In this document: positions 1 through 39,237 of the stretch, piece after piece | How positions within the stretch are numbered: position 1 is the first letter of the stretch | How the letters are laid out: each line of letters opens with the position of its first letter | Assembly: GCA_041649135.1 (NCBI GenBank) | Contig: JBAZNQ010000002.1 | Coordinates: forward strand, 1 to 39,237 | DNA length: 39,237 nt | From: Patescibacteria group bacterium | GTDB taxonomy: Bacteria > Patescibacteriota > Kazan-3B-28 | Direction of reading: 5' to 3' | Position numbers and translations under genes: made by a program | The notes under the pieces: generated by a model | Told to the model about the DNA's origin: nothing | Databases searched by the model: none | The model's input: the letters and a program-made list of their open reading frames with translations, nothing else

Positions 1-64
1 TCGCGCGGGCTCATTCGAGATAAAATCAGCTTTGAGCTTCACGTCGCTACACGAGTGTACCAAC

Positions 65-90
65 AAAGAGATGCTATCAGGCATCTCTTT
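65..90. terminator. Intrinsic terminator-like hairpin, possibly bidirectional
   Basis: Perfect 10-bp stem AAAGAGATGC-tatcag-GCATCTCTTT with A/T-rich flanks, located just 3' of the candidate minus-strand ncRNA. Confidence 0.6.
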
Positions 91-99
91 TCTTAGTGA

Positions 100-905
100 A
101 GAAAAAGTTAGCCAGACAACTACTTAAGCCAAGCCAGCCCATCGCGGGTATACCCGCCCGCAGAAACCGCTGCGCTTTTCAACCTGGCGTGGCCTAGCAG
201 CCGAATAATGAGGCAGACGTGGAGGTGTCAAACACTAACTCAGCCCTACTGCGGCTTGAAGGGCTGTTGTTCTTGTGTCATTACACCTTCTACTATCCAC
301 GATGGATAAGATCGAACTCCTGTAGAGCGTGGACTTATATCACGATGCGTGTGCTTATCGAACCTTTCTGTGTAACTAATTTGTAATAAGCGCTTCTTAA
401 ACGACTAGTCTCGCAGAGACTGATAACGCAAGTCTATAAGACCGTTGCCACTTGCTTAAGCAAAACGGGGCTGGAGCATCTCCTACGCCAGTCCCGTTAC
501 TTCGAGTAGATCCGCCTAATGGCAGGCGTTCTGCCTAGATTCCAGTTCTAGCACGGTGCAAGCGGATGCACGAAATCCTACAGCTCGTCTTCAGCTTTCG
601 CATTCGGTTTCCTCCACGGGCGTTAAGTACTATCCTTCGACCCTACCAATGTCAATATAACACATCGCATAAGGTGTTGTGTTAAACTTAGCTGAACCAG
701 TTCAGATCACACTCACTCCCCCTTCTTATCGTTTTCACTTTGCGTTGCCACTTCCCAATCCCAAGAGAACGGCTTCACCGTCTGCCTGCCCGGCGACCTT
801 AATGCCCGTGGCTGGCGGCTACACATACAGAACAAGGCGTTCCAGTACTGGCTTCGCGAGACCAATCTACTGGTAGCTTCACATCACGGCAGCCCAGACT
901 GCCAG
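100..905 (-). ncRNA. Candidate large structured non-coding RNA (~800 nt), family unassigned
   Basis: No credible ORF. At least 10 local hairpins, two nested long-range helices joining the ends (853-848 with 115-110; 820-810 with 139-127), a downstream U-run and terminator, and co-orientation with the upstream tRNA-Ser. Strand is inferred from that context. Confidence 0.55.
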
Positions 906-1104
906 TAATCGCGGTAAAGCCAAATCCCGCAAGCCATTGGAGTTAGTCCTGGATTGGAAAAACGCGCCAGCGGGTGGTGATCTGTTTGAACTGCGCGGAT
1001 TAGTCGCGCAGGTGGGTTCGAACTGGATTCTGGATTCGCGGAAAGTGCTCTGGGACTGGATTCCGCCTTACGCGCCGCTCGCGCGGCGCGCCTCGTATAC
1101 TAGC

Positions 1105-1194
1105 TGGCGGAGAGGGCGGGATTCGAACCCGCGATACCCTTGCGGGTATAACACGTTAGCAGTGTGCCGCTTTCGACCGCTCAGCCACCTCTCC
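1105..1194 (-). tRNA. tRNA-Ser(GCT)
   Basis: GGAGAGG acceptor stem, anticodon loop CT-GCT-AA, long variable arm (ATACCC-GCAA-GGGTAT), GGTTCGAATCC T-arm, encoded CCA. Confidence 0.96.
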
Positions 1195-1335
1195 TTAATT
1201 TCGCTTGTTTTTTAAATGGGGGGACCCCGAAATGGTCTAGCGAAGCGAACATTTTGGGGAGAAGGAAAAATGATTGAGCCCCATCAGCCGTTCTGCTGTA
1301 CGGCAGAACGTGCGTAGGGCGAGATTATTTTGACG

Positions 1336-1405
1336 TGGTACGCCCGGAGGGATTCGAACCCCCGACCTGTCCGACCGAAGTGTCGGACCGCTCATCCTCT
1401 TGAAC
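1336..1405 (-). pseudogene. tRNA-Arg-derived pseudo-copy with replaced anticodon arm
   Basis: 1336-1368 is identical to 1427-1459 (33 bp). A D-arm-like GTTCAAGAGGATGAGC is present, the anticodon arm is replaced by GTCCGAC-ACTTCG-GTCGGAC, and the 5' acceptor strand is absent. Confidence 0.7.
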
Positions 1406-1426
1406 GACAACTTGATATTTACTTTT

Positions 1427-1503
1427 TGGTACGCCCGGAGGGATTCGAACCCCCGACCTCTTAGTCCGTAGCTAAGCGCTCTAATCCCCTGAGCTACGGG
1501 CGC
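1427..1503 (-). tRNA. tRNA-Arg(ACG)
   Basis: GCGCCCG acceptor, anticodon arm CTTAG-CTACGGA-CTAAG, GGTTCGAATCC, CCA end, 77 nt. Confidence 0.97.
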
Positions 1504-1552
1504 ATAAAATATCTCATGTCCACTAAATGCTCCAACACTAAAAACGGGATTA

Positions 1553-2023
1553 TCACAAACGGAAGAATCGACCAATCTTGTCGATAGTGTCTTCGCCACG
1601 GCTGGCGTCCTCCGGTAGAAACTTTAGCAAGGTCTCTCTGACTTTGTCTACATTAGCATCCCCCAGTTGTAAAGTCAGCATTAATCCCCACTTTTTACTC
1701 GGTAACAGATTGACCACTCGGGTATCGTTCTCCAAAACTATCCAAAATGCCCGAAATTGGTCATACGACCGCAAAGCTTCACCCACCTTTACACCCGCTT
1801 CAGTCAGCTGATGTCCAAAATCTCTGGGTTTAGTTTGGCGCATTAAAATCGCCACCACTACGATCATCCCCACTACTGCCAAAGCCACCCACTCTTTTGT
1901 CCAGACTGACCAAGCCCCAATCATTGCCAAAGCCCCAATTCCAATCCACCAACCCCAAATTACCCCATTACTTTGGGTGGAAAATTCTGGAGCCCTCCAT
2001 TCATATAAAATTTTTTCTGTCAT
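1553..2023 (-). CDS. Conserved hypothetical membrane protein (two TM helices plus a small PH-like soluble domain), CPR-type
   Basis: 156-aa ORF with an EWRAPEF N-terminus, two hydrophobic segments and a beta-rich C-terminus. TATAAT lies 9 nt upstream of the ATG. Confidence 0.75.
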   Translation of the reverse strand: MTEKILYEWRAPEFSTQSNGVIWGWWIGIGALAMIGAWSVWTKEWVALAVVGMIVVVAILMRQTKPRDFGHQLTEAGVKVGEALRSYDQFRAFWIVLENDTRVVNLLPSKKWGLMLTLQLGDANVDKVRETLLKFLPEDASRGEDTIDKIGRFFRL

Positions 2024-2043
2024 AGCTCTTTCATTATACTAGC

Positions 2044-2129
2044 TGGCGGAGGGTGCAGGACTCGAACCTGCAAGGGCTTACGCCCACCAGTTTTCAAGAC
2101 TGGCGCAATAGCCGTTCTGCCAACCCTCC
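2044..2129 (-). tRNA. tRNA-Ser(TGA)
   Basis: GGAGGGT acceptor, CCAGT-CTTGAAA-ACTGG anticodon arm, long variable arm, GGTTCGAGTCC, CCA. Confidence 0.96.
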
Positions 2130-2229
2130 CTTAATCTAACTCTCAAGTTCATCTAAGACCAAAGCATACTCGTAGCTACTATCTTTATCAAATTTCCCTA
2201 TCGCCCCTGGCCCCTGATCCCTGATCCTC

Positions 2230-2273
2230 GCAGACCCTTCGAAGTTCTGCTGAACAGCAGAACGTAGTAGGGC
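2230..2273. repeat. Palindromic mini-element with a TTCTGC..GCAGAA module in its loop
   Basis: GCAGACCCTTCG...GTAGGGC arms match 31721-31752. The inner 18-mer matches 1291-1308 and 20814-20831. Confidence 0.7.
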
Positions 2274-2279
2274 TAGTTC

Positions 2280-4421
2280 CTAAAACCCAATATGGACAAA
2301 GTTTTTATACGTCACTTTTTTCAAATCCTCGCCCGATAAAGTTGAAATGCCAGTTCCACTAAACACGTCATGCATATTGTCTAACACCTCGCTCGCTCCT
2401 CCTGTCGCCACATCCAAGGACACCTCGCTTGACACACTCTGGAACAAATCCCAAGCCCCCTTGGCTTTATATACAAATATCGTACTCGCTTTACTAAATA
2501 CTCCACCATCTACGGGCAAGTCGGAAAAATGACTGTCCGCCAAATTGATCACTCCGTTCTTACCGGTATCATCAAATCCTACCCCACCTGCATCAACCGC
2601 CATTGCTCCTTTCGGGAAAACATCATACTCCGGCCAACCATTATCCAAATCATCTTCCGGACTATAAACGATCACCTGCCGCACCATTAAATCATCATTC
2701 CAGTCTTTGTTCTCCGGCACTAGCGCTGGGTCCGCTGGCATTTGCTCCATATCCAAGACTAACTGACGAATATTCTGCCGCGCCTCATACGCTTTCCACA
2801 ACCGACAGCTTGATTTTGTTGAGCCTTCCCAACCGACCATATTCGCCACTTGCATCATTCGAAAAGTGCTATCTAGCCCGTCTTCCAACTGCTGCTTAAC
2901 TTCCGTATTTTCCCATGCCAACACATCAGTCTTAGTTGTCTCGCGAACCGCCGTCAACGCCGTTGTCGCTCTCTGGGCATATTCTTTCGTCCTTGGGTCG
3001 ATCCCTTCCCCTCCCAAACTACTAACCTTATTCAAGTTCCCGATCATATAATCCAGCCCATTACCAACCTTGGTATACCAAGCGTCTTCATCCTCCCCTT
3101 GTAGTAGCTCCTCCATCTTCTGTTTATAAGCCGAATCTCCGCTCGACTGACGAGCCAGACCCGCCAATACTTTACTGCCTTGATATACCACCGTTGCGTC
3201 TACTTGTAGCTGCTCATAGATCGGCCGGATAATATCCTGACTAACGATCTCTTGCCACTTTACCTGCACCGGTGCGTTGTTGCTTGAGTCTCCGTCGGAA
3301 TCATTAAAGCAGGCTTTAGCTAATTCATTGCTCACTCGCCCAATCGCGCTAATCCCGATCGCTTGTCCGGTCAAATACGCCGACGGTGCGTCCAGAGGCT
3401 CCTCACCATTCCCGCCCACCACTACCCCAAAAGTTTTTAACACTCCCTTCCGTCGGGTTACCGCCGGACCATTACTATACGATACCGAAATTTCAATTAT
3501 CCCGTTGCTCCGCTCCTGCCATTTATTGCCAAGATACTTTAAAGTTTCCATGATCCGCCAATCCAAATTCATCGTCTCGTCGCCACCCTGCTCGATCCAC
3601 TGAACATCCCCTTCCGTTCCCGATGCGAACACTAATATCCCGCTATCTTTCAATGCCGTTACCTGCCCAGCCAGCGACACATGTTCCTTATCCTGAAAAC
3701 TCATTGGGATTGGGATCGAACCACCACCCTCATTAAAGGATTTGTGCCCCATCCCCGAAAACCAAGCCACAATTATTATGATCACTACGATAATCGCTAG
3801 CGCAATCCAAAAGTACGGACTTCGAGCGACTACCATCACCAGTTTCTTGCCACCCGCCGCTTTGGCTCCCGCCCCTGCCCCAGCGCCCGCTGTCCCACCC
3901 GCTGGGACTGGCGCTTTTACTGCCGGTTTCGGAGCTGGCTTCCCGGTTGATTTATTCGATTTCGCACTGGGCCTATCCGGCTGTTTCCGATTCAGTCTGT
4001 CCAAGTCTTCTTTGCCCGGCTCACGTCGTGAACTATCACCTCGTTGCGAATCTCTGCCTTTTCGACTGTCGTCTAATTGGGGCTGACCCCCCTCATCAGT
4101 CCCATCATCCATACTTTGGCCTTGACCATCTTCACCTCCCTGATCTCCCTCTCCATCTTCCTGTTCCTCGCTCTGTAATTGTTCTTCAACGTATTGTTGG
4201 TTCCTGTTAATTCTGTTATCTGGAGCTTGAGCCAAATCCTCACTCCCCTCATCACGATATCTGTCTCTCTCGGTGATGTCCTTCCGCATTTCATCCAGCA
4301 CCTCCCTGATGCGATCAGCCTTCGCTCGAGACATTTTTTTATCCAACAATAATCGCTCCACTTCTTGGTTAAAGTGAGCCAATCGCTGATTCAACAAATT
4401 GTCTTTGCGGTCTTCCGCCAT
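2280..4421 (-). CDS. Membrane-anchored hypothetical protein with a possible degenerate M15/LAS-like domain
   Basis: 713 aa with an acidic, low-complexity N-terminus, one TM (FWIALAIIVVIIIIVAWF), then LDWRIMETL, SAYLTGQAIGISAI and a terminal FVHIGF. Domain call is inference. Confidence 0.7.
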   Translation of the reverse strand: MAEDRKDNLLNQRLAHFNQEVERLLLDKKMSRAKADRIREVLDEMRKDITERDRYRDEGSEDLAQAPDNRINRNQQYVEEQLQSEEQEDGEGDQGGEDGQGQSMDDGTDEGGQPQLDDSRKGRDSQRGDSSRREPGKEDLDRLNRKQPDRPSAKSNKSTGKPAPKPAVKAPVPAGGTAGAGAGAGAKAAGGKKLVMVVARSPYFWIALAIIVVIIIIVAWFSGMGHKSFNEGGGSIPIPMSFQDKEHVSLAGQVTALKDSGILVFASGTEGDVQWIEQGGDETMNLDWRIMETLKYLGNKWQERSNGIIEISVSYSNGPAVTRRKGVLKTFGVVVGGNGEEPLDAPSAYLTGQAIGISAIGRVSNELAKACFNDSDGDSSNNAPVQVKWQEIVSQDIIRPIYEQLQVDATVVYQGSKVLAGLARQSSGDSAYKQKMEELLQGEDEDAWYTKVGNGLDYMIGNLNKVSSLGGEGIDPRTKEYAQRATTALTAVRETTKTDVLAWENTEVKQQLEDGLDSTFRMMQVANMVGWEGSTKSSCRLWKAYEARQNIRQLVLDMEQMPADPALVPENKDWNDDLMVRQVIVYSPEDDLDNGWPEYDVFPKGAMAVDAGGVGFDDTGKNGVINLADSHFSDLPVDGGVFSKASTIFVYKAKGAWDLFQSVSSEVSLDVATGGASEVLDNMHDVFSGTGISTLSGEDLKKVTYKNFVHIGF

Positions 4422-5864
4422 CTAAATCTTCATCACAAATATTCCGGTATCTGCCACCAACATCAACGTTTGACCGATCAAACTGTAGCTCATCGACCGG
4501 ATTTGTAAATCCGACTCCGACCCCACGAAGGGAATTATCGTCTTATCTTCGGTCTCCAAATTCACCTTCTCGAATGACTGGTTCGCCGTTACTACCACGA
4601 TTGCTTGGTCATGCAACCACGTGAATGCCATGTCCGAACGCGCCGCAACCCGCTCCAGTATCTTTGCCTCATCATTCGTAAAATCATAAATTTTTAATTT
4701 GATACCCCCATCATCATTGGCTAAATACGCCAATCTGCCACCATCGGGAGAAAACTGATATCTGCTCCCGCTTACCCAATCTTCCAATATTGCTGTTACT
4801 GTTTTAGCAACCAAATCAGCCAGTAATAAACTTTGGCCATTATCGATCACCAAATATCTGTCATCCGGAGACCAGACCAACTTTGCATCACCCAACGATG
4901 GTAGATCAATTATCACCCGCTCCCACTCTTGCCCATCCGGCAAGGCTCGCACCAATGAATATTCCCCATCAGCCGTATCGTAAACATAAACTATCTCATC
5001 TCCACTCGCCCCGAATGCTACCTGTCGGATGCTGTCATTCAATAGCACCGGCTGCCACCCAACCGCTTCTTTCAGATCATCATCAAACAACCAAGTAGTT
5101 GTGCCATTATATTTCGCCGCTCCCTGTTCCGGCCGCTCACCCAGCACCACGTATCTTCCTTTCACCCCCCGATTGTCCAACATATTAGTCAGGCTCACCC
5201 TCCCAGCCATCTTCACGATCGCCGCCGATGACGCCGGCGACCATGCCACATCAGACACATTAGCAAAACTCCCTCTAAACAAGGCAACTGTTGTATCATC
5301 CTCCAATTTCAGCAGCTTAAACGTTTTGTCTTGTGGATCAAAATAGGCTATCTCGTTCCCATCTTTACTTAATCGGACATCCTGCCACGTAGTTTCGCCC
5401 TTTCTCTCGATTACCGGAATCGGCAACAGCTCAAAACTCATCTCCGATTTTTCTTTCCGCACGATCGTAACTGTTTGTTCCAGTTCCAAAAAGCCGTCCT
5501 TGGCCAACGCCAGTCTATGTGCCCCAGCCGTCAGCTTCAGCACCTCCCCCGAGTCCACTTCACCATAACTGCGATCGTCCACCGTCAGATGAACTCCCTC
5601 CTGATTCAGCTCTAGCGTCAGTTCTCCCACATTGAACTGGATTCCGTTCAGCAAAAAGTACCCCGTTCCAAAAACCAGTATCGCCGCCAGACCCCCAATT
5701 GCAATTACTCCCCAATTAATCTTGGTTGTCCGTGGCCTACCTATATTAGGTAATTTAGGAGCTAGTGAAATTTTTGGTGTTCTGACCTGACTTTGCCGCA
5801 ATAATTCCGCCAACTCTTCGTCAGGTGTTTTCCCGCCCCCAGATTGATTTTTTAACTCATCCAC
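4422..5864 (-). CDS. PEGA-domain / TolB-WD40-like beta-propeller membrane protein
   Basis: 480 aa with an N-terminal TM, a PEGA-like segment (LTAGAHRLALAKDGF) and repeated WSP/FSPDG propeller motifs. Its stop abuts the start of the next gene. Confidence 0.8.
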   Translation of the reverse strand: MDELKNQSGGGKTPDEELAELLRQSQVRTPKISLAPKLPNIGRPRTTKINWGVIAIGGLAAILVFGTGYFLLNGIQFNVGELTLELNQEGVHLTVDDRSYGEVDSGEVLKLTAGAHRLALAKDGFLELEQTVTIVRKEKSEMSFELLPIPVIERKGETTWQDVRLSKDGNEIAYFDPQDKTFKLLKLEDDTTVALFRGSFANVSDVAWSPASSAAIVKMAGRVSLTNMLDNRGVKGRYVVLGERPEQGAAKYNGTTTWLFDDDLKEAVGWQPVLLNDSIRQVAFGASGDEIVYVYDTADGEYSLVRALPDGQEWERVIIDLPSLGDAKLVWSPDDRYLVIDNGQSLLLADLVAKTVTAILEDWVSGSRYQFSPDGGRLAYLANDDGGIKLKIYDFTNDEAKILERVAARSDMAFTWLHDQAIVVVTANQSFEKVNLETEDKTIIPFVGSESDLQIRSMSYSLIGQTLMLVADTGIFVMKI

Positions 5865-6019
5865 TTAGTCTGCTTTCCTTCAGCTTACTCGATTTAACTT
5901 TTCTAGCCACAATTCATGATTCATAATTCGTCATTCACCCTTTAATTATGCCGATTTTACTTCCAATCGCCAATCTTTATACGCAATCGCCGCCGCTTTC
6001 TCCCCCTCCTATCGCCCCC

Positions 6020-6048
6020 TTGACTTAAAAGCGTTTTTTTGCTATAAT
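6020..6048 (+). promoter_or_regulatory. Sigma70 promoter of the T4SS-like operon
   Basis: TTGACT-N17-TATAAT with extended -10 (TGcTATAAT), 25 nt upstream of the ATG at 6074. Confidence 0.8.
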
Positions 6049-6073
6049 TAAGTAATTAAAAAACCAAAACAAA

Positions 6074-8935
6074 ATGCAAAATCAGCTTCGGCGTGTTAGA
6101 CAATTTATTGTCAAAAATAAGCCCAAACTTATCTTGGGCGGACTTTTGGGAATTGCCCTCCTAACCGCTCTCTTGGTTCTCTCCCCCGCTAATGCTCTTA
6201 GCGGGCAAGGTATTGCCAAAACTATCTTCCTGGGCATATTCGAGATCTTCGGTACATTGGCAAATCTGCTCTCCCGACTCTTCCTCTCCATCATCAACAG
6301 TGTCATCCTCCCCGGCCAAAACAGTCTTATTTTTGGCACCCAACTCGAAAGTGTCTGGAAGGTCATGCTAACAATCGCCAACTCCATCTTCTTTATCGCC
6401 CTGTTCGTTTTTGCCATCCTTATCATCACCCGCCAAGCTGGCTACAATTTCAAAAAGGCCATCACCACCCTGATCGTCGCTGTCGTTATGGCCAACTTAA
6501 GTTTGGAAATTATCCGCTTGCTCATCGAAGCCGGTGATGCCTTGCGTAATACTGCCAGTCAACTCCCCGGCGTCGGCAGTAGTTCTGAAGAACTTGTTAC
6601 TTGGTTCAACGGGTTACTGTCCGATACTGAAATCAAAGAGATCGCTCTTAATGACGATAGCAGCCTCGGTCGCACCATCCTTCTCTCTTTTGGCTTGATG
6701 GCCGCAGAAATTGCGATCATGGTTGCCTTATTCAAATTGATGGGCGTGCTCATTGAGCGAGCCATCCGCTTGGCCATTCTTGCTATTTTTGCTCCCGTCC
6801 AAGTCGCCATTAGTATTCTCCCCCAAAAAGAACTCCAAAATATGGGCACCAACTGGCTTAGTGATGCGATCAAATGGGTCTTGGTTTTACCCATCGCTTT
6901 CATCCTCATCGGTGTCGCTCGAATCATCATGCCGTCTGATACTGCCGAAGCAGTCAAAGCCTTTCTTCAAGGAGCCGCCGAAACTGGTGGAGTAGATGCA
7001 ACTAACACCGGGACTCTCTTTCTTATTATCATTGGTATCGGTATTATCGTTGCCGCTGGTAACAGCGCCGCCATCCTCAAACTTCCAGTCGAAGCCGCCG
7101 CCAAATTCTTTAGTGGAGCCGCTGACAAAGCCACTAGCGCAGTCGGTAAATTTGCCTATCGTAATACCCTTGGTACCGCTGGGAAAGCCGCTGGCACTTA
7201 TGCCAAGACCCAGTGGGAAGCTGCCAAACAAACCAAATTCGGCAAAATTGTTGGTACACCAGCTCGTAAAGCTCGTGTCAGACAAGCCGCTGCCGAAGCC
7301 AAATTAGAATCCATGCAAAAACTTGGTCAAAAGGGAGAACAAAAACAAATTAATGCTCGTCTTCGGACAGACGCTAGTCGACAATTGCGTGCTTACAAAG
7401 AGAAGGAGACTGCTTATGTCAAAGCCCATGCCCAAACTGGCGACGATGTTGAAACAGCTATCCTGAAAGACGAATTCCGTCGGCAAGATCCAACCCTATC
7501 TAGTCGGCAACAAGCTGCTAAGCGCACCTACAATGTCACCACTCACAAAATGGGTGAGGAAAGACGCGAAATCAATGCTCCTGTAGAAACTACCATTAAA
7601 GAAATCAAAGACCTTGCCGCCAAACGCGCAAAGTTACTAGAAACCCACAGTCTTAATAGCGACGAAGTAAGAAATGTTGATGACGAATTAACAGGGCTAT
7701 TAGATTACGCTAGCGGTAAGGTTAGCAATAGCCCCGAAGGGCAAAAATGGGGAGAAGCCATGGCAGGTCTTGCAAGAGATCAGGAGGATGCTTGGGCAAT
7801 GTTTAAAGCTGATGCCGATGAAAGTGGACAAGGGCTCCAATTCCCCTATCTGCCCAGCGATCAGGTGTTGGGAAAGTATTCAGCCTCATCCGAGAATGAT
7901 AAACAAGTTGGCTCTGGTGCTCAACCAACCCATCTCACCGCTCAACAAGTTGATGATTTTGCTGCCGCTCAAGCTCAACACTCACAAGCCGAACAAAATG
8001 CTGACGCTACTGACCTCTCCGCCGTTACAGTATTAGGGACCATAGATCGTGTCGACCGGCTCAAAGTAGATATTGATCGGCTAGATCGAACCGAGATTCT
8101 GAACAACCCCGAAATCCTTCAGGCACTAGCATCGTTATCAGATGCCGACGCCAGAGGAGCCGACAGTTTAAGTGGTAGCACTAAAGATGAAATTAGCGAT
8201 ATCATGGGCAATGCTAGATTAACCGACGTTCAAAAAGCAGCCGCTACAGAAACCGCCCTGAAGCAGAACCCATATTTTGAATCCAACCCAACTGGCGCCC
8301 AAAGAGTTGCTGCTCTGTTAAGTCATGGGGGTGCCCAAAACTGGAACGCTTTACGGAATTTAGCCGCCAGTATCCGTGATGGTAGCGTTAGAAGTCAAGG
8401 AACTAGCGCTCCCAAAACCACATCTGAACTCGCCGATCTAGTTCAACGTCTTGCTTCTGCTCGTACTGCCGAACAAACCGCTCGCGCTAACTTGGGCGCT
8501 CTTGACCCAACTCACATTGTTCAAGCTGGTGATGCTTATACTGTTGCCGTTCAACAATCTACCAACCCGGATATTAGAGCAGAAATTGCCAGACTATATG
8601 AAGAATCAGTTCGCGCCCTCCAAAGTTCGATGGTTAAAGGGAGCAACGACGCCAGTTCTTTAGACGTTGTCAACCGAGATCTATTGCGTGATTTCTCTAA
8701 ACTCGTTCAATCAGATCTAAAGCTCGGTAGCGCTATTAGCCCAGAAATTAGTGATTGGGAAGATGGAATAGAAGTTGGCAGCAAACTGACAGTTGCCAAA
8801 GTTGTTGAAGAGTTAGCGCGTTTGCACCAAGCTGGATCTGCCACCCCAACTCCTCCAGCTAGTAGCGGGCCAACTCCTCCGCCAGCAGGTGGGGCAACAC
8901 CAACACCTCGCGGCACTCGCCGTCCTAAACCATAA
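6074..8935 (+). CDS. VirB6/TrbL-like polytopic membrane protein with a long soluble C-terminal tail
   Basis: 953 aa. About 8 hydrophobic helices in the first ~340 aa, including the VirB6-like motif ERAIRLAILAIFAPV, then a charged helical tail. Lies upstream of PrgI and VirB4. Confidence 0.7.
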   Translation: MQNQLRRVRQFIVKNKPKLILGGLLGIALLTALLVLSPANALSGQGIAKTIFLGIFEIFGTLANLLSRLFLSIINSVILPGQNSLIFGTQLESVWKVMLTIANSIFFIALFVFAILIITRQAGYNFKKAITTLIVAVVMANLSLEIIRLLIEAGDALRNTASQLPGVGSSSEELVTWFNGLLSDTEIKEIALNDDSSLGRTILLSFGLMAAEIAIMVALFKLMGVLIERAIRLAILAIFAPVQVAISILPQKELQNMGTNWLSDAIKWVLVLPIAFILIGVARIIMPSDTAEAVKAFLQGAAETGGVDATNTGTLFLIIIGIGIIVAAGNSAAILKLPVEAAAKFFSGAADKATSAVGKFAYRNTLGTAGKAAGTYAKTQWEAAKQTKFGKIVGTPARKARVRQAAAEAKLESMQKLGQKGEQKQINARLRTDASRQLRAYKEKETAYVKAHAQTGDDVETAILKDEFRRQDPTLSSRQQAAKRTYNVTTHKMGEERREINAPVETTIKEIKDLAAKRAKLLETHSLNSDEVRNVDDELTGLLDYASGKVSNSPEGQKWGEAMAGLARDQEDAWAMFKADADESGQGLQFPYLPSDQVLGKYSASSENDKQVGSGAQPTHLTAQQVDDFAAAQAQHSQAEQNADATDLSAVTVLGTIDRVDRLKVDIDRLDRTEILNNPEILQALASLSDADARGADSLSGSTKDEISDIMGNARLTDVQKAAATETALKQNPYFESNPTGAQRVAALLSHGGAQNWNALRNLAASIRDGSVRSQGTSAPKTTSELADLVQRLASARTAEQTARANLGALDPTHIVQAGDAYTVAVQQSTNPDIRAEIARLYEESVRALQSSMVKGSNDASSLDVVNRDLLRDFSKLVQSDLKLGSAISPEISDWEDGIEVGSKLTVAKVVEELARLHQAGSATPTPPASSGPTPPPAGGATPTPRGTRRPKP

Positions 8936-8958
8936 ATTTATTAAACTAAAACCAAAAC

Positions 8959-9501
8959 ATGGGAGCTAAAATTCCACAAGACGTTACTCGCGAAGATAAG
9001 CTGGTCGGCCCACTGACTCTGAAACAATTTCTCTACATTCTCGGCGCCGCCGGTATTGATTTTATTGTCTACCAATCCTACGCCTTGGGCTATCTTTACT
9101 TCCCCGAATTTCTCCTTCTTGCCGTCATTGTTACTCTCTTTTCTCTTGCCCTCGCTTTTATGAATGTGAACGGTCGCCCGTTCGGTGTTTTCTTGCTCAA
9201 TCTTTTACACTTTTCAACTACCGGCCACAACTTGGCGTGGTATAAAGAGCCGCGAGACGTAGTTGCCGCTATTAAAATCAAAGCTTCTGACCTCAAAGAT
9301 ACTAAAACCGAAATCCAAGAACGGCAATCAGGTAAACAAATCAAAATGCAGATCGAACAACTCGCCAGTGTCTTAGATACCGGTGGTACAATAGAACAGA
9401 ATAATACCTCTGTTACTGCTCCAATTAGCAACCTTAATGCTTCATCCGCTCCGACGATAGAAACCGAGGACGTCGAAGATGTTCTGGCAGACGTCGACTA
9501 A
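8959..9501 (+). CDS. prgI: PrgI family protein
   Basis: KIPQDVTREDKLVGPLTLKQF motif, two TM helices, GRPF motif, directly upstream of the VirB4 genes. Confidence 0.85.
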   Translation: MGAKIPQDVTREDKLVGPLTLKQFLYILGAAGIDFIVYQSYALGYLYFPEFLLLAVIVTLFSLALAFMNVNGRPFGVFLLNLLHFSTTGHNLAWYKEPRDVVAAIKIKASDLKDTKTEIQERQSGKQIKMQIEQLASVLDTGGTIEQNNTSVTAPISNLNASSAPTIETEDVEDVLADVD

Positions 9502-9560
9502 TTCTTCACCCTTTTCTCCCTTAATTCTTGATTCATTATTCATCATTCTTTTTTTCTCCT

Positions 9561-10241
9561 ATGTCCAACCGACCAAAACTTAAAAGCACTCAAAAACTTC
9601 TCCCCATCAAAGAGATCCGTGATGGGGTGATTACGCTTAAATCCGATGGCTATCGTACGATTTTGATGGTCAACGCTATTAACTTCAACCTCAAGTCCAC
9701 CGATGAACAGCAAGCCCTGTTAGAAAACTACCAAAATTTTCTTAATGGCTTAAGCTTCCCCATTCAAATTGTGATGCAGTCTCGTACCCTCGACCTCGAT
9801 GGCTACTTAACCGAACTCGGCACCGCCGCCACTGCCCAAACCAACGAGTTGCTCCGCACCCAAACCAACGAATACATCACCTTCGTTCGCGACTTGATCG
9901 GCGTCGCCAATATTATGAGCAAGACTTTCTATGTCGTTATTCCTTACGATGAATCGGCCGTGTCCGGCGGTGGTTTTCGTGGCCTGTTTGGCAAAAAGTC
10001 AGCCCCTACCTCCGGCCGAAAATTTGATGAGATCAAAGCCGAGTTGGATGAACGTACCGCATTAGTCAGCAACGGACTGGCTTCGTTAGGTTTAAACAAC
10101 GTTCAGCTCAATACTCAAGAGATGATCGAGCTGTTTTACACTACTTACAATCTTGATACTGCCCGTCGTCAAAAGCTCTTTTCTGTCAGTAATGTCGATG
10201 CCGCCATTATTCGTAATATCCATGATGCGGAGACCAAGTAA
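9561..10241 (+). CDS. VirB4/TraC N-terminal-like protein
   Basis: Contains INFNLKS..EQ..ENYQNFLNGLSFPIQIVMQSR, which resembles the VirB4/TraC N-terminal domain. The ATG at 9561 is preferred to the upstream TTG. The stop overlaps the next start (TAATG). Confidence 0.75.
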   Translation: MSNRPKLKSTQKLLPIKEIRDGVITLKSDGYRTILMVNAINFNLKSTDEQQALLENYQNFLNGLSFPIQIVMQSRTLDLDGYLTELGTAATAQTNELLRTQTNEYITFVRDLIGVANIMSKTFYVVIPYDESAVSGGGFRGLFGKKSAPTSGRKFDEIKAELDERTALVSNGLASLGLNNVQLNTQEMIELFYTTYNLDTARRQKLFSVSNVDAAIIRNIHDAETK

Positions 10242-12034
10242 TGAAACTCTTTGGTAAAAAGAAAACCCAGTCCACCGAAGAACAAGCCGCCAAAAAGGCG
10301 ATCGAAAATTTTGAATCCGGTCTAGTCTCTGTGCGCGATCTCATCGCCCCAGCCGCTATGGAGATCAAAAGCGACCGGCTAGTTCTCAACGGCAAGCTTG
10401 TCCGTAGCTTCTTTGTTTTAACCTACCCCCAATACGTCGAGACTAACTGGCTCTCTCCCCTCATCAATTACGACGTCAATTTAGATATTTCTATGCACAT
10501 CTACCCGATCGATAGTGCTAACATTATGCGCGTACTTCGTCGAAAGGTAGCCGAAATGGAATCTTCCTTGCGCATCAATGAAGAGAAGGGCGCCATCCGT
10601 GATCCCGAACTGGAAATTGCCTACCAAGACGCCGAGGAACTTCGTGATCGACTCCAACGTGGTGCTGAAAAGTTTTTTCACTATGCTCTCTATTTTACTA
10701 TCTACGCCAAAACCGAAGAGGAGTTTGACAAGATCACCGGCCATATCGAAACTGTGCTTGGTGGTCAGCTCATTTACACCAAACAAGCTCTCCTCCAAAT
10801 GGAACAAGCTTTTAATGCCTCCCTGCCAGTTGGATTAGACGAACTCAAAATCATCCGGAACATGACCACCTCCTCTCTCGCCACTACCTTCCCCTTCACT
10901 TCCGTCGACCTCACTACTGGACATGGTGTCCTCTACGGCATCAACCGCCATAACAATGGCCTGATCTTATTTGACCGATTCGAACTAGAGAACGCCAACA
11001 TGGTCGTCTTTGCCAAATCCGGTAGCGGCAAGTCTTATGCCGTCAAACTGGAGATCCTTCGGAGCATGATGTTCGGGACCGATGTCATCGTCATCGATCC
11101 GGAAAATGAATACCAGACCCTTGCCGAAGCCGTCGGAGGCAGCTATATCCCCATCTCTTTAAATAGTGATAAACGTATCAACCCATTCGATCTACCAAAT
11201 CTGGGCGACAATGCTGATGGTGAAAAAATTATCCGTGCTTCAGTCATTACTTTGATCGGTCTATTAAATCTCATGGTCGGGACGTTAAACCCCGAAGAAG
11301 AAGCCTTGATGGAAAAAGCCATCATGCAAACCTATGCCCTAAGAGACATCACCAGCGATACCAAAACCCACACCAAACCAGCCCCCACGATGCAGGATCT
11401 CCACAATGTTTTAACTAATATGACCGGAGCCGAAAGCCTCGCTCTGCGCTTAACCAAATACACTACTGGCACTTTCGCCGGCATCTTCAATCAGCCCACC
11501 AACTTTGAGCTCGACCGCGGGCTGATGGTCTTTTCCATCCGTGACCTCGAAGACGCTCTCCGTCCCATCGCCATGTATGTTGTTTTAAACTACATTTGGA
11601 ACAAGATCCGTTTCGACATCAAAAAGCGCATGCTCGTCATTGATGAAGCTTGGATTTTGATGCAGTACGAAGACTCTGCCAAATTCTTATATAGCATCGC
11701 CAAACGCGCCCGTAAGTACTACCTCGGGCTGACCACTATTACCCAAGATATCGAAGATTTCCTTGGTTCTAAATATGGCAAGGCTGTTGTCGCCAACTCC
11801 TCGCTTCAGTTGCTCTTCCGCCAATCTCCTGCCTCCATTGATATTGTGGCCGAGACTTTCAATCTTACTCAAGGCGAAAAATTCCTGCTCTTGGAATCCG
11901 AGGTTGGTGAAGGATTATTCTTCGCCGGTACTAACCACGCCGCTATCAAAGTGGTCGCTAGCTATATTGAAGACCAAATCGTGACTACCGATCCTAGCCA
12001 GCTAGCCGAATTACGTAAATTAACGGGGGGATAA
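10241..12034 (+). CDS. virB4: VirB4-like type IV secretion ATPase
   Basis: Walker A AKSGSGKS, VIDPENEY, INPFD, Walker B LVIDEAW, and RARKY...TITQD. 597 aa. Confidence 0.9.
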   Translation: MKLFGKKKTQSTEEQAAKKAIENFESGLVSVRDLIAPAAMEIKSDRLVLNGKLVRSFFVLTYPQYVETNWLSPLINYDVNLDISMHIYPIDSANIMRVLRRKVAEMESSLRINEEKGAIRDPELEIAYQDAEELRDRLQRGAEKFFHYALYFTIYAKTEEEFDKITGHIETVLGGQLIYTKQALLQMEQAFNASLPVGLDELKIIRNMTTSSLATTFPFTSVDLTTGHGVLYGINRHNNGLILFDRFELENANMVVFAKSGSGKSYAVKLEILRSMMFGTDVIVIDPENEYQTLAEAVGGSYIPISLNSDKRINPFDLPNLGDNADGEKIIRASVITLIGLLNLMVGTLNPEEEALMEKAIMQTYALRDITSDTKTHTKPAPTMQDLHNVLTNMTGAESLALRLTKYTTGTFAGIFNQPTNFELDRGLMVFSIRDLEDALRPIAMYVVLNYIWNKIRFDIKKRMLVIDEAWILMQYEDSAKFLYSIAKRARKYYLGLTTITQDIEDFLGSKYGKAVVANSSLQLLFRQSPASIDIVAETFNLTQGEKFLLLESEVGEGLFFAGTNHAAIKVVASYIEDQIVTTDPSQLAELRKLTGG

Positions 12035-12035
12035 A

Positions 12036-13337
12036 ATGCGTCTGCCGAGCGGTCTTATTATCGGCTTCGTTGGTGTCGTTGGCGTCGCCGCTGTGATTGC
12101 CGTTCTTACTGCTACCTTCCTGCGAGAGACCTCTGGCATTGATGAACGCTGGGGAGATAAAACTATGGTCGAGCGTCAACAAACCTTGCTCGACCCGATC
12201 GCTCAACTCGCCAGTAGCGCTAGCTACCAAGACAATGTTACTACCGGCACCAACCCTCGTCCTCATGGTGGTGACCATGACGGTGATGGGATCCCCGATG
12301 ACGACGAATCGGGCGATGGCTCTCCTACCGGCCCCGGCACCGATCCGACTAACCCCGACACCGATGGTGATGGGATTTTAGATGGCATCGAAAAACAACG
12401 CGGTACCAACCCGACTGACCCAACCGACGGCGGGCTTGGTCCGGTTCCGCCTACTGAACCCAACCCCACAACGCCGATCCTCATTGTCGATAACCTCTAC
12501 AAAGTAGTTCGCACTAACAGTGGCGCTTACAGTCACTTTGTTGAAACAACCGTCAACAATTCAGTTGAATTCAAGATCAATCTCGAAGTGGTGAACCAAG
12601 GTGGTTCCCATACCTTAATTATTCGTGACCAGTTACCTGCGGCTTTAAGTTTCAAAACTGGCAGTATGGTAATTAACGAAGCTCAACCTTCGTCCCTGAC
12701 CTATGATCAGCTGGTCAATCAGGAGCTTACCATTACTAAAATTGGTCGTACTACCGTTACACTATTCTTTTCTACCCAAGCCACCTCGGCTGGTGGATTT
12801 TCCAACTACGTTACCGCCTATGAAGCCGGCGCTCCCGGCGGTCTGTCTGACCGAGCTTACGTCAAAGTTGTCACACCCGACAATCCCAATTCCGATGGCG
12901 GAGACGAAGATCTCTGCACAATTTGTAATTTCTACAAACAGGGTCGCACCAGTGTTGATGCCCCGTGGAGCACTCACCTCACAGCCAATACTGGGCAAAC
13001 CATTGAATTCATTATCGTCGCCGAAACTTCCAACCGCACCGACTCCACTCAAAATATCTTCCTCCGCGACGATCTCCCCAAGGGTCTGACCTACATTTCT
13101 GGCAGCAGTCTGATCTTCCGCGACGGCTCTACTCGATCTGACCAACTTGATGATTCGTGGATTACCAACGGCCTCACCCTTCAAGCCAACCAACCAGTCA
13201 ATAAGTTCGAAATCCATTTTTCTGCTAAAGTAGAAGCAACAGCCCCCTTCACTCTAACCAATACTGCTACCGCCACCGACTGGAGCCCAACTCCAGTTAG
13301 CCGAATCGCCACAGTCGAAGTTCGGTCAAAATCCTAA
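12036..13337 (+). CDS. Surface protein with thrombospondin-3-like Ca-binding repeats and two DUF11-like Ig domains
   Basis: N-terminal TM or signal, DHDGDGIPDDDE and DTDGDGILDGIE repeats, and RDQLPAAL / RDDLPKGLTY DUF11 signatures. Confidence 0.75.
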   Translation: MRLPSGLIIGFVGVVGVAAVIAVLTATFLRETSGIDERWGDKTMVERQQTLLDPIAQLASSASYQDNVTTGTNPRPHGGDHDGDGIPDDDESGDGSPTGPGTDPTNPDTDGDGILDGIEKQRGTNPTDPTDGGLGPVPPTEPNPTTPILIVDNLYKVVRTNSGAYSHFVETTVNNSVEFKINLEVVNQGGSHTLIIRDQLPAALSFKTGSMVINEAQPSSLTYDQLVNQELTITKIGRTTVTLFFSTQATSAGGFSNYVTAYEAGAPGGLSDRAYVKVVTPDNPNSDGGDEDLCTICNFYKQGRTSVDAPWSTHLTANTGQTIEFIIVAETSNRTDSTQNIFLRDDLPKGLTYISGSSLIFRDGSTRSDQLDDSWITNGLTLQANQPVNKFEIHFSAKVEATAPFTLTNTATATDWSPTPVSRIATVEVRSKS

Positions 13338-13344
13338 CCTCTCG

Positions 13345-13557
13345 CATTCTCTCTTCTCTCTCTTTTCTCTCCTCTCTTCCCTCTTCTTTACTCTCTCTTC
13401 TCTCTTCTCTTCTCTCCTCTCCTCTCTCCTCTCTTCCCTCTTCTCTCTTTTCTTTTTTCTCTATTCTCTTTTCTCTTCTCTACTCTCTCTTCTCTACTCT
13501 CTCTTCTCTACTCTCTCTTCTCTACCCCTCTATTCTCTACTCTCTACTCTCTATTCT
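13345..13557 (+). repeat. G-free polypyrimidine tract (~213 bp)
   Basis: No G between 13345 and 13559. Includes CTCTCTCTTCTCTA x3 and CTCTACT/CTCTATT heptamers, and ends at the pilB ATG. Confidence 0.95.
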
Positions 13558-15216
13558 ATGTCACCAGAAAATTCCCAACCTCGCAAAACCGATCAAACTG
13601 ACCAGCCGCTGGATCAGTTTGTTACCAACCTCCAGCGCCAAAAAGAAGAAGAATACACTCGCAAGCGAGCGGCAGAATTAAATATGCAGTATCAAAATCT
13701 GACCGGCTTCCAACCCAACCCCGCCGCCGTTGGTTTAGTCCCCAAAGACTTGGCCAACTCCGCCAATATCTTTGCTTACGATAAAGACGGCACAAAAATT
13801 ATGCTTGCCATTAGCGATCCAGAAACTGCTCAAACCATCGACGCCTTAAAAAAGATCGCCACGATGGACGAGTACGAGTTCAGGCCAGTTTTGGTCTCGG
13901 AGTCCTCCATGAGATATTTACTCTCGGTTTACGATACCTTCTCTCCGGCCGAACTTAAAAGTCAGGATATTTCTGTCAGCCAAGCCGAGCAAGAAAAATA
14001 TTCTAAACTCACTAGCACCACCGCTCTCCAAACCGCTCTTCAGGATACCTCCGCTAGCCAAATGATGGAGCTGGTTTTCGCTGGCGCGACCGGGCTGAAT
14101 GCTTCTGACATCCACATTGAACCAACTCAAACCGAAGTCCGCTTGCGCTATCGGCTTGATGGTGTGTTGCAGGATGTCGCCACCCTCCCAGCCACCCAGC
14201 TCGATACCATTATTAATCGCATCAAGCTCACCGCCAAACTTAAATTGAATATTAAAGCCGCCGCCCAAGATGGCCGTTTTTCCATCACCACGGTTGGTGG
14301 AGTTTATGACATTCGTGTTTCTATTTTGCCTACCCAATACGGTGAGTCAGCCGTACTTCGACTTCTGCCACAGGAAGGTAAATTTGTCAGCCTCGACGAA
14401 ATCGGATTTTCCCCCGAAGTCAAACAATGGGTTGACGCCGCCATCCACGAACCCAACGGTTTGATCCTAAATACCGGTCCGACTGGTTCTGGTAAAACCA
14501 CTACCCTCTACGCCGTTTTAAATACTATCAACACACCAGAAACTAAGATCATTACTGTTGAAGACCCGATCGAATACCGGCTACAAGGCGTCACTCAAAC
14601 TCAAGTCAACGAAGAGGAAGGTTACGGCTTTGCCAACGCTCTTCGTTCCATCGTCCGTCAAGACCCTGACATTATTCTGGTCGGTGAAATTCGTGACAAC
14701 GAAACTGCCGAGATCGCTGTTAACGCCGCCCTGACTGGTCACTTGGTTTTGTCTACTCTCCATACCAATGATGCCGCAGGCAGCATCCCTCGCTTGATCG
14801 ATCTCGGCGCTCAACCAAAACTTTTTGCTGATGCCATGCGTCTGATTATCGCCCAGCGTTTGGTCCGCCGTCTGTGCCCCAAATGTAAACAAGCTTACAC
14901 TCCCTCCGCCGACGAACTAACTAAAATTAAAGCTATCTCTTCGGATGCTGCTCCCACCCAACTTTATCACTCCGGCAATTGTGACGATTGTAATGGTACT
15001 GGTTTCAAAGGCCGAATTGGTGTCTTTGAAGTTTTGCGCATTACACCAGAAATCAAAGCCAAGATCGTCGCCGATGCTTCGGCTTCCGAAATTCACCAAA
15101 TTGCCATCGAGCAGGGAATGATCACCCTCGCCCAAGACGGACTCGCTCGAGTCATTGACGGCACTACTACTCTCGAAGAGCTCTTCCGCGTTGTCGGCAC
15201 CGAGCACGACAACTAG
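13558..15216 (+). CDS. GspE/PilB family secretion or pilus assembly ATPase
   Basis: ASDIHIEP, Walker A GPTGSGKTT, TVEDPIEY, RQDPDIILVGEIRD, His-box TGHLVLSTLHTN, and CPKC...CDDC Zn site. Confidence 0.93.
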   Translation: MSPENSQPRKTDQTDQPLDQFVTNLQRQKEEEYTRKRAAELNMQYQNLTGFQPNPAAVGLVPKDLANSANIFAYDKDGTKIMLAISDPETAQTIDALKKIATMDEYEFRPVLVSESSMRYLLSVYDTFSPAELKSQDISVSQAEQEKYSKLTSTTALQTALQDTSASQMMELVFAGATGLNASDIHIEPTQTEVRLRYRLDGVLQDVATLPATQLDTIINRIKLTAKLKLNIKAAAQDGRFSITTVGGVYDIRVSILPTQYGESAVLRLLPQEGKFVSLDEIGFSPEVKQWVDAAIHEPNGLILNTGPTGSGKTTTLYAVLNTINTPETKIITVEDPIEYRLQGVTQTQVNEEEGYGFANALRSIVRQDPDIILVGEIRDNETAEIAVNAALTGHLVLSTLHTNDAAGSIPRLIDLGAQPKLFADAMRLIIAQRLVRRLCPKCKQAYTPSADELTKIKAISSDAAPTQLYHSGNCDDCNGTGFKGRIGVFEVLRITPEIKAKIVADASASEIHQIAIEQGMITLAQDGLARVIDGTTTLEELFRVVGTEHDN

Positions 15217-15229
15217 CCCCTCTTCTTTG

Positions 15230-15457
15230 GTCATTGCGAGAAGCACGCGACGAAGCAATCTTTTGTTCTTCGCGAAACCCTGCGTCGGTACGTCCACCGT
15301 AGCTTCTTGACCGTCGTAGCCTTGGCGAAGTCGGTTGACCAGAATCTTATAAATACTTTTTTCATCCCGCATCATTCCCGTCCGCCCAACTAGTCGAATA
15401 AACTCCAGCGGGAATCCATTTTCTACCCACCTTGTCATTCCCGCGTAGGCGGGAATC
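15230..15457. repeat. Cluster of GTCA-tagged palindromes plus a 30-bp palindromic element
   Basis: GTCATTGC..GCAATC (15230-15260), CTTGACCG..CGGT (15306-15335), ATCATTCCCG..CGGGAATC (15371-15416) and GTCATTCCCGCGTAGGCGGGAATC (15434-15457). Confidence 0.85.
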
Positions 15458-15573
15458 TATTTTCTAGCTATAATAAACCCAGAGGTGAAAAGAAGCGGAT
15501 ATCTTCCGTCCTTTTTGCTTACCCCCTCTATTCGTCGATTAGTCTATTTGTCTATAAGTCTACTAGTCCAACC

Positions 15574-16290
15574 TTGCCCAAACTTAAATACCTCTTTATT
15601 TCTATGATTTTCTTCGGCCTGATCATCGCCGAAGGAGTGCCTTTGTTGTCTAAGCTTGCCTCCCCCGCCCAGTCCGAACGCCTGCTGACTACTGAAGAGC
15701 AAAATATTATTATGTCGATTCTTCAAAAGCCAGACGAAATATCTGCCAACACTTTTACTGGCAAATTTCTTGATTTCAATATTCCCGCCGACCCCAGTCA
15801 AGTAAGCCGTGATGCTGTTCTTTCCTCCGGCCTGATCGGCAGTACTGCTCAACTTCGTCCTCTCGAACCACTTTCCAATACCGCCGACGGCACTATTGCT
15901 AATGACATTCTCGCCAGCCTCCTTCCGCCAGTCGGTAGCGATTTATATTACGCCTACCAAGACGGTGGCAAAGCGTGGTACGGAAAAGGCACCAACGTGC
16001 TGGTGATCTTACCCAATGAGTCTATCCGCAGTTTCGATAAAACCACCGGTCAGGAAAATGCTTGGCTACAAGATCGCCTCGCCTATCCCCCCATCAGCGA
16101 TACGTCAGCTTACGAAAATTATCAGAAAAATTACAACGCCGAAATTGTCGCCCAAACCACCCAGTGGGTCTTAATGGAATTCCCCTCCGGCGGTGTAGTT
16201 AAGGTTATGAAGCCACAATACACCACCCCCAATACCGGTGGTGGAACTATCTACGGTCTCCCCAACATCCTCCCCGGCTACGACAACTAG
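15574..16290 (+). CDS. Hypothetical secreted or membrane-anchored protein
   Basis: 238-aa ORF with an N-terminal hydrophobic segment and the same C-rich codon style as neighbouring genes. Confidence 0.7.
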   Translation: MPKLKYLFISMIFFGLIIAEGVPLLSKLASPAQSERLLTTEEQNIIMSILQKPDEISANTFTGKFLDFNIPADPSQVSRDAVLSSGLIGSTAQLRPLEPLSNTADGTIANDILASLLPPVGSDLYYAYQDGGKAWYGKGTNVLVILPNESIRSFDKTTGQENAWLQDRLAYPPISDTSAYENYQKNYNAEIVAQTTQWVLMEFPSGGVVKVMKPQYTTPNTGGGTIYGLPNILPGYDN

Positions 16291-16322
16291 AGAATAGAGA
16301 CAGCCACACCAGCCATCGCAGA

Positions 16323-16352
16323 TCCTCCGAAGCCTTGGCGAAGGAGGACAAG
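16323..16352. repeat. 30-bp palindromic mini-element
   Basis: TCCTCC-GAAGCCTTGGCGAA-GGAGGA-CAAG. A near-identical copy at 20890-20919 shares the upstream CATCGCAGA. Confidence 0.85.
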
Positions 16353-16411
16353 CTAATAGAGCAAAACCGCTAGTGATATACTAGAGGCATCTTTGCCAAT
16401 TGGAGAAAGTT

Positions 16412-16597
16412 ATGGCTAAGCCCGAAATCGACTGGGACGCGGTGATTCGAGCTATGGGAGAAGACGCCAAGGATCCTATCAAAAGGGCGGCTATTGAAGC
16501 TGGCCTCGCAGCAGGATTTGCTGACGTCGAAGAAGTTAGCCGGAGAATCGCAGGTCTAAAGGACATCACGCCCGAGGTCCTCAACCAAATAACTTGA
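16412..16597 (+). CDS. Small hypothetical protein (61 aa)
   Basis: ATG preceded by GGAGA, helical amphipathic composition, followed by a terminator hairpin. Confidence 0.5.
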   Translation: MAKPEIDWDAVIRAMGEDAKDPIKRAAIEAGLAAGFADVEEVSRRIAGLKDITPEVLNQIT

Positions 16598-16633
16598 CCA
16601 CCAGGCTGTAACCACGGTCGTGGGTAGCACATT

Positions 16634-16668
16634 AAAACTTTCTCGTTCATCGAGAAAGTTTTTATTTC
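16634..16668 (+). terminator. Intrinsic terminator
   Basis: Perfect 12-bp stem AAAACTTTCTCG-ttcat-CGAGAAAGTTTT followed by TATTT. Confidence 0.7.
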
Positions 16669-16754
16669 ACCCACCCCCACCCTAATTCGACCATTCAACA
16701 AAGAAACATTCCTTAGCCATTAAATGAACGGCCGTTCAATATTCGGCGCCTCTC

Positions 16755-16960
16755 CTCCGCCATTGGAGGAGAGTCGTTCTGAATTGAGCTAAATTGACGC
16801 AGGCGAAGGCGTTGTCTGACGAGCCCTTAGGGCGAGGAGTTCGCCGAGAGCGAAGAAAGTCAATTTAGCCAATGAATAGACTCGACGACTGGCGGGCGAC
16901 TTTGGTTACTTTCCTCAAGTCGGAAAGTAACCATCCGGTTAAGCGGTGATGAGACCGCTT
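16755..16960. repeat. ~210-bp structured dispersed repeat, copy 1
   Basis: Blocks CTCCGCCATTGGAG, CGAAGGCGTTGT, GAGGAGTTCGCCGA, CTGGCGGGCG and GGTTACTTTCC..GGAAAGTAACC occur in the same order at 24399-24620. Confidence 0.85.
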
Positions 16961-16981
16961 AGAACAATAAACATAAAAATG

Positions 16982-17094
16982 GATTCCCGCCTTCGCGGGA
17001 ATGACAGGTTAAAGATTCTGAGCAAGGAACGTCTGACGTTCTAAGCCAGAATGACGGGGAAAGATTGCTTCGTCACTACGCTCCTCGCAATGAC
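16982..17094 (-). repeat. Three tandem GTCA-tagged palindromes of different subtypes
   Basis: GATTCCC..GGGAATGAC (16982-17005), GATTCTG..CAGAATGAC (17014-17055) and GATTGC..GCAATGAC (17063-17094). Confidence 0.85.
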
Positions 17095-17126
17095 AAAGAA
17101 CAAACAAAAGCCATCCACAAGACGAT

Positions 17127-19307
17127 CTACTTAGGCCATCTCGCAGAGATCAATTGACCCTCGTAGAGTTCCATCCAAACCGCTTCCGTCGCGAACGGCA
17201 CAAACGGGTGAAGTAACACAAGGGCGTTTCTTAATACGTGATGAAGCACTGCGGAAGCCGCCTCTTTGCGATTTTCATCTTCCAATTGGTCCTTGTATTC
17301 TTCAATAATTTTGTCACAGAAAGTATGCCAGAAGTAGTCGTAGATAAATTCCCCTGCCTGCCCCAGCTGGTACTTCTCCATCATCTTCGTCATCTCCGCC
17401 GCTGCCTCATCGAATTCCTTTAGCACCTCTCTGTCTCGTTCGTTCAGGGCAACATCCGTTATTCCAACTGTCCATCCCTTAATTCTTGATTCTTGATTCT
17501 TAATTCCAGACATAAACCTCGCCGCATTCCAAATCTTATTGGCAAAATTTCTGTACGCCCGAATTTTGTCTTCGGAGATATTGGTATCATTTCCTGCCGC
17601 CGTTCCCGCGATCAGCCCCATTCGCAGGGCATCTGCTCCGTACTTCTCCACCATCACCAGCGGGTCAATCACATTCCCTTTGGACTTAGAAATTTTTTGC
17701 CCATGATTGTCCCGTACCAATCCATTGAAAAATACCGTCTCAAATGGAACCTCACCAGTACAATACAGCCCCATCATTATCATTCTGGCAACCCAGAAGA
17801 AGATAATATCATAGGCGGTTTCCATCATGGTGGTAGGGTAAAAATATTTAAAATCAGCGGTTTTTTCTGGCCAACCCAAAGTCGTAAACGGCCATAAGCC
17901 AGAAGAAAACCAAGTGTCTAAAGTGTCCTCATCTTGTTTCATCTCGCACTTCCCACAAATCGGACATTTCTCTGGTCTTGTCTCCGCCACCACAAACTCT
18001 TCCTCCCCCCCATTGGACATTGGACATTGAACATTGGACATTATTCCGGTTTGGTTTTTACAATACCAAACCGGAACCCTATGTCCCCACCACACCTGCC
18101 GGCTAATGTTCCAATCCCGAATATTTTCCATCCAATTCGAGTAGATTTTTTCGAACCGCTCGGGAATAAATTTTATCTTGCCCGTCTTTACCGCCGCCAA
18201 TGCTGGCTTCGCCAATGGGGCGATTTTCACAAACCACTGTTTCGACACCTTGGGTTCCAATATGGTACCGCATTTCACACAATGACCCACACTATGAATA
18301 TGCTTCACCTGTTTTTCAATTAAGCTCTGCTCCTGCAGGTCTGCCAACACTTTCTCCCGTGCCTCTCCCACTTTCATTCCCGCATAACTACCAGCCGCTT
18401 CCGTCATTTTGTTTCGATCATCAATCACGGACATCAATGGTAGATTGTGCCTCTGCCCAATTTCAAAATCAGTCGGATCATGCGCCGGTGTTACTTTTAC
18501 CGCCCCAGTCCCGAACTCCTTGTCCACCGCCTCATCCGCAATTACCGGAATTTCCCTGTCCGTCAGCGGCAGTTTTACCATCTTCCCTACTACTTCTTTA
18601 TATCGCTTGTCATCGGGATTCACCGCCACCGCCGTATCTCCCAACATTGTTTCTGGTCGAGTAGTCGCCACCGTCACAAATCCAGAACCATCAGCCAATG
18701 GATATTTAATGTATGCCAACTGACCCTCCACTTCCTGATGCTCAACCTCCAAATCCGACAAGCCAGTCGCACACTTGCTACACCAGTTCACGATCCGCTC
18801 TCCTCGATAGATCAGCCCTTCGTCATACATTTTCTTGAAGGTGTAATACACCGCATGGCTCACGTCTGGGTCAAGGGTAAATTTACTTCGGCTCCAATCA
18901 CAGCTCGCCCCCAGCGCCCGTAGCTGGTTTTCCATGATCTTCCGTTTCTCATCCATATGTCGGCCCAATTCTTCCACAAATTTTTCTCTGCCCAATTCAA
19001 ACCGACTGATCCCTCTCTCCTTTTGCAACAACTTGTCAAAAAAAACCTGACTCCCTAGTCCAGCGTGATCTGCCCCAGGCAGCCACAAAGTCGGCTCGCC
19101 TTTCAGCCTGTGATATCGGATCATAATATCTTCCACCGTTACAAACAAAGCATGGCCAATATGTAATTGGTCATAGGCATTCGGCGGCGGCATGATGATC
19201 GTGTACGGCTTTTTACCCTCCTCTATTTTGGGTGTGAAAGCCCCCGTCTCTTCCCAGAGATGGTAAATTTTCTTTTCTAAATCAATAAAATTGAACGACT
19301 TGTCCAT
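17127..19307 (-). CDS. valS: Valine--tRNA ligase (short form)
   Basis: PPPN..LHIGHA, WLPGADHAG, ATTRPETMLGDTAVAVNP, GTGAVKVTPAHD, DWNISRQVWWGH, DTWFSSGLWP and KISKSKGN. Confidence 0.98.
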   Translation of the reverse strand: MDKSFNFIDLEKKIYHLWEETGAFTPKIEEGKKPYTIIMPPPNAYDQLHIGHALFVTVEDIMIRYHRLKGEPTLWLPGADHAGLGSQVFFDKLLQKERGISRFELGREKFVEELGRHMDEKRKIMENQLRALGASCDWSRSKFTLDPDVSHAVYYTFKKMYDEGLIYRGERIVNWCSKCATGLSDLEVEHQEVEGQLAYIKYPLADGSGFVTVATTRPETMLGDTAVAVNPDDKRYKEVVGKMVKLPLTDREIPVIADEAVDKEFGTGAVKVTPAHDPTDFEIGQRHNLPLMSVIDDRNKMTEAAGSYAGMKVGEAREKVLADLQEQSLIEKQVKHIHSVGHCVKCGTILEPKVSKQWFVKIAPLAKPALAAVKTGKIKFIPERFEKIYSNWMENIRDWNISRQVWWGHRVPVWYCKNQTGIMSNVQCPMSNGGEEEFVVAETRPEKCPICGKCEMKQDEDTLDTWFSSGLWPFTTLGWPEKTADFKYFYPTTMMETAYDIIFFWVARMIMMGLYCTGEVPFETVFFNGLVRDNHGQKISKSKGNVIDPLVMVEKYGADALRMGLIAGTAAGNDTNISEDKIRAYRNFANKIWNAARFMSGIKNQESRIKGWTVGITDVALNERDREVLKEFDEAAAEMTKMMEKYQLGQAGEFIYDYFWHTFCDKIIEEYKDQLEDENRKEAASAVLHHVLRNALVLLHPFVPFATEAVWMELYEGQLISARWPK

Positions 19308-19311
19308 AAGG

Positions 19312-20670
19312 CTAATCGGTAATCACATTGGCATTGTACCATCTGTACTTCTCCTGCTCGAAAGAAGGAGGGAGAGTAGTGAGCGTTTGTTTTCCCACGG
19401 GTGGAGTGGGGAGCAGGCGGCTAGTCCGAGCGTTAGCGAGGATTGGCTTTGCCAACCGCCGATGAGGGGAGGACACACCTCGTTCTTCCCTCATGGTAAA
19501 ATACGCCGCCGCCCCGATCATCGCCGCATTGTCGGTACAATATTTAAATTCCGGAATAACGATTTTCAGCCCTAGTTCATTGGCTCGTCTTTGAACCTCT
19601 TCCCGCAATCGCCGATTGGCCGATACTCCACCGCCAATGATAATCGTCTTCGCTTTATACTTCTTCGCCGCCTTCAGCAATTTAACGACCAATACCTCCA
19701 CCACCGCTTCTTGAAACTCCCACGCGATCTCCGCAATCCTCTTTTTGGTGATTGCTTGATTATTGGTTATTGGATATTGGATATTAGCCGCAACAGCGGC
19801 TGTTGCTGTTTTTAACCCCGAAAAGCTAAAATCAAAATTATCCTCGTCCATCATCGGCCTCGGCAACCTCACCCTTTCCCCTGCTTTGGTGCTTGGTGCT
19901 TGGTGATTGAGTATTGTTTGATTATTGGTTATTGGATATTGGATATTAGCCGCAGCAGCGGCTATTGCTGTTTTTAACCCCGAAAAGCTAAAATCAAAAT
20001 TATCCTCGTCCATCATCGGCCTCGGCAACCTCACCTCCCCCTCCTTCGTTTTTAACTTTTCACTTTTAACTTTTAACTTTGCGGCTTCAGCCGCAATCGC
20101 GGGTCCCCCCGGGTATCCCAGCCCCAAAATCCGAGCCACTTTATCGAATGCTTCACCTGCCGCATCATCACGGGTACCACCTACATATTTATATTCCCCA
20201 TCGCTCCTCGTCAGTACGATTTCTGAATGTCCGCCACTTGTTACTAATGAAACCAACGGATACTCAATTTTTTCATCCCCCAACCAACCAGCGTAGATAT
20301 GCCCCAGTAAATGATTCACCGAAATCACTGGCTTATCCCACAAATAGCCCAAAGTCTTGGCCGCATTTACACCCACCAACAAAGACCCCAATAACCCCGG
20401 ATCGGTCGTTACCGCGATCGCATCAATTTGTTTTGGGGCCAGCCCAGTTTTACGCAACGCCAACTCGATCAACGGATAAATCGCTTCCAAATGTTGGCGG
20501 GACGCTACTTCCGGCACCACTCCCCCGAACTCTGCGTGTAGTTTTTCCTGACTCGCCACCAAAGAAACCAAAACCTTCAGCCGCTCCCGAAGGGAAGCCT
20601 TTGGCCTCGTTCCTTCCACCACCGCCACCGCCGTATCATCACAAGATGATTCAATTGCTAAAATACGCAT
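19312..20670 (-). CDS. tsaD: tRNA N6-threonylcarbamoyltransferase TsaD, with an internal duplication and a C-terminal insertion
   Basis: ILAIESSCDDT, GGVVPEVASRQH, NHLLGH, SGGHS, TRDDAAGEAFDKVAR, DFSFSGLKT (twice) and CTDNAAMI. The likely start is the ATG at 20670. Confidence 0.96.
   Translation of the reverse strand: MRILAIESSCDDTAVAVVEGTRPKASLRERLKVLVSLVASQEKLHAEFGGVVPEVASRQHLEAIYPLIELALRKTGLAPKQIDAIAVTTDPGLLGSLLVGVNAAKTLGYLWDKPVISVNHLLGHIYAGWLGDEKIEYPLVSLVTSGGHSEIVLTRSDGEYKYVGGTRDDAAGEAFDKVARILGLGYPGGPAIAAEAAKLKVKSEKLKTKEGEVRLPRPMMDEDNFDFSFSGLKTAIAAAAANIQYPITNNQTILNHQAPSTKAGERVRLPRPMMDEDNFDFSFSGLKTATAAVAANIQYPITNNQAITKKRIAEIAWEFQEAVVEVLVVKLLKAAKKYKAKTIIIGGGVSANRRLREEVQRRANELGLKIVIPEFKYCTDNAAMIGAAAYFTMREERGVSSPHRRLAKPILANARTSRLLPTPPVGKQTLTTLPPSFEQEKYRWYNANVITD
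19756..20035. repeat. In-frame intragenic duplication in tsaD (118-bp copies, 162-bp offset)
   Basis: 19756-19873 versus 19918-20035, with two substitutions found on manual comparison. Confidence 0.92.
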
Positions 20671-20749
20671 TCCGAGCGAATTATACCATAAAAACATCAG
20701 TCTAGAAGCCACTTTTTGGTATACTATAGTTAGGTTCAATCTCCCTTCC

Positions 20750-20847
20750 CGTCATTCTGGCAAACCCCTCCCTCCGTCATTCTGGCAAACCCCTCGTTCC
20801 GTCATTCTGGCAATTCTGCCGTACGGCAGAAGCGACCAGAATCTTAT
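20750..20847 (+). repeat. 25-bp tandem repeat of a GTCATTCTGG element arm
   Basis: CGTCATTCTGGCAA occurs at 20750, 20775 and 20800. Only the last copy closes with CCAGAATC. Confidence 0.85.
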
Positions 20848-20889
20848 AGAAAATGCGCCAAAGGCGCCACCAAAACTCTTCATCGCAGA

Positions 20890-21000
20890 TCCTCCGTAGC
20901 CTCGGCGTAGGAGGACTACCCAAACCTATTTCTCTCTTCTCTCTTCTCTCTTCTCTCTTCTCTCTCCTCTCTATTCTCTACTCTCTAATCTTTCCCCTCT
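20890..21000. repeat. 30-bp palindrome followed by a polypyrimidine tract
   Basis: TCCTCC-GTAGCCTCGGCGTA-GGAGGA-CTAC (20890-20919), then CTCTCTT arrays (~20926-21000) ending at the ATG at 21001. Confidence 0.85.
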
Positions 21001-22011
21001 ATGCGCCTCATCACTCCTACTCCTGAAACTTGGGACAACTATCTCATCAAAAATGAGCTTGGTCATTTTCTCCAAAGTTGGGCTTGGGGTGAGTTCCAAG
21101 AAAAGCTTGGTAATAAAATTTGGCGATTAGTAGTTGAAGACAACGGGCAAATTATTACCCAGCTTTTAGTAATCAAATTGAGTTTGGGGTTTGGTCAGTC
21201 CATTCTCTACTCCCCTCGTGGCCAACTGATTAATAAAAATCGTTCTCTCACCGCCACCCAAGCTGGTATCGCCTTGCTGCTTCAAGAGATTAAAAAAATT
21301 GCCACCCAAGAAAAAGTAGTTTGTTTTCGAATTGATCCCCCAGCCCCCGCCGATGATCTCACCACCGAACGCTTTTATGCTTCTAGCGGTTTTGTCAAAA
21401 ACCCCAAGTCCATTCAACCGCTCCACTCATTGATCCTCGACCTTCACCCAACCCCCGAACAATTACTCGCCACCATGAAAACCAAGACCCGCTACAATAT
21501 CCACATTGCCGAAAAGCACGGCATTACTGCCACCAAGTCTGACCATCCTTACGACTTCGATAAATTCCTAGAGCTCACCCGTGCTACCTCCGGTCGACAA
21601 GGATTCGCTTCCCATTCTGAAAACTATTACCGCACCCAATTTAATGTTCTCCACACAGCCAACCTGCAGGACCTTTGGGTTGCCCGTCATCAAGATAAAG
21701 CTATCGCCGCTATTCTAGTTAATTATTTTGGCGATACCGCTACTTATGTTCATGGCGCCTCCGACCACTCTCAACACGAACTCATGGCACCCCACCTGCT
21801 CCAGTTTGCGGCCATTCAAGATGCCCGCCGCCGTGGTTTTGCTCGCTACGATTTTTGGGGCATCAACCCTGACCCCAATCATCCTTGGGCTGGATTCACA
21901 CGATTCAAACGCGGGTTTGGCGGTACCGAGATTAAATATATCGGCACTCTAGAGCTCCCCATCAATCCCCTGTTATATAAATTGTATCGGCTCGTCAGCC
22001 GTTTACACTAA
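21001..22011 (+). CDS. FemABX family peptidoglycan interpeptide bridge enzyme
   Basis: HFLQSWAWGEF, LYSPRG, KTKTRYNI, YVHGAS, YDFWGI and GFTRFKRGFGG, adjacent to murE. Confidence 0.92.
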   Translation: MRLITPTPETWDNYLIKNELGHFLQSWAWGEFQEKLGNKIWRLVVEDNGQIITQLLVIKLSLGFGQSILYSPRGQLINKNRSLTATQAGIALLLQEIKKIATQEKVVCFRIDPPAPADDLTTERFYASSGFVKNPKSIQPLHSLILDLHPTPEQLLATMKTKTRYNIHIAEKHGITATKSDHPYDFDKFLELTRATSGRQGFASHSENYYRTQFNVLHTANLQDLWVARHQDKAIAAILVNYFGDTATYVHGASDHSQHELMAPHLLQFAAIQDARRRGFARYDFWGINPDPNHPWAGFTRFKRGFGGTEIKYIGTLELPINPLLYKLYRLVSRLH

Positions 22012-22063
22012 GCCACAAGAGCATAGAGAGTAGAAAGCATCTCATCTCTCATCTCTACCCATC

Positions 22064-23401
22064 ATGAAGAAACTTCTCAAAAAAATCCTAGGCCGGGCCT
22101 TCTCCCCTCAATCGTTTCTTTACGACACCTACCACAAAACTCGCGGCATGACCGCCGCTATGTTGTATGGTTTCCCCGCCCGCAAAATGATCGTCATCGG
22201 TATTACTGGCACCAACGGCAAAACTACTACCGCCAATTTGCTTGGCCAAATCCTAGAAACTACAAACGAGAAAATTGGACTGGCAACTACCGTCAATTTC
22301 TGGATTGGCCACAAGCGCTGGATCAATGAAACCAAAATGACGACCTTCAGCCCCTTCAAACTCCAAAGCCTTTTAAAAGAAATGTCCCAAGCCGGTTGTC
22401 GTTACGCCATCGTCGAAACCTCCTCCCACGCCATCGCCCAACATCGTACTTGGGGCATTGACTACGACGTAGCGGTTTTTACCAACCTCACTCCCGAGCA
22501 TCTCGACTTTCACCCTACCTTCGAACATTACCGCAATACCAAACTCCGACTTTTCAAAAGTTTATTTCGCTCTCGCCGAAAAACTAATACCCCCAAAATT
22601 GCCGTCATCAACTTTGACGATCCAGTTGCCAGTCATTTTGCCCAAGTTCCGGCTGACCAAAAATTTTTCTATTCAATTAACAAGCTTGAAACTAACGACA
22701 CCAAAGAAAGTCCCATTACCGCCAATATTATCCATGCCGACGAGTCCAGCACGACTTTCGATTTAAACACCCCCTTCGGGAAAACTTCTATTACCCTACA
22801 TCTCCCAGGCCGTTTTAATGTTAGCAATGCTCTGGCCGCCGCCAGCACCGCCCTTGGGCTTGGCATACCTTTAGAAAAAATCAAGCAAGGGTTGGAACAA
22901 GTTAAAGTCGTCCCTGGCCGAATGGAACGCATCGAAGCTGGTCAGCCCTTCACTGTCATTGTTGACTATGCTCATACTCCCGATGGTTTTGAACAAGTTC
23001 TCTCCACCACCCGTTCGTTTACCAAGGGCAGGCTTATTACCGTATTCGGTGCCGCTGGTAATCGCGACAAAACTAAACGTCCAAAATTAGGCGAGATCGC
23101 CAGCCGCTATGCTGACGTTTTAGTCTTAACTGAAGAAGACCCCGCCAACGAAGATCCAAACCAAATCATTGAGGCGATCAAGTCCGGCATCCCAGCTCGT
23201 TTTCGCGATGATGACAATCTCTTCACTATCCTCTCTCGCCCAGACGCTCTCCGCCACGCCTTCAAGCTTGCCCAGCCGTCAGATACTGTGATGCTATTAG
23301 CCATGGGTGCTCAAACCAAGATGGCTGTAAAAACTGGCCTCATCCCCTATGATGAACGAGACTTCGCCCGAAATCTGCTACACTCAATAGTGAACCGCTG
23401 A
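22064..23401 (+). CDS. murE: UDP-N-acetylmuramoyl-tripeptide synthetase MurE
   Basis: GITGTNGKTTT, ETSSHAIAQHR, FTNLTPEHLDFH, PGRFNVSNALAA, PGRME, VDYAHTPD and VFGAAGNRDKTKRP. Confidence 0.93.
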   Translation: MKKLLKKILGRAFSPQSFLYDTYHKTRGMTAAMLYGFPARKMIVIGITGTNGKTTTANLLGQILETTNEKIGLATTVNFWIGHKRWINETKMTTFSPFKLQSLLKEMSQAGCRYAIVETSSHAIAQHRTWGIDYDVAVFTNLTPEHLDFHPTFEHYRNTKLRLFKSLFRSRRKTNTPKIAVINFDDPVASHFAQVPADQKFFYSINKLETNDTKESPITANIIHADESSTTFDLNTPFGKTSITLHLPGRFNVSNALAAASTALGLGIPLEKIKQGLEQVKVVPGRMERIEAGQPFTVIVDYAHTPDGFEQVLSTTRSFTKGRLITVFGAAGNRDKTKRPKLGEIASRYADVLVLTEEDPANEDPNQIIEAIKSGIPARFRDDDNLFTILSRPDALRHAFKLAQPSDTVMLLAMGAQTKMAVKTGLIPYDERDFARNLLHSIVNR

Positions 23402-23472
23402 TAAAAATACCCCCTCCATCAGTCCACCAGTCCATTTGTCTATTAGTCTATAAAAACTATAAGTCTAACCAT

Positions 23473-24315
23473 ATGATCGAATTTGATCAAAACCTCAATC
23501 CAGTCGAACCACCAAAACCAAACAATCCATTTACTCCTCCACCAGTCATGCCGTCACCCACTCCTCGAACATCCATGACTCCACCGAATGGTCGTGGTTT
23601 AGGTTTGGTCTTGGGCGTTGTTGGTATCATCGTAGTTGCCGCCGTATTGTTGATCACTCTCGGTGCCAGACCCTCAACTACTACTGGCCAAATGGAAGGT
23701 TTAAGCGTCAACGCTGACGCTACTGTTTACGCTTCTCCCGACATTGCTCGGGTGAACGTTGGTATCGTCAAGACAGCCAAAACTGTGTCTGAAGTCGAAA
23801 AGGCTTTGTCGGATGCTTCCACTACTATTCAACAAGCCATCATTGATGCTGGAGTAAAAGAAGCGGACATTAAAACTGTCGATTACAGCATCTATCCAGA
23901 ACAAACTTACGTTAACGGTTCCGTCAGCCGCATCACCGGCTATAGTGGCCGTCATAGTATGGAAGTTACTATTCGTGAGCTCGACAAAACCGATACTGTG
24001 TTGTCTAGCGTTACTGCCGCTGGCGCCAACGAAGTCGGCCAACTTACCTTCACTCTTGAAAATCCAGACGACAAGTTGGCTGAAGCCCGCAAAGAGGCCA
24101 TGAAGAAGGCAAAGGACAAAGCTAAACAAATCGCCAAGGACGGCGACTTCACTTTAGGAAGATTGATTTCTGTTAATGAATATTCCAACACCCCCAGCCC
24201 AATGTATGACTACACTAAGGGTTCGGGTATGGGTGGTGCTGAAGTTACTCCCAGCACCGAGTCCGGCAGTCTCGCAATGCAGGTCAACGTTACTCTGGTC
24301 TACAAAATTCGCTAA
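23473..24315 (+). CDS. SIMPL (DUF541) domain protein
   Basis: TM segment followed by VYASPDIARVNVG, DIKTVDYSIYP, AGANEVGQLTF and LGRLISVNE. Confidence 0.88.
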   Translation: MIEFDQNLNPVEPPKPNNPFTPPPVMPSPTPRTSMTPPNGRGLGLVLGVVGIIVVAAVLLITLGARPSTTTGQMEGLSVNADATVYASPDIARVNVGIVKTAKTVSEVEKALSDASTTIQQAIIDAGVKEADIKTVDYSIYPEQTYVNGSVSRITGYSGRHSMEVTIRELDKTDTVLSSVTAAGANEVGQLTFTLENPDDKLAEARKEAMKKAKDKAKQIAKDGDFTLGRLISVNEYSNTPSPMYDYTKGSGMGGAEVTPSTESGSLAMQVNVTLVYKIR

Positions 24316-24357
24316 CCAGCAAAACTGTCCTGAAACATCGAAACAACTTTTAGTCTT

Positions 24358-24385
24358 AAAAGAGATGGCCACCGCCATCTCTTTT
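24358..24385. terminator. Bidirectional intrinsic terminator
   Basis: AAAAGAGATGGC-cacc-GCCATCTCTTTT, a perfect 12-bp stem downstream of the SIMPL gene. Confidence 0.8.
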
Positions 24386-24398
24386 ATTCCCCTGCTGT

Positions 24399-24620
24399 CT
24401 CCGCCATTGGAGTCCGAGCGTCCTGAATTAGCAAAATTATCGCAGCGAAGGCGTTGTTTGACGACCAGAGGGAGGAGTTCGCCGAAAGCGAAGAAAGCTA
24501 AGTTTGTTATGGCGAACAATCGCAACGACCCCAAAGGGGAGCCTTAGGCTCTGGCGGGCGGCTTTGGTTACTTTCCCCAAGAGGAAAGTAACCGCCGGTT
24601 CAGCGCGGCGCAGAGCGCTG
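24399..24620. repeat. ~210-bp structured dispersed repeat, copy 2
   Basis: Colinear with 16755-16960 and carries the 11-bp inverted repeat GGTTACTTTCC/GGAAAGTAACC at 24566-24593. Confidence 0.85.
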
Positions 24621-24699
24621 GAAAGAAAAATAAACAAGCAGAAAGTGCCAATTGGTCGAGCGCAATTTGGCGCTCGCCCCCCCACCCCTGTGTAAGGGG

Positions 24700-24705
24700 T
24701 ATAAT
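24700..24705 (+). promoter_or_regulatory. -10 box 6 nt upstream of the polA ATG (possible leaderless mRNA)
   Basis: TATAAT-aagcct-ATG with no Shine-Dalgarno sequence. Confidence 0.5.
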
Positions 24706-24711
24706 AAGCCT

Positions 24712-26880
24712 ATGGCAAATAAAAAGAAACTAGTCCTCATCGACGGCAACGCATTGGTTCATCGTGCCTTCCACGCTTTCTCCCGAGCCAATCTCGCTTC
24801 CCCCAGTAGTCAACCCACCGGCGCTATTTATGGTTTTGCCGTGATGTTAATTAATATCTACACTCGCCTCAAGCCCGACTACATTGCTGTAGCCTTTGAT
24901 ACCGACGCCCCAACTTTCCGCCACAAAGAATATGTCGAATACAAGGCCACTCGCATCAAAGCTCCGCAAGAACTCTACGACCAAATCCCAGAAATCCAAG
25001 CCCTAGTCGAGAGCTTCAATATTCCCATTTTTCTAAAAGACGGTTTCGAAGCCGATGACATTATCGGCACTCTTGCCCGCCAAGCTCCCAGTACGCTCGA
25101 CACCTACATTTCCACCGGCGATATGGACGCTCTCCAATTAGTGAACGACCATACTTTTGTCTACGCTCCTCGCAAGGGTTTTTCCGACATTATTGTCTAC
25201 ACTCCCGAAGAAGTTTTAAAAACTAAAGGCCTCCGCCCCGACCAAATCATCGACTTCAAAGGTCTCCGTGGCGATCCTTCCGACAACATCCCCGGCGTCG
25301 CGGGTATTGGCGAAATCACCGCCCTGAAACTCCTGCAGGAGTTTGGTGACTTAGAAAACATCTACAAAAATCTGGAGCAGATTTCCGGCACCGTTGCCGA
25401 AAAGTTAAAGAAGGGTGAACAGGACGCGATCAAAAGTAAGGGGCTAGCCACCATTCACACCACTATTCCCATCAAGCTAGATTTAGACAAGGCCGAGGCT
25501 ATCGCTTTTGATAAATTCCGGGTTGCTGAATTCTTTCGCCGAATGGGCTTCCGAACTCTTTACGACAAAATCCCCGCCGGCACGCTGACGACGGGAGGGC
25601 AACCATCTTTTTTTGACAAAGCCCAGCCCAAGTTAATAAAAACTGGGGCTGGGGAAAACCAGCTCATAAAAGATCTCGACAAAAAACTCGACCCCATTCT
25701 TCGCAAGATGGAGAAGGCGGGCATTTTGTTGGATATCAAGCTGCTTAATGATTTAAATACCCAGCTCTCCACCCGCATCGAGAAGTTGAAAAAGAATATC
25801 TACAAATATTCCAAAGTTGAATTTAACATCGCCTCCCCTAGCCAACTGGGAAACTTCCTATTTAAAGAACTTAAGCTCCCAACCCTAGACATTGGCAAAA
25901 CCCAGAAAGGCTATTCCACCGCTGTGTTGGAGCTGGAAAAAATCTACCGCGAACATCCCGTCATCAAACACATTTTGGAATTCCGCCAACTCGAAAAACT
26001 CCGCAATACCTACCTCGAAACTCTGCCCAAATTAGTCGACAAGAATAATCGGGTACACACCACTTACGCGCAGGATACTTCCACCGGCAGACTTTCCTCC
26101 AAAGAACCAAACCTTCAAAACATTCCTATCCGAAGCGAAATTGGCGCCGAACTTCGTAAAGCGTTTATCGCCCCCAAAGGCTTTCGCTTAATCTCCGCCG
26201 ACTACTCCCAAATCGAGCTCCGCGTTATCGCCTCACTCGCCCACGATGTCCGCATGATTCGCACTTTTAATAAAGGCGAGGATATTCATACTGCCGTCGC
26301 TGCCGAAGTTAATGGCGTCAAATTAAAGGACGTCACCAAAGATATGCGCCGCAATGCCAAAACCATCAATTTCGGAATTATCTATGGTGTCTCCCCCTAC
26401 GGCCTCGCCGCTCGGACGAATATGACCATCCATCAAGCCACTAATTACATTCACAAATACTTCGAACTTCATCCCGAGATCAAACAATATATGGAAGATA
26501 CCGCCGCATATGCGAAGCAACACGGCTATGTCGAAACTTTGTTTGGCCGTCGTCGCTACATCCCCGAAATCCGCTCCAAGATTCCGGCGGTTCGTTCCGC
26601 CGCCTCTCGTGCCGCTATCAATATGCCAGTCCAAGGCACTGCCGCCGACTTACTTAAAGCCGCCATGATCGAGCTTGCCAAAGCCTTACCTAAAGTCAGT
26701 CCCGATTCTCGGATGCTTCTCCAAGTCCACGACGAACTGGTACTGGAAGTCCCGACTAAGGATATTAAAAAAGTCGCCACTCTCGTCCGTAACAAGATGG
26801 AAAATGTCTATCACCTCGATGTCCCCATTCACGTCGACATCGAAGCTGGTGTAAACTGGGGAGAAACTAAAAAGATATGA
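24712..26880 (+). CDS. polA: DNA polymerase I (5'-3' exonuclease plus polymerase, no proofreading domain)
   Basis: LIDGNALVHRAFHA, FEADDIIGT, GDPSDNIPGV, STGRLSSKEPNLQNIP, ADYSQIELR, AKTINFGIIYG and LQVHDEL. The ATG at 24712 is preferred as start. Confidence 0.97.
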   Translation: MANKKKLVLIDGNALVHRAFHAFSRANLASPSSQPTGAIYGFAVMLINIYTRLKPDYIAVAFDTDAPTFRHKEYVEYKATRIKAPQELYDQIPEIQALVESFNIPIFLKDGFEADDIIGTLARQAPSTLDTYISTGDMDALQLVNDHTFVYAPRKGFSDIIVYTPEEVLKTKGLRPDQIIDFKGLRGDPSDNIPGVAGIGEITALKLLQEFGDLENIYKNLEQISGTVAEKLKKGEQDAIKSKGLATIHTTIPIKLDLDKAEAIAFDKFRVAEFFRRMGFRTLYDKIPAGTLTTGGQPSFFDKAQPKLIKTGAGENQLIKDLDKKLDPILRKMEKAGILLDIKLLNDLNTQLSTRIEKLKKNIYKYSKVEFNIASPSQLGNFLFKELKLPTLDIGKTQKGYSTAVLELEKIYREHPVIKHILEFRQLEKLRNTYLETLPKLVDKNNRVHTTYAQDTSTGRLSSKEPNLQNIPIRSEIGAELRKAFIAPKGFRLISADYSQIELRVIASLAHDVRMIRTFNKGEDIHTAVAAEVNGVKLKDVTKDMRRNAKTINFGIIYGVSPYGLAARTNMTIHQATNYIHKYFELHPEIKQYMEDTAAYAKQHGYVETLFGRRRYIPEIRSKIPAVRSAASRAAINMPVQGTAADLLKAAMIELAKALPKVSPDSRMLLQVHDELVLEVPTKDIKKVATLVRNKMENVYHLDVPIHVDIEAGVNWGETKKI

Positions 26881-27557
26881 CAGTAGAACACGCCTTAGCC
26901 CGAAGACAGAGCTGGGGTCAAATGCTAGGTCGGTTAGGAGACCTACTATTCAGCAATGCCCTGACCGATTCCGTCCTCAGAGAACCATCACACAGAGCCG
27001 CACTAGACAAACTAGGACGGGTTAGAATATTAATGAAGAAAATTGGTGAAATATACCAAAAGAACCAAATCAATAATATTGACCTAAAAGTCCTAGAGAC
27101 ATACATAGATTCTCTCTTATTCCTGATAAGAAGTACCTACGATCTGAGTGCGCAGGTACTGAGGAAGAGAGTTCCTAATAGTATCACTCTGCCAGTCAGT
27201 CTCGCTAAAATTGAAAAGATGCTTCAAAGCAATACTATTAGTTTACCGCATACCCTAGACACACTAACCCCCGCCCATTCAGGATTTAAAATGATTAAAA
27301 CCTTAAGAGATGAAGCCAAGATGGGAAGGGCAATTTTATCACTCTATAAGAAACGGGAATCTATCTTTATTAAGGTTAAGACGCCACAACAAAAAGTTAT
27401 TTTACACCAAGAGCTCACCACCTTTTTAAACTGGCATCTACTCTGGCTACACCTCAGCCTCAGTTCCTTTTTTATAGATCTTTTCGGGGAAAACCTGTTC
27501 AACCAACATGTAAAGATTCCCAGAAGAGAATTTATTAAATTAGTAAAAAATGCCTGA
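26877..27557 (+). CDS. Hypothetical protein, AT-richer than its neighbours
   Basis: 226-aa ORF overlapping the polA stop (ATGA). Helical, with weak HEPN-like resemblance but no intact RxxxxH. Confidence 0.55.
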   Translation: MTVEHALARRQSWGQMLGRLGDLLFSNALTDSVLREPSHRAALDKLGRVRILMKKIGEIYQKNQINNIDLKVLETYIDSLLFLIRSTYDLSAQVLRKRVPNSITLPVSLAKIEKMLQSNTISLPHTLDTLTPAHSGFKMIKTLRDEAKMGRAILSLYKKRESIFIKVKTPQQKVILHQELTTFLNWHLLWLHLSLSSFFIDLFGENLFNQHVKIPRREFIKLVKNA

Positions 27558-27639
27558 GCTCACCCCCACCCACGACGCCACCAAACCCTCATTTTTGGTT
27601 AGATTGGTGAGATTGGGATAAATTGTTTAGATTATCTCT

Positions 27640-28170
27640 ATGTCCCGCACCATCATCGAAATCAAAGCCCGCACCAACCAGCCCGACAAGATTCGGGAGA
27701 CTTTAAAAAATCTTGGTGCCGACTTCAGAGGCATCGACCACCAAATTGATACCTACTTCAAAGTCACTTCTGGCCGCCTCAAGCTTCGTGAAGGCAACAT
27801 TGAAAATCATTTAATCTACTACCAGCGTCCCGACCAAGCTGGCCCAAAACAATCAGATGTCATCCTCCTCCCCACCGGGCCCAACTCACCCATTAAAGCC
27901 ATCCTCACCCAATCAATGGGTGTCTTGGCTGTCGTCGATAAACATCGCGAAATCTACTTCATCGACAATGTAAAATTCCACATCGACCAAGTTGTAAACC
28001 TTGGCTCATTTATGGAGATTGAAGCTATTACCAACAACGACGAGCTCACCCGCGACCAACTCCTCGCCCAATGCGAACACTACAAAAAACTCCTCGAAGT
28101 TACTGACTCCGACCTCCTCGAAAAATCCTATAGTGACATGGTTCTTTCCCAGTCCACCCCCATTGATTAG
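27640..28170 (+). CDS. CYTH domain / class IV adenylate cyclase-like protein
   Basis: EIKAR, HQIDTYF, RLKLREG, VVDKHREIY, FHIDQV..LGSFMEIEA and KSYSDM. Confidence 0.9.
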   Translation: MSRTIIEIKARTNQPDKIRETLKNLGADFRGIDHQIDTYFKVTSGRLKLREGNIENHLIYYQRPDQAGPKQSDVILLPTGPNSPIKAILTQSMGVLAVVDKHREIYFIDNVKFHIDQVVNLGSFMEIEAITNNDELTRDQLLAQCEHYKKLLEVTDSDLLEKSYSDMVLSQSTPID

Positions 28171-28178
28171 ATTGTCAT

Positions 28179-28268
28179 AGACCCTTCGTCTTGTCCACCA
28201 TAGCTCTCGACCTTCGTAGCCTTGGCGAAGTAGGTTTAGCGACGGTGGAAGCTTTAGCGAAGTAGGGG
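28179..28268. repeat. Three nested 30-bp palindromic elements
   Basis: Removing 28190-28249 restores a 30-mer identical to 31723-31752. Removing 28206-28235 restores the middle 30-mer. Confidence 0.85.
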
Positions 28269-28301
28269 TGAAGATTGGAATAAATTGGTTAGATTATCCT
28301 T

Positions 28302-29252
28302 ATGCCCGAGCTCCCCGAAGTCGAAACCGTCGTCCGCGGCCTCTCCCGACATATCGTCGGGCAAAAAATCAAAACCATCCACGTCCTCACCAAAACCAGC
28401 TTCTCTGGTCTACCAGTCCATAAGTCTATTGGTCTATTAGTCAAATCCGTTTCCCGCCGCGGCAAAGGCATTATCATCGAGCTTGCGAAGCCCGGCGTAG
28501 CTCGCAAGGGCGAAGACGGGTCGAACTCCTTATCTCTCCTCATTCATTTAAAAATGACCGGCCAGCTCATTTGGGTTCCCCCCATCCGCCGTCGCTCAAA
28601 GAGCTATGGCGGACATCAACGGCTTAACTTTGGTCATCCTACGGATGACTTCACAAATAGTATGCCGTCTCGACACACTCGGGTTTGGTTCGAATTAACC
28701 CCCAAAGGGGCCCCTTCGGGGCAAAGGCACACCAATTATTTGTACTTCAACGATATGCGCCGGTTTGGTTGGGTTAAACTCACCCCCACCGCCGAAATCT
28801 CCAAAGACAAATTCTTCTCCAAACTCGGATTAGAACCTTTCGACAAAAACTTCACCCCCGCTTTTTTATATACCGCCATTCAACATCGGCCAAAGAGCAA
28901 TATTAAAGCCATCATCCTAGACCAAACTCTAGTTACCGGCATCGGCAACATCTATTCTGATGAGGCCCTTTTTTATGCCGGCATAAAACCTACTCGACTA
29001 GGACGTTCTATTACCAAAGCCAACACCACTAAATTAGTTTCTGCCATCAAAAAGGTGCTAACAAAAGGCATCAAGTATTCTGGCACCAGCATTAATACTC
29101 ACCGCACCCCCGAAGGTTCGATGGGCCAAATGCAAAACTACCTCGCCGTTTACGACCGCAAGGGTCAACCCTGCCGCAAGTGTAAAACCCCAATCATCAA
29201 AATCCGCGTCGCTAGTCGCGGCACCCATTACTGTCCAAGTTGTCAGCTATAA
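28302..29252 (+). CDS. mutM: Formamidopyrimidine-DNA glycosylase with repeat-derived insertions
   Basis: MPELPEVET, RRGK, HLKMTGQL, NDMRRFG, LDQTLVTGIGNIYSDEALF and Zn finger CRKC...CPSCQ. Confidence 0.96.
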   Translation: MPELPEVETVVRGLSRHIVGQKIKTIHVLTKTSFSGLPVHKSIGLLVKSVSRRGKGIIIELAKPGVARKGEDGSNSLSLLIHLKMTGQLIWVPPIRRRSKSYGGHQRLNFGHPTDDFTNSMPSRHTRVWFELTPKGAPSGQRHTNYLYFNDMRRFGWVKLTPTAEISKDKFFSKLGLEPFDKNFTPAFLYTAIQHRPKSNIKAIILDQTLVTGIGNIYSDEALFYAGIKPTRLGRSITKANTTKLVSAIKKVLTKGIKYSGTSINTHRTPEGSMGQMQNYLAVYDRKGQPCRKCKTPIIKIRVASRGTHYCPSCQL

Positions 29253-29288
29253 GCTCAAGCAGCAATCGCACCTGCCACAAATAACAGC

Positions 29289-30308
29289 CTAGCGAATGGA
29301 GTTGACAATAATTTGGGCTGTCGCTTGTTGGCCAGAAGAACCGTACTCTACTTGGACTACAAAATTATGTTCATTGATTACAAAATACCGATTGATTTCG
29401 GCATCTCCGTTTCGAATGGCGACATACTTGTAATCCCTTCCTCGCGTTGTTTTCATTAGCGAGGAAATAATTGGTTCCCCCCAACTTGAGCTAAGACCAG
29501 CAATAAAGTTCGATATAGCTGAATCTATAGACGTACCTGCTTGTTTGGTCAGAGAAACACTAATAGGATAATCTCCGCTCCAAGATAGTGTGGGATTGTT
29601 GAGATTTAGTAGCACTACATAAGAACCAGTGGTAGGAAATTCCTCTGAAGCAATCTGCCAGCTGCTGGGATAATCAAATACAAAATCCGTACCCTGCGGA
29701 GAATATGTAGACAAAGACCCGCCCCCAATAATAAACCTAGTGAATATGTCAGCTGAATCAAAAGCTAATAGCTTACCATTCCAAGCGATCTGCGCAGTCC
29801 AGCTTTGATACTCGTAGACTGGACGGAAGTAGAGATCGTAAGTGCCATTGCTGGCAGAGTTTGCGATCTTTACATTCCAAGAAATAGTAAATTGGGCATT
29901 TGGAGCCACATCTAAGCCATCGTAATACGCCATCCGATTGCCATTCAGCACAAAGCTTGAAGCATCCAGCCATGGAGTTTGGGCATCGCCGCGAACACCA
30001 ATGGCATAAGAACCGACCGGGACTTGCTTGCCGGCAGGAACCGTACCCAAAGAGGTCTTATTTCTAATTGTCGTATTCGACATATTTTGTAAGGTCACTG
30101 ACATAGCGACAGTATCGCCTTGGTTAGCAGTAACGTAGTGAGCTTTGCCATCGGCTGTGATTTGAGCTGGAGTTTGACCAACCCATCTATAATGATAAGT
30201 GTCAGCCGCAGAAGCAATCTGCGTTGGAATAATCATCCAAGCAGTAATCACACCAGTCATCACCAAAGAACCGACCTGTGATAATTTTTTAAGAAGTAAG
30301 TTGCGCAT
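29289..30308 (-). CDS. Secreted protein with an Ig-like (NBR1-Ig-like) domain and a PsbP-like C-terminal domain
   Basis: Signal peptide ending ASA-AD, YRWVGQ...VTLQN...GTYDLYFRPVYE...W pattern, then YSPQGTDFVFDYPSSW. Confidence 0.65.
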   Translation of the reverse strand: MRNLLLKKLSQVGSLVMTGVITAWMIIPTQIASAADTYHYRWVGQTPAQITADGKAHYVTANQGDTVAMSVTLQNMSNTTIRNKTSLGTVPAGKQVPVGSYAIGVRGDAQTPWLDASSFVLNGNRMAYYDGLDVAPNAQFTISWNVKIANSASNGTYDLYFRPVYEYQSWTAQIAWNGKLLAFDSADIFTRFIIGGGSLSTYSPQGTDFVFDYPSSWQIASEEFPTTGSYVVLLNLNNPTLSWSGDYPISVSLTKQAGTSIDSAISNFIAGLSSSWGEPIISSLMKTTRGRDYKYVAIRNGDAEINRYFVINEHNFVVQVEYGSSGQQATAQIIVNSIR

Positions 30309-30393
30309 AATTAGTTAAGAGAGTTTTGTCCAATATAGCTACACTAATCATACACCCAACCACTCTGTCAGAAATAACGCGCATTTCCCAGCG

Positions 30394-30498
30394 CGTCATC
30401 CCCGATTTAGTCGGGGATCCAGAAAGAAAAAAGAAATATAAAGTGGAAACAAAAAATGTTTTTGTTCTTTTCTAGATTCCCACTTTCGTGGGAATGAC
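30394..30498. repeat. Convergent pair of GTCA-tagged palindromes
   Basis: CGTCATCCCC..GGGGATC (30394-30419) and GATTCCCAC..GTGGGAATGAC (30475-30498) flank an A-rich spacer. The second unit lies in the recF 3' end. Confidence 0.85.
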
Positions 30499-31587
30499 AG
30501 GGTTTATACTGCCGCCCTCAACCATATTCACCGCCGGCTGCTCGAATAGCTCGGCTATTTGCTTATCATTAGTAGTTACAAAACTTTGGACCCCCACTAA
30601 TGCCCGTGCCAACTTAGCCTGCCGCTCATCATCTAATTCTGAAAAAATGTCGTCTAGTAAGTAAACCGGAGCATCATGAAGCTTGGTTTTTAGTATCTCT
30701 CCTTCCGCCAGTTTCAATGCCATCACCGCACTCCGGAACTCCCCCCGTGAGGCCGCCGCCCGCATGTCATCACCATTCAAAATAAACAGCACATCATCCC
30801 GATGAATGCCTTTGGTGGTATTGGCCCGAACAACATCCATCGATCTCGCTCCCGCCAATCCCGCCCCATACATTTTCGGTGTCTCAAAATTTAAACTCGG
30901 CACGTAAGAAATTTTCAAAATATCTCCCGATTCCCCGAACCAGTCATGGTAATACTGGTTCGCCAATCGCCCCACTTCTTCCATTGCTTGTTTGCGCTTT
31001 TCTACAATTCGCGCCCCCAATTCACTCATCTTCTCATCCCAAACTTCCAACTCTCCCTCCCCACTCCGACCTTGTTTAATCATCAATAAAAGTTGATTGC
31101 GCTGACGCAGCACCTTCCAATAATCCACTAGGTCCTGTCCGTATTCCAAATCAAACCTAGCGATCAATAAATCCAAAAACTTCCGCCGTTTCTGTGGGCT
31201 CAACCGGATTAGATCAATATCTTCTGGTGAGAATAATACTACCGGCATTTGTCGAATTATCTCCACCCGCTGGACAACCACCCCATTTAGCTTCGTCGTC
31301 TTACGCGCGAATCCTCCTTCCATCATCCAGATCATTTCCGCCCGCTTTATTTCCCCGTCTTTTTCAAACTCAAATTCCACCCTCGCAAATTCCTGCCCAT
31401 GTTGAATGAGTGAACGCTCATTACTCACCCGAAATGACCCCCCTGCCGCCACCGCGAACATCCCCTCCAAAATGTTCGTTTTGCCCTGTGCATTCCTCCC
31501 CACCAAAATATTCGCACCTGAAACTGGAGTTAATTCAATTGGCCCCAGATTCCGAAACTGCTGGAATTTAGCTTTAATAATCTTCAT
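30472..31587 (-). CDS. recF: DNA replication and repair protein RecF
   Basis: QQFRNL, Walker A GRNAQGKTNILE, VVLFSPED, RRKFLD, GIHRDD, ASRGEFRS and YLLDDIFSELD. Confidence 0.96.
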   Translation of the reverse strand: MKIIKAKFQQFRNLGPIELTPVSGANILVGRNAQGKTNILEGMFAVAAGGSFRVSNERSLIQHGQEFARVEFEFEKDGEIKRAEMIWMMEGGFARKTTKLNGVVVQRVEIIRQMPVVLFSPEDIDLIRLSPQKRRKFLDLLIARFDLEYGQDLVDYWKVLRQRNQLLLMIKQGRSGEGELEVWDEKMSELGARIVEKRKQAMEEVGRLANQYYHDWFGESGDILKISYVPSLNFETPKMYGAGLAGARSMDVVRANTTKGIHRDDVLFILNGDDMRAAASRGEFRSAVMALKLAEGEILKTKLHDAPVYLLDDIFSELDDERQAKLARALVGVQSFVTTNDKQIAELFEQPAVNMVEGGSINPVIPTKVGI

Positions 31588-31589
31588 CT

Positions 31590-31752
31590 CGTCCTTCTGG
31601 CTCTTGACCGTCGCAGCCTCGGCGTAGTCGGTTGCCCAGAATCTTATCGCTTATCTTCTATACGATTCTGGCGTCGCTTCACTCCCCAGAATGACATTTT
31701 GCCGCTTTGGTTAGATTGTCGCAGACCCTTCGTAGCTTTAGCGAAGTAGGGG
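31590..31752. repeat. Composite repeat cluster between dnaN and recF
   Basis: CGTCCTTCTGG..CCAGAATC (31590-31643) containing the 30-mer 31603-31632, an inverted GATTCTGG..CCAGAATGAC (31664-31695), and the 30-mer at 31723-31752. Confidence 0.85.
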
Positions 31753-31781
31753 CGAAGGTTGGTTAAATTGGTTAGATTTAA

Positions 31782-32909
31782 TTAGTTTCTCAACGGCATC
31801 ACGATATACAGTCGGCCTTCACCGCCACTCGGTCTCAACACTCCGGGACTAGTTTTACCACCCAGCTCCATCACACATTTCACCGTGTCAAAACTATTTA
31901 ACCCGTCCAACACATATTTAGCATTAAAGGTGATCTCACTTGGCTCACCCGTAACTACGGCTGGGATCTTCGCCACAAAATTACCTAACTGGGAAGATTC
32001 TGAAGTTACCTCGATCTCACCTTCACCTCGGACATTTAGTTTTACACTATTAGACCCTTCCAAAGAAAAGATACTCGCCGTCTTTAAGGCATCGGCTAAT
32101 TCTTGAATCTCAAATTCCGCTGACAAAGTATGACCAGCTGGAATAATTTGCTTATACGGCGGATATTCACCCTCAATAATTCTAGAAACCAAACTCGCAT
32201 TAGAAAATCCGAACATCACTTGGTTATCACCCACCCTTAATTCCAATTCTTCACTCCCCCCAATAATCCGTCTTACTTCCTGTAAAGTGCGATTTGGAAC
32301 CACCACCCCAAATTCTTCTCCCAAATTAATATTCCGGATCACTTCCGCCAGTCGATAACTATCTGTTGCCGCCGCTGTCAATTTCCCCTCTTTCGACACC
32401 AAATAAACACCAGTTAAGATCGGACGTGATTCGTCTCGAGAGACCGCAAAATCAACTGCCGCCAAAATCTCATCTAATTCCTCACTTTTTATCTTTACCA
32501 CTTTTCCTCCTTCAACTTGAGGAATTTCTGGATAATCATCCGCCGGCATTCCATTAATATCTGCCTTTGTCTCCCCACAAACCACTTCCAAAATATTATT
32601 CTTCACCGTCAATGACACAGTATCGCCATGGAGATTATTCACTAAATTGATCAACGTCTTCCCCGGTACTGTAATTACTCCTTCTTTCTCCACCTTTCCC
32701 CCCAAAAAGAATCGCACTCCAATTTCCAGATCAGTTGCGACGATTTCCACTCCACTCTTATCTGCTTTTATTAAAACATTATTCAAAATCGGTAGAGTAC
32801 TTCTTGAGCTGACAATTCTCTCTACCCCACTTAATGCAGTCTTTAATTTATCTAAAACTAAAGAGATTTGGATATCCACACCTTTTATAGAAGATATAGT
32901 CTCATTCAT
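31782..32909 (-). CDS. dnaN: DNA polymerase III beta clamp
   Basis: STLPILNNVLI, ATDLEIG, SRDESRPILTGV, AATDSYRLAE, SRIIEGEYPPY and FNAKYVLDGL. The true start may be the GTG at 32879. Confidence 0.96.
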   Translation of the reverse strand: MNETISSIKGVDIQISLVLDKLKTALSGVERIVSSRSTLPILNNVLIKADKSGVEIVATDLEIGVRFFLGGKVEKEGVITVPGKTLINLVNNLHGDTVSLTVKNNILEVVCGETKADINGMPADDYPEIPQVEGGKVVKIKSEELDEILAAVDFAVSRDESRPILTGVYLVSKEGKLTAAATDSYRLAEVIRNINLGEEFGVVVPNRTLQEVRRIIGGSEELELRVGDNQVMFGFSNASLVSRIIEGEYPPYKQIIPAGHTLSAEFEIQELADALKTASIFSLEGSNSVKLNVRGEGEIEVTSESSQLGNFVAKIPAVVTGEPSEITFNAKYVLDGLNSFDTVKCVMELGGKTSPGVLRPSGGEGRLYIVMPLRN

Positions 32910-33070
32910 AAGATTAAAAAATTAGTAGTAAATATAGAGCGGTGATTAATGTGTGCTAACTTAATTTTACAGTCTGGAAGCGTCCCCCTCCAACTGCCGA
33001 TTGTGTTAAAAATGTTGACCAATAGTGGATAATCTGGGGATAACTTTTTACCCTCCAGATGTCCCCACCC
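32870..33070. promoter_or_regulatory. Probable oriC in the dnaA-dnaN intergenic region
   Basis: One-mismatch DnaA boxes at 32872-32880, 33024-33032 and 33035-33043, an AT-rich stretch with TAG repeats (32923-32937), and a change in strand C/G bias across this point. Confidence 0.7.
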
Positions 33071-34444
33071 CTAATCCACCGCGTATAATTTGTTTTTAAT
33101 TTGGGTAATTTCTTGGTGAATAATGTCGTTTTTTAAGATTTCTTCCTTAATTTTATTGTAGTCATGCATGATGGTTGTATGGTCTCGTCCTCCTAGTTCT
33201 CCCCCGATCTGCTTATACGGCATCTCCACCTCTTCTCGCAATAGATAAACCAAGATCTGACGCGGGACAACGATCTCCCGTGTTCTCTGCCGACCGGTCA
33301 GATCTTCCTTTTTGATATTAAAATGAACGATCACGGCTCGGATAATCTCGCTTGGGCGGACTACCCGCTTCCCCGGAGCGGTCAAAATACCTCCCATCAG
33401 GTTTTTTACATCATCTAACTCGGGGGTGGCATTATTCAGCTCGGCAAAGGCAAAGATCCGCGTGAGTGCTCCCTCCAGCTCGCGGACGTTATTAGTGATG
33501 GATTTTGCCAGATATTCTAAGATATCTCTGGCCAGCTCCCGTTTTTGCCCTTCCAGCTTGGACTGCAAGATCGCCAACCTAGTTTCATAAGAGGGGGTTG
33601 AAATATCAGCGATCATCCCCCATTCAAATCTGGAACGCAATCGATCTTCTAGTTGTGGGATGGCCTTGGGCGGCCGGTCTGATGTCAGCACGATTTGCTT
33701 ACCGGCAGTATGGAGTGCGTTAAACGTATGGAAAAACTCCTCTTGGGTCTGCTCCTTGCCGGCAATAAACTGAACATCGTCAATTAATAAACAATCGACC
33801 TTCCGGTACTTATCCTTAAATTCTTTAGTTTTCTGTCCTCGAATTGCTTCGATCATTTCATTAGTAAATCGCTCGGAAGTAACATACACCACTTTGGCTT
33901 TAGGGATCGTCTTAACTGTTTCATTTCCGATCGCCTGCAGTAAGTGAGTTTTTCCCAACCCTACTCCCCCATAAATAAACAGCGGGTTGTAGTTCATCCC
34001 CGGATTCTTCGCTACTGCTTCTGCCGCCGCGTAGCACAACTTACTATTTTCTCCGACGACAAAACTTTCAAAAGTAAATTTAGGATTTAAGCCTTCCCGG
34101 ACTACGTTTTCTGGTTCAAACAATTTTTTGTCAGTCGCCTCTAATGTTGGCAAGATCATCTTGGTTGGTTCTGGCGCAACTGGTTTTTTGCTTCCCACCA
34201 CATACTGCACCATAATTACTCTACCCAAATGTTTCACTAAACATTTGTGCATCTCTTTCTGATACTTTTTTTGTAACCAACTCTTTGTAAAGTCGTTTGG
34301 TACTCGAATTGTTACTACTCCCTTTTGGGTATCAATAGTCTCGAGCGAGGTATTTTTAAACCAAGTTTGAAAATTGGCGGGACTCATTCCCACCTCAATT
34401 TCTCCCAAAACTGTTTGCCACAATTTTTCTTGGTCGGTTAACAT
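33071..34444 (-). CDS. dnaA: Chromosomal replication initiator DnaA
   Basis: FESFVVG, YNPLFIYGGVGLGKTHL, LLIDDVQF, QEEFFHTFN, SDRPPK, RLRSRFEWG, NVRELEGAL and GGRDHTTIMH. Confidence 0.98.
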   Translation of the reverse strand: MLTDQEKLWQTVLGEIEVGMSPANFQTWFKNTSLETIDTQKGVVTIRVPNDFTKSWLQKKYQKEMHKCLVKHLGRVIMVQYVVGSKKPVAPEPTKMILPTLEATDKKLFEPENVVREGLNPKFTFESFVVGENSKLCYAAAEAVAKNPGMNYNPLFIYGGVGLGKTHLLQAIGNETVKTIPKAKVVYVTSERFTNEMIEAIRGQKTKEFKDKYRKVDCLLIDDVQFIAGKEQTQEEFFHTFNALHTAGKQIVLTSDRPPKAIPQLEDRLRSRFEWGMIADISTPSYETRLAILQSKLEGQKRELARDILEYLAKSITNNVRELEGALTRIFAFAELNNATPELDDVKNLMGGILTAPGKRVVRPSEIIRAVIVHFNIKKEDLTGRQRTREIVVPRQILVYLLREEVEMPYKQIGGELGGRDHTTIMHDYNKIKEEILKNDIIHQEITQIKNKLYAVD

Positions 34445-34487
34445 GCTCCCCTGTTTTTAGCCTCCTAGCAAAGTCAATTTACCAAAG

Positions 34488-34496
34488 TTATCCACA
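34488..34496 (+). promoter_or_regulatory. Perfect DnaA box upstream of dnaA
   Basis: TTATCCACA 43 nt from the dnaA start, the usual position for autoregulation. Confidence 0.8.
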
Positions 34497-34591
34497 TTTG
34501 TATACGCGAGGGAGACCAGAGAGCAGGGAAGAAAAAATAGAGACTTCCTCTCCGCCCTCGTCTCTCTACCCTTGTCTCTACTCTCTATAAA

Positions 34592-34621
34592 TTGACCTAT
34601 GAGAGAGGGGCAGAATATACT
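34592..34621 (+). promoter_or_regulatory. Sigma70 promoter for the rpmH operon
   Basis: TTGACC-N18-TATACT, 25 nt upstream of the rpmH ATG. Confidence 0.6.
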
Positions 34622-34646
34622 GGGTAAGTACTGATTTAATTACCTT

Positions 34647-34781
34647 ATGAAAAGAACCTACCAACCCAACAAGCGCAAGCGCCAGAAAACTCATGGTTTC
34701 CTGTCTCGGATGGCGACTACTGGTGGCCAGAAAGTGGTGAAACGCCGCCGACTTAAGGGTCGCAAGAAGTTAAGCGTCTAG
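34647..34781 (+). CDS. rpmH: 50S ribosomal protein L34 (below the ORF-track size cutoff)
   Basis: Translates to [44 protein letters not shown]. Confidence 0.98.
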
Positions 34782-34791
34782 GAGCTTCGCT

Positions 34792-35097
34792 ATGGTCTTA
34801 GCCGCCAACAACCTTCTAGATCGAGTCACTCGCCGTGGCACCAAGTTTAATCGACGCGGATTTGCTCTATATTACCTCAAGGTGCTCGATCCTCCTCGCC
34901 CCCGCATTGTTATCAGTCAAAAAATTGACAAACGTGCCGTTGTTCGCAACCGCCTTCGCCGTCAGATCAAAGCTATCTTGTCTGGAGCTGATCTGGGCCG
35001 GCGAGCAGTTGTTATAATTGTTCGCAAGGAGCTTCTAGCCCTCTCCTTTTCAGAACTCAAGACCGAACTTGGGCAGGTGCTCACCCAAATTCAATGA
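34792..35097 (+). CDS. rnpA: Ribonuclease P protein component
   Basis: PRIVISQKIDKRAVVRNRLRRQIK (RNR motif) and position between rpmH and yidD. Confidence 0.9.
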   Translation: MVLAANNLLDRVTRRGTKFNRRGFALYYLKVLDPPRPRIVISQKIDKRAVVRNRLRRQIKAILSGADLGRRAVVIIVRKELLALSFSELKTELGQVLTQIQ

Positions 35098-35363
35098 AGC
35101 AGTTATTGATTAATCTTATTGCTCTCTATCAAAAGACCCTCTCCCCCGACCATGGGTGGATAAGTGTTCGTAATCTTGGTGGCTATTGCCGATTCCAACC
35201 GACCTGTAGTGAATATGCCAAGCAGTCGATCGAGGAGTATGGAGTTATCAAAGGCAGTTTTCTGGCCATTGCTCGGATTAGCCGATGCCACCCCTGGGCT
35301 CCAGTTGGGTTAGACCCCGTCCCCGATAAATCCCAAGGCAGAGCAGTAGCGGTCAATGAATAG
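35094..35363 (+). CDS. yidD: Membrane protein insertion efficiency factor YidD
   Basis: YQKTLSPDHG, CRFQPTCSEYA and RISRCHPW. Confidence 0.95.
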   Translation: MKQLLINLIALYQKTLSPDHGWISVRNLGGYCRFQPTCSEYAKQSIEEYGVIKGSFLAIARISRCHPWAPVGLDPVPDKSQGRAVAVNE

Positions 35364-35448
35364 ACTAATTAAAAAATAATCGTAGTTCTGCCATTAGGCA
35401 GAACCTCCAAAACTTTTCACTCATCACTTTTAACTTTTCACTTCCCTC

Positions 35449-36219
35449 ATGAACACCCCTAAAATTACTGATGCCATGTGGAGCGGCTGGATGGGCAAAC
35501 TTCTTTACGTCCCGCTTTTAAATATTCTCATCCTGCTATATGTCTATATCCCCGGTCAGGACTTGGGGTTAGCTATTATTGCGATCACTCTTTTGATCCG
35601 CATATTCCTTCATCCTTCCTATCGCACGACTCTGAAGGCTCAACGGGATATGCAAAAAATCCAGCCCTACATTGATAAATTAAAAGTGGAGTTCAAAGAC
35701 GATCAAAAGCGTCAATCAGAAGAAATGATGAAGCTCTACAAAGAGCACAAGGTTAATCCTCTTGGGTCTTGTTTGCCGCTCATTATTCAACTACCGATCG
35801 TCTTCGCGCTTTACCGAGTTTTCATTGCTGGGTTAGACACTAGTAGTCTGGTTCATTTATACAGCTGGTTCCCCAACCCCCCAGAACAACTCCACACCAT
35901 TTTCTTAGCCTTTACCAATATTTCTAGCCTAGCCATCGACTTAACCACTCGGAATATCTATTTGGCTATTGCGGCCGGCTTAGCCCAACTGCTCCAAACC
36001 GTTGTGACCATGCGTCGGACTAGTGGTGCCGCCAAGAAACAATCTACCTTGATGATGGTTTTCCCAGTTGTTACCTTCGGCTTGGCACTAACTTTGCCAT
36101 CTGCTCTTAGTCTCTATTGGGCAGTTACCACTTTAATTATGACCTTGGAGCAACTCTGGGTATTTGCTATATTAGACCGTCAGGAGAAAAAAGTAATTGA
36201 GGAGACCCATCATGGTTAA
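35449..36219 (+). CDS. yidC: YidC/Oxa1 membrane protein insertase
   Basis: GLAIIAITLLIR, MQKIQPYI, KLYKEHKVNPLGSCLPLIIQLP and LSLYWAV. Confidence 0.95.
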   Translation: MNTPKITDAMWSGWMGKLLYVPLLNILILLYVYIPGQDLGLAIIAITLLIRIFLHPSYRTTLKAQRDMQKIQPYIDKLKVEFKDDQKRQSEEMMKLYKEHKVNPLGSCLPLIIQLPIVFALYRVFIAGLDTSSLVHLYSWFPNPPEQLHTIFLAFTNISSLAIDLTTRNIYLAIAAGLAQLLQTVVTMRRTSGAAKKQSTLMMVFPVVTFGLALTLPSALSLYWAVTTLIMTLEQLWVFAILDRQEKKVIEETHHG

Positions 36220-36682
36220 AGCCAACGCTGGATCAGGGATTGATGCCAAAGTTAAGGAGCACTTAAGTGCTATCTTCGCTTTCTTTGGACTTCAGCCAGA
36301 AATTAGTTTGACCACCAACGAGTCGGTTCTGATGATCGATATTACTACTGGTCAGGATGATTTATTTACTCATGGTACCGCCGATCCTCTTCTAGCTCTA
36401 CAACACCTACTCCGGATTATTGCTCGGCGCGAATTTCCCGACACTCCCATTACCCTGTCTCTTAATATCGGCGGGTTCCAACAACGACAACGTGCCCGTT
36501 TAGCAGAGATAGCCAAAGATGCCGTTAATCAGGCACTTGCCACCAAAATGGCAGCTCATTTACCACCCATGTCATCCTACGAACGTCGGCTGGTCCATCT
36601 CGCGCTTGTCGATGAAACCGGTGTCGTTGGCGAGAGTGAGGGTGAGGGCGAAGAGCGTAGAGTTGTAGTGAAGCCGATTTAA
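36212..36682 (+). CDS. jag: Jag/KhpB-like KH + R3H RNA-binding protein (no Jag_N domain)
   Basis: LLALQHLLR, LNIGGF..RQRARL and PPMSSYERRLVHLAL (R3H). The ATG at 36212 follows GAGGAG. Confidence 0.85.
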   Translation: MVKANAGSGIDAKVKEHLSAIFAFFGLQPEISLTTNESVLMIDITTGQDDLFTHGTADPLLALQHLLRIIARREFPDTPITLSLNIGGFQQRQRARLAEIAKDAVNQALATKMAAHLPPMSSYERRLVHLALVDETGVVGESEGEGEERRVVVKPI

Positions 36683-36768
36683 CTCGTCATCCCGTTAGTA
36701 ATTTAGAAACCGGTAGTCTTGGGAGACAATCAAGCAGCATGGAGCACCAAGCATAAATTTTTAACAGG

Positions 36769-37359
36769 ATGAATTGGAACAAATATTACCAAACCCCCCT
36801 AACCCTCGAAGGACTATTCAGTAACCTTCACGGCCAAAAAGAATTTTTGTCCGAGATTTTTAATTCCGGTGGCAAGCGACTGTTAGAAGTTGGTACTGGC
36901 AGTGGAGCAATGAGCATTTTTCTCTCATGGCTAGGTTTAGACATTACCGGTATCGATCTCGACCCCCAAGTCATCGCTAAAGCCAAAGTCGAATCAGCTC
37001 GATTCAACGGCAAAGCAGACTTTATGGTCGCCGATACTTTTCATCTCCCCTTCCCCGACAATTCTTTTGATGTTATCTTCCACCAAGGTTTACTTGAACA
37101 TTTTAGTGACGATGATATTCGTCGGATATTGGCCGAACAACTTCGCTGTGCCCCCACCGTGATCGTTTCAGTACCTAATCATTGGTACCCCAAAAAAGAT
37201 TACGGCAACGAACGTTTAATGAACCAAGCTCAATGGGAGGCAATCCTTGCCCCCTTCAAAGTGGAAAAAAGTTATTACTATTCCCTTAAACGGTTTCCTC
37301 GTCCTTGGCTCTGGCGCAAGCCCATCCAATACCTCGCCGTTATCACCCGCAAGGGATAA
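36769..37359 (+). CDS. Class I SAM-dependent methyltransferase
   Basis: LLEVGTGSG, GIDLD, ADTFHLPFPDNSFDVI and QGLLEHF. Confidence 0.9.
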   Translation: MNWNKYYQTPLTLEGLFSNLHGQKEFLSEIFNSGGKRLLEVGTGSGAMSIFLSWLGLDITGIDLDPQVIAKAKVESARFNGKADFMVADTFHLPFPDNSFDVIFHQGLLEHFSDDDIRRILAEQLRCAPTVIVSVPNHWYPKKDYGNERLMNQAQWEAILAPFKVEKSYYYSLKRFPRPWLWRKPIQYLAVITRKG

Positions 37360-37416
37360 TAACCAAATATCAAATAACAAGTACCCCAATATAAACAATT
37401 AGTCATTCAACTCCCG

Positions 37417-37461
37417 TTCTCTCTTCTCTCTTCTCTCTTCTCTATTCCCTACTCCCTACCC
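37417..37461 (+). repeat. Polypyrimidine heptamer tract upstream of the flippase ATG
   Basis: (TTCTCTC)x3 followed by CTATTCC/CTACTCC/CTACCC, directly before the ATG at 37462. Confidence 0.85.
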
Positions 37462-38877
37462 ATGAGCAACACTCGTAAAGTCGCTTACAACACCATTATT
37501 CAAATCATCGCTCGGGTTATCGTCACCCTAGTTTCTTTGGTTGCTCTAGCCTATACCGCTCGCTACCTCGGAGTAGTTGGCATGGGTCAATACAACTTGA
37601 TTTTTGCCTATCTTGGGCTCTTTGGTGTAATCCTGGATTTTGGTTTTTTCCTACTTCAAGTTCGCGAGATTACCAAAACCCCCGAGCGTACCCAGTATAT
37701 TATCGGCAATATCTTGGGACTGAAATTGGCATTGAGTCTGGTTGTTTTTACTAGTGCCTATTTGGTAGCAATTTTTATTTATCACGATCCTATCATTATC
37801 CTCGGTGTACTAATCGGGGTTGTCTCGCAAGCTTCTCTTAGTTATGCCCAAGTCCCCATCAGCCTCTTTCAGGCACGACTCCAGATGGATCGGGTAGCAT
37901 TGAGTAATGTTATCACTCGGCTGGCCTATGTCGGCCTAATTTTCTGGGCGATCAATGCGAATTTAGGTGTGATTGGTATCGTGATCGCCGCAACCGTGGC
38001 CAATGTTTTGGCGCTCATTATTCAAATGTTGCTGGCATGGGGTCAAGTCCCAATCTTACCCCAATGGGATCTTGGCTATTGGTGGAAATTCGTCAAAGAA
38101 GCCGCTCCACTTGGAGCGGCGGTAGTTTTAGCTACGGTTTATTTCCGAGTCGATTCCGTTATGCTCTCGCTCCTAAAGGGCAACTATGAAGTGGGAATCT
38201 ACACTACCCCTTACAAAATTGTAGAAGTCGTCTTAACTATACCAACCATCTTTATGAGCTCGGTTTTCCCCGTCCTAACCGCCGCCGTTCTCCACAGTCG
38301 TGAGGCAGTCGTTCGAGTTTTTCGAAAAGCTTTTGATTTTTCTATGTTGCTTGGTGTTCCGATCGTGATTGGGGCCACTATGATCGCTACCCCCCTTATG
38401 ACTGCGATTGCCGGCCCTGAATTTTCTGCGTCAGGACCAGTTTTGCAGATTATTATTTGGACTACTCTGCTATCTTTTATTGGCGCCGTCTTAACTTATA
38501 CCCTGATCGCCGCCGGAAAACAAATCCTACTAACCATTCCCTACATCATCGCCGCTGTTTTTAATATCGTTGCCAATCTGCTTGTCATCCCCCGATATTC
38601 TTACATCGGCGCTTCCTATATTACTGTCGCTACCGAACTAATTGTGACAGTCTACGCTGGAGTCTTGGTCTATCGGATTTTTAAACTTACCCCAGCGTGG
38701 CCAGTTTTAATTAAAGCCATTATTGCCAGCATCATTATGGCGGGCGTGATGTATTGGTTAGGTTCGGTTAATTTGATTATTAATATTGTAGTAGCAATGG
38801 TAGTTTATGGGGTGATGATCCTAATCCTGCGAGCCATTCCTCGCGAAGTTTTAAAGGAGTTAAAACTTGTTCGATGA
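37462..38877 (+). CDS. Wzx/MOP-family polysaccharide flippase
   Basis: RKVAYNT, ARYLGVVGMGQY, YFRVDSVMLS, EVGIY, NLLVIPRYSYIGAS and 12-14 TM helices. Confidence 0.92.
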   Translation: MSNTRKVAYNTIIQIIARVIVTLVSLVALAYTARYLGVVGMGQYNLIFAYLGLFGVILDFGFFLLQVREITKTPERTQYIIGNILGLKLALSLVVFTSAYLVAIFIYHDPIIILGVLIGVVSQASLSYAQVPISLFQARLQMDRVALSNVITRLAYVGLIFWAINANLGVIGIVIAATVANVLALIIQMLLAWGQVPILPQWDLGYWWKFVKEAAPLGAAVVLATVYFRVDSVMLSLLKGNYEVGIYTTPYKIVEVVLTIPTIFMSSVFPVLTAAVLHSREAVVRVFRKAFDFSMLLGVPIVIGATMIATPLMTAIAGPEFSASGPVLQIIIWTTLLSFIGAVLTYTLIAAGKQILLTIPYIIAAVFNIVANLLVIPRYSYIGASYITVATELIVTVYAGVLVYRIFKLTPAWPVLIKAIIASIIMAGVMYWLGSVNLIINIVVAMVVYGVMILILRAIPREVLKELKLVR

Positions 38878-39237
38878 AAATAGCAATTGATTTTCGAGAG
38901 GGGGCCAATCCTTTCCGGGCCGGTAAGGGTGAGTATGTGTATCAGCTGGTACAGGCGTGGTTCAACCAATATCCTGATGACGAAGTCATCTTATTAGTAG
39001 AAGCCGGGCAAACCCCATCTTTGTCATTTGGGAAGTGGCGTCTTAAAGTCGTTCCAGCCAAAGGGCTTTGGTGGCATCTTTGGGTCTGGTTGTGGTTGGA
39101 ATTCACTCGCCCAGTAAATGTTTATTTTTCCACTACTAGCTTAATCGTCCCTGCTCTAGTCCGTTCAGTAAAAACCGTGACTACTCTATTTGACTTTACA
39201 GTTTGGCGTTTTCCCACTACTCACTTTCCCAAGGCGG
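38874..39237 (+). CDS. Glycosyltransferase family 4 (partial, runs off the window end)
   Basis: MKIAIDFREG..RAGKGEYVYQLV...VTTLFDF, overlapping the flippase stop (ATGA). Confidence 0.8.
   Translation, partial: MKIAIDFREGANPFRAGKGEYVYQLVQAWFNQYPDDEVILLVEAGQTPSLSFGKWRLKVVPAKGLWWHLWVWLWLEFTRPVNVYFSTTSLIVPALVRSVKTVTTLFDFTVWRFPTTHFPKA

Follow-up and report, generated by a model that had tools for sequence, protein, structure and literature searches.

The stretch of DNA analysed here (the window; 39,237 nt) belongs to a tiny candidate-phyla genome of the Kazan group, 0.74 Mb in size. Among its genes are pilB, valS, tsaD, mutM and recF, and between positions 1291 and 31752 it contains at least six classes of repeat, all of which occur genome-wide far above chance when compared with shuffled sequence. 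These are GTCAT hairpins of the NTS/SRM type (15434-15456, 16983-17005, 30476-30495 and others), 30-nt B-type hairpins with the loop AGCYTYRGCGWAG (15318, 16331, 20898, 28218, 28250, 31615 and 31734), A-type palindromes GTTCTGC..GCAGAAC (1289, 2244 and 20813), tandem arrays of period 7, 8 or 9, a structured element of about 210 nt (16745-16970 and 24395-24625), and small GC hairpins. Hairpin units measure 20-35 bases, and tandem arrays of 7-base units are abundant. An earlier note on the window had counted at least five classes and called for de novo repeat discovery; genome-wide, there are 305 tandem arrays scoring at least 40 in TRF vs 13 in shuffled sequence and 453 perfect hairpins vs 103. 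The repeats are a set of mostly known kinds and not one new mobile system, and most of the families likely have a partner gene at another site in the genome.

The largest hairpin class is, judged by its consensus, a motif already published as NTS/SRM, which goes with Ssn, a group of GIY-YIG nucleases acting on single strands, and was described with SsnA (Nat Commun 2025, PMC11893778). The dRS3 repeats of Neisseria are also among the closest known systems. The consensus in this genome, CGTCATTCCCGCGnAGGCGGGAATCCAG, equals the published NTS, CGTCATTCCCGCGMAVGCGGGAATCYRG; both have the form CGTCATTCCCGCG-loop-GCGGGAATCC, oriented by a 5' GTCAT. The SRM regular expression finds 52 matches vs 1.8 in shuffles, and that of the Neisseria NTS finds 12 exact matches. 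Within the window, a hairpin with an exact NTS core (GTCATTCCCGCGTAGGCGGGAAT, tail CTATTTTC; 15434..15456, + strand; stem 8, loop 4) lies 3' of pilB and a second (tail CCATTTTT; 16983..17005, - strand) lies 3' of valS, both with terminator-like scores. The suggestion that the repeats shape terminators has modest support, from these two copies with T-rich tails. An SRM-like element read from the sequence, GTCATTGCGAG...GAAGCAATC (17061..17095, -; second copy 15228-15262, +), has a Logan word depth of ~2200, against a genome value of ~26, and its flanks are many and varied; the element is thus common to many organisms.

The genome contains six small GIY-YIG ORFs. Those at C1:138557 and C1:14841 are bracketed by inverted perfect NTS copies and the remaining ones by their own hairpin variants; a strict detector finds perfect flanking GTCAT hairpins at just two of the six. 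The same NTS-gene-NTS layout is present in the genomes G003, G007, G015, G017 and G023, and the type-1 protein shares 60-70% identity with GIY-YIG proteins of 93-98 aa from several phyla. These ~95-aa single-domain genes are the probable partners of the GTCAT hairpins. As in the Ssn/NTS system, the gene sits between inverted copies, dozens of copies with many stem variants are dispersed, and repeat count tracks nuclease gene number across genomes (PMC11893778). Unlike in that system, the host is a 0.74-Mb CPR genome (Patescibacteria are absent from that paper's text), about one-quarter of copies lie in ORFs, where core genes draw codons and a stop codon from some of them, left arms occur as tandem stutters, and several paralogous nuclease/hairpin pairs share one small genome. 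The demonstrated activities of Ssn in Neisseria are cleavage of incoming single-stranded DNA and restriction of transformation, not mobilisation of NTS (PMC11893778).

The B-type unit measures 30 nt and combines its conserved loop with freely covarying stems. It occurs as a free hairpin at 31717..31759 (+; unit 31723-31752), as a folded hairpin at 16314..16356 (+; 86% copy at 20881-20923), and, 5' of recF, as a core enclosed by an outer hairpin TTCTGG...CCAGAATCTTAT (31602..31647, +; 91% copy of 15305-15350). Across many phyla, 21 of 80 loci that hold SLX1-like GIY-YIG homologues have the loop motif directly upstream of the gene, and their stems have changed in compensatory fashion; a reversed control motif is found at none of these loci. 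In this genome, nested B-type units stand in front of the type-2 GIY-YIG gene at C2:182900, whose closest solved relative is SLX1. B-type hairpins are probably the cis partner of this second small nuclease, which is SLX1/UPF0213-like, a link of which no description was found in the literature. Genome-wide, the units lie 30:1 on the C-rich strand (190,508 C vs 150,378 G), whereas NTS hairpins have no strand polarity (23:16). The C excess resembles the G/C disparity of CPR Microgenomates, in which one strand is C-rich along the entire chromosome, but the skew here is stepped (about -0.23 over one replichore, about 0 over its counterpart), and the switch of gene orientation at dnaA is retained; a link between disparity and repeat-family orientation is absent from that report (PMC7143001). 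Our best explanation does not predict, unless an assumption is added, that B-type units and arrays should be so strongly strand-polar.

The elements nest and exchange loops, as had been claimed. At 28179..28279 (+), three 30-nt B-type hairpins each sit in another's loop (loop motifs 28218 and 28250), and removal of the inner two units (60 nt) restores a 30/30 match to the free copy at 31723-31752. The A-type palindrome, CGTTCTGC-N6-GCAGAACG, is found at 1289..1310 (no strand assigned), with others at 2244-2263, 20813-20832 and 35385-35404, and those at 2244 and 20813 are nested inside hairpins of the B-type and SRM classes. At 2244, a B-type stem CCCTTCG..GTAGTAGGG (2230..2275, +) has its loop swapped for the palindrome GTTCTGCTGAACAGCAGAAC; at 20813 (20749..20860, +), three stuttered left arms CCGTCATTCTGGCAA of period 25 (TRF, period 25 x 2.6) are followed by the palindrome between GTCATTCTGGCAA and CCAGAATCTTAT. 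The intergenic region holding this last element is 261 nt here vs 65 nt in G002, and orthologous intergenic regions overall span 52-261 nt vs 2-65 nt. Given their exact nesting and their absence from orthologous sites in congeners, the elements behave as inserted units.

Period 7 predominates among the tandem arrays, accounting for 171 of 486 loci as against 14 of 115 rows in shuffled sequence, and their lengths form a sharp peak at 30-32 nt; 71% lie outside ORFs, and many different unit sequences are used. Heptamers of this sort are found in heterocystous cyanobacteria as the short tandemly repeated repetitive sequences (STRR). The TAACTGA repeats of Beggiatoaceae are likewise heptamer arrays next to start codons (PMC4679880). 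Arrays here share with both a period of 7 nt in 2-6 or more copies, a mostly intergenic location, a frequent end a few nt 5' of a start codon that has no canonical ribosome-binding site, and recurrence in unrelated phyla. They differ in the number of unit sequences (dozens here, one or three there), in their length peak, in being pyrimidine-rich on one chromosome strand regardless of gene orientation, in lying in frame within valS, tsaD and mutM, and in bracketing PF05635 genes as inverted pairs. Seven of the eight PF05635 four-helix-bundle genes have arrays within 150 nt (P ~1e-6), four of them on both sides, with three of these clearly inverted pairs, and the STRR-like heptamer, octamer and nonamer arrays are probably tied to these genes. 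Alternatively, arrays may arise in place through slippage, unequal recombination and strand-biased mutation with no dedicated enzyme, PF05635 genes merely lying in array-rich spots. The variety of units, the different units that three genera have at one protein site, an array-bracketed duplication in tsaD that fits unequal recombination, and the match of array composition to the C-rich strand genome-wide all agree with this, yet it is unlikely in view of the dominant period, the length peak, the flanked and inverted arrangement at PF05635 genes and the near absence of arrays from equally skewed congeners.

Many arrays are positioned as a host signal might be. A CT-rich heptamer array of ~30 units ends at the pilB ATG (13347..13557, +; TRF) and a TTCTCTC array at the ATG of a femAB-like gene (20930..21001, +; TRF). 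Genome-wide, 44 arrays end no more than 25 nt from the start codon of a + strand gene. Read as mRNA, their composition is 71% pyrimidine with 7% G, and the interval up to the ATG lacks an SD sequence. It is conceivable that selection maintains the repeats as SD-free leaders, transformation or terminator sites, or strand or replication-orientation signals. The start-adjacent arrays, with their parallel in TAACTGA (PMC4679880), the T-tailed copies after pilB and valS, the modulation of transformation by Neisseria Ssn/NTS (PMC11893778) and the 30:1 bias of B-type units are compatible with such a role. This reading is nevertheless improbable, as congeners G001, G002 and G004 use the same genes and have hardly any such elements, array units at one site differ between genera, and in the replichore whose genes are on the minus strand, arrays of the same families are antisense, downstream of or within genes.

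Alignment with orthologues confirms that repeats have entered valS (two arrays), tsaD (four sites) and mutM (four sites) in frame and add peptides to these essential core enzymes; close relatives do not have the segments. In ValS, a CATTGGA x 4.6 array (18011..18042, +; TRF) reads MSNVQCPMSN on the - strand, with different arrays at this site in G008 and G006 and none in G001, G002 and G004, and a CTTAATT x 4.1 array (17478..17506, +; TRF) gives KNQESRIKG, 7 aa more than in congeners. The tsaD segment 19751..20035 (-) is a 54-codon duplication of LPRPMM..FSFSGLKTA, made up of two 123-nt copies that are spaced 162 nt from each other and both have a CCAATAA-type array at the end; G003 has arrays at both sites and no duplication. 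TsaD also contains KLKVKSEKLK from a TTTTAAC x 4.4 array (20050..20080, +; TRF; G006 has an AAATTAC array at this site), RPKASLRE from the small hairpin CCAAAGGCTTCCCTTCGGG (20574..20604, -; absent in G002 and G006), and an insert of ~40 codons, SPHRRLAKPILANARTSRLLPTPPVGKQTLTTLPPSF, near its C-terminus (19329..19449, -; missing in all four aligned relatives). MutM carries GLPVHKSIGLLV from an octamer array in a variable loop (28401..28442, +; TRF), the 30-nt insert PGVARKGEDG (28491..28520, +), IRRRSKSYGG from a B-type-like hairpin in reverse orientation (28585..28613, -) and TPKGAPSGQ from twin CCCC/GGGG hairpins (28699..28722, +). For recF the claim of entry is true of the 3' end only: the SRM hairpin GTCATTCCCACGAAAGTGGGAATCTAGA (30472..30505, -), of the GTCATTCCCAC kind, contributes the final 8 codons (PVIPTKVGI) along with the stop, the C-terminal end differs in G002, and there is no internal insert relative to G002.

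The repeats could in principle reflect chimeric joins or contaminating reads, since the genome was assembled from a metagenome and Logan contigs are interrupted wherever a repeat occurs. The chance of an assembly or binning artefact is negligible, however: the interval 21618-24552, including arrays at 22012-22063 and 23402-23472, has zero differences in an independent groundwater run (X2 contig), the valS, tsaD and mutM frames are open through the inserts, and independently assembled relatives have related elements. Frame preservation is best explained by selection rather than by a frame-aware mechanism, as about three-quarters of copies are intergenic, although the fixed length of the B-type unit, 30 nt, does make it frame-neutral. 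Comparable events are known from the Rickettsia palindromic elements (RPE; Ogata et al. 2000), palindromes inserted in frame in conserved genes as surface peptides (PMC10969869). Those insertions likewise keep function, have no transposase of their own and occur in a reduced-genome host, but they are ~100-150 bp long, in contrast with units of 20-35 nt here, their sequences are unrelated, and here candidate partner nuclease genes can be identified.

Two further features complete the window. The ~210-nt element (16745..16970, +; second copy 24395-24625; blastn) has covarying stems with loop inserts and at least 12 copies genome-wide, on the + strand for all except one fragment, and matched no Rfam family. 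A copy of the tRNA-Arg 3' T-arm, acceptor strand and CCA at 1336..1380 (-) accompanies the tRNA at 1427-1503. The earlier note had listed a possible tRNA copy among the sites entered; the copy is real, but it looks like an attachment-site (att-type) duplication by tRNA-targeting integrative elements and not a micro-repeat product.

No transposase was detected by Pfam in the 30 of 32 main ORFs of the window that were scanned, as the note had stated. Of the mobilisers it suggested, GIY-YIG is present in six small copies, while the whole genome has no Y1_Tnp (PF01797; Y1/RAYT) and no IS110 gene. Mobilisation in trans is thus plausible through partner genes elsewhere in the genome, but not as one shared system. 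Counts of NTS, B-type units, GIY-YIG genes, PF05635 genes and arrays per 20 kb sampled are, in that order, 39, 31, 8, 8 and ~8 in this genome (G000), 21, 45, 7, 7 and 4-5 in G003, 5, 5, 4, 2 and 1 in G002, 0, 1, 1, 0 and 0 in G001, and 0, 0, 1, 2 (weak) and 0 in G004. Repeat load therefore co-varies with GIY-YIG, as with PF05635, across the five congeners with kinship ignored, which equally fits a genome permissive to all selfish DNA.

This joint rise and fall, the A-type palindrome in B-type and SRM loops, the B-type core inside GTCATTCTGG-type hairpins, the exact 30-nt length of B-type units and the several in-gene inserts of 10 codons are the points in favour of the note's proposal that all classes form one interlocking system, with a single trans enzyme and a mechanism that itself preserves frame. 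We consider this very improbable. Hairpins do cluster with hairpins (92 vs 62 expected), but arrays and hairpins share intergenic regions at chance level (46 vs 45.95 expected, P = 0.53) and are thus placed independently of each other. Each class comes with a flanked partner gene of its own, strand behaviour differs between NTS and B-type hairpins, G023 has 23 NTS and 1 B-type motif, and ~74% of GTCAT hairpins (5 gene-edge overlaps included) and most arrays lie outside ORFs, as selection predicts.

With separate pairings, the GIY-YIG nucleases would recognise hairpins as they extrude in single-stranded DNA. They would nick the DNA, and synthesis with another copy as template would then insert or replace units, by preference in the loops of existing ones. 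Slippage and unequal recombination may drive the turnover of arrays. Selection would then spare copies where they are harmless, at gene junctions (5' leaders, occasional terminators) or in protein surface loops, where in-frame versions alone would survive, and the tRNA-Arg copy would stem from a different mobile system based on tRNA-targeting integrases. REP/BIME sequences with RAYT (Y1 transposase) are likewise short extragenic hairpins in mosaics with a small gene flanked by its own inverted repeat, and IS200/IS605 elements transpose as single strands. The strand-specific orientation of some families here recalls IS200/IS605 and single-strand insertion at replication forks; unlike in REP/BIME-RAYT, the partners are GIY-YIG nucleases. 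The Nostoc SDR, which Elhai and colleagues are said to have described in Genome Research in 2008, are reportedly ~24-nt units that nest mutually and in heptamer arrays and enter conserved genes with frames unbroken. The units here do the same in a different phylum and with different sequences; to our knowledge, no partner gene has been proposed for SDR. Both REP/RAYT and IS200/IS605 are discussed in PMC11893778. A published family accounts for the largest hairpin class (NTS/SRM with Ssn, PMC11893778), and heptamer arrays by start codons are a kind already known (STRR; TAACTGA, PMC4679880), which speaks in part against the note's proposal.

The repeats pair with genes in at least three separate combinations: NTS/SRM goes with Ssn-like GIY-YIG, the B-type hairpin with SLX1-like GIY-YIG, and the heptamer array with PF05635. 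The window probably represents the local share of a genome-wide load of at least these three independent small-repeat systems, which are expanded in this Kazan-group lineage and in its congener G003, and not in the sister genomes G001 and G004.

The small repeats of this genome belong to several systems, most of a known kind, that are separate from one another and do not make up one interlocking machine. The genome is 739,554 bp in two contigs (C1 and C2), and the window, the first 39,237 bases of C2, contains ordinary core genes by ORF, domain, and tRNA scan. These include three tRNAs, a T4SS-like cluster, pilB, valS (17127-19307, minus strand), tsaD (19312-20739, minus strand), a femAB-like gene, a Mur ligase, polA, mutM (28302-29252), recF (30472-31587, minus strand), dnaN, dnaA, rnpA, and yidC. 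The three tRNAs are the sole Rfam matches in the window, and no transposase or recombinase domain was detected among the 30 main window ORFs scanned, in keeping with the statement of the earlier note that these 39 kb hold no transposase. The overall observation of that note, a region with tiny repeats of several classes, is largely right. Between positions 1291 and 31752 lie GTCAT-type hairpins (GTCATTCCCGCG-loop-CGCGGGAATCC; CTGG, GCGAG, or CCCAC stems occur as variants), B-type hairpins of 30 nt in which the loop (TAGCYTTRGCGAAG) is conserved and the stems vary, A-type palindromes (GTTCTGC-N4-6-GCAGAAC), small GC hairpins of two sequences, CCCCAAAGGGG and CCTTCGGG, tandem arrays with a period of 7, 8, or 9 and many different unit sequences, and a structured element of ~210 nt. 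The repeats are real, as a genome-wide search far exceeds shuffled sequence: Tandem Repeats Finder (TRF) reports 601 rows where a Markov shuffle has 115, and 305 arrays scoring at least 40 where the shuffle has 13, and there are 453 perfect hairpins (stem 8 bp or longer) against 103. Relatives were sampled with TRF and pattern searches.

Judged from sequence, the GTCAT-type hairpins and the type-1 small GIY-YIG genes match the Ssn/NTS system on each testable point. A literal search of the literature with GTCATTCCCGC led to the 2025 description of the Ssn nucleases (PMC11893778). There, the Neisseria Transformation Sequence (NTS) is CGTCATTCCCGCGMAVGCGGGAATCYRG, and the degenerate Ssn-related motif is termed SRM. 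SsnA is a 94-aa single-domain GIY-YIG protein that binds and cuts the NTS hairpin only in single-stranded DNA, and the motif typically stands on either flank of ssn genes, the NTS-ssnA-NTS arrangement being likened to an insertion sequence (PMC11893778). The consensus, the size and domain content of the protein, and the inverted flanks are all found here. The genome has 12 exact matches to the NTS regular expression, 38 NTS cores, and 52 SRM matches against 1.8 in shuffles; the GTCATTCCCGCNNNNGCGGGAAT core matches 39 times and its reversed control not at all. Six small GIY-YIG ORFs were found, and ORFs of 95 to 108 aa carry PF01541 as their sole domain, in line with a single-domain protein of ~94 aa. 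Homologues of the small GIY-YIG protein number 2558 across phyla (93-130 aa, 60-70% identical); NCBIfam gave no useful match for these proteins, and a PDB search only a weak match to UPF0213. Two of the genes sit between inverted perfect copies of the NTS: C1:138557-138778, with copies at C1:138500 (plus) and C1:138846 (minus), and C1:14841-15062, with copies at C1:14750 (plus) and C1:15102 (minus). This gene-between-hairpins layout also occurs in five relatives. Recognition of the NTS by Ssn-type proteins has been established only in other bacteria, and every step of spread in the present genome is one that we infer. The Ssn/NTS system, characterized only in Neisseria and a few Pseudomonadati, would extend to the ultra-small CPR bacteria.

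The idea of a partner acting in trans is reasonable. Among the mobilizing genes that had been proposed, GIY-YIG is present as the six small ORFs, and Y1/RAYT and IS110 are absent. REP/RAYT systems consist of a Y1 (HUH) transposase gene flanked by REPs, and the Y1 domain (PF01797) is missing from the whole genome in a search with positive controls. Targeting of the repeats by IS110/IS1111 elements was rejected, as the DEDD transposase domain PF01548 is absent from the genome. The left arm and 5' flank of SRM hairpins can be "stuttered" in tandem adjoining a complete hairpin (period 21-25 nt, 2.5-3.7 copies), as seen at 20749-20813 in the window, at C1:114499-114575, 3' of the GIY-YIG gene at C1:5451, and at two loci of the congener G003 (L066 and L067). 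Because the cut made by SsnA is a few nucleotides 5' of the NTS (PMC11893778), the stutter may be a repair scar.

Nesting of units and exchange of loops are well seen in the B-type hairpins. At 28179-28279, three 30-nt B-type units are each found inside the loop of the next one; deletion of the inner 60 nt leaves AGACCCTTCGTAGCTTTAGCGAAGTAGGGG, a 30/30 match to a free copy at 31723-31752, and no target duplication is present at the nested units. At 2244, a B-type unit has an A-type palindrome in place of its loop, another lies within a GTCATTCTGG..CCAGAATC hairpin at 20813, and TTCTGG..CCAGAATCTTAT hairpins enclose B-type cores at 15305 and 31602, so that the nesting and loop-exchange claims hold. 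A MITE has terminal inverted repeats and a target-site duplication and comes from an autonomous IS; here, the nested insertions are free of target duplication, there is no parent IS, the window ORFs scanned contain no transposase, and neither Y1 nor IS110 domains occur in the genome. The B-type hairpin would spread by entering the loops of existing B-type copies.

Two of the six small GIY-YIG proteins form another subfamily (type 2), which is 80 to 83 aa long, cannot be aligned with type 1, and has SLX1 as its best solved relative. Nested B-type units stand immediately 5' of the GIY-YIG gene at C2:182900. When 80 loci encoding type-2 homologues from many phyla were searched for the loop motif, the 13-nt AGCYTYRGCGWAG was present in 21, where ~0.05 loci are expected by chance, and its reversed control in none of the 80. 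The motif almost always lies 5' of the gene at a distance of no more than 150 nt, and it often precedes the ATG by 6-30 nt. Across the aligned loci, the loop is conserved and the stems differ by compensatory changes (CCCTCCG/GGAGGG, CCCTGCG/GCAGGG, and CCCTTCG/GTAGGG). This loop motif lies outside the SRM definition, and a limited literature search found no description of a pairing between an SLX1-like nuclease and the B-type hairpin; we regard the two as a candidate new pair. The finding points to the existence, across phyla, of a second GIY-YIG subfamily that has a conserved hairpin of its own, and several nuclease-hairpin pairs would stand side by side in one CPR genome.

Period 7 dominates the tandem arrays, with 171 loci against 14 rows in the shuffle (TRF). 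Array lengths peak at 30-32 nt, ~71% of arrays are outside ORFs, and 26 unit families have at least two arrays each. A strict 7-nt period, mostly intergenic placement, and several unit families are shared with STRR-type heptamer arrays, but those belong to heterocystous cyanobacteria and have canonical units, whereas the host here is a CPR bacterium of the Kazan group and the units are different. The genome also has eight matches to PF05635 (23S rRNA IVS protein), and arrays lie within 150 nt of seven of them (random-locus probability 0.107, P ~1e-6). Four PF05635 genes have arrays on both sides, with three clearly inverted pairs, such as AGTTAAA and TTTTAAC at C1:329925 and C1:330322, which is the cassette of a four-helix-bundle gene bracketed by inverted arrays.

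The proposal that repeats shape leaders and terminators stands in part. For 44 arrays, the end lies no more than 25 nt from the start codon of a plus-strand gene; they are G-poor in the mRNA sense and are followed by no Shine-Dalgarno sequence. TAACTGA repeats of Beggiatoaceae behave likewise (PMC4679880). In the replichore with minus-strand genes, however, the same array families are antisense and lie 3' of stop codons or within genes, and gene junctions measure 2-65 nt in the congener G002 against 52-261 nt here. We therefore take the leader role to follow from where the genome tolerates insertions. Two NTS copies with T-rich tails, after pilB and valS, score as terminator-like, giving modest support to occasional exaptation as terminators.

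The claim of a single interlocking system is not borne out. Hairpins do cluster with hairpins (92 against 62 expected). Intergenic regions common to arrays and hairpins number 46 against 45.95 by chance, and physical association between the two was ruled out by permutation. Across the genus, all repeat classes and both partner-gene families co-vary, being high in this genome and G003, low in G002, and almost absent in G001 and G004; for these five related genomes, a shared cause and general permissiveness both fit and cannot be separated. The relative G023, with 23 NTS and a single B-type motif, speaks for systems that can be separated. What is new is the CPR setting, the extent to which essential enzymes are rewritten in frame, the candidate pairing of an SLX1-like nuclease and the B-type hairpin, and the strand polarity.

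In-frame entry of repeats had been claimed for valS, tsaD, mutM, and recF, and alignments with orthologues bear it out for the first three. TsaD is 475 aa in its longest ORF, or ~452 aa from the conserved start, against 325-353 aa in orthologues. It carries four extra segments: a small hairpin translated as RPKASLRE, a GTTAAAA array translated as KLKVKSEKLK, a 54-codon duplication of the conserved LPRPMM..FSFSGLKTA block in which both copies end in a CCAATAA-type array, and ~40 codons near the C-terminus. The tsaD of G003 has CCAAT-type arrays at both sites and lacks the duplication, which suggests that the latter was made by unequal recombination between arrays. MutM has four insert sites, occupied by an octamer array (GLPVHKSIGLLV), a 30-nt unit (PGVARKGEDG), a reversed B-type-like unit (IRRRSKSYGG), and twin GC hairpins (TPKGAPSGQ), and the same loops in relatives hold other inserts, including a GTCATCCTGAAC-type peptide (SRHAELVSAS..KILKQV). 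ValS contains two arrays, read as MSNVQCPMSN and KNQESRIKG. The first site is made up of TGTCCAA units here, CGACCAA in the relative G008, and AAGTTAAAAGTGAT in G006, a single site with three different arrays in three genera, and is empty in the array-poor congeners G001, G002, and G004. RecF has no internal insert when compared with that of G002; only its final eight codons and TAG stop form a complete GTCATTCCCACGAAAGTGGGAATCTAGA element. In-frame insertion is also a property of Rickettsia palindromic elements, but these are ~100-150 bp, whereas the units here are 20-35 nt and unrelated in sequence. ValS, TsaD, and MutM are clean natural cases of essential-enzyme loops repeatedly rewritten by repeats.

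Gene content differs among congeners at 26877-30308, within an otherwise syntenic stretch. In G002 (locus L014, at 20-40 kb), counterparts of the same size are missing for both the CYTH gene (27640-28170) and a 339-aa PsbP-like gene (29289-30308). MutM is only 39% identical to that of G002 and 72% to that of G004. PolA (24652-26880), at 742 aa against 722 aa in G002, possibly holds more inserts of repeat origin.

The 33-nt T-arm, acceptor strand, and CCA of tRNA-Arg are repeated 58 nt downstream of the gene (1336-1503), and the hairpin GTCCGACACTTCGGTCGGAC precedes this copy at the anticodon-arm position. Because a duplicated tRNA 3' end is the usual signature of integration there, the copy is probably an att scar or the minimal cassette of a tRNA-targeting integrase; it is real, as the earlier note had suspected, but is read as part of an integrase system and not of the micro-repeats. 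Three public metagenome runs, two from landfill and one from groundwater (X2), contain the region; they were read as Logan contigs, which end at each repeat, and most joints are repeat-induced. The groundwater strain is identical over 21618-24552 (2.9 kb, arrays included) yet ~5% diverged over 28585-30194 (mutM and the next gene), a mosaic that is a sign of recent recombination between strains. A 33-nt GTCATTGCGAG-type element at 17061-17095 has ~85-fold above-genome word depth in landfill and groundwater metagenomes (~2200 against ~26 for the genome), with many flanks, and is therefore common to many organisms of these communities.

The plus strand of the whole genome holds 190,508 C and 150,378 G, breaking Chargaff's second rule, and the GC skew over 1-39237 is ~-0.2. 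Third-codon GC skew on the plus strand is -0.42 in the replichore with minus-strand genes and -0.14 in the other. Skew coupled to transcription was rejected as the source of the disparity, as third-position skew tracks the chromosome region and not the gene strand. Two relatives, G002 and G006, have a stepped skew as well. Whole-chromosome G/C disparity has been described in CPR Microgenomates, for which unidirectional replication was proposed (PMC7143001). NTS hairpins are without strand bias (23:16). B-type motifs are placed 30:1 on the plus strand, on both contigs and in both replichores; in G006, the ratio is 7:1 for the half with skew and 4:3 for the other. Arrays on the plus strand are composed of 1717 T, 1135 A, 952 C, and 421 G, and unit families keep one orientation in 101 of 127 cases, where the null maximum is 97. 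The ~210-nt element, found at 16745-16970 and 24395-24625 with at least 10 further copies in the genome (at least 12 in total), is on the plus strand except for one fragment, so that B-type units, arrays, and this element are co-oriented with the C-rich strand. The element has covarying long-range stems and loops that tolerate hairpin inserts, matches no Rfam family with E up to 1 included, and may be either a structured RNA or an element that acts as single-strand DNA.

A joint reading, which we hold tentatively and consider rather doubtful, is that SLX1/UPF0213-like nucleases would recognize the AGCYTYRGCGWAG-loop hairpin and that the 30:1 placement records insertion into one single strand. 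The partners would be bacterial SLX1/UPF0213-like GIY-YIG proteins of 80 aa and the 30-nt hairpin, beside Ssn/NTS, and the pairing would be conserved from CPR to Alphaproteobacteria, Verrucomicrobiota, and Planctomycetota. If this is true, the repeats would be built-in markers that most of the chromosome is exposed or replicated in one direction, which is the proposal made for other CPR genomes with G/C disparity. In some repeat families, strand polarity may provide a sequence-only handle on how such genomes are replicated.

Follow-up and report, generated by a model that had tools for sequence, protein, structure and literature searches.

The nested repeats between the CYTH gene and fpg

The window, i.e. 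the whole stretch of 39,237 nucleotides that was analysed, belongs to a candidate division Kazan (CPR/Patescibacteria) bacterium and contains a CYTH-domain gene (27640-28170) and fpg (28302-29252), which are separated by a spacer of 131 nt. This spacer holds a set of nested repeats on its + strand, the letters of which read, in order, TAGACCCTTCGT, CTTGTCCACCATAGCT, CTCGACCTTCGTAGCCTTGGCGAAGTAGGT, TTAGCGACGGTGGA and AGCTTTAGCGAAGTAGGG. When the central 30 nt and subsequently the next 30 nt were taken out, each time another 30-nt sequence of the same design remained.

The inner unit (28206-28235, + strand) is an uninterrupted sequence of 30 nt, which reads CTCG ACCTT CGTAGCCTTGGCGAAG TAGGT and thus carries the exact 16-nt core CGTAGCCTTGGCGAAG. 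It was recognised with 43.8 bits (E 3.5e-09) by R1, a covariance model built mostly from other phyla. On either side of it lie the two parts of the middle unit, positions 1-16 at 28190-28205 (+; CTTG TCCACC ATAGCT) and positions 17-30 at 28236-28249 (+). Rejoined, these give CTTGTCCACCATAGCTTTAGCGACGGTGGA, again with a length of 30 nt, and restore the contiguous 18-mer CCATAGCTTTAGCGACGG. The outer unit consists of 28178-28189 (+; positions 1-12, comprising the tag TAGA, the stem CCCTT and CGT) and 28250-28267 (+; positions 13-30). Without their inserts the outer and middle units scored 29.5 and 40.3 as hosts, with insertion points after position 12 and after position 16, respectively. No target base is duplicated at either junction, and the boundary between the outer and the middle unit cannot be shifted by one base.

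The original prediction of three 30-bp elements inside one another, with exact rejoining and without target duplication, was borne out. The halves of the outer unit had been placed at 28179-28189 and 28250-28268, which rejoin to AGACCCTTCGTAGCTTTAGCGAAGTAGGGG and match the free copy at 31723-31752 in 30/30 positions; this match holds, and only the register needed correction, the family register (28178-28189 and 28250-28267) being one base further to the left. The sequence 28178-28267 is a stack of three 30-nt units, formed by two successive, precise insertions on the same strand without target duplication. A middle-type unit, possibly with the inner unit already aboard, went into the outer unit between its positions 12 and 13, and the inner unit into the tip loop of the middle unit between positions 16 and 17.

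The stack is located in a 78-nt host module, which together with the 60-nt insert runs from 28158 to 28295 (+) and is also present at 31702-31778. Upon removal of the 60 nt, the match between the two sites spans the full 78 nt. The module has TTGRTTAGATT direct repeats at both ends (28158-28176 and 28279-28295), one of which is found directly 5' of the start codon of fpg. Within the module at 31702-31778, between dnaN and recF, the uninterrupted outer-type unit 31722-31751 (+, 36.1 bits with R1) represents a paralogous "empty" state.

Other copies in the window and its extension

R1 detected six free or inner copies on the + strand of the window (starting at 15306, 16319, 20886, 28206, 31603 and 31722) and two variants in fpg. 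The other free units, all on the + strand, are located at 15306-15335, 3' of a pilB-like ATPase gene (48.3 bits), at 16319-16348, with the tag CAGA (31.5 bits), at 20886-20915, in the intergenic space that separates tsaD from the femAB-like gene (29.2 bits), and at 31603-31632, between dnaN and recF and antisense to both (40.3 bits). Two of these, 15306-15335 and 31603-31632, had been listed correctly beforehand; the copy at 16319-16348 had been listed as 16323-16352, which on the - strand scores 13.9 bits, and that at 20886-20915 had been missed. Three of the window copies lie directly 3' of genes on the same strand, and 7 of the 8 are on the + strand, left of oriC. Every unit in the window shares a context of 43-78 nt with one other copy, so that the copies form pairs: 15306-15335 and 31603-31632 have approximately 55 nt in common, and 16319-16348 and 20886-20915 share their flanks.

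An ENA contig overlaps the window by 11.8 kb with 100% identity and extends the sequence to window-equivalent 82.7 kb. No further copy of the unit was present in these next 44 kb, nor in the 48 kb right of oriC. The copies are clustered at 15.3-31.8 kb, which is 2.8-19 kb left of the dnaA-rnpA origin region. Given the lack of copies on the extension, the family is sparse and clustered in the Kazan genome.

The likely replication origin region itself (34445-34791) is situated between the divergent genes dnaA (33071-34444, -) and rnpA (34792, +); the GC skew is negative to the left of it and climbs towards zero on the right. At 8959-12034, PrgI-like and TraG/VirB4-like P-loop genes are found beside a pilB-type ATPase gene, so that this CPR genome has a gene cluster here of the type IV secretion or competence-like kind.

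Copies translated within fpg

In fpg, two variant copies form part of the translated reading frame. The one at 28487-28520 (+) has an 8-nt loop and a length of 34 nt, and encodes the peptide KPGVARKGEDG (R1 22.8 bits). The other, at 28585-28617 (-), is a middle-type variant of 33 nt with a 7-nt loop and the core CCATAGC...GCGACGG, and corresponds to the peptide IRRRSKSYGGH (22.6 bits). Both are located in Fpg loops that vary in length. The peptide KPGVARKGEDG is missing from the Fpg of L003, L004 and L058 and is present in that of L001 and L002; best-segment identity of the window Fpg to the Fpg of Kazan MAGs is 64-67%. The unit had been predicted to preserve the reading frame, and these copies agree with that: 30 nt correspond to 10 codons, and the unit consensus is open in 5 of the 6 reading frames.

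Related Kazan/CPR Fpg proteins have other lineage-specific in-frame inserts, of approximately 42 aa in L004 (6300-6450) and of 23 aa in L001 (6600-6700). At least one of these fits the hairpin model (L004 6408-6439, 25.6 bits).

Filled and empty states

The filled and empty copies of the host module differ by exactly the 60 nt bounded by the unit ends. A third copy of the module, also empty, is carried by a contig of 25.9 kb in the source metagenome; it differs by 1 nt over the 57-nt module core, and its flanks are unlike. A joint skipping the 60 nt in three metagenomes was considered as an allelic empty site and was rejected, because it belongs to the 25.9-kb contig, whose unlike flanks identify it as a paralogous empty copy. 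A comparison of filled and empty sites between strains had been proposed in the original prediction. It yielded paralogous empty copies only: no allelic empty site was present in the contigs of the three metagenomes, and a look-up with the CYTH protein returned the same contig only.

In the source metagenome, the unitig covering 28178-28245 has twice the genome depth, and there must hence be another, nearly identical nested copy. Some of the spread in the Kazan genome, at the least, is therefore due to duplication of composites and not to insertion of single units. The nested state is common to related strains in three metagenomes (two besides the source), and present activity is thus unproven. 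With this shared state, the lack of an allelic empty site and the copy-free 44 kb, the description of the family as active could not be maintained; the insertions in the Kazan genome look old and show no sign of present activity.

Architecture of the 30-nt unit

The unit consists of an unpaired tag of 4 nt (consensus CTTG or CCTG, in detail C-[T/C]-[T/G]-G) and a hairpin of 26 nt. In the hairpin a freely covarying outer stem of 5-6 bp is followed by a conserved GNA/GNA internal loop and a GCY-TT-RGC tip, the latter forming a 3-bp tip stem; the outer stem has no A-T start and there is no conserved tail. In 121 aligned copies of the core CGTAGCCTTGGCGAAG the information content is near zero beyond a stretch of exactly 30 positions, from -9 to +20 relative to the core, and exactly 30 informative positions were again obtained with 123 copies of the core CCATAGCTTTAGCGACGG. 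Positions flanking the unit carry at most 0.18 bits. Both the discreteness of the 30-nt elements, of which conservation stops at the same length in two independent cross-phylum sets, and the tetranucleotide in front of the hairpin had been anticipated from the window.

At least 4 of the 5 outer-stem pairs are kept in 89% and 92% of the copies in the two core sets, versus 6.8% at random. Covariation in the outer stem amounted to 129 double-change cells versus 37.7 in shuffles, with none of 500 shuffles as high, and the signal collapsed when the register was slid. The folding energy of the strand with the consensus tag is more favourable than that of the complementary strand (-7.8 versus -5.9 kcal/mol). 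By energy the window units are weak hairpins (-3 to -5 kcal/mol as DNA, z -0.7 to -2.4); for these units folding energy is uninformative and covariation alone is informative.

Distribution across phyla

One genome per prokaryotic species was scanned for the exact 16-nt core CGTAGCCTTGGCGAAG and the exact 18-nt core CCATAGCTTTAGCGACGG. The 16-nt core was found at no fewer than 120 loci in many phyla. A chance origin of these matches (approximately 277 expected in 596 Gb) was considered and rejected, because 89% have the full architecture of tag plus stem, versus 6.8% expected. For the 18-nt core, at least 120 intact occurrences were found in other genomes, versus approximately 17 expected by chance. 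Since this core, restored by rejoining, defines a 30-nt unit elsewhere, the middle unit of the window is a genuine member of the family that has since been split.

Among the matches listed, hosts by record title include Verrucomicrobiota (with Akkermansia), Acidobacteriota, Planctomycetota, Bacteroidota and Pseudomonadota, as well as Dependentiae/TM6, Kiritimatiellia, Lentisphaerae and many CPR groups. In IMG/VR viral contigs, 71 of the 103 exact-core matches show the full architecture. The 30-nt family is not specific to the Kazan bacterium; its cores of 16-18 nt are identical across more than 10 phyla and viral contigs. No Rfam family matches the units and a literature search with unit sequence strings returned nothing relevant; the family is apparently undescribed so far.

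Complete units are borne by approximately 70 viral or proviral contigs (IMG/VR loci L369-L469), with two in L387. Such contigs are a possible route of spread between phyla.

Insertion into hairpin loops

In 10.7% of the copies the flanks form a perfect stem of at least 6 bp around the unit, compared with 1.3% when flanks were mismatched, which indicates that the units tend to occupy the loops of other hairpins. Self-nesting was observed in 8 of 241 copies (0.5% in controls), with the host on the same strand in 7 of the 8. Insertion took place after position 12 (n=3), 17 (n=2), 19 (n=2) or 18 (n=1), and the two events in the window (after positions 12 and 16) agree with these cross-phylum insertion points. 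Exact 30-in-30 cases were also seen at L163 (5964-6023), L141, L265, L294 and L297. The units sit preferentially in hairpin loops, their own loops included, and the proposal that the element targets its own unpaired centre was thus supported outside the window.

The orientation of the units was unbiased with respect to local GC skew across phyla (59 versus 56), and targeting of the lagging strand is therefore without support. Units were also seen within short tandem repeats, e.g. in L195 and L199.

A small GIY-YIG nuclease gene next to the units

At L115/L201, a + copy upstream and an inverted (-) copy downstream, with the tags pointing outward, flank a gene for a single-domain GIY-YIG protein of 78 aa. 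Its only Pfam match is PF01541, and among solved structures the UPF0213 proteins 1zg2 and 1ywl (BH0048, EF2693) are closest to it. With a single-protein search 48 loci of homologues were collected, and R1 was run across them. It gave 33 hits within 200 nt of the gene and 5 farther off, a proximity enrichment of 31-fold by length and approximately 5-fold versus other non-coding DNA of the same loci (crude Fisher p ~5e-5); this enrichment derives partly from orthologous loci of related Cytophagales, so that the loci are not independent. Copies within 200 nt were present in 19 of the 48 loci, typically + upstream and - downstream, and these positive loci belong to Cytophagales, Chitinophagales, Sphingobacteriales, Saccharibacteria and Gastranaerophilaceae. 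The hairpin-adjacent homologues, among those translated, have FEKYLKSGSGxAFRNK as their C-terminal end. Extra cases were encountered among randomly sampled hairpin loci, L367 and L303 (TM6), and the hairpin by the gene of L209 has the same 18-nt core as the middle unit of the window. The L115/L201-type protein shares only 31% identity with the product of a gene in L046 that has flanking hairpins of the GTCATTGCGAG type.

For 51 ORFs adjoining random copies, one of which was the L115 gene for the GIY-YIG protein, the reported Pfam families comprised an IS1595 transposase (once) but not Y1_Tnp; the window contains no transposase. The small GIY-YIG nuclease is the only recurrent protein partner found. 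Neither the window nor the 44 kb beyond it (83 kb of Kazan genome) contains a GIY-YIG gene of the 78-aa type; the association was seen in other phyla. Most of the gene-flanking cassettes adjoin tRNA genes, which as hairpin-rich landing places may attract hairpins independently of the GIY-YIG gene.

The arrangement of hairpin, 78-aa GIY-YIG gene and inverted hairpin was seen directly 3' of an intact long-arm tRNA (Ser/Leu type) in L201-L209, L235, L237, L367 and L303 (e.g. L201, 1030-1520). Behind the cassette comes a duplicated tRNA fragment that starts inside the T-loop (TCGAATCC...), and no integrase is encoded within the cassette. The window itself has at 1345-1460 (-) a tRNA-Arg(ACG), then approximately 57 nt with the hairpin GGTCCGACACTTCGGTCGGACAG, and then a repeat of the last 31 nt of the tRNA (GTCGGGGGTTCGAATCCCTCCGGGCGTACCA). 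This looks like a gene-less version of the tRNA-side GIY-YIG cassettes of other phyla.

Comparison with known repeat systems

Ssn proteins are single-strand-specific GIY-YIG nucleases with NTS/SRM hairpin repeats (Chenal et al. 2025, Nat Commun 16:2388, PMC11893778). SsnA binds the NTS hairpin and cleaves ssDNA only, in one of the strands and immediately upstream of the palindrome; NTS also flank the ssnA gene (PMC11893778). The units resemble this system in being short (20-50 nt), strand-directional hairpins with an unpaired 5' tag and many dispersed copies across phyla, and in the inverted copies that bracket a stand-alone GIY-YIG gene of less than 100 aa in other genomes. However, the SRM motif HGTCWYN(0-2)YYVSBRHN(0-5)WNVSBRGN(0-2)RNCYNB matched none of 125 cross-phylum units, even with 8-nt flanks, and no unit in the window. 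The hairpin of the unit is longer and has the GNA/GNA internal loop, the tag is CTTG versus (T/C)GTC-AT in SRM, and the nearest solved relatives of the putative partner are UPF0213 proteins. Furthermore, no mobility, nesting or in-frame insertion of repeats is claimed for Ssn (PMC11893778).

The SRM motif does match two other hairpins in the window, 15433-15460 (+) and 16979-17006 (-), of the form TGTCATTCCCGCG-NAG-GCGGGAATCC, and one more classical SRM hairpin is situated at window-equivalent ~68004 (L475/L476). Hairpins of the NTS/SRM type occur alongside the 30-nt CTTG units and constitute a family of their own.

With REP/REPIN-RAYT systems the units share the tetranucleotide tag plus imperfect hairpin of 20-40 nt, the head-to-head doublets, the lack of target duplication, and a mostly intergenic location with a copy inside a gene now and then (PMC3733652). 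In contrast to REPs, including the GTAG-tagged families (Di Nocera et al. 2013, PMC3733652), their tag is C-[T/C]-[T/G]-G, and no RAYT association was seen in the Pfam families of the 51 adjoining ORFs. REP families are specific to a species or genus, whereas the core of the unit is identical across phyla, and self-nesting is present in the 30-nt units but is not a described REP feature. CGTC-tagged REPs, such as Neisseria dRS3 and Rickettsia RPE-4/RPE-6 (which have been equated with them), are defined by a CGTC/TGTC/CCTC tag, an 8-9-bp stem starting with two A-T pairs, a 4-5-nt loop and a CCA tail (Di Nocera et al. 2013, PMC3733652). The unit has instead an outer stem of 5-6 bp, an internal loop and a 3-bp tip stem, and lacks the A-T start and the conserved tail. 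It resembles the CGTC REPs as a cross-phylum tagged hairpin with no dedicated transposase known and with some copies within genes, and the TGTC variant of their tag occurs within CTTGTCC of the unit. The CGTC REPs are what the SRM motif captures, and these are separately present in the window. IS200/IS605-derived miniatures of the PATE-like kind have differing left and right subterminal hairpins, and their left end is preceded on the 5' side by a tetranucleotide target; in the unit there is only one hairpin, and its flanks carry almost no information.

In-frame palindromic inserts in housekeeping proteins, as in Fpg here, recall the Rickettsia palindromic elements (RPE). These are tolerated in frame in surface loops of housekeeping proteins, and the classical RPE-1 is approximately 100-150 bp long and confined to Rickettsia. 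Unlike RPE-1, the unit has 30-34 nt and occurs across phyla.

The Nostocaceae repeats SDR1-8 reportedly have 21-27 nt and a shared hairpin fold with compensatory changes (Elhai et al. 2008, Genome Res 18:1484, cited in PMC4390886). Reportedly they insert precisely, sometimes into their own copies, are found within tandem heptamer arrays, and were proposed to have an RNA intermediate. The likeness lies in nesting and hairpin covariation and is one of behaviour only. The sequences presumably differ, the unit has 30 nt and a cross-phylum distribution versus one cyanobacterial subgroup, and its candidate partner is a DNA nuclease.

Interpretation of the nested stack

We consider it probable, at roughly 0.6, that the stack consists of three members of a tagged-hairpin family that moves as single-stranded DNA into hairpin loops and has a GIY-YIG nuclease of approximately 78 aa (UPF0213/Ssn-like) as its partner. 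The unit would move, or be copied, as single-stranded DNA into hairpin loops that are themselves single-stranded. We infer a stand-alone nuclease of this kind as the protein partner because inverted units with outward tags bracket its gene in several phyla, as NTS bracket ssnA. The nuclease, if it acts like SsnA, would bind to the hairpin and make a nick in single-stranded DNA immediately to its 5' side, at or beside the tag; a nick at the tag would account for the sharp 5' boundary of the unit. Joining of the ends would require the replication or repair machinery of the host, and a hydrolytic GIY-YIG nuclease alone does not explain precise insertion without target duplication.

A link to IS200/IS605 or REP/RAYT was part of the original prediction, and a REP/REPIN-like element moved by an HUH tyrosine transposase (RAYT or IS200/IS605 TnpA), acting on a single-stranded tetranucleotide plus hairpin, would indeed fit the anatomy of the unit (4-nt tag, hairpin, no target duplication). 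Head-to-head doublets in some genomes (L173, L114, L171, L160), copies within genes, as reported for REPs (PMC3733652), and the copy 20886-20915, which starts with GTAG on the minus strand, are likewise in keeping with it. However, the consensus tag is CTTG or CCTG and not GTAG, Y1_Tnp is missing from the Pfam families of the 51 adjacent ORFs, the window is free of transposases, and the GIY-YIG nuclease gene is the only one found to be recurrently flanked. As the only recurrent partner, this nuclease points to a system of the Ssn/NTS kind rather than to HUH, and we regard an HUH-driven element as improbable; the suggested link is not supported.

It is also conceivable, though very improbable, that the units act or move as RNA, either as functional hairpins that would stabilise 3' ends, terminate transcription or bind proteins, or by spreading via reverse transcription of an RNA intermediate. 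The internal loop, which is of the tandem sheared G.A type, favours one strand by the folding energies given above, and three window copies directly 3' of same-strand genes would suit such a role. Yet there is no Rfam match and no T-run after the hairpins, and the studied member of the partner's DNA nuclease family leaves RNA alone (PMC11893778). Orientation with respect to transcription varies as well: 31603 and 31722 run antisense to dnaN-recF, and one of the two copies in fpg occupies its non-coding strand. A reading as terminators was ruled out by the missing T-run, the nested copies and the in-frame copies. Still less credible is the view that no 30-nt movement took place in the Kazan genome, and that larger composites were spread by duplication or gene conversion while palindromes grew by template switching. 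The paired contexts of 43-78 nt, the double depth of 28178-28245 with the second nested copy that it implies, and the clustering at 15.3-31.8 kb with the next 44 kb empty would be expected in that case. It leaves unexplained that the filled and empty modules differ by exactly 60 nt bounded by unit ends, that the interrupted middle core is contiguous as an 18-mer in more than 100 other genomes, and that unrelated phyla independently show the same 30-nt boundaries and the same sites of insertion, after position 12 or within the tip loop.

Implications

If the reading as single-stranded tagged hairpins with a GIY-YIG partner is true, one 30-nt sequence with sharp ends has spread through more than 10 bacterial phyla and viral contigs, enters hairpin loops precisely and adds 10-codon peptides to essential proteins. 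With a candidate enzyme of approximately 78 residues, the question of what moves tagged palindromes without a transposase (CGTC-type REPs, cyanobacterial SDRs) becomes one for the bench. It would extend the Ssn single-strand nucleases to a second nuclease/hairpin pair with a different specificity; such nucleases are of practical interest for cutting ssDNA at chosen sites. The units also explain odd low-complexity peptides (SLGEGG, SYGGQ, FAKATADK) and length variation in proteins predicted from metagenomes.

A broader version, in which the family is a pan-bacterial single-stranded DNA "hairpin transposon", mobilised in trans by the UPF0213-type GIY-YIG nuclease of approximately 78 aa, with targets chosen by structure (any single-stranded hairpin loop, for instance its own tip, other repeats or tRNA T-loops), is possible but rather doubtful. 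If true, it would rank among the smallest mobile DNAs known, forming a pair parallel to but distinct from Ssn/NTS and RAYT/REP, and it would account for stacks of the Russian-doll type, for GIY-YIG cassettes beside tRNA genes and for inserts of 10 codons in housekeeping proteins of various phyla.

Other arrangements of the units

In an Akkermansia sp. (L283, 46-127), middle-type units form a head-to-tail tandem array with a period of 32 nt, unlike the nesting and the inverted doublets. A non-coding stretch of 1.4 kb in a member of the Cyclobacteriaceae (L129, 1700-3100) contains at least 6 units. Three of these carry the same insert of approximately 33 nt (AAGTCC..., a second repeat family) in their centre, and such composites therefore seem to have been multiplied themselves.

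Follow-up and report, generated by a model that had tools for sequence, protein, structure and literature searches.

Short hairpin-forming inserts in the mutM gene of a Kazan-lineage Patescibacterium

The mutM (fpg) gene of a Patescibacteria group bacterium of the Kazan-3B-28 lineage is, on balance of the evidence set out here, probably a working gene that has taken up short stretches of hairpin-forming DNA at three sites in the N-terminal beta-sandwich of its product, all of them permissive beta-hairpins or loops. Two of the inserts, A and B, probably belong to a dispersed palindromic family of about 30 bp. The gene lies on a contig of 39,237 nucleotides (JBAZNQ010000002.1 of assembly GCA_041649135.1), which was analysed over its whole length and is referred to below as the window (G+C 47.5%). 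Events of this kind are already known from the Rickettsia palindromic elements (RPEs) and from intragenic REPs; what is new is the host and the hairpin family. The case adds a hairpin family of a different build, three loops that are recurrent landing sites, pairing that is kept within coding DNA and the assembly of the allele by recombination.

The product of the gene has the features that define an Fpg/MutM DNA glycosylase, namely Pro2-Glu3, the lysine, the intercalating Met/Arg/Phe, the H2TH domain and the Cys4 zinc finger. All three Pfam domains (Fapy_DNA_glyco, H2TH and zf-FPG_IleRS) exceed their cut-offs, P2, E3, K55, M85, R153 and F155 are conserved or invariant in the alignments, the H2TH domain covers residues 175-266 and the zinc finger is made by C291/C294/C311/C314. 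A preliminary description of the DNA had held that the catalytic Pro2/Glu3, the H2TH motif and the zinc finger were intact, and this is borne out by Pfam, by the alignments and by the MutM fold. The N-terminal Fpg domain of Pfam runs over residues 1-157 of the query, 157 residues against a profile of 117 positions, and structures of MutM/Fpg in the PDB are matched at E ~1e-40 in alignments that leave out query residues 63-145. The neighbours of mutM are recF, dnaN, dnaA and rpmH, and it therefore lies in a replication-origin region. The nearest named relatives are MAGs of candidate division Kazan / Patescibacteria.

Close relatives of this MutM (53-77% identity) are 285-353 residues long, and in a 30-sequence alignment the variation in length is clustered at a few positions. 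The window protein is 31 residues longer than the shortest of these relatives (285-286 residues), and the excess is made up of 12 residues at insert A, 8 at insert B, 10 at insert C and 1 at an octamer array, which together equal 316 minus 285. At the DNA level the gene was compared with 14 relatives, whose DNA was found by exact-protein look-ups, with L081 (protein P0002) and L083 (P0008), which are insert-free at sites A and B, as the insert-free references. A metagenome scan for relatives' DNA gave, among the matches listed, identities of no more than 41%. Alignment to the orthologues, read against L081 and L083, shows extra residues at A, B and C. Four in-frame inserts had been proposed; three of them stand, whereas the fourth, the array, gains one codon only. 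Translational bypass or splicing of the inserts was considered and rejected, all being multiples of 3 nt and without stops, which makes read-through the simple reading. Given the frame and the need for the N-terminal catalytic proline, the inserts are presumably translated.

Table 1. Features of mutM and of the associated repeats in the window.
Feature	Positions	Strand	Description
mutM/fpg open reading frame	28302-29252	+	316 aa, uninterrupted (ORF list)
Octamer array	28401-28442	+	GTCYAYNN, ~5 units, encodes GLPVHKSIGLLVKS, net +1 codon
Recombination tract	28404-28670	+	aa 35-124, P0005/L082-like ancestry, carries array, A and B
Insert A	28491-28526	+	36 nt, PGVARKGEDGSN, residues P64-N75
Insert B	28585-28613	- (antisense to mutM)	hairpin TCCGCC..GGCGGA, encodes I95-G104
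Insert C	28701-28730	+	30 nt, residues P134-H143, PKGAPSGQRH
Triple nest	28179-28268	+	three 30-bp GNAG-family units, mutM upstream spacer
GNAG hairpin intergenic copies	2235-2272, 15310-15335, 16323-16348, 20890-20915	+	pattern and structural scans
GNAG hairpin intergenic copies	28210-28235, 31607-31632, 31726-31751	+	pattern and structural scans

The family of A and B has a layout of outer stem, GNAG tag, mini-hairpin, CGNAG tag and outer stem over about 30 bp, with an outer stem of 4-6 bp, a first tag of the form G/A-N-A-G, a mini-hairpin of 2-4 bp and a second tag of CG-N-A-G or GCGAC. The spacers of the window are crowded with small repeats, and scanning the window with the pattern outer stem, G[TAC]AG, C[CT]T[TC][GA]GC, G[AT]AG, outer stem gave eight intergenic copies, all on the + strand. 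A structural scan that required both tags and an outer stem of 4 bp or more gave 11 matches, whereas 40 dinucleotide shuffles averaged 2.05 and never exceeded 6. These matches are seven intergenic copies, two weak ones in coding sequence and mutM inserts A and B. In the spacer upstream of mutM the outer unit of the nest, once rejoined, is identical at 30/30 positions to the free copy at 31723-31752, and the block inserted into it is exactly 60 nt. This exact nesting in steps of 30 and 60 nt gives good support to movement of the units as separate blocks of 30 bp that leave no target duplication.

Insert B adds a net 24 nt and eight residues (16 residues compared with 8 in L081 and L083), encodes IRRRSKSYGG and has the key sequence TCCGCCGTCGCTC-AAA-GAGCTATGGCGGA. 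Its reverse complement reads TCCGCC-ATAG-CTCTTTGA-GCGAC-GGCGGA, of the general form YCCGCC-ATAG-inner hairpin-GCGAC-GGCGGR, and the copy at site B of L169 has the canonical GTAG...CGAAG tags. The closest relative of B within the window is the middle one of the three nested upstream units, with inverted arms that are complementary at 94% over 16 nt and at 87% over 15 nt, confirming the earlier observation that the reverse complement of B closely matches that element. The RNA fold of the hairpin has an energy of -19 kcal/mol (z = -4.9). In the alignment of B copies 97.6% of cells are paired, compared with 33-46% when the partners are slid, three pairs have changed on both sides and the covariation score is attained in 0 of 500 shuffles; a G.T position that pairs in the sense strand only is kept in six of the seven copies. 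The unit was also sought in assembled contigs, which drop rare variants, from the source landfill run (X1) and from an unrelated groundwater run (X2). Comparison of 55-nt stretches with these contigs shows sharp edges at 28583-28615, and the unit recurs in six further contigs of X1 and six of X2, on either strand, with one to three differences and with unlike flanks. The matching contigs include high-depth unitigs of 33-35 nt, and short high-depth unitigs are typical of repeats.

Insert A is laid out as CCCGGC-GTAG-CTCGCAAGGG-CGAAG-ACGGG followed by TCGAAC, in sense orientation to mutM, and is missing from L081, L083, L170, L003, L169 and L004 in the DNA alignment. The 30-nt element encoding PGVARKGEDG that had been pointed out at 28491-28520, CCCGGCGTAGCTCGCAAGGGCGAAGACGGG, is real and lies inside the 36 nt of the insert. 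The sequence of the inner hairpin varies across relatives with the pairing retained, being GCTC-GCAA-GGGC in the window, GCTC-GAAA-GAGC in L082 and L166, GCT-AAA-AGC in L168, GTC-AAA-GGC in L167 and an 8-bp palindrome in L001. When the site-A copies were aligned with the intergenic ones, 90.2% of cells were paired, compared with 29-47% with the partners slid; again three pairs have changed on both sides, and the covariation score was matched by none of 500 shuffles. The fold energy of A is no better than that of shuffles of its own G+C-rich composition. The dispersed unit (~28489-28522) has one copy outside mutM in X2, with flanks that are AT-rich and unrelated. Since the outer stems are identical in all site-A copies, a single ancient insertion would fit better than repeated insertions.

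The architecture common to A, B and at least seven intergenic copies, the dispersed copies in the metagenomes and the pairing kept by compensatory changes (for which the controls are weak with related sequences and with structures drawn from the same data, and count as support, not proof) all support A and B as probable in-frame copies of one dispersed hairpin repeat, A in sense and B in antisense orientation. No further family copies with stems of at least 5 bp were found in 62 kb of the relatives' flanking DNA, and the mutM copies in those genomes may be relics. Six-frame peptides of the element were found in the window and 171 loci only in mutM, bar one spurious frame of 59 codons over an intergenic copy. 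Rfam gave three tRNAs in the window and no family over the hairpins, and among the 10 window ORFs tested there was no transposase or nuclease, Y1, RAYT/TnpA_REP and ssn (GIY-YIG_unchar_3) included. Neither a target duplication nor a defined target motif was found. The repeats GCGAAG, flanking 25 nt at site A, and CAAAGG, flanking 13 nt at site C, were tried as target duplications and rejected, as they give no in-frame unit and do not match the insert boundaries.

Insert C contains CCCCAAAGGGGCCCCTTCGGGG at 28700-28721, a 22-nt quasi-palindrome or twin mini-hairpin, CCCCAAAGGGG-CCCCTTCGGGG, and has an internal direct repeat, CAAAGG. It is shared with L081 and absent at the DNA level from 12 of the 14 relatives, and its fold energy is not better than that of shuffles of its own composition. 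Apart from the orthologous L081 copy, searches of the window and of the 171 loci turned up no other copy of C, and in the contigs of X1 and X2 neither C nor the octamer array has dispersed copies at 85% likeness or more. Stretches at 24529-24548 and 20585-20604 were tried as members of a family with C, and their likeness, 80-85% over 20 nt, was judged too weak. The distant P0032 has a peptide resembling C, and PTRLPAHSLT... recurs at site C as a second type, which hints at elements. A repeat-derived insert with twin hairpins had been proposed for this region (TPKGAPSGQ); the palindromic insert of 30 nt is upheld, but no dispersed copies were found that would make it repeat-derived. C is a genuine palindromic insert whose repeat origin is unproven, because the 22-nt quasi-palindrome is found in mutM orthologues only.

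The array in the first half of the gene, TGGTCTAC CAGTCCAT AAGTCTAT TGGTCTAT TAGTC, had been taken for a heptamer array; its period is in fact 8, not 7, with the unit GTCYAYNN. Its self-match at a lag of 8 is 20/29, and no other among 33,360 coding windows (mean 7.2, sd 2.4) reaches 20. The only equals of the mutM array are two intergenic GTCYAY arrays just upstream of start codons, 15523-15572 and 23411-23456, and it is grouped in repeat family D3 with the intergenic arrays at 15527-15568 and 23415-23456. It is therefore DNA of a non-coding type inside mutM. The region has 27 residues compared with 26 in insert-free relatives, replacing about 39 nt, and this part of the protein model is well ordered (pLDDT ~97). 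Because one codon is gained and the modelled part is well ordered, the array is regarded as a replacement and the earlier reading of it as an insert is abandoned; it is modelled as ordered core. The array peptide is also found in L082/P0005 and in P0019.

Across 119 relatives the basal loop lengths prevail. Inserts are carried at site A by 16 of them, at site B by 58 and at site C by 9, and they come from several repeat families; at site B, hairpin pairs with a GTCAT head, CGTC/NTS-like in look, are found in L170/L171, L166/L002 and L165/L001. The inserts are common to lineages of 53-77% protein identity and would seem to be old and inherited.

The window allele consists of a donor tract of about 270 bp, with the array, A and B, in a P0002/L081-like backbone that carries C. 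Over residues 35-124 the window protein is 85% identical to P0005 and 59% to P0002, while over residues 125-316 it is 89% identical to P0002 and 66% to P0005. The nucleotide identities in the tract outside site B are 78-91% compared with 50-73%, and the relation is reversed beyond the tract. In the triplet of the window, L081 and L082 the informative sites divide 67:9 inside gene nt 103-369 and 49:145 outside, with a maximum chi-square of 88 that is reached in 0 of 200 permutations. The breakpoints fall at 28403/28404, where the array starts, and at 28670-28679, about 30 nt before C, and the trees of the mutM segments are incongruent. The P0005 backbone is 91% identical to P0036, which is without the tract. 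A tract that is 85% identical is therefore carried on two backbones that are 66% identical, and the partner of each backbone at 89-91% is without it. The two backbones with the same tract, the chi-square and the trees together make mutM a recombinant mosaic.

The high density of inserts in the window allele arose because recombination brought together a C-bearing gene and the tract that holds the array, A and B. Recombination could also account for the patchy occurrence of site-A inserts on the gene tree, without many independent insertions. The proposal that an RPE-like process acts here at high density can be kept as far as the insertion of repeats at A and B is concerned, but not for the density, as the inserts appear old, a single tract holds the array, A and B, and C comes from the P0002-like backbone. 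No insert-free allele of the source strain was seen in the contigs of the source metagenome. Two candidates for such alleles were set aside: a 60-nt skip at 28189-28250, for which the paralogous free copy at 31723-31752 is the simplest explanation, and low-depth joints in the source run, which derive from other strains.

An AlphaFold (AF2) model was made from the 119-sequence alignment (mean pLDDT 91.4) and matched MutM structures, including MutM-DNA complexes, in Foldseek with target-normalised TM scores of 0.90-0.92. In the model insert A forms a loop between strands 56-62 and 77-82, insert B between strands 87-92 and 108-111 and insert C between strands 126-133 and 145-151; the three loop blocks have pLDDT values of 70-88 and the core is kept. 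Surface loops had been expected, and all three inserts do map between strands of the N-terminal domain. The strand that follows A heads to the intercalating M85 and the one that follows C to R153/F155, while the strand that precedes B starts just past M85 and runs away from it. This topology suggests that all three loops lie at the DNA-distal end of the sandwich.

These findings are probably best accounted for if GNAG units litter intergenic DNA and insert as discrete blocks without target duplication. The units would land anywhere, and selection would retain, of those within genes, only the ones that lie in surface loops, keep the frame and contain no stop; these would be translated as loops rich in Gly, Pro, Arg and Ser. 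The octamer array may have overwritten residues 36-49 without lengthening the protein. The pairing of the inserts may have been kept through compensatory or hairpin-templated changes, and homologous recombination over short tracts would reshuffle the inserts between lineages. A bolder version, which we put forward as a long shot, is that the GNAG-bracketed 30-bp palindrome is an undescribed family of mobile hairpins of Patescibacteria, which travels as discrete single strands, makes no target duplication and nests in its own tag or loop, that the mutM copies are kept paired by selection and that, with the octamer arrays, these copies mark or promote the short recombination tracts by which gene segments laden with inserts are shuffled between lineages. 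If so, the repeats would be recombination or nuclease signals within coding DNA and not inert passengers.

It is unlikely, in our estimate, that the hairpins in mutM have been selected for a role as nucleic acid, whether as sites for single-strand nucleases or recombination factors, as DNA-uptake or recombination signals or as mRNA structures with an effect on translation or stability. The double compensatory changes, which preserve pairing across lineages as far apart as 53-77% protein identity, would be expected of such a role, as would the conservation of the sense-strand-only G.T pair in B, but templated mutation at quasi-palindromes can maintain arm complementarity in the absence of selection. 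The start of the recombination tract at the array and its stop some 30 nt before C are also consistent with a signal, and all seven unnested intergenic copies are on one DNA strand whatever the direction of the genes, although this bias comes from seven copies, none of which lies across the presumed origin (near 33-34.6 kb) from the others. Fold energies that for A and C are no better than those of shuffles speak against it, and with 102 of the 119 relatives without a site-A insert, and about half without a site-B insert, nothing essential depends on the inserts. In favour of such a role, related NTS hairpins are in Neisseria the targets of Ssn, a GIY-YIG single-strand nuclease that modulates transformation (PMC11893778).

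Ordinary lineage-specific indels in loops, formed locally by slippage or template-switch inverted duplication, are an improbable source of the extra residues; their repeat-like look would come from GC-rich palindromes that are easily found. Such indels would suit C, with its internal CAAAGG repeat and its lack of dispersed copies, the single codon gained at the array and the unremarkable fold z-scores of A and C. They do not explain why A and B have a specific tagged architecture in common with intergenic copies, why the B unit recurs with sharp edges and unrelated flanks in two metagenomes, why relatives hold other repeat families at site B, such as the GTCAT-headed hairpin pairs, or why the structural scan exceeds its shuffles. 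That the inserts or the mosaic are artefacts of MAG assembly, from collapsed repeats or chimerised strains, is barely conceivable: short-read contigs of the source run do break near the repeats, at 28361, 28479 and 28502, and related strains coexist in the sample, but overlapping contigs of the same run span 28216-29300 with zero differences and an even depth of 25.7, the reading frame is intact throughout and the inserts are also found in independent assemblies of other samples, made with other pipelines: L082 (ENA), L165 (JGI) and L166 to L168 (Logan or ENA).

Uptake of hairpin-forming DNA into a working gene, the reading that we favour, has its best-known counterpart in the RPEs (Ogata et al, 2000). 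These are described as intergenic palindromic repeats that also occur in frame within housekeeping genes of a reduced genome, where they are translated as additional surface peptides compatible with the fold (PMC10969869, PMC3733652). The RPE-1 type measures ~100-150 bp, and RPE-4/6 are short, bear a CGTC tag and are equated with CGTC REPs (PMC3733652). The mutM inserts (36, 24 and 30 nt) are likewise in frame, stop-free and compatible with the fold, but their units of ~30 bp are 3-5 times shorter than RPE-1, with internal GNAG tags and in a Patescibacterium host. From the short RPE-4/6 the inserts would differ in not fitting the CGTC/SRM pattern. The likeness would be one of process, not of membership. 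The suggestion of RPE-like in-frame insertion of repeats can be retained for A and B; it is not established for C, whose repeat origin is unproven, and is not supported for the array, which is no insert.

Intragenic REPs with GTAG or CGTC tags are small hairpins, 20-40 bp long, whose stems vary in a compensatory way and include G.T pairs (Di Nocera, De Gregorio & Rocco, 2013, PMC3733652). Copies are found within ORFs, notably those of DNA synthesis and repair genes, and different REPs may occupy approximately the same site of orthologous genes, as in recB of Xanthomonas; mutM is not named among the REP-bearing genes in the main text of that paper (PMC3733652). A and B resemble them as small hairpins with compensatory stem changes inside a repair gene. 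However, a GTAG REP has a single unpaired tag at one end of its stem-loop (PMC3733652), whereas in A and B each arm has a tag (GTAG/GAAG/GCAG/ATAG), the two being enclosed by an outer stem of 4-6 bp and lying around an inner stem of 2-4 bp, and the A/B family does not show the one unpaired terminal GTAG and 6-13 bp stem-loop that mark GTAG-tagged REPs.

The search pattern for SRM elements, HGTCWYN(0-2)YYVSBRHN(0-5)WNVSBRGN(0-2)RNCYNB (Chenal et al, 2025, PMC11893778), describes a tag, an AT-started stem of 8-9 bp, a loop of 4-5 nt and a tail. It found two intergenic NTS/dRS3-like copies in the window, at 15433-15460 and 16979-17006 (shuffle mean 0.22), and no match in the mutM inserts of the window or of the 14 relatives. 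The canonical copies in the window spacers and the GTCAT-headed pairs at site B of L170, L171, L166, L002, L165 and L001 are points of likeness to NTS/dRS3/SRM, but the mutM inserts of the window are without the (C/T)GTC-AT head. Because the tags are on both arms within an outer stem and the SRM pattern is unmatched, we would file A and B in neither the GTAG REP nor the CGTC/SRM superfamily. The units also bear a likeness to the 'peel and paste' elements of IS200/IS605 and REP/RAYT, in being defined by hairpins, in making no target duplication, in nesting in the tag or loop and in their one-strand bias, but no Y1 transposase is among the 10 window ORFs tested and the mechanism is offered as an analogy. 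A search of full texts for REPs in bacteria of the Candidate Phyla Radiation returned nothing relevant.

The case adds to a short list of proteins that would have grown by translating selfish hairpin DNA, here in a superphylum of very small genomes, where pressure is presumed to act on every base. In MutM, three loops appear to be landing pads for several unrelated repeat families, with half of the 119 relatives occupied at site B, and short-tract recombination that trades inserts between lineages may explain patchy insert patterns on gene trees. For annotation, odd loops rich in Gly, Pro and Arg in proteins of candidate-phyla (Patescibacteria) genomes may often be repeat-derived. For enzymology, the relatives point to three positions at which Fpg would tolerate 8-60 extra residues.

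Extra residues were also seen at, or next to, the mutM loop that carries the insert I95-G104 (site B). Straight after this site all 119 Patescibacteria mutM relatives compared share approximately 15 extra conserved residues (residues 107-125 of the mutM in the window, RLNxGHPxxDFxxxMPS), of which Gly111 and His112 are invariant. This segment is missing from the MutM of Bacillus and of Lactococcus in the PDB alignments. One possible origin is an insertion into this loop that took place much earlier and has since been domesticated. In some relatives (L004, P0026, P0052 and P0060) site B holds 50-67 extra residues. Since these long inserts are made up of several different repeat-type peptides placed end to end, for example ...RHSGEPLGRLQNRMNKSIRSWTSQDDPPSPKGYGGLR, stacked or nested insertions within the coding loop are suggested.

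Upstream of mutM there are three 30-bp hairpin units, each nested within another. Once rejoined, the outer unit matches a free copy situated between recF and dnaN at 30 of 30 positions. The block inserted into it is exactly 60 nt and interrupts its GTAG tag between the T and the A; a target duplication is absent from the nest. The unnested intergenic copies of the GNAG hairpins, the family of ~30-bp units with GNAG-type tags on both arms, all lie on the same strand (7/7) irrespective of the direction of the flanking genes, with two of them running antisense to dnaN-recF. All seven also fall to one side of the presumed origin, which is marked by the DnaA-box-like TTATCCACA.

Positions in the window of the repeats and related features
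Feature	Positions	Strand
Tandem arrays upstream of start codons	13326-13567, 20917-21000, 37406-37461, 35414-35443, 27597-27639, 28271-28301	
Unnested intergenic GNAG copies	15310-31751	+
Duplicated intergenic element	16740-16935, 24385-24595	
tsaD ORF	19312-20739	-
Direct repeat in tsaD	19751-20035	
Nested hairpin units upstream of mutM	28179-28268	
recF 3' end	30472-30500	-
Free copy of the outer unit	31723-31752	
DnaA-box-like sequence	~34499	

Repeats were also found within other genes. The tsaD ORF, 474 residues as called, has a Pfam match that falls in two separate stretches. Within this ORF a 123-nt sequence recurs as a direct repeat, at 98% identity and a spacing of 162 nt, which corresponds to an in-frame tandem duplication of 54 residues. 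The C-terminus of recF, ...NPVIPTKVGI*, falls within a dRS3/NTS-like palindrome, ATTCCCAC-TTTC-GTGGGAAT, and the hairpin repeat seems to supply both the C-terminal residues and the stop codon.

Between genes, an element of ~200 nt is present in two copies that are 80% identical and contain several hairpins, such as GGTTACTTTCC..GGAAAGTAACC. Neither copy has a match in Rfam; a MITE, or a small RNA missed by annotation, are possible identities for the element. Many start codons in the window are immediately preceded by long tandem arrays of 7-8-nt units (TCTCTCT/TCTCTAC, TTTTCAC/TTTTAAC and GGTTAGATT), with one array covering 240 nt.
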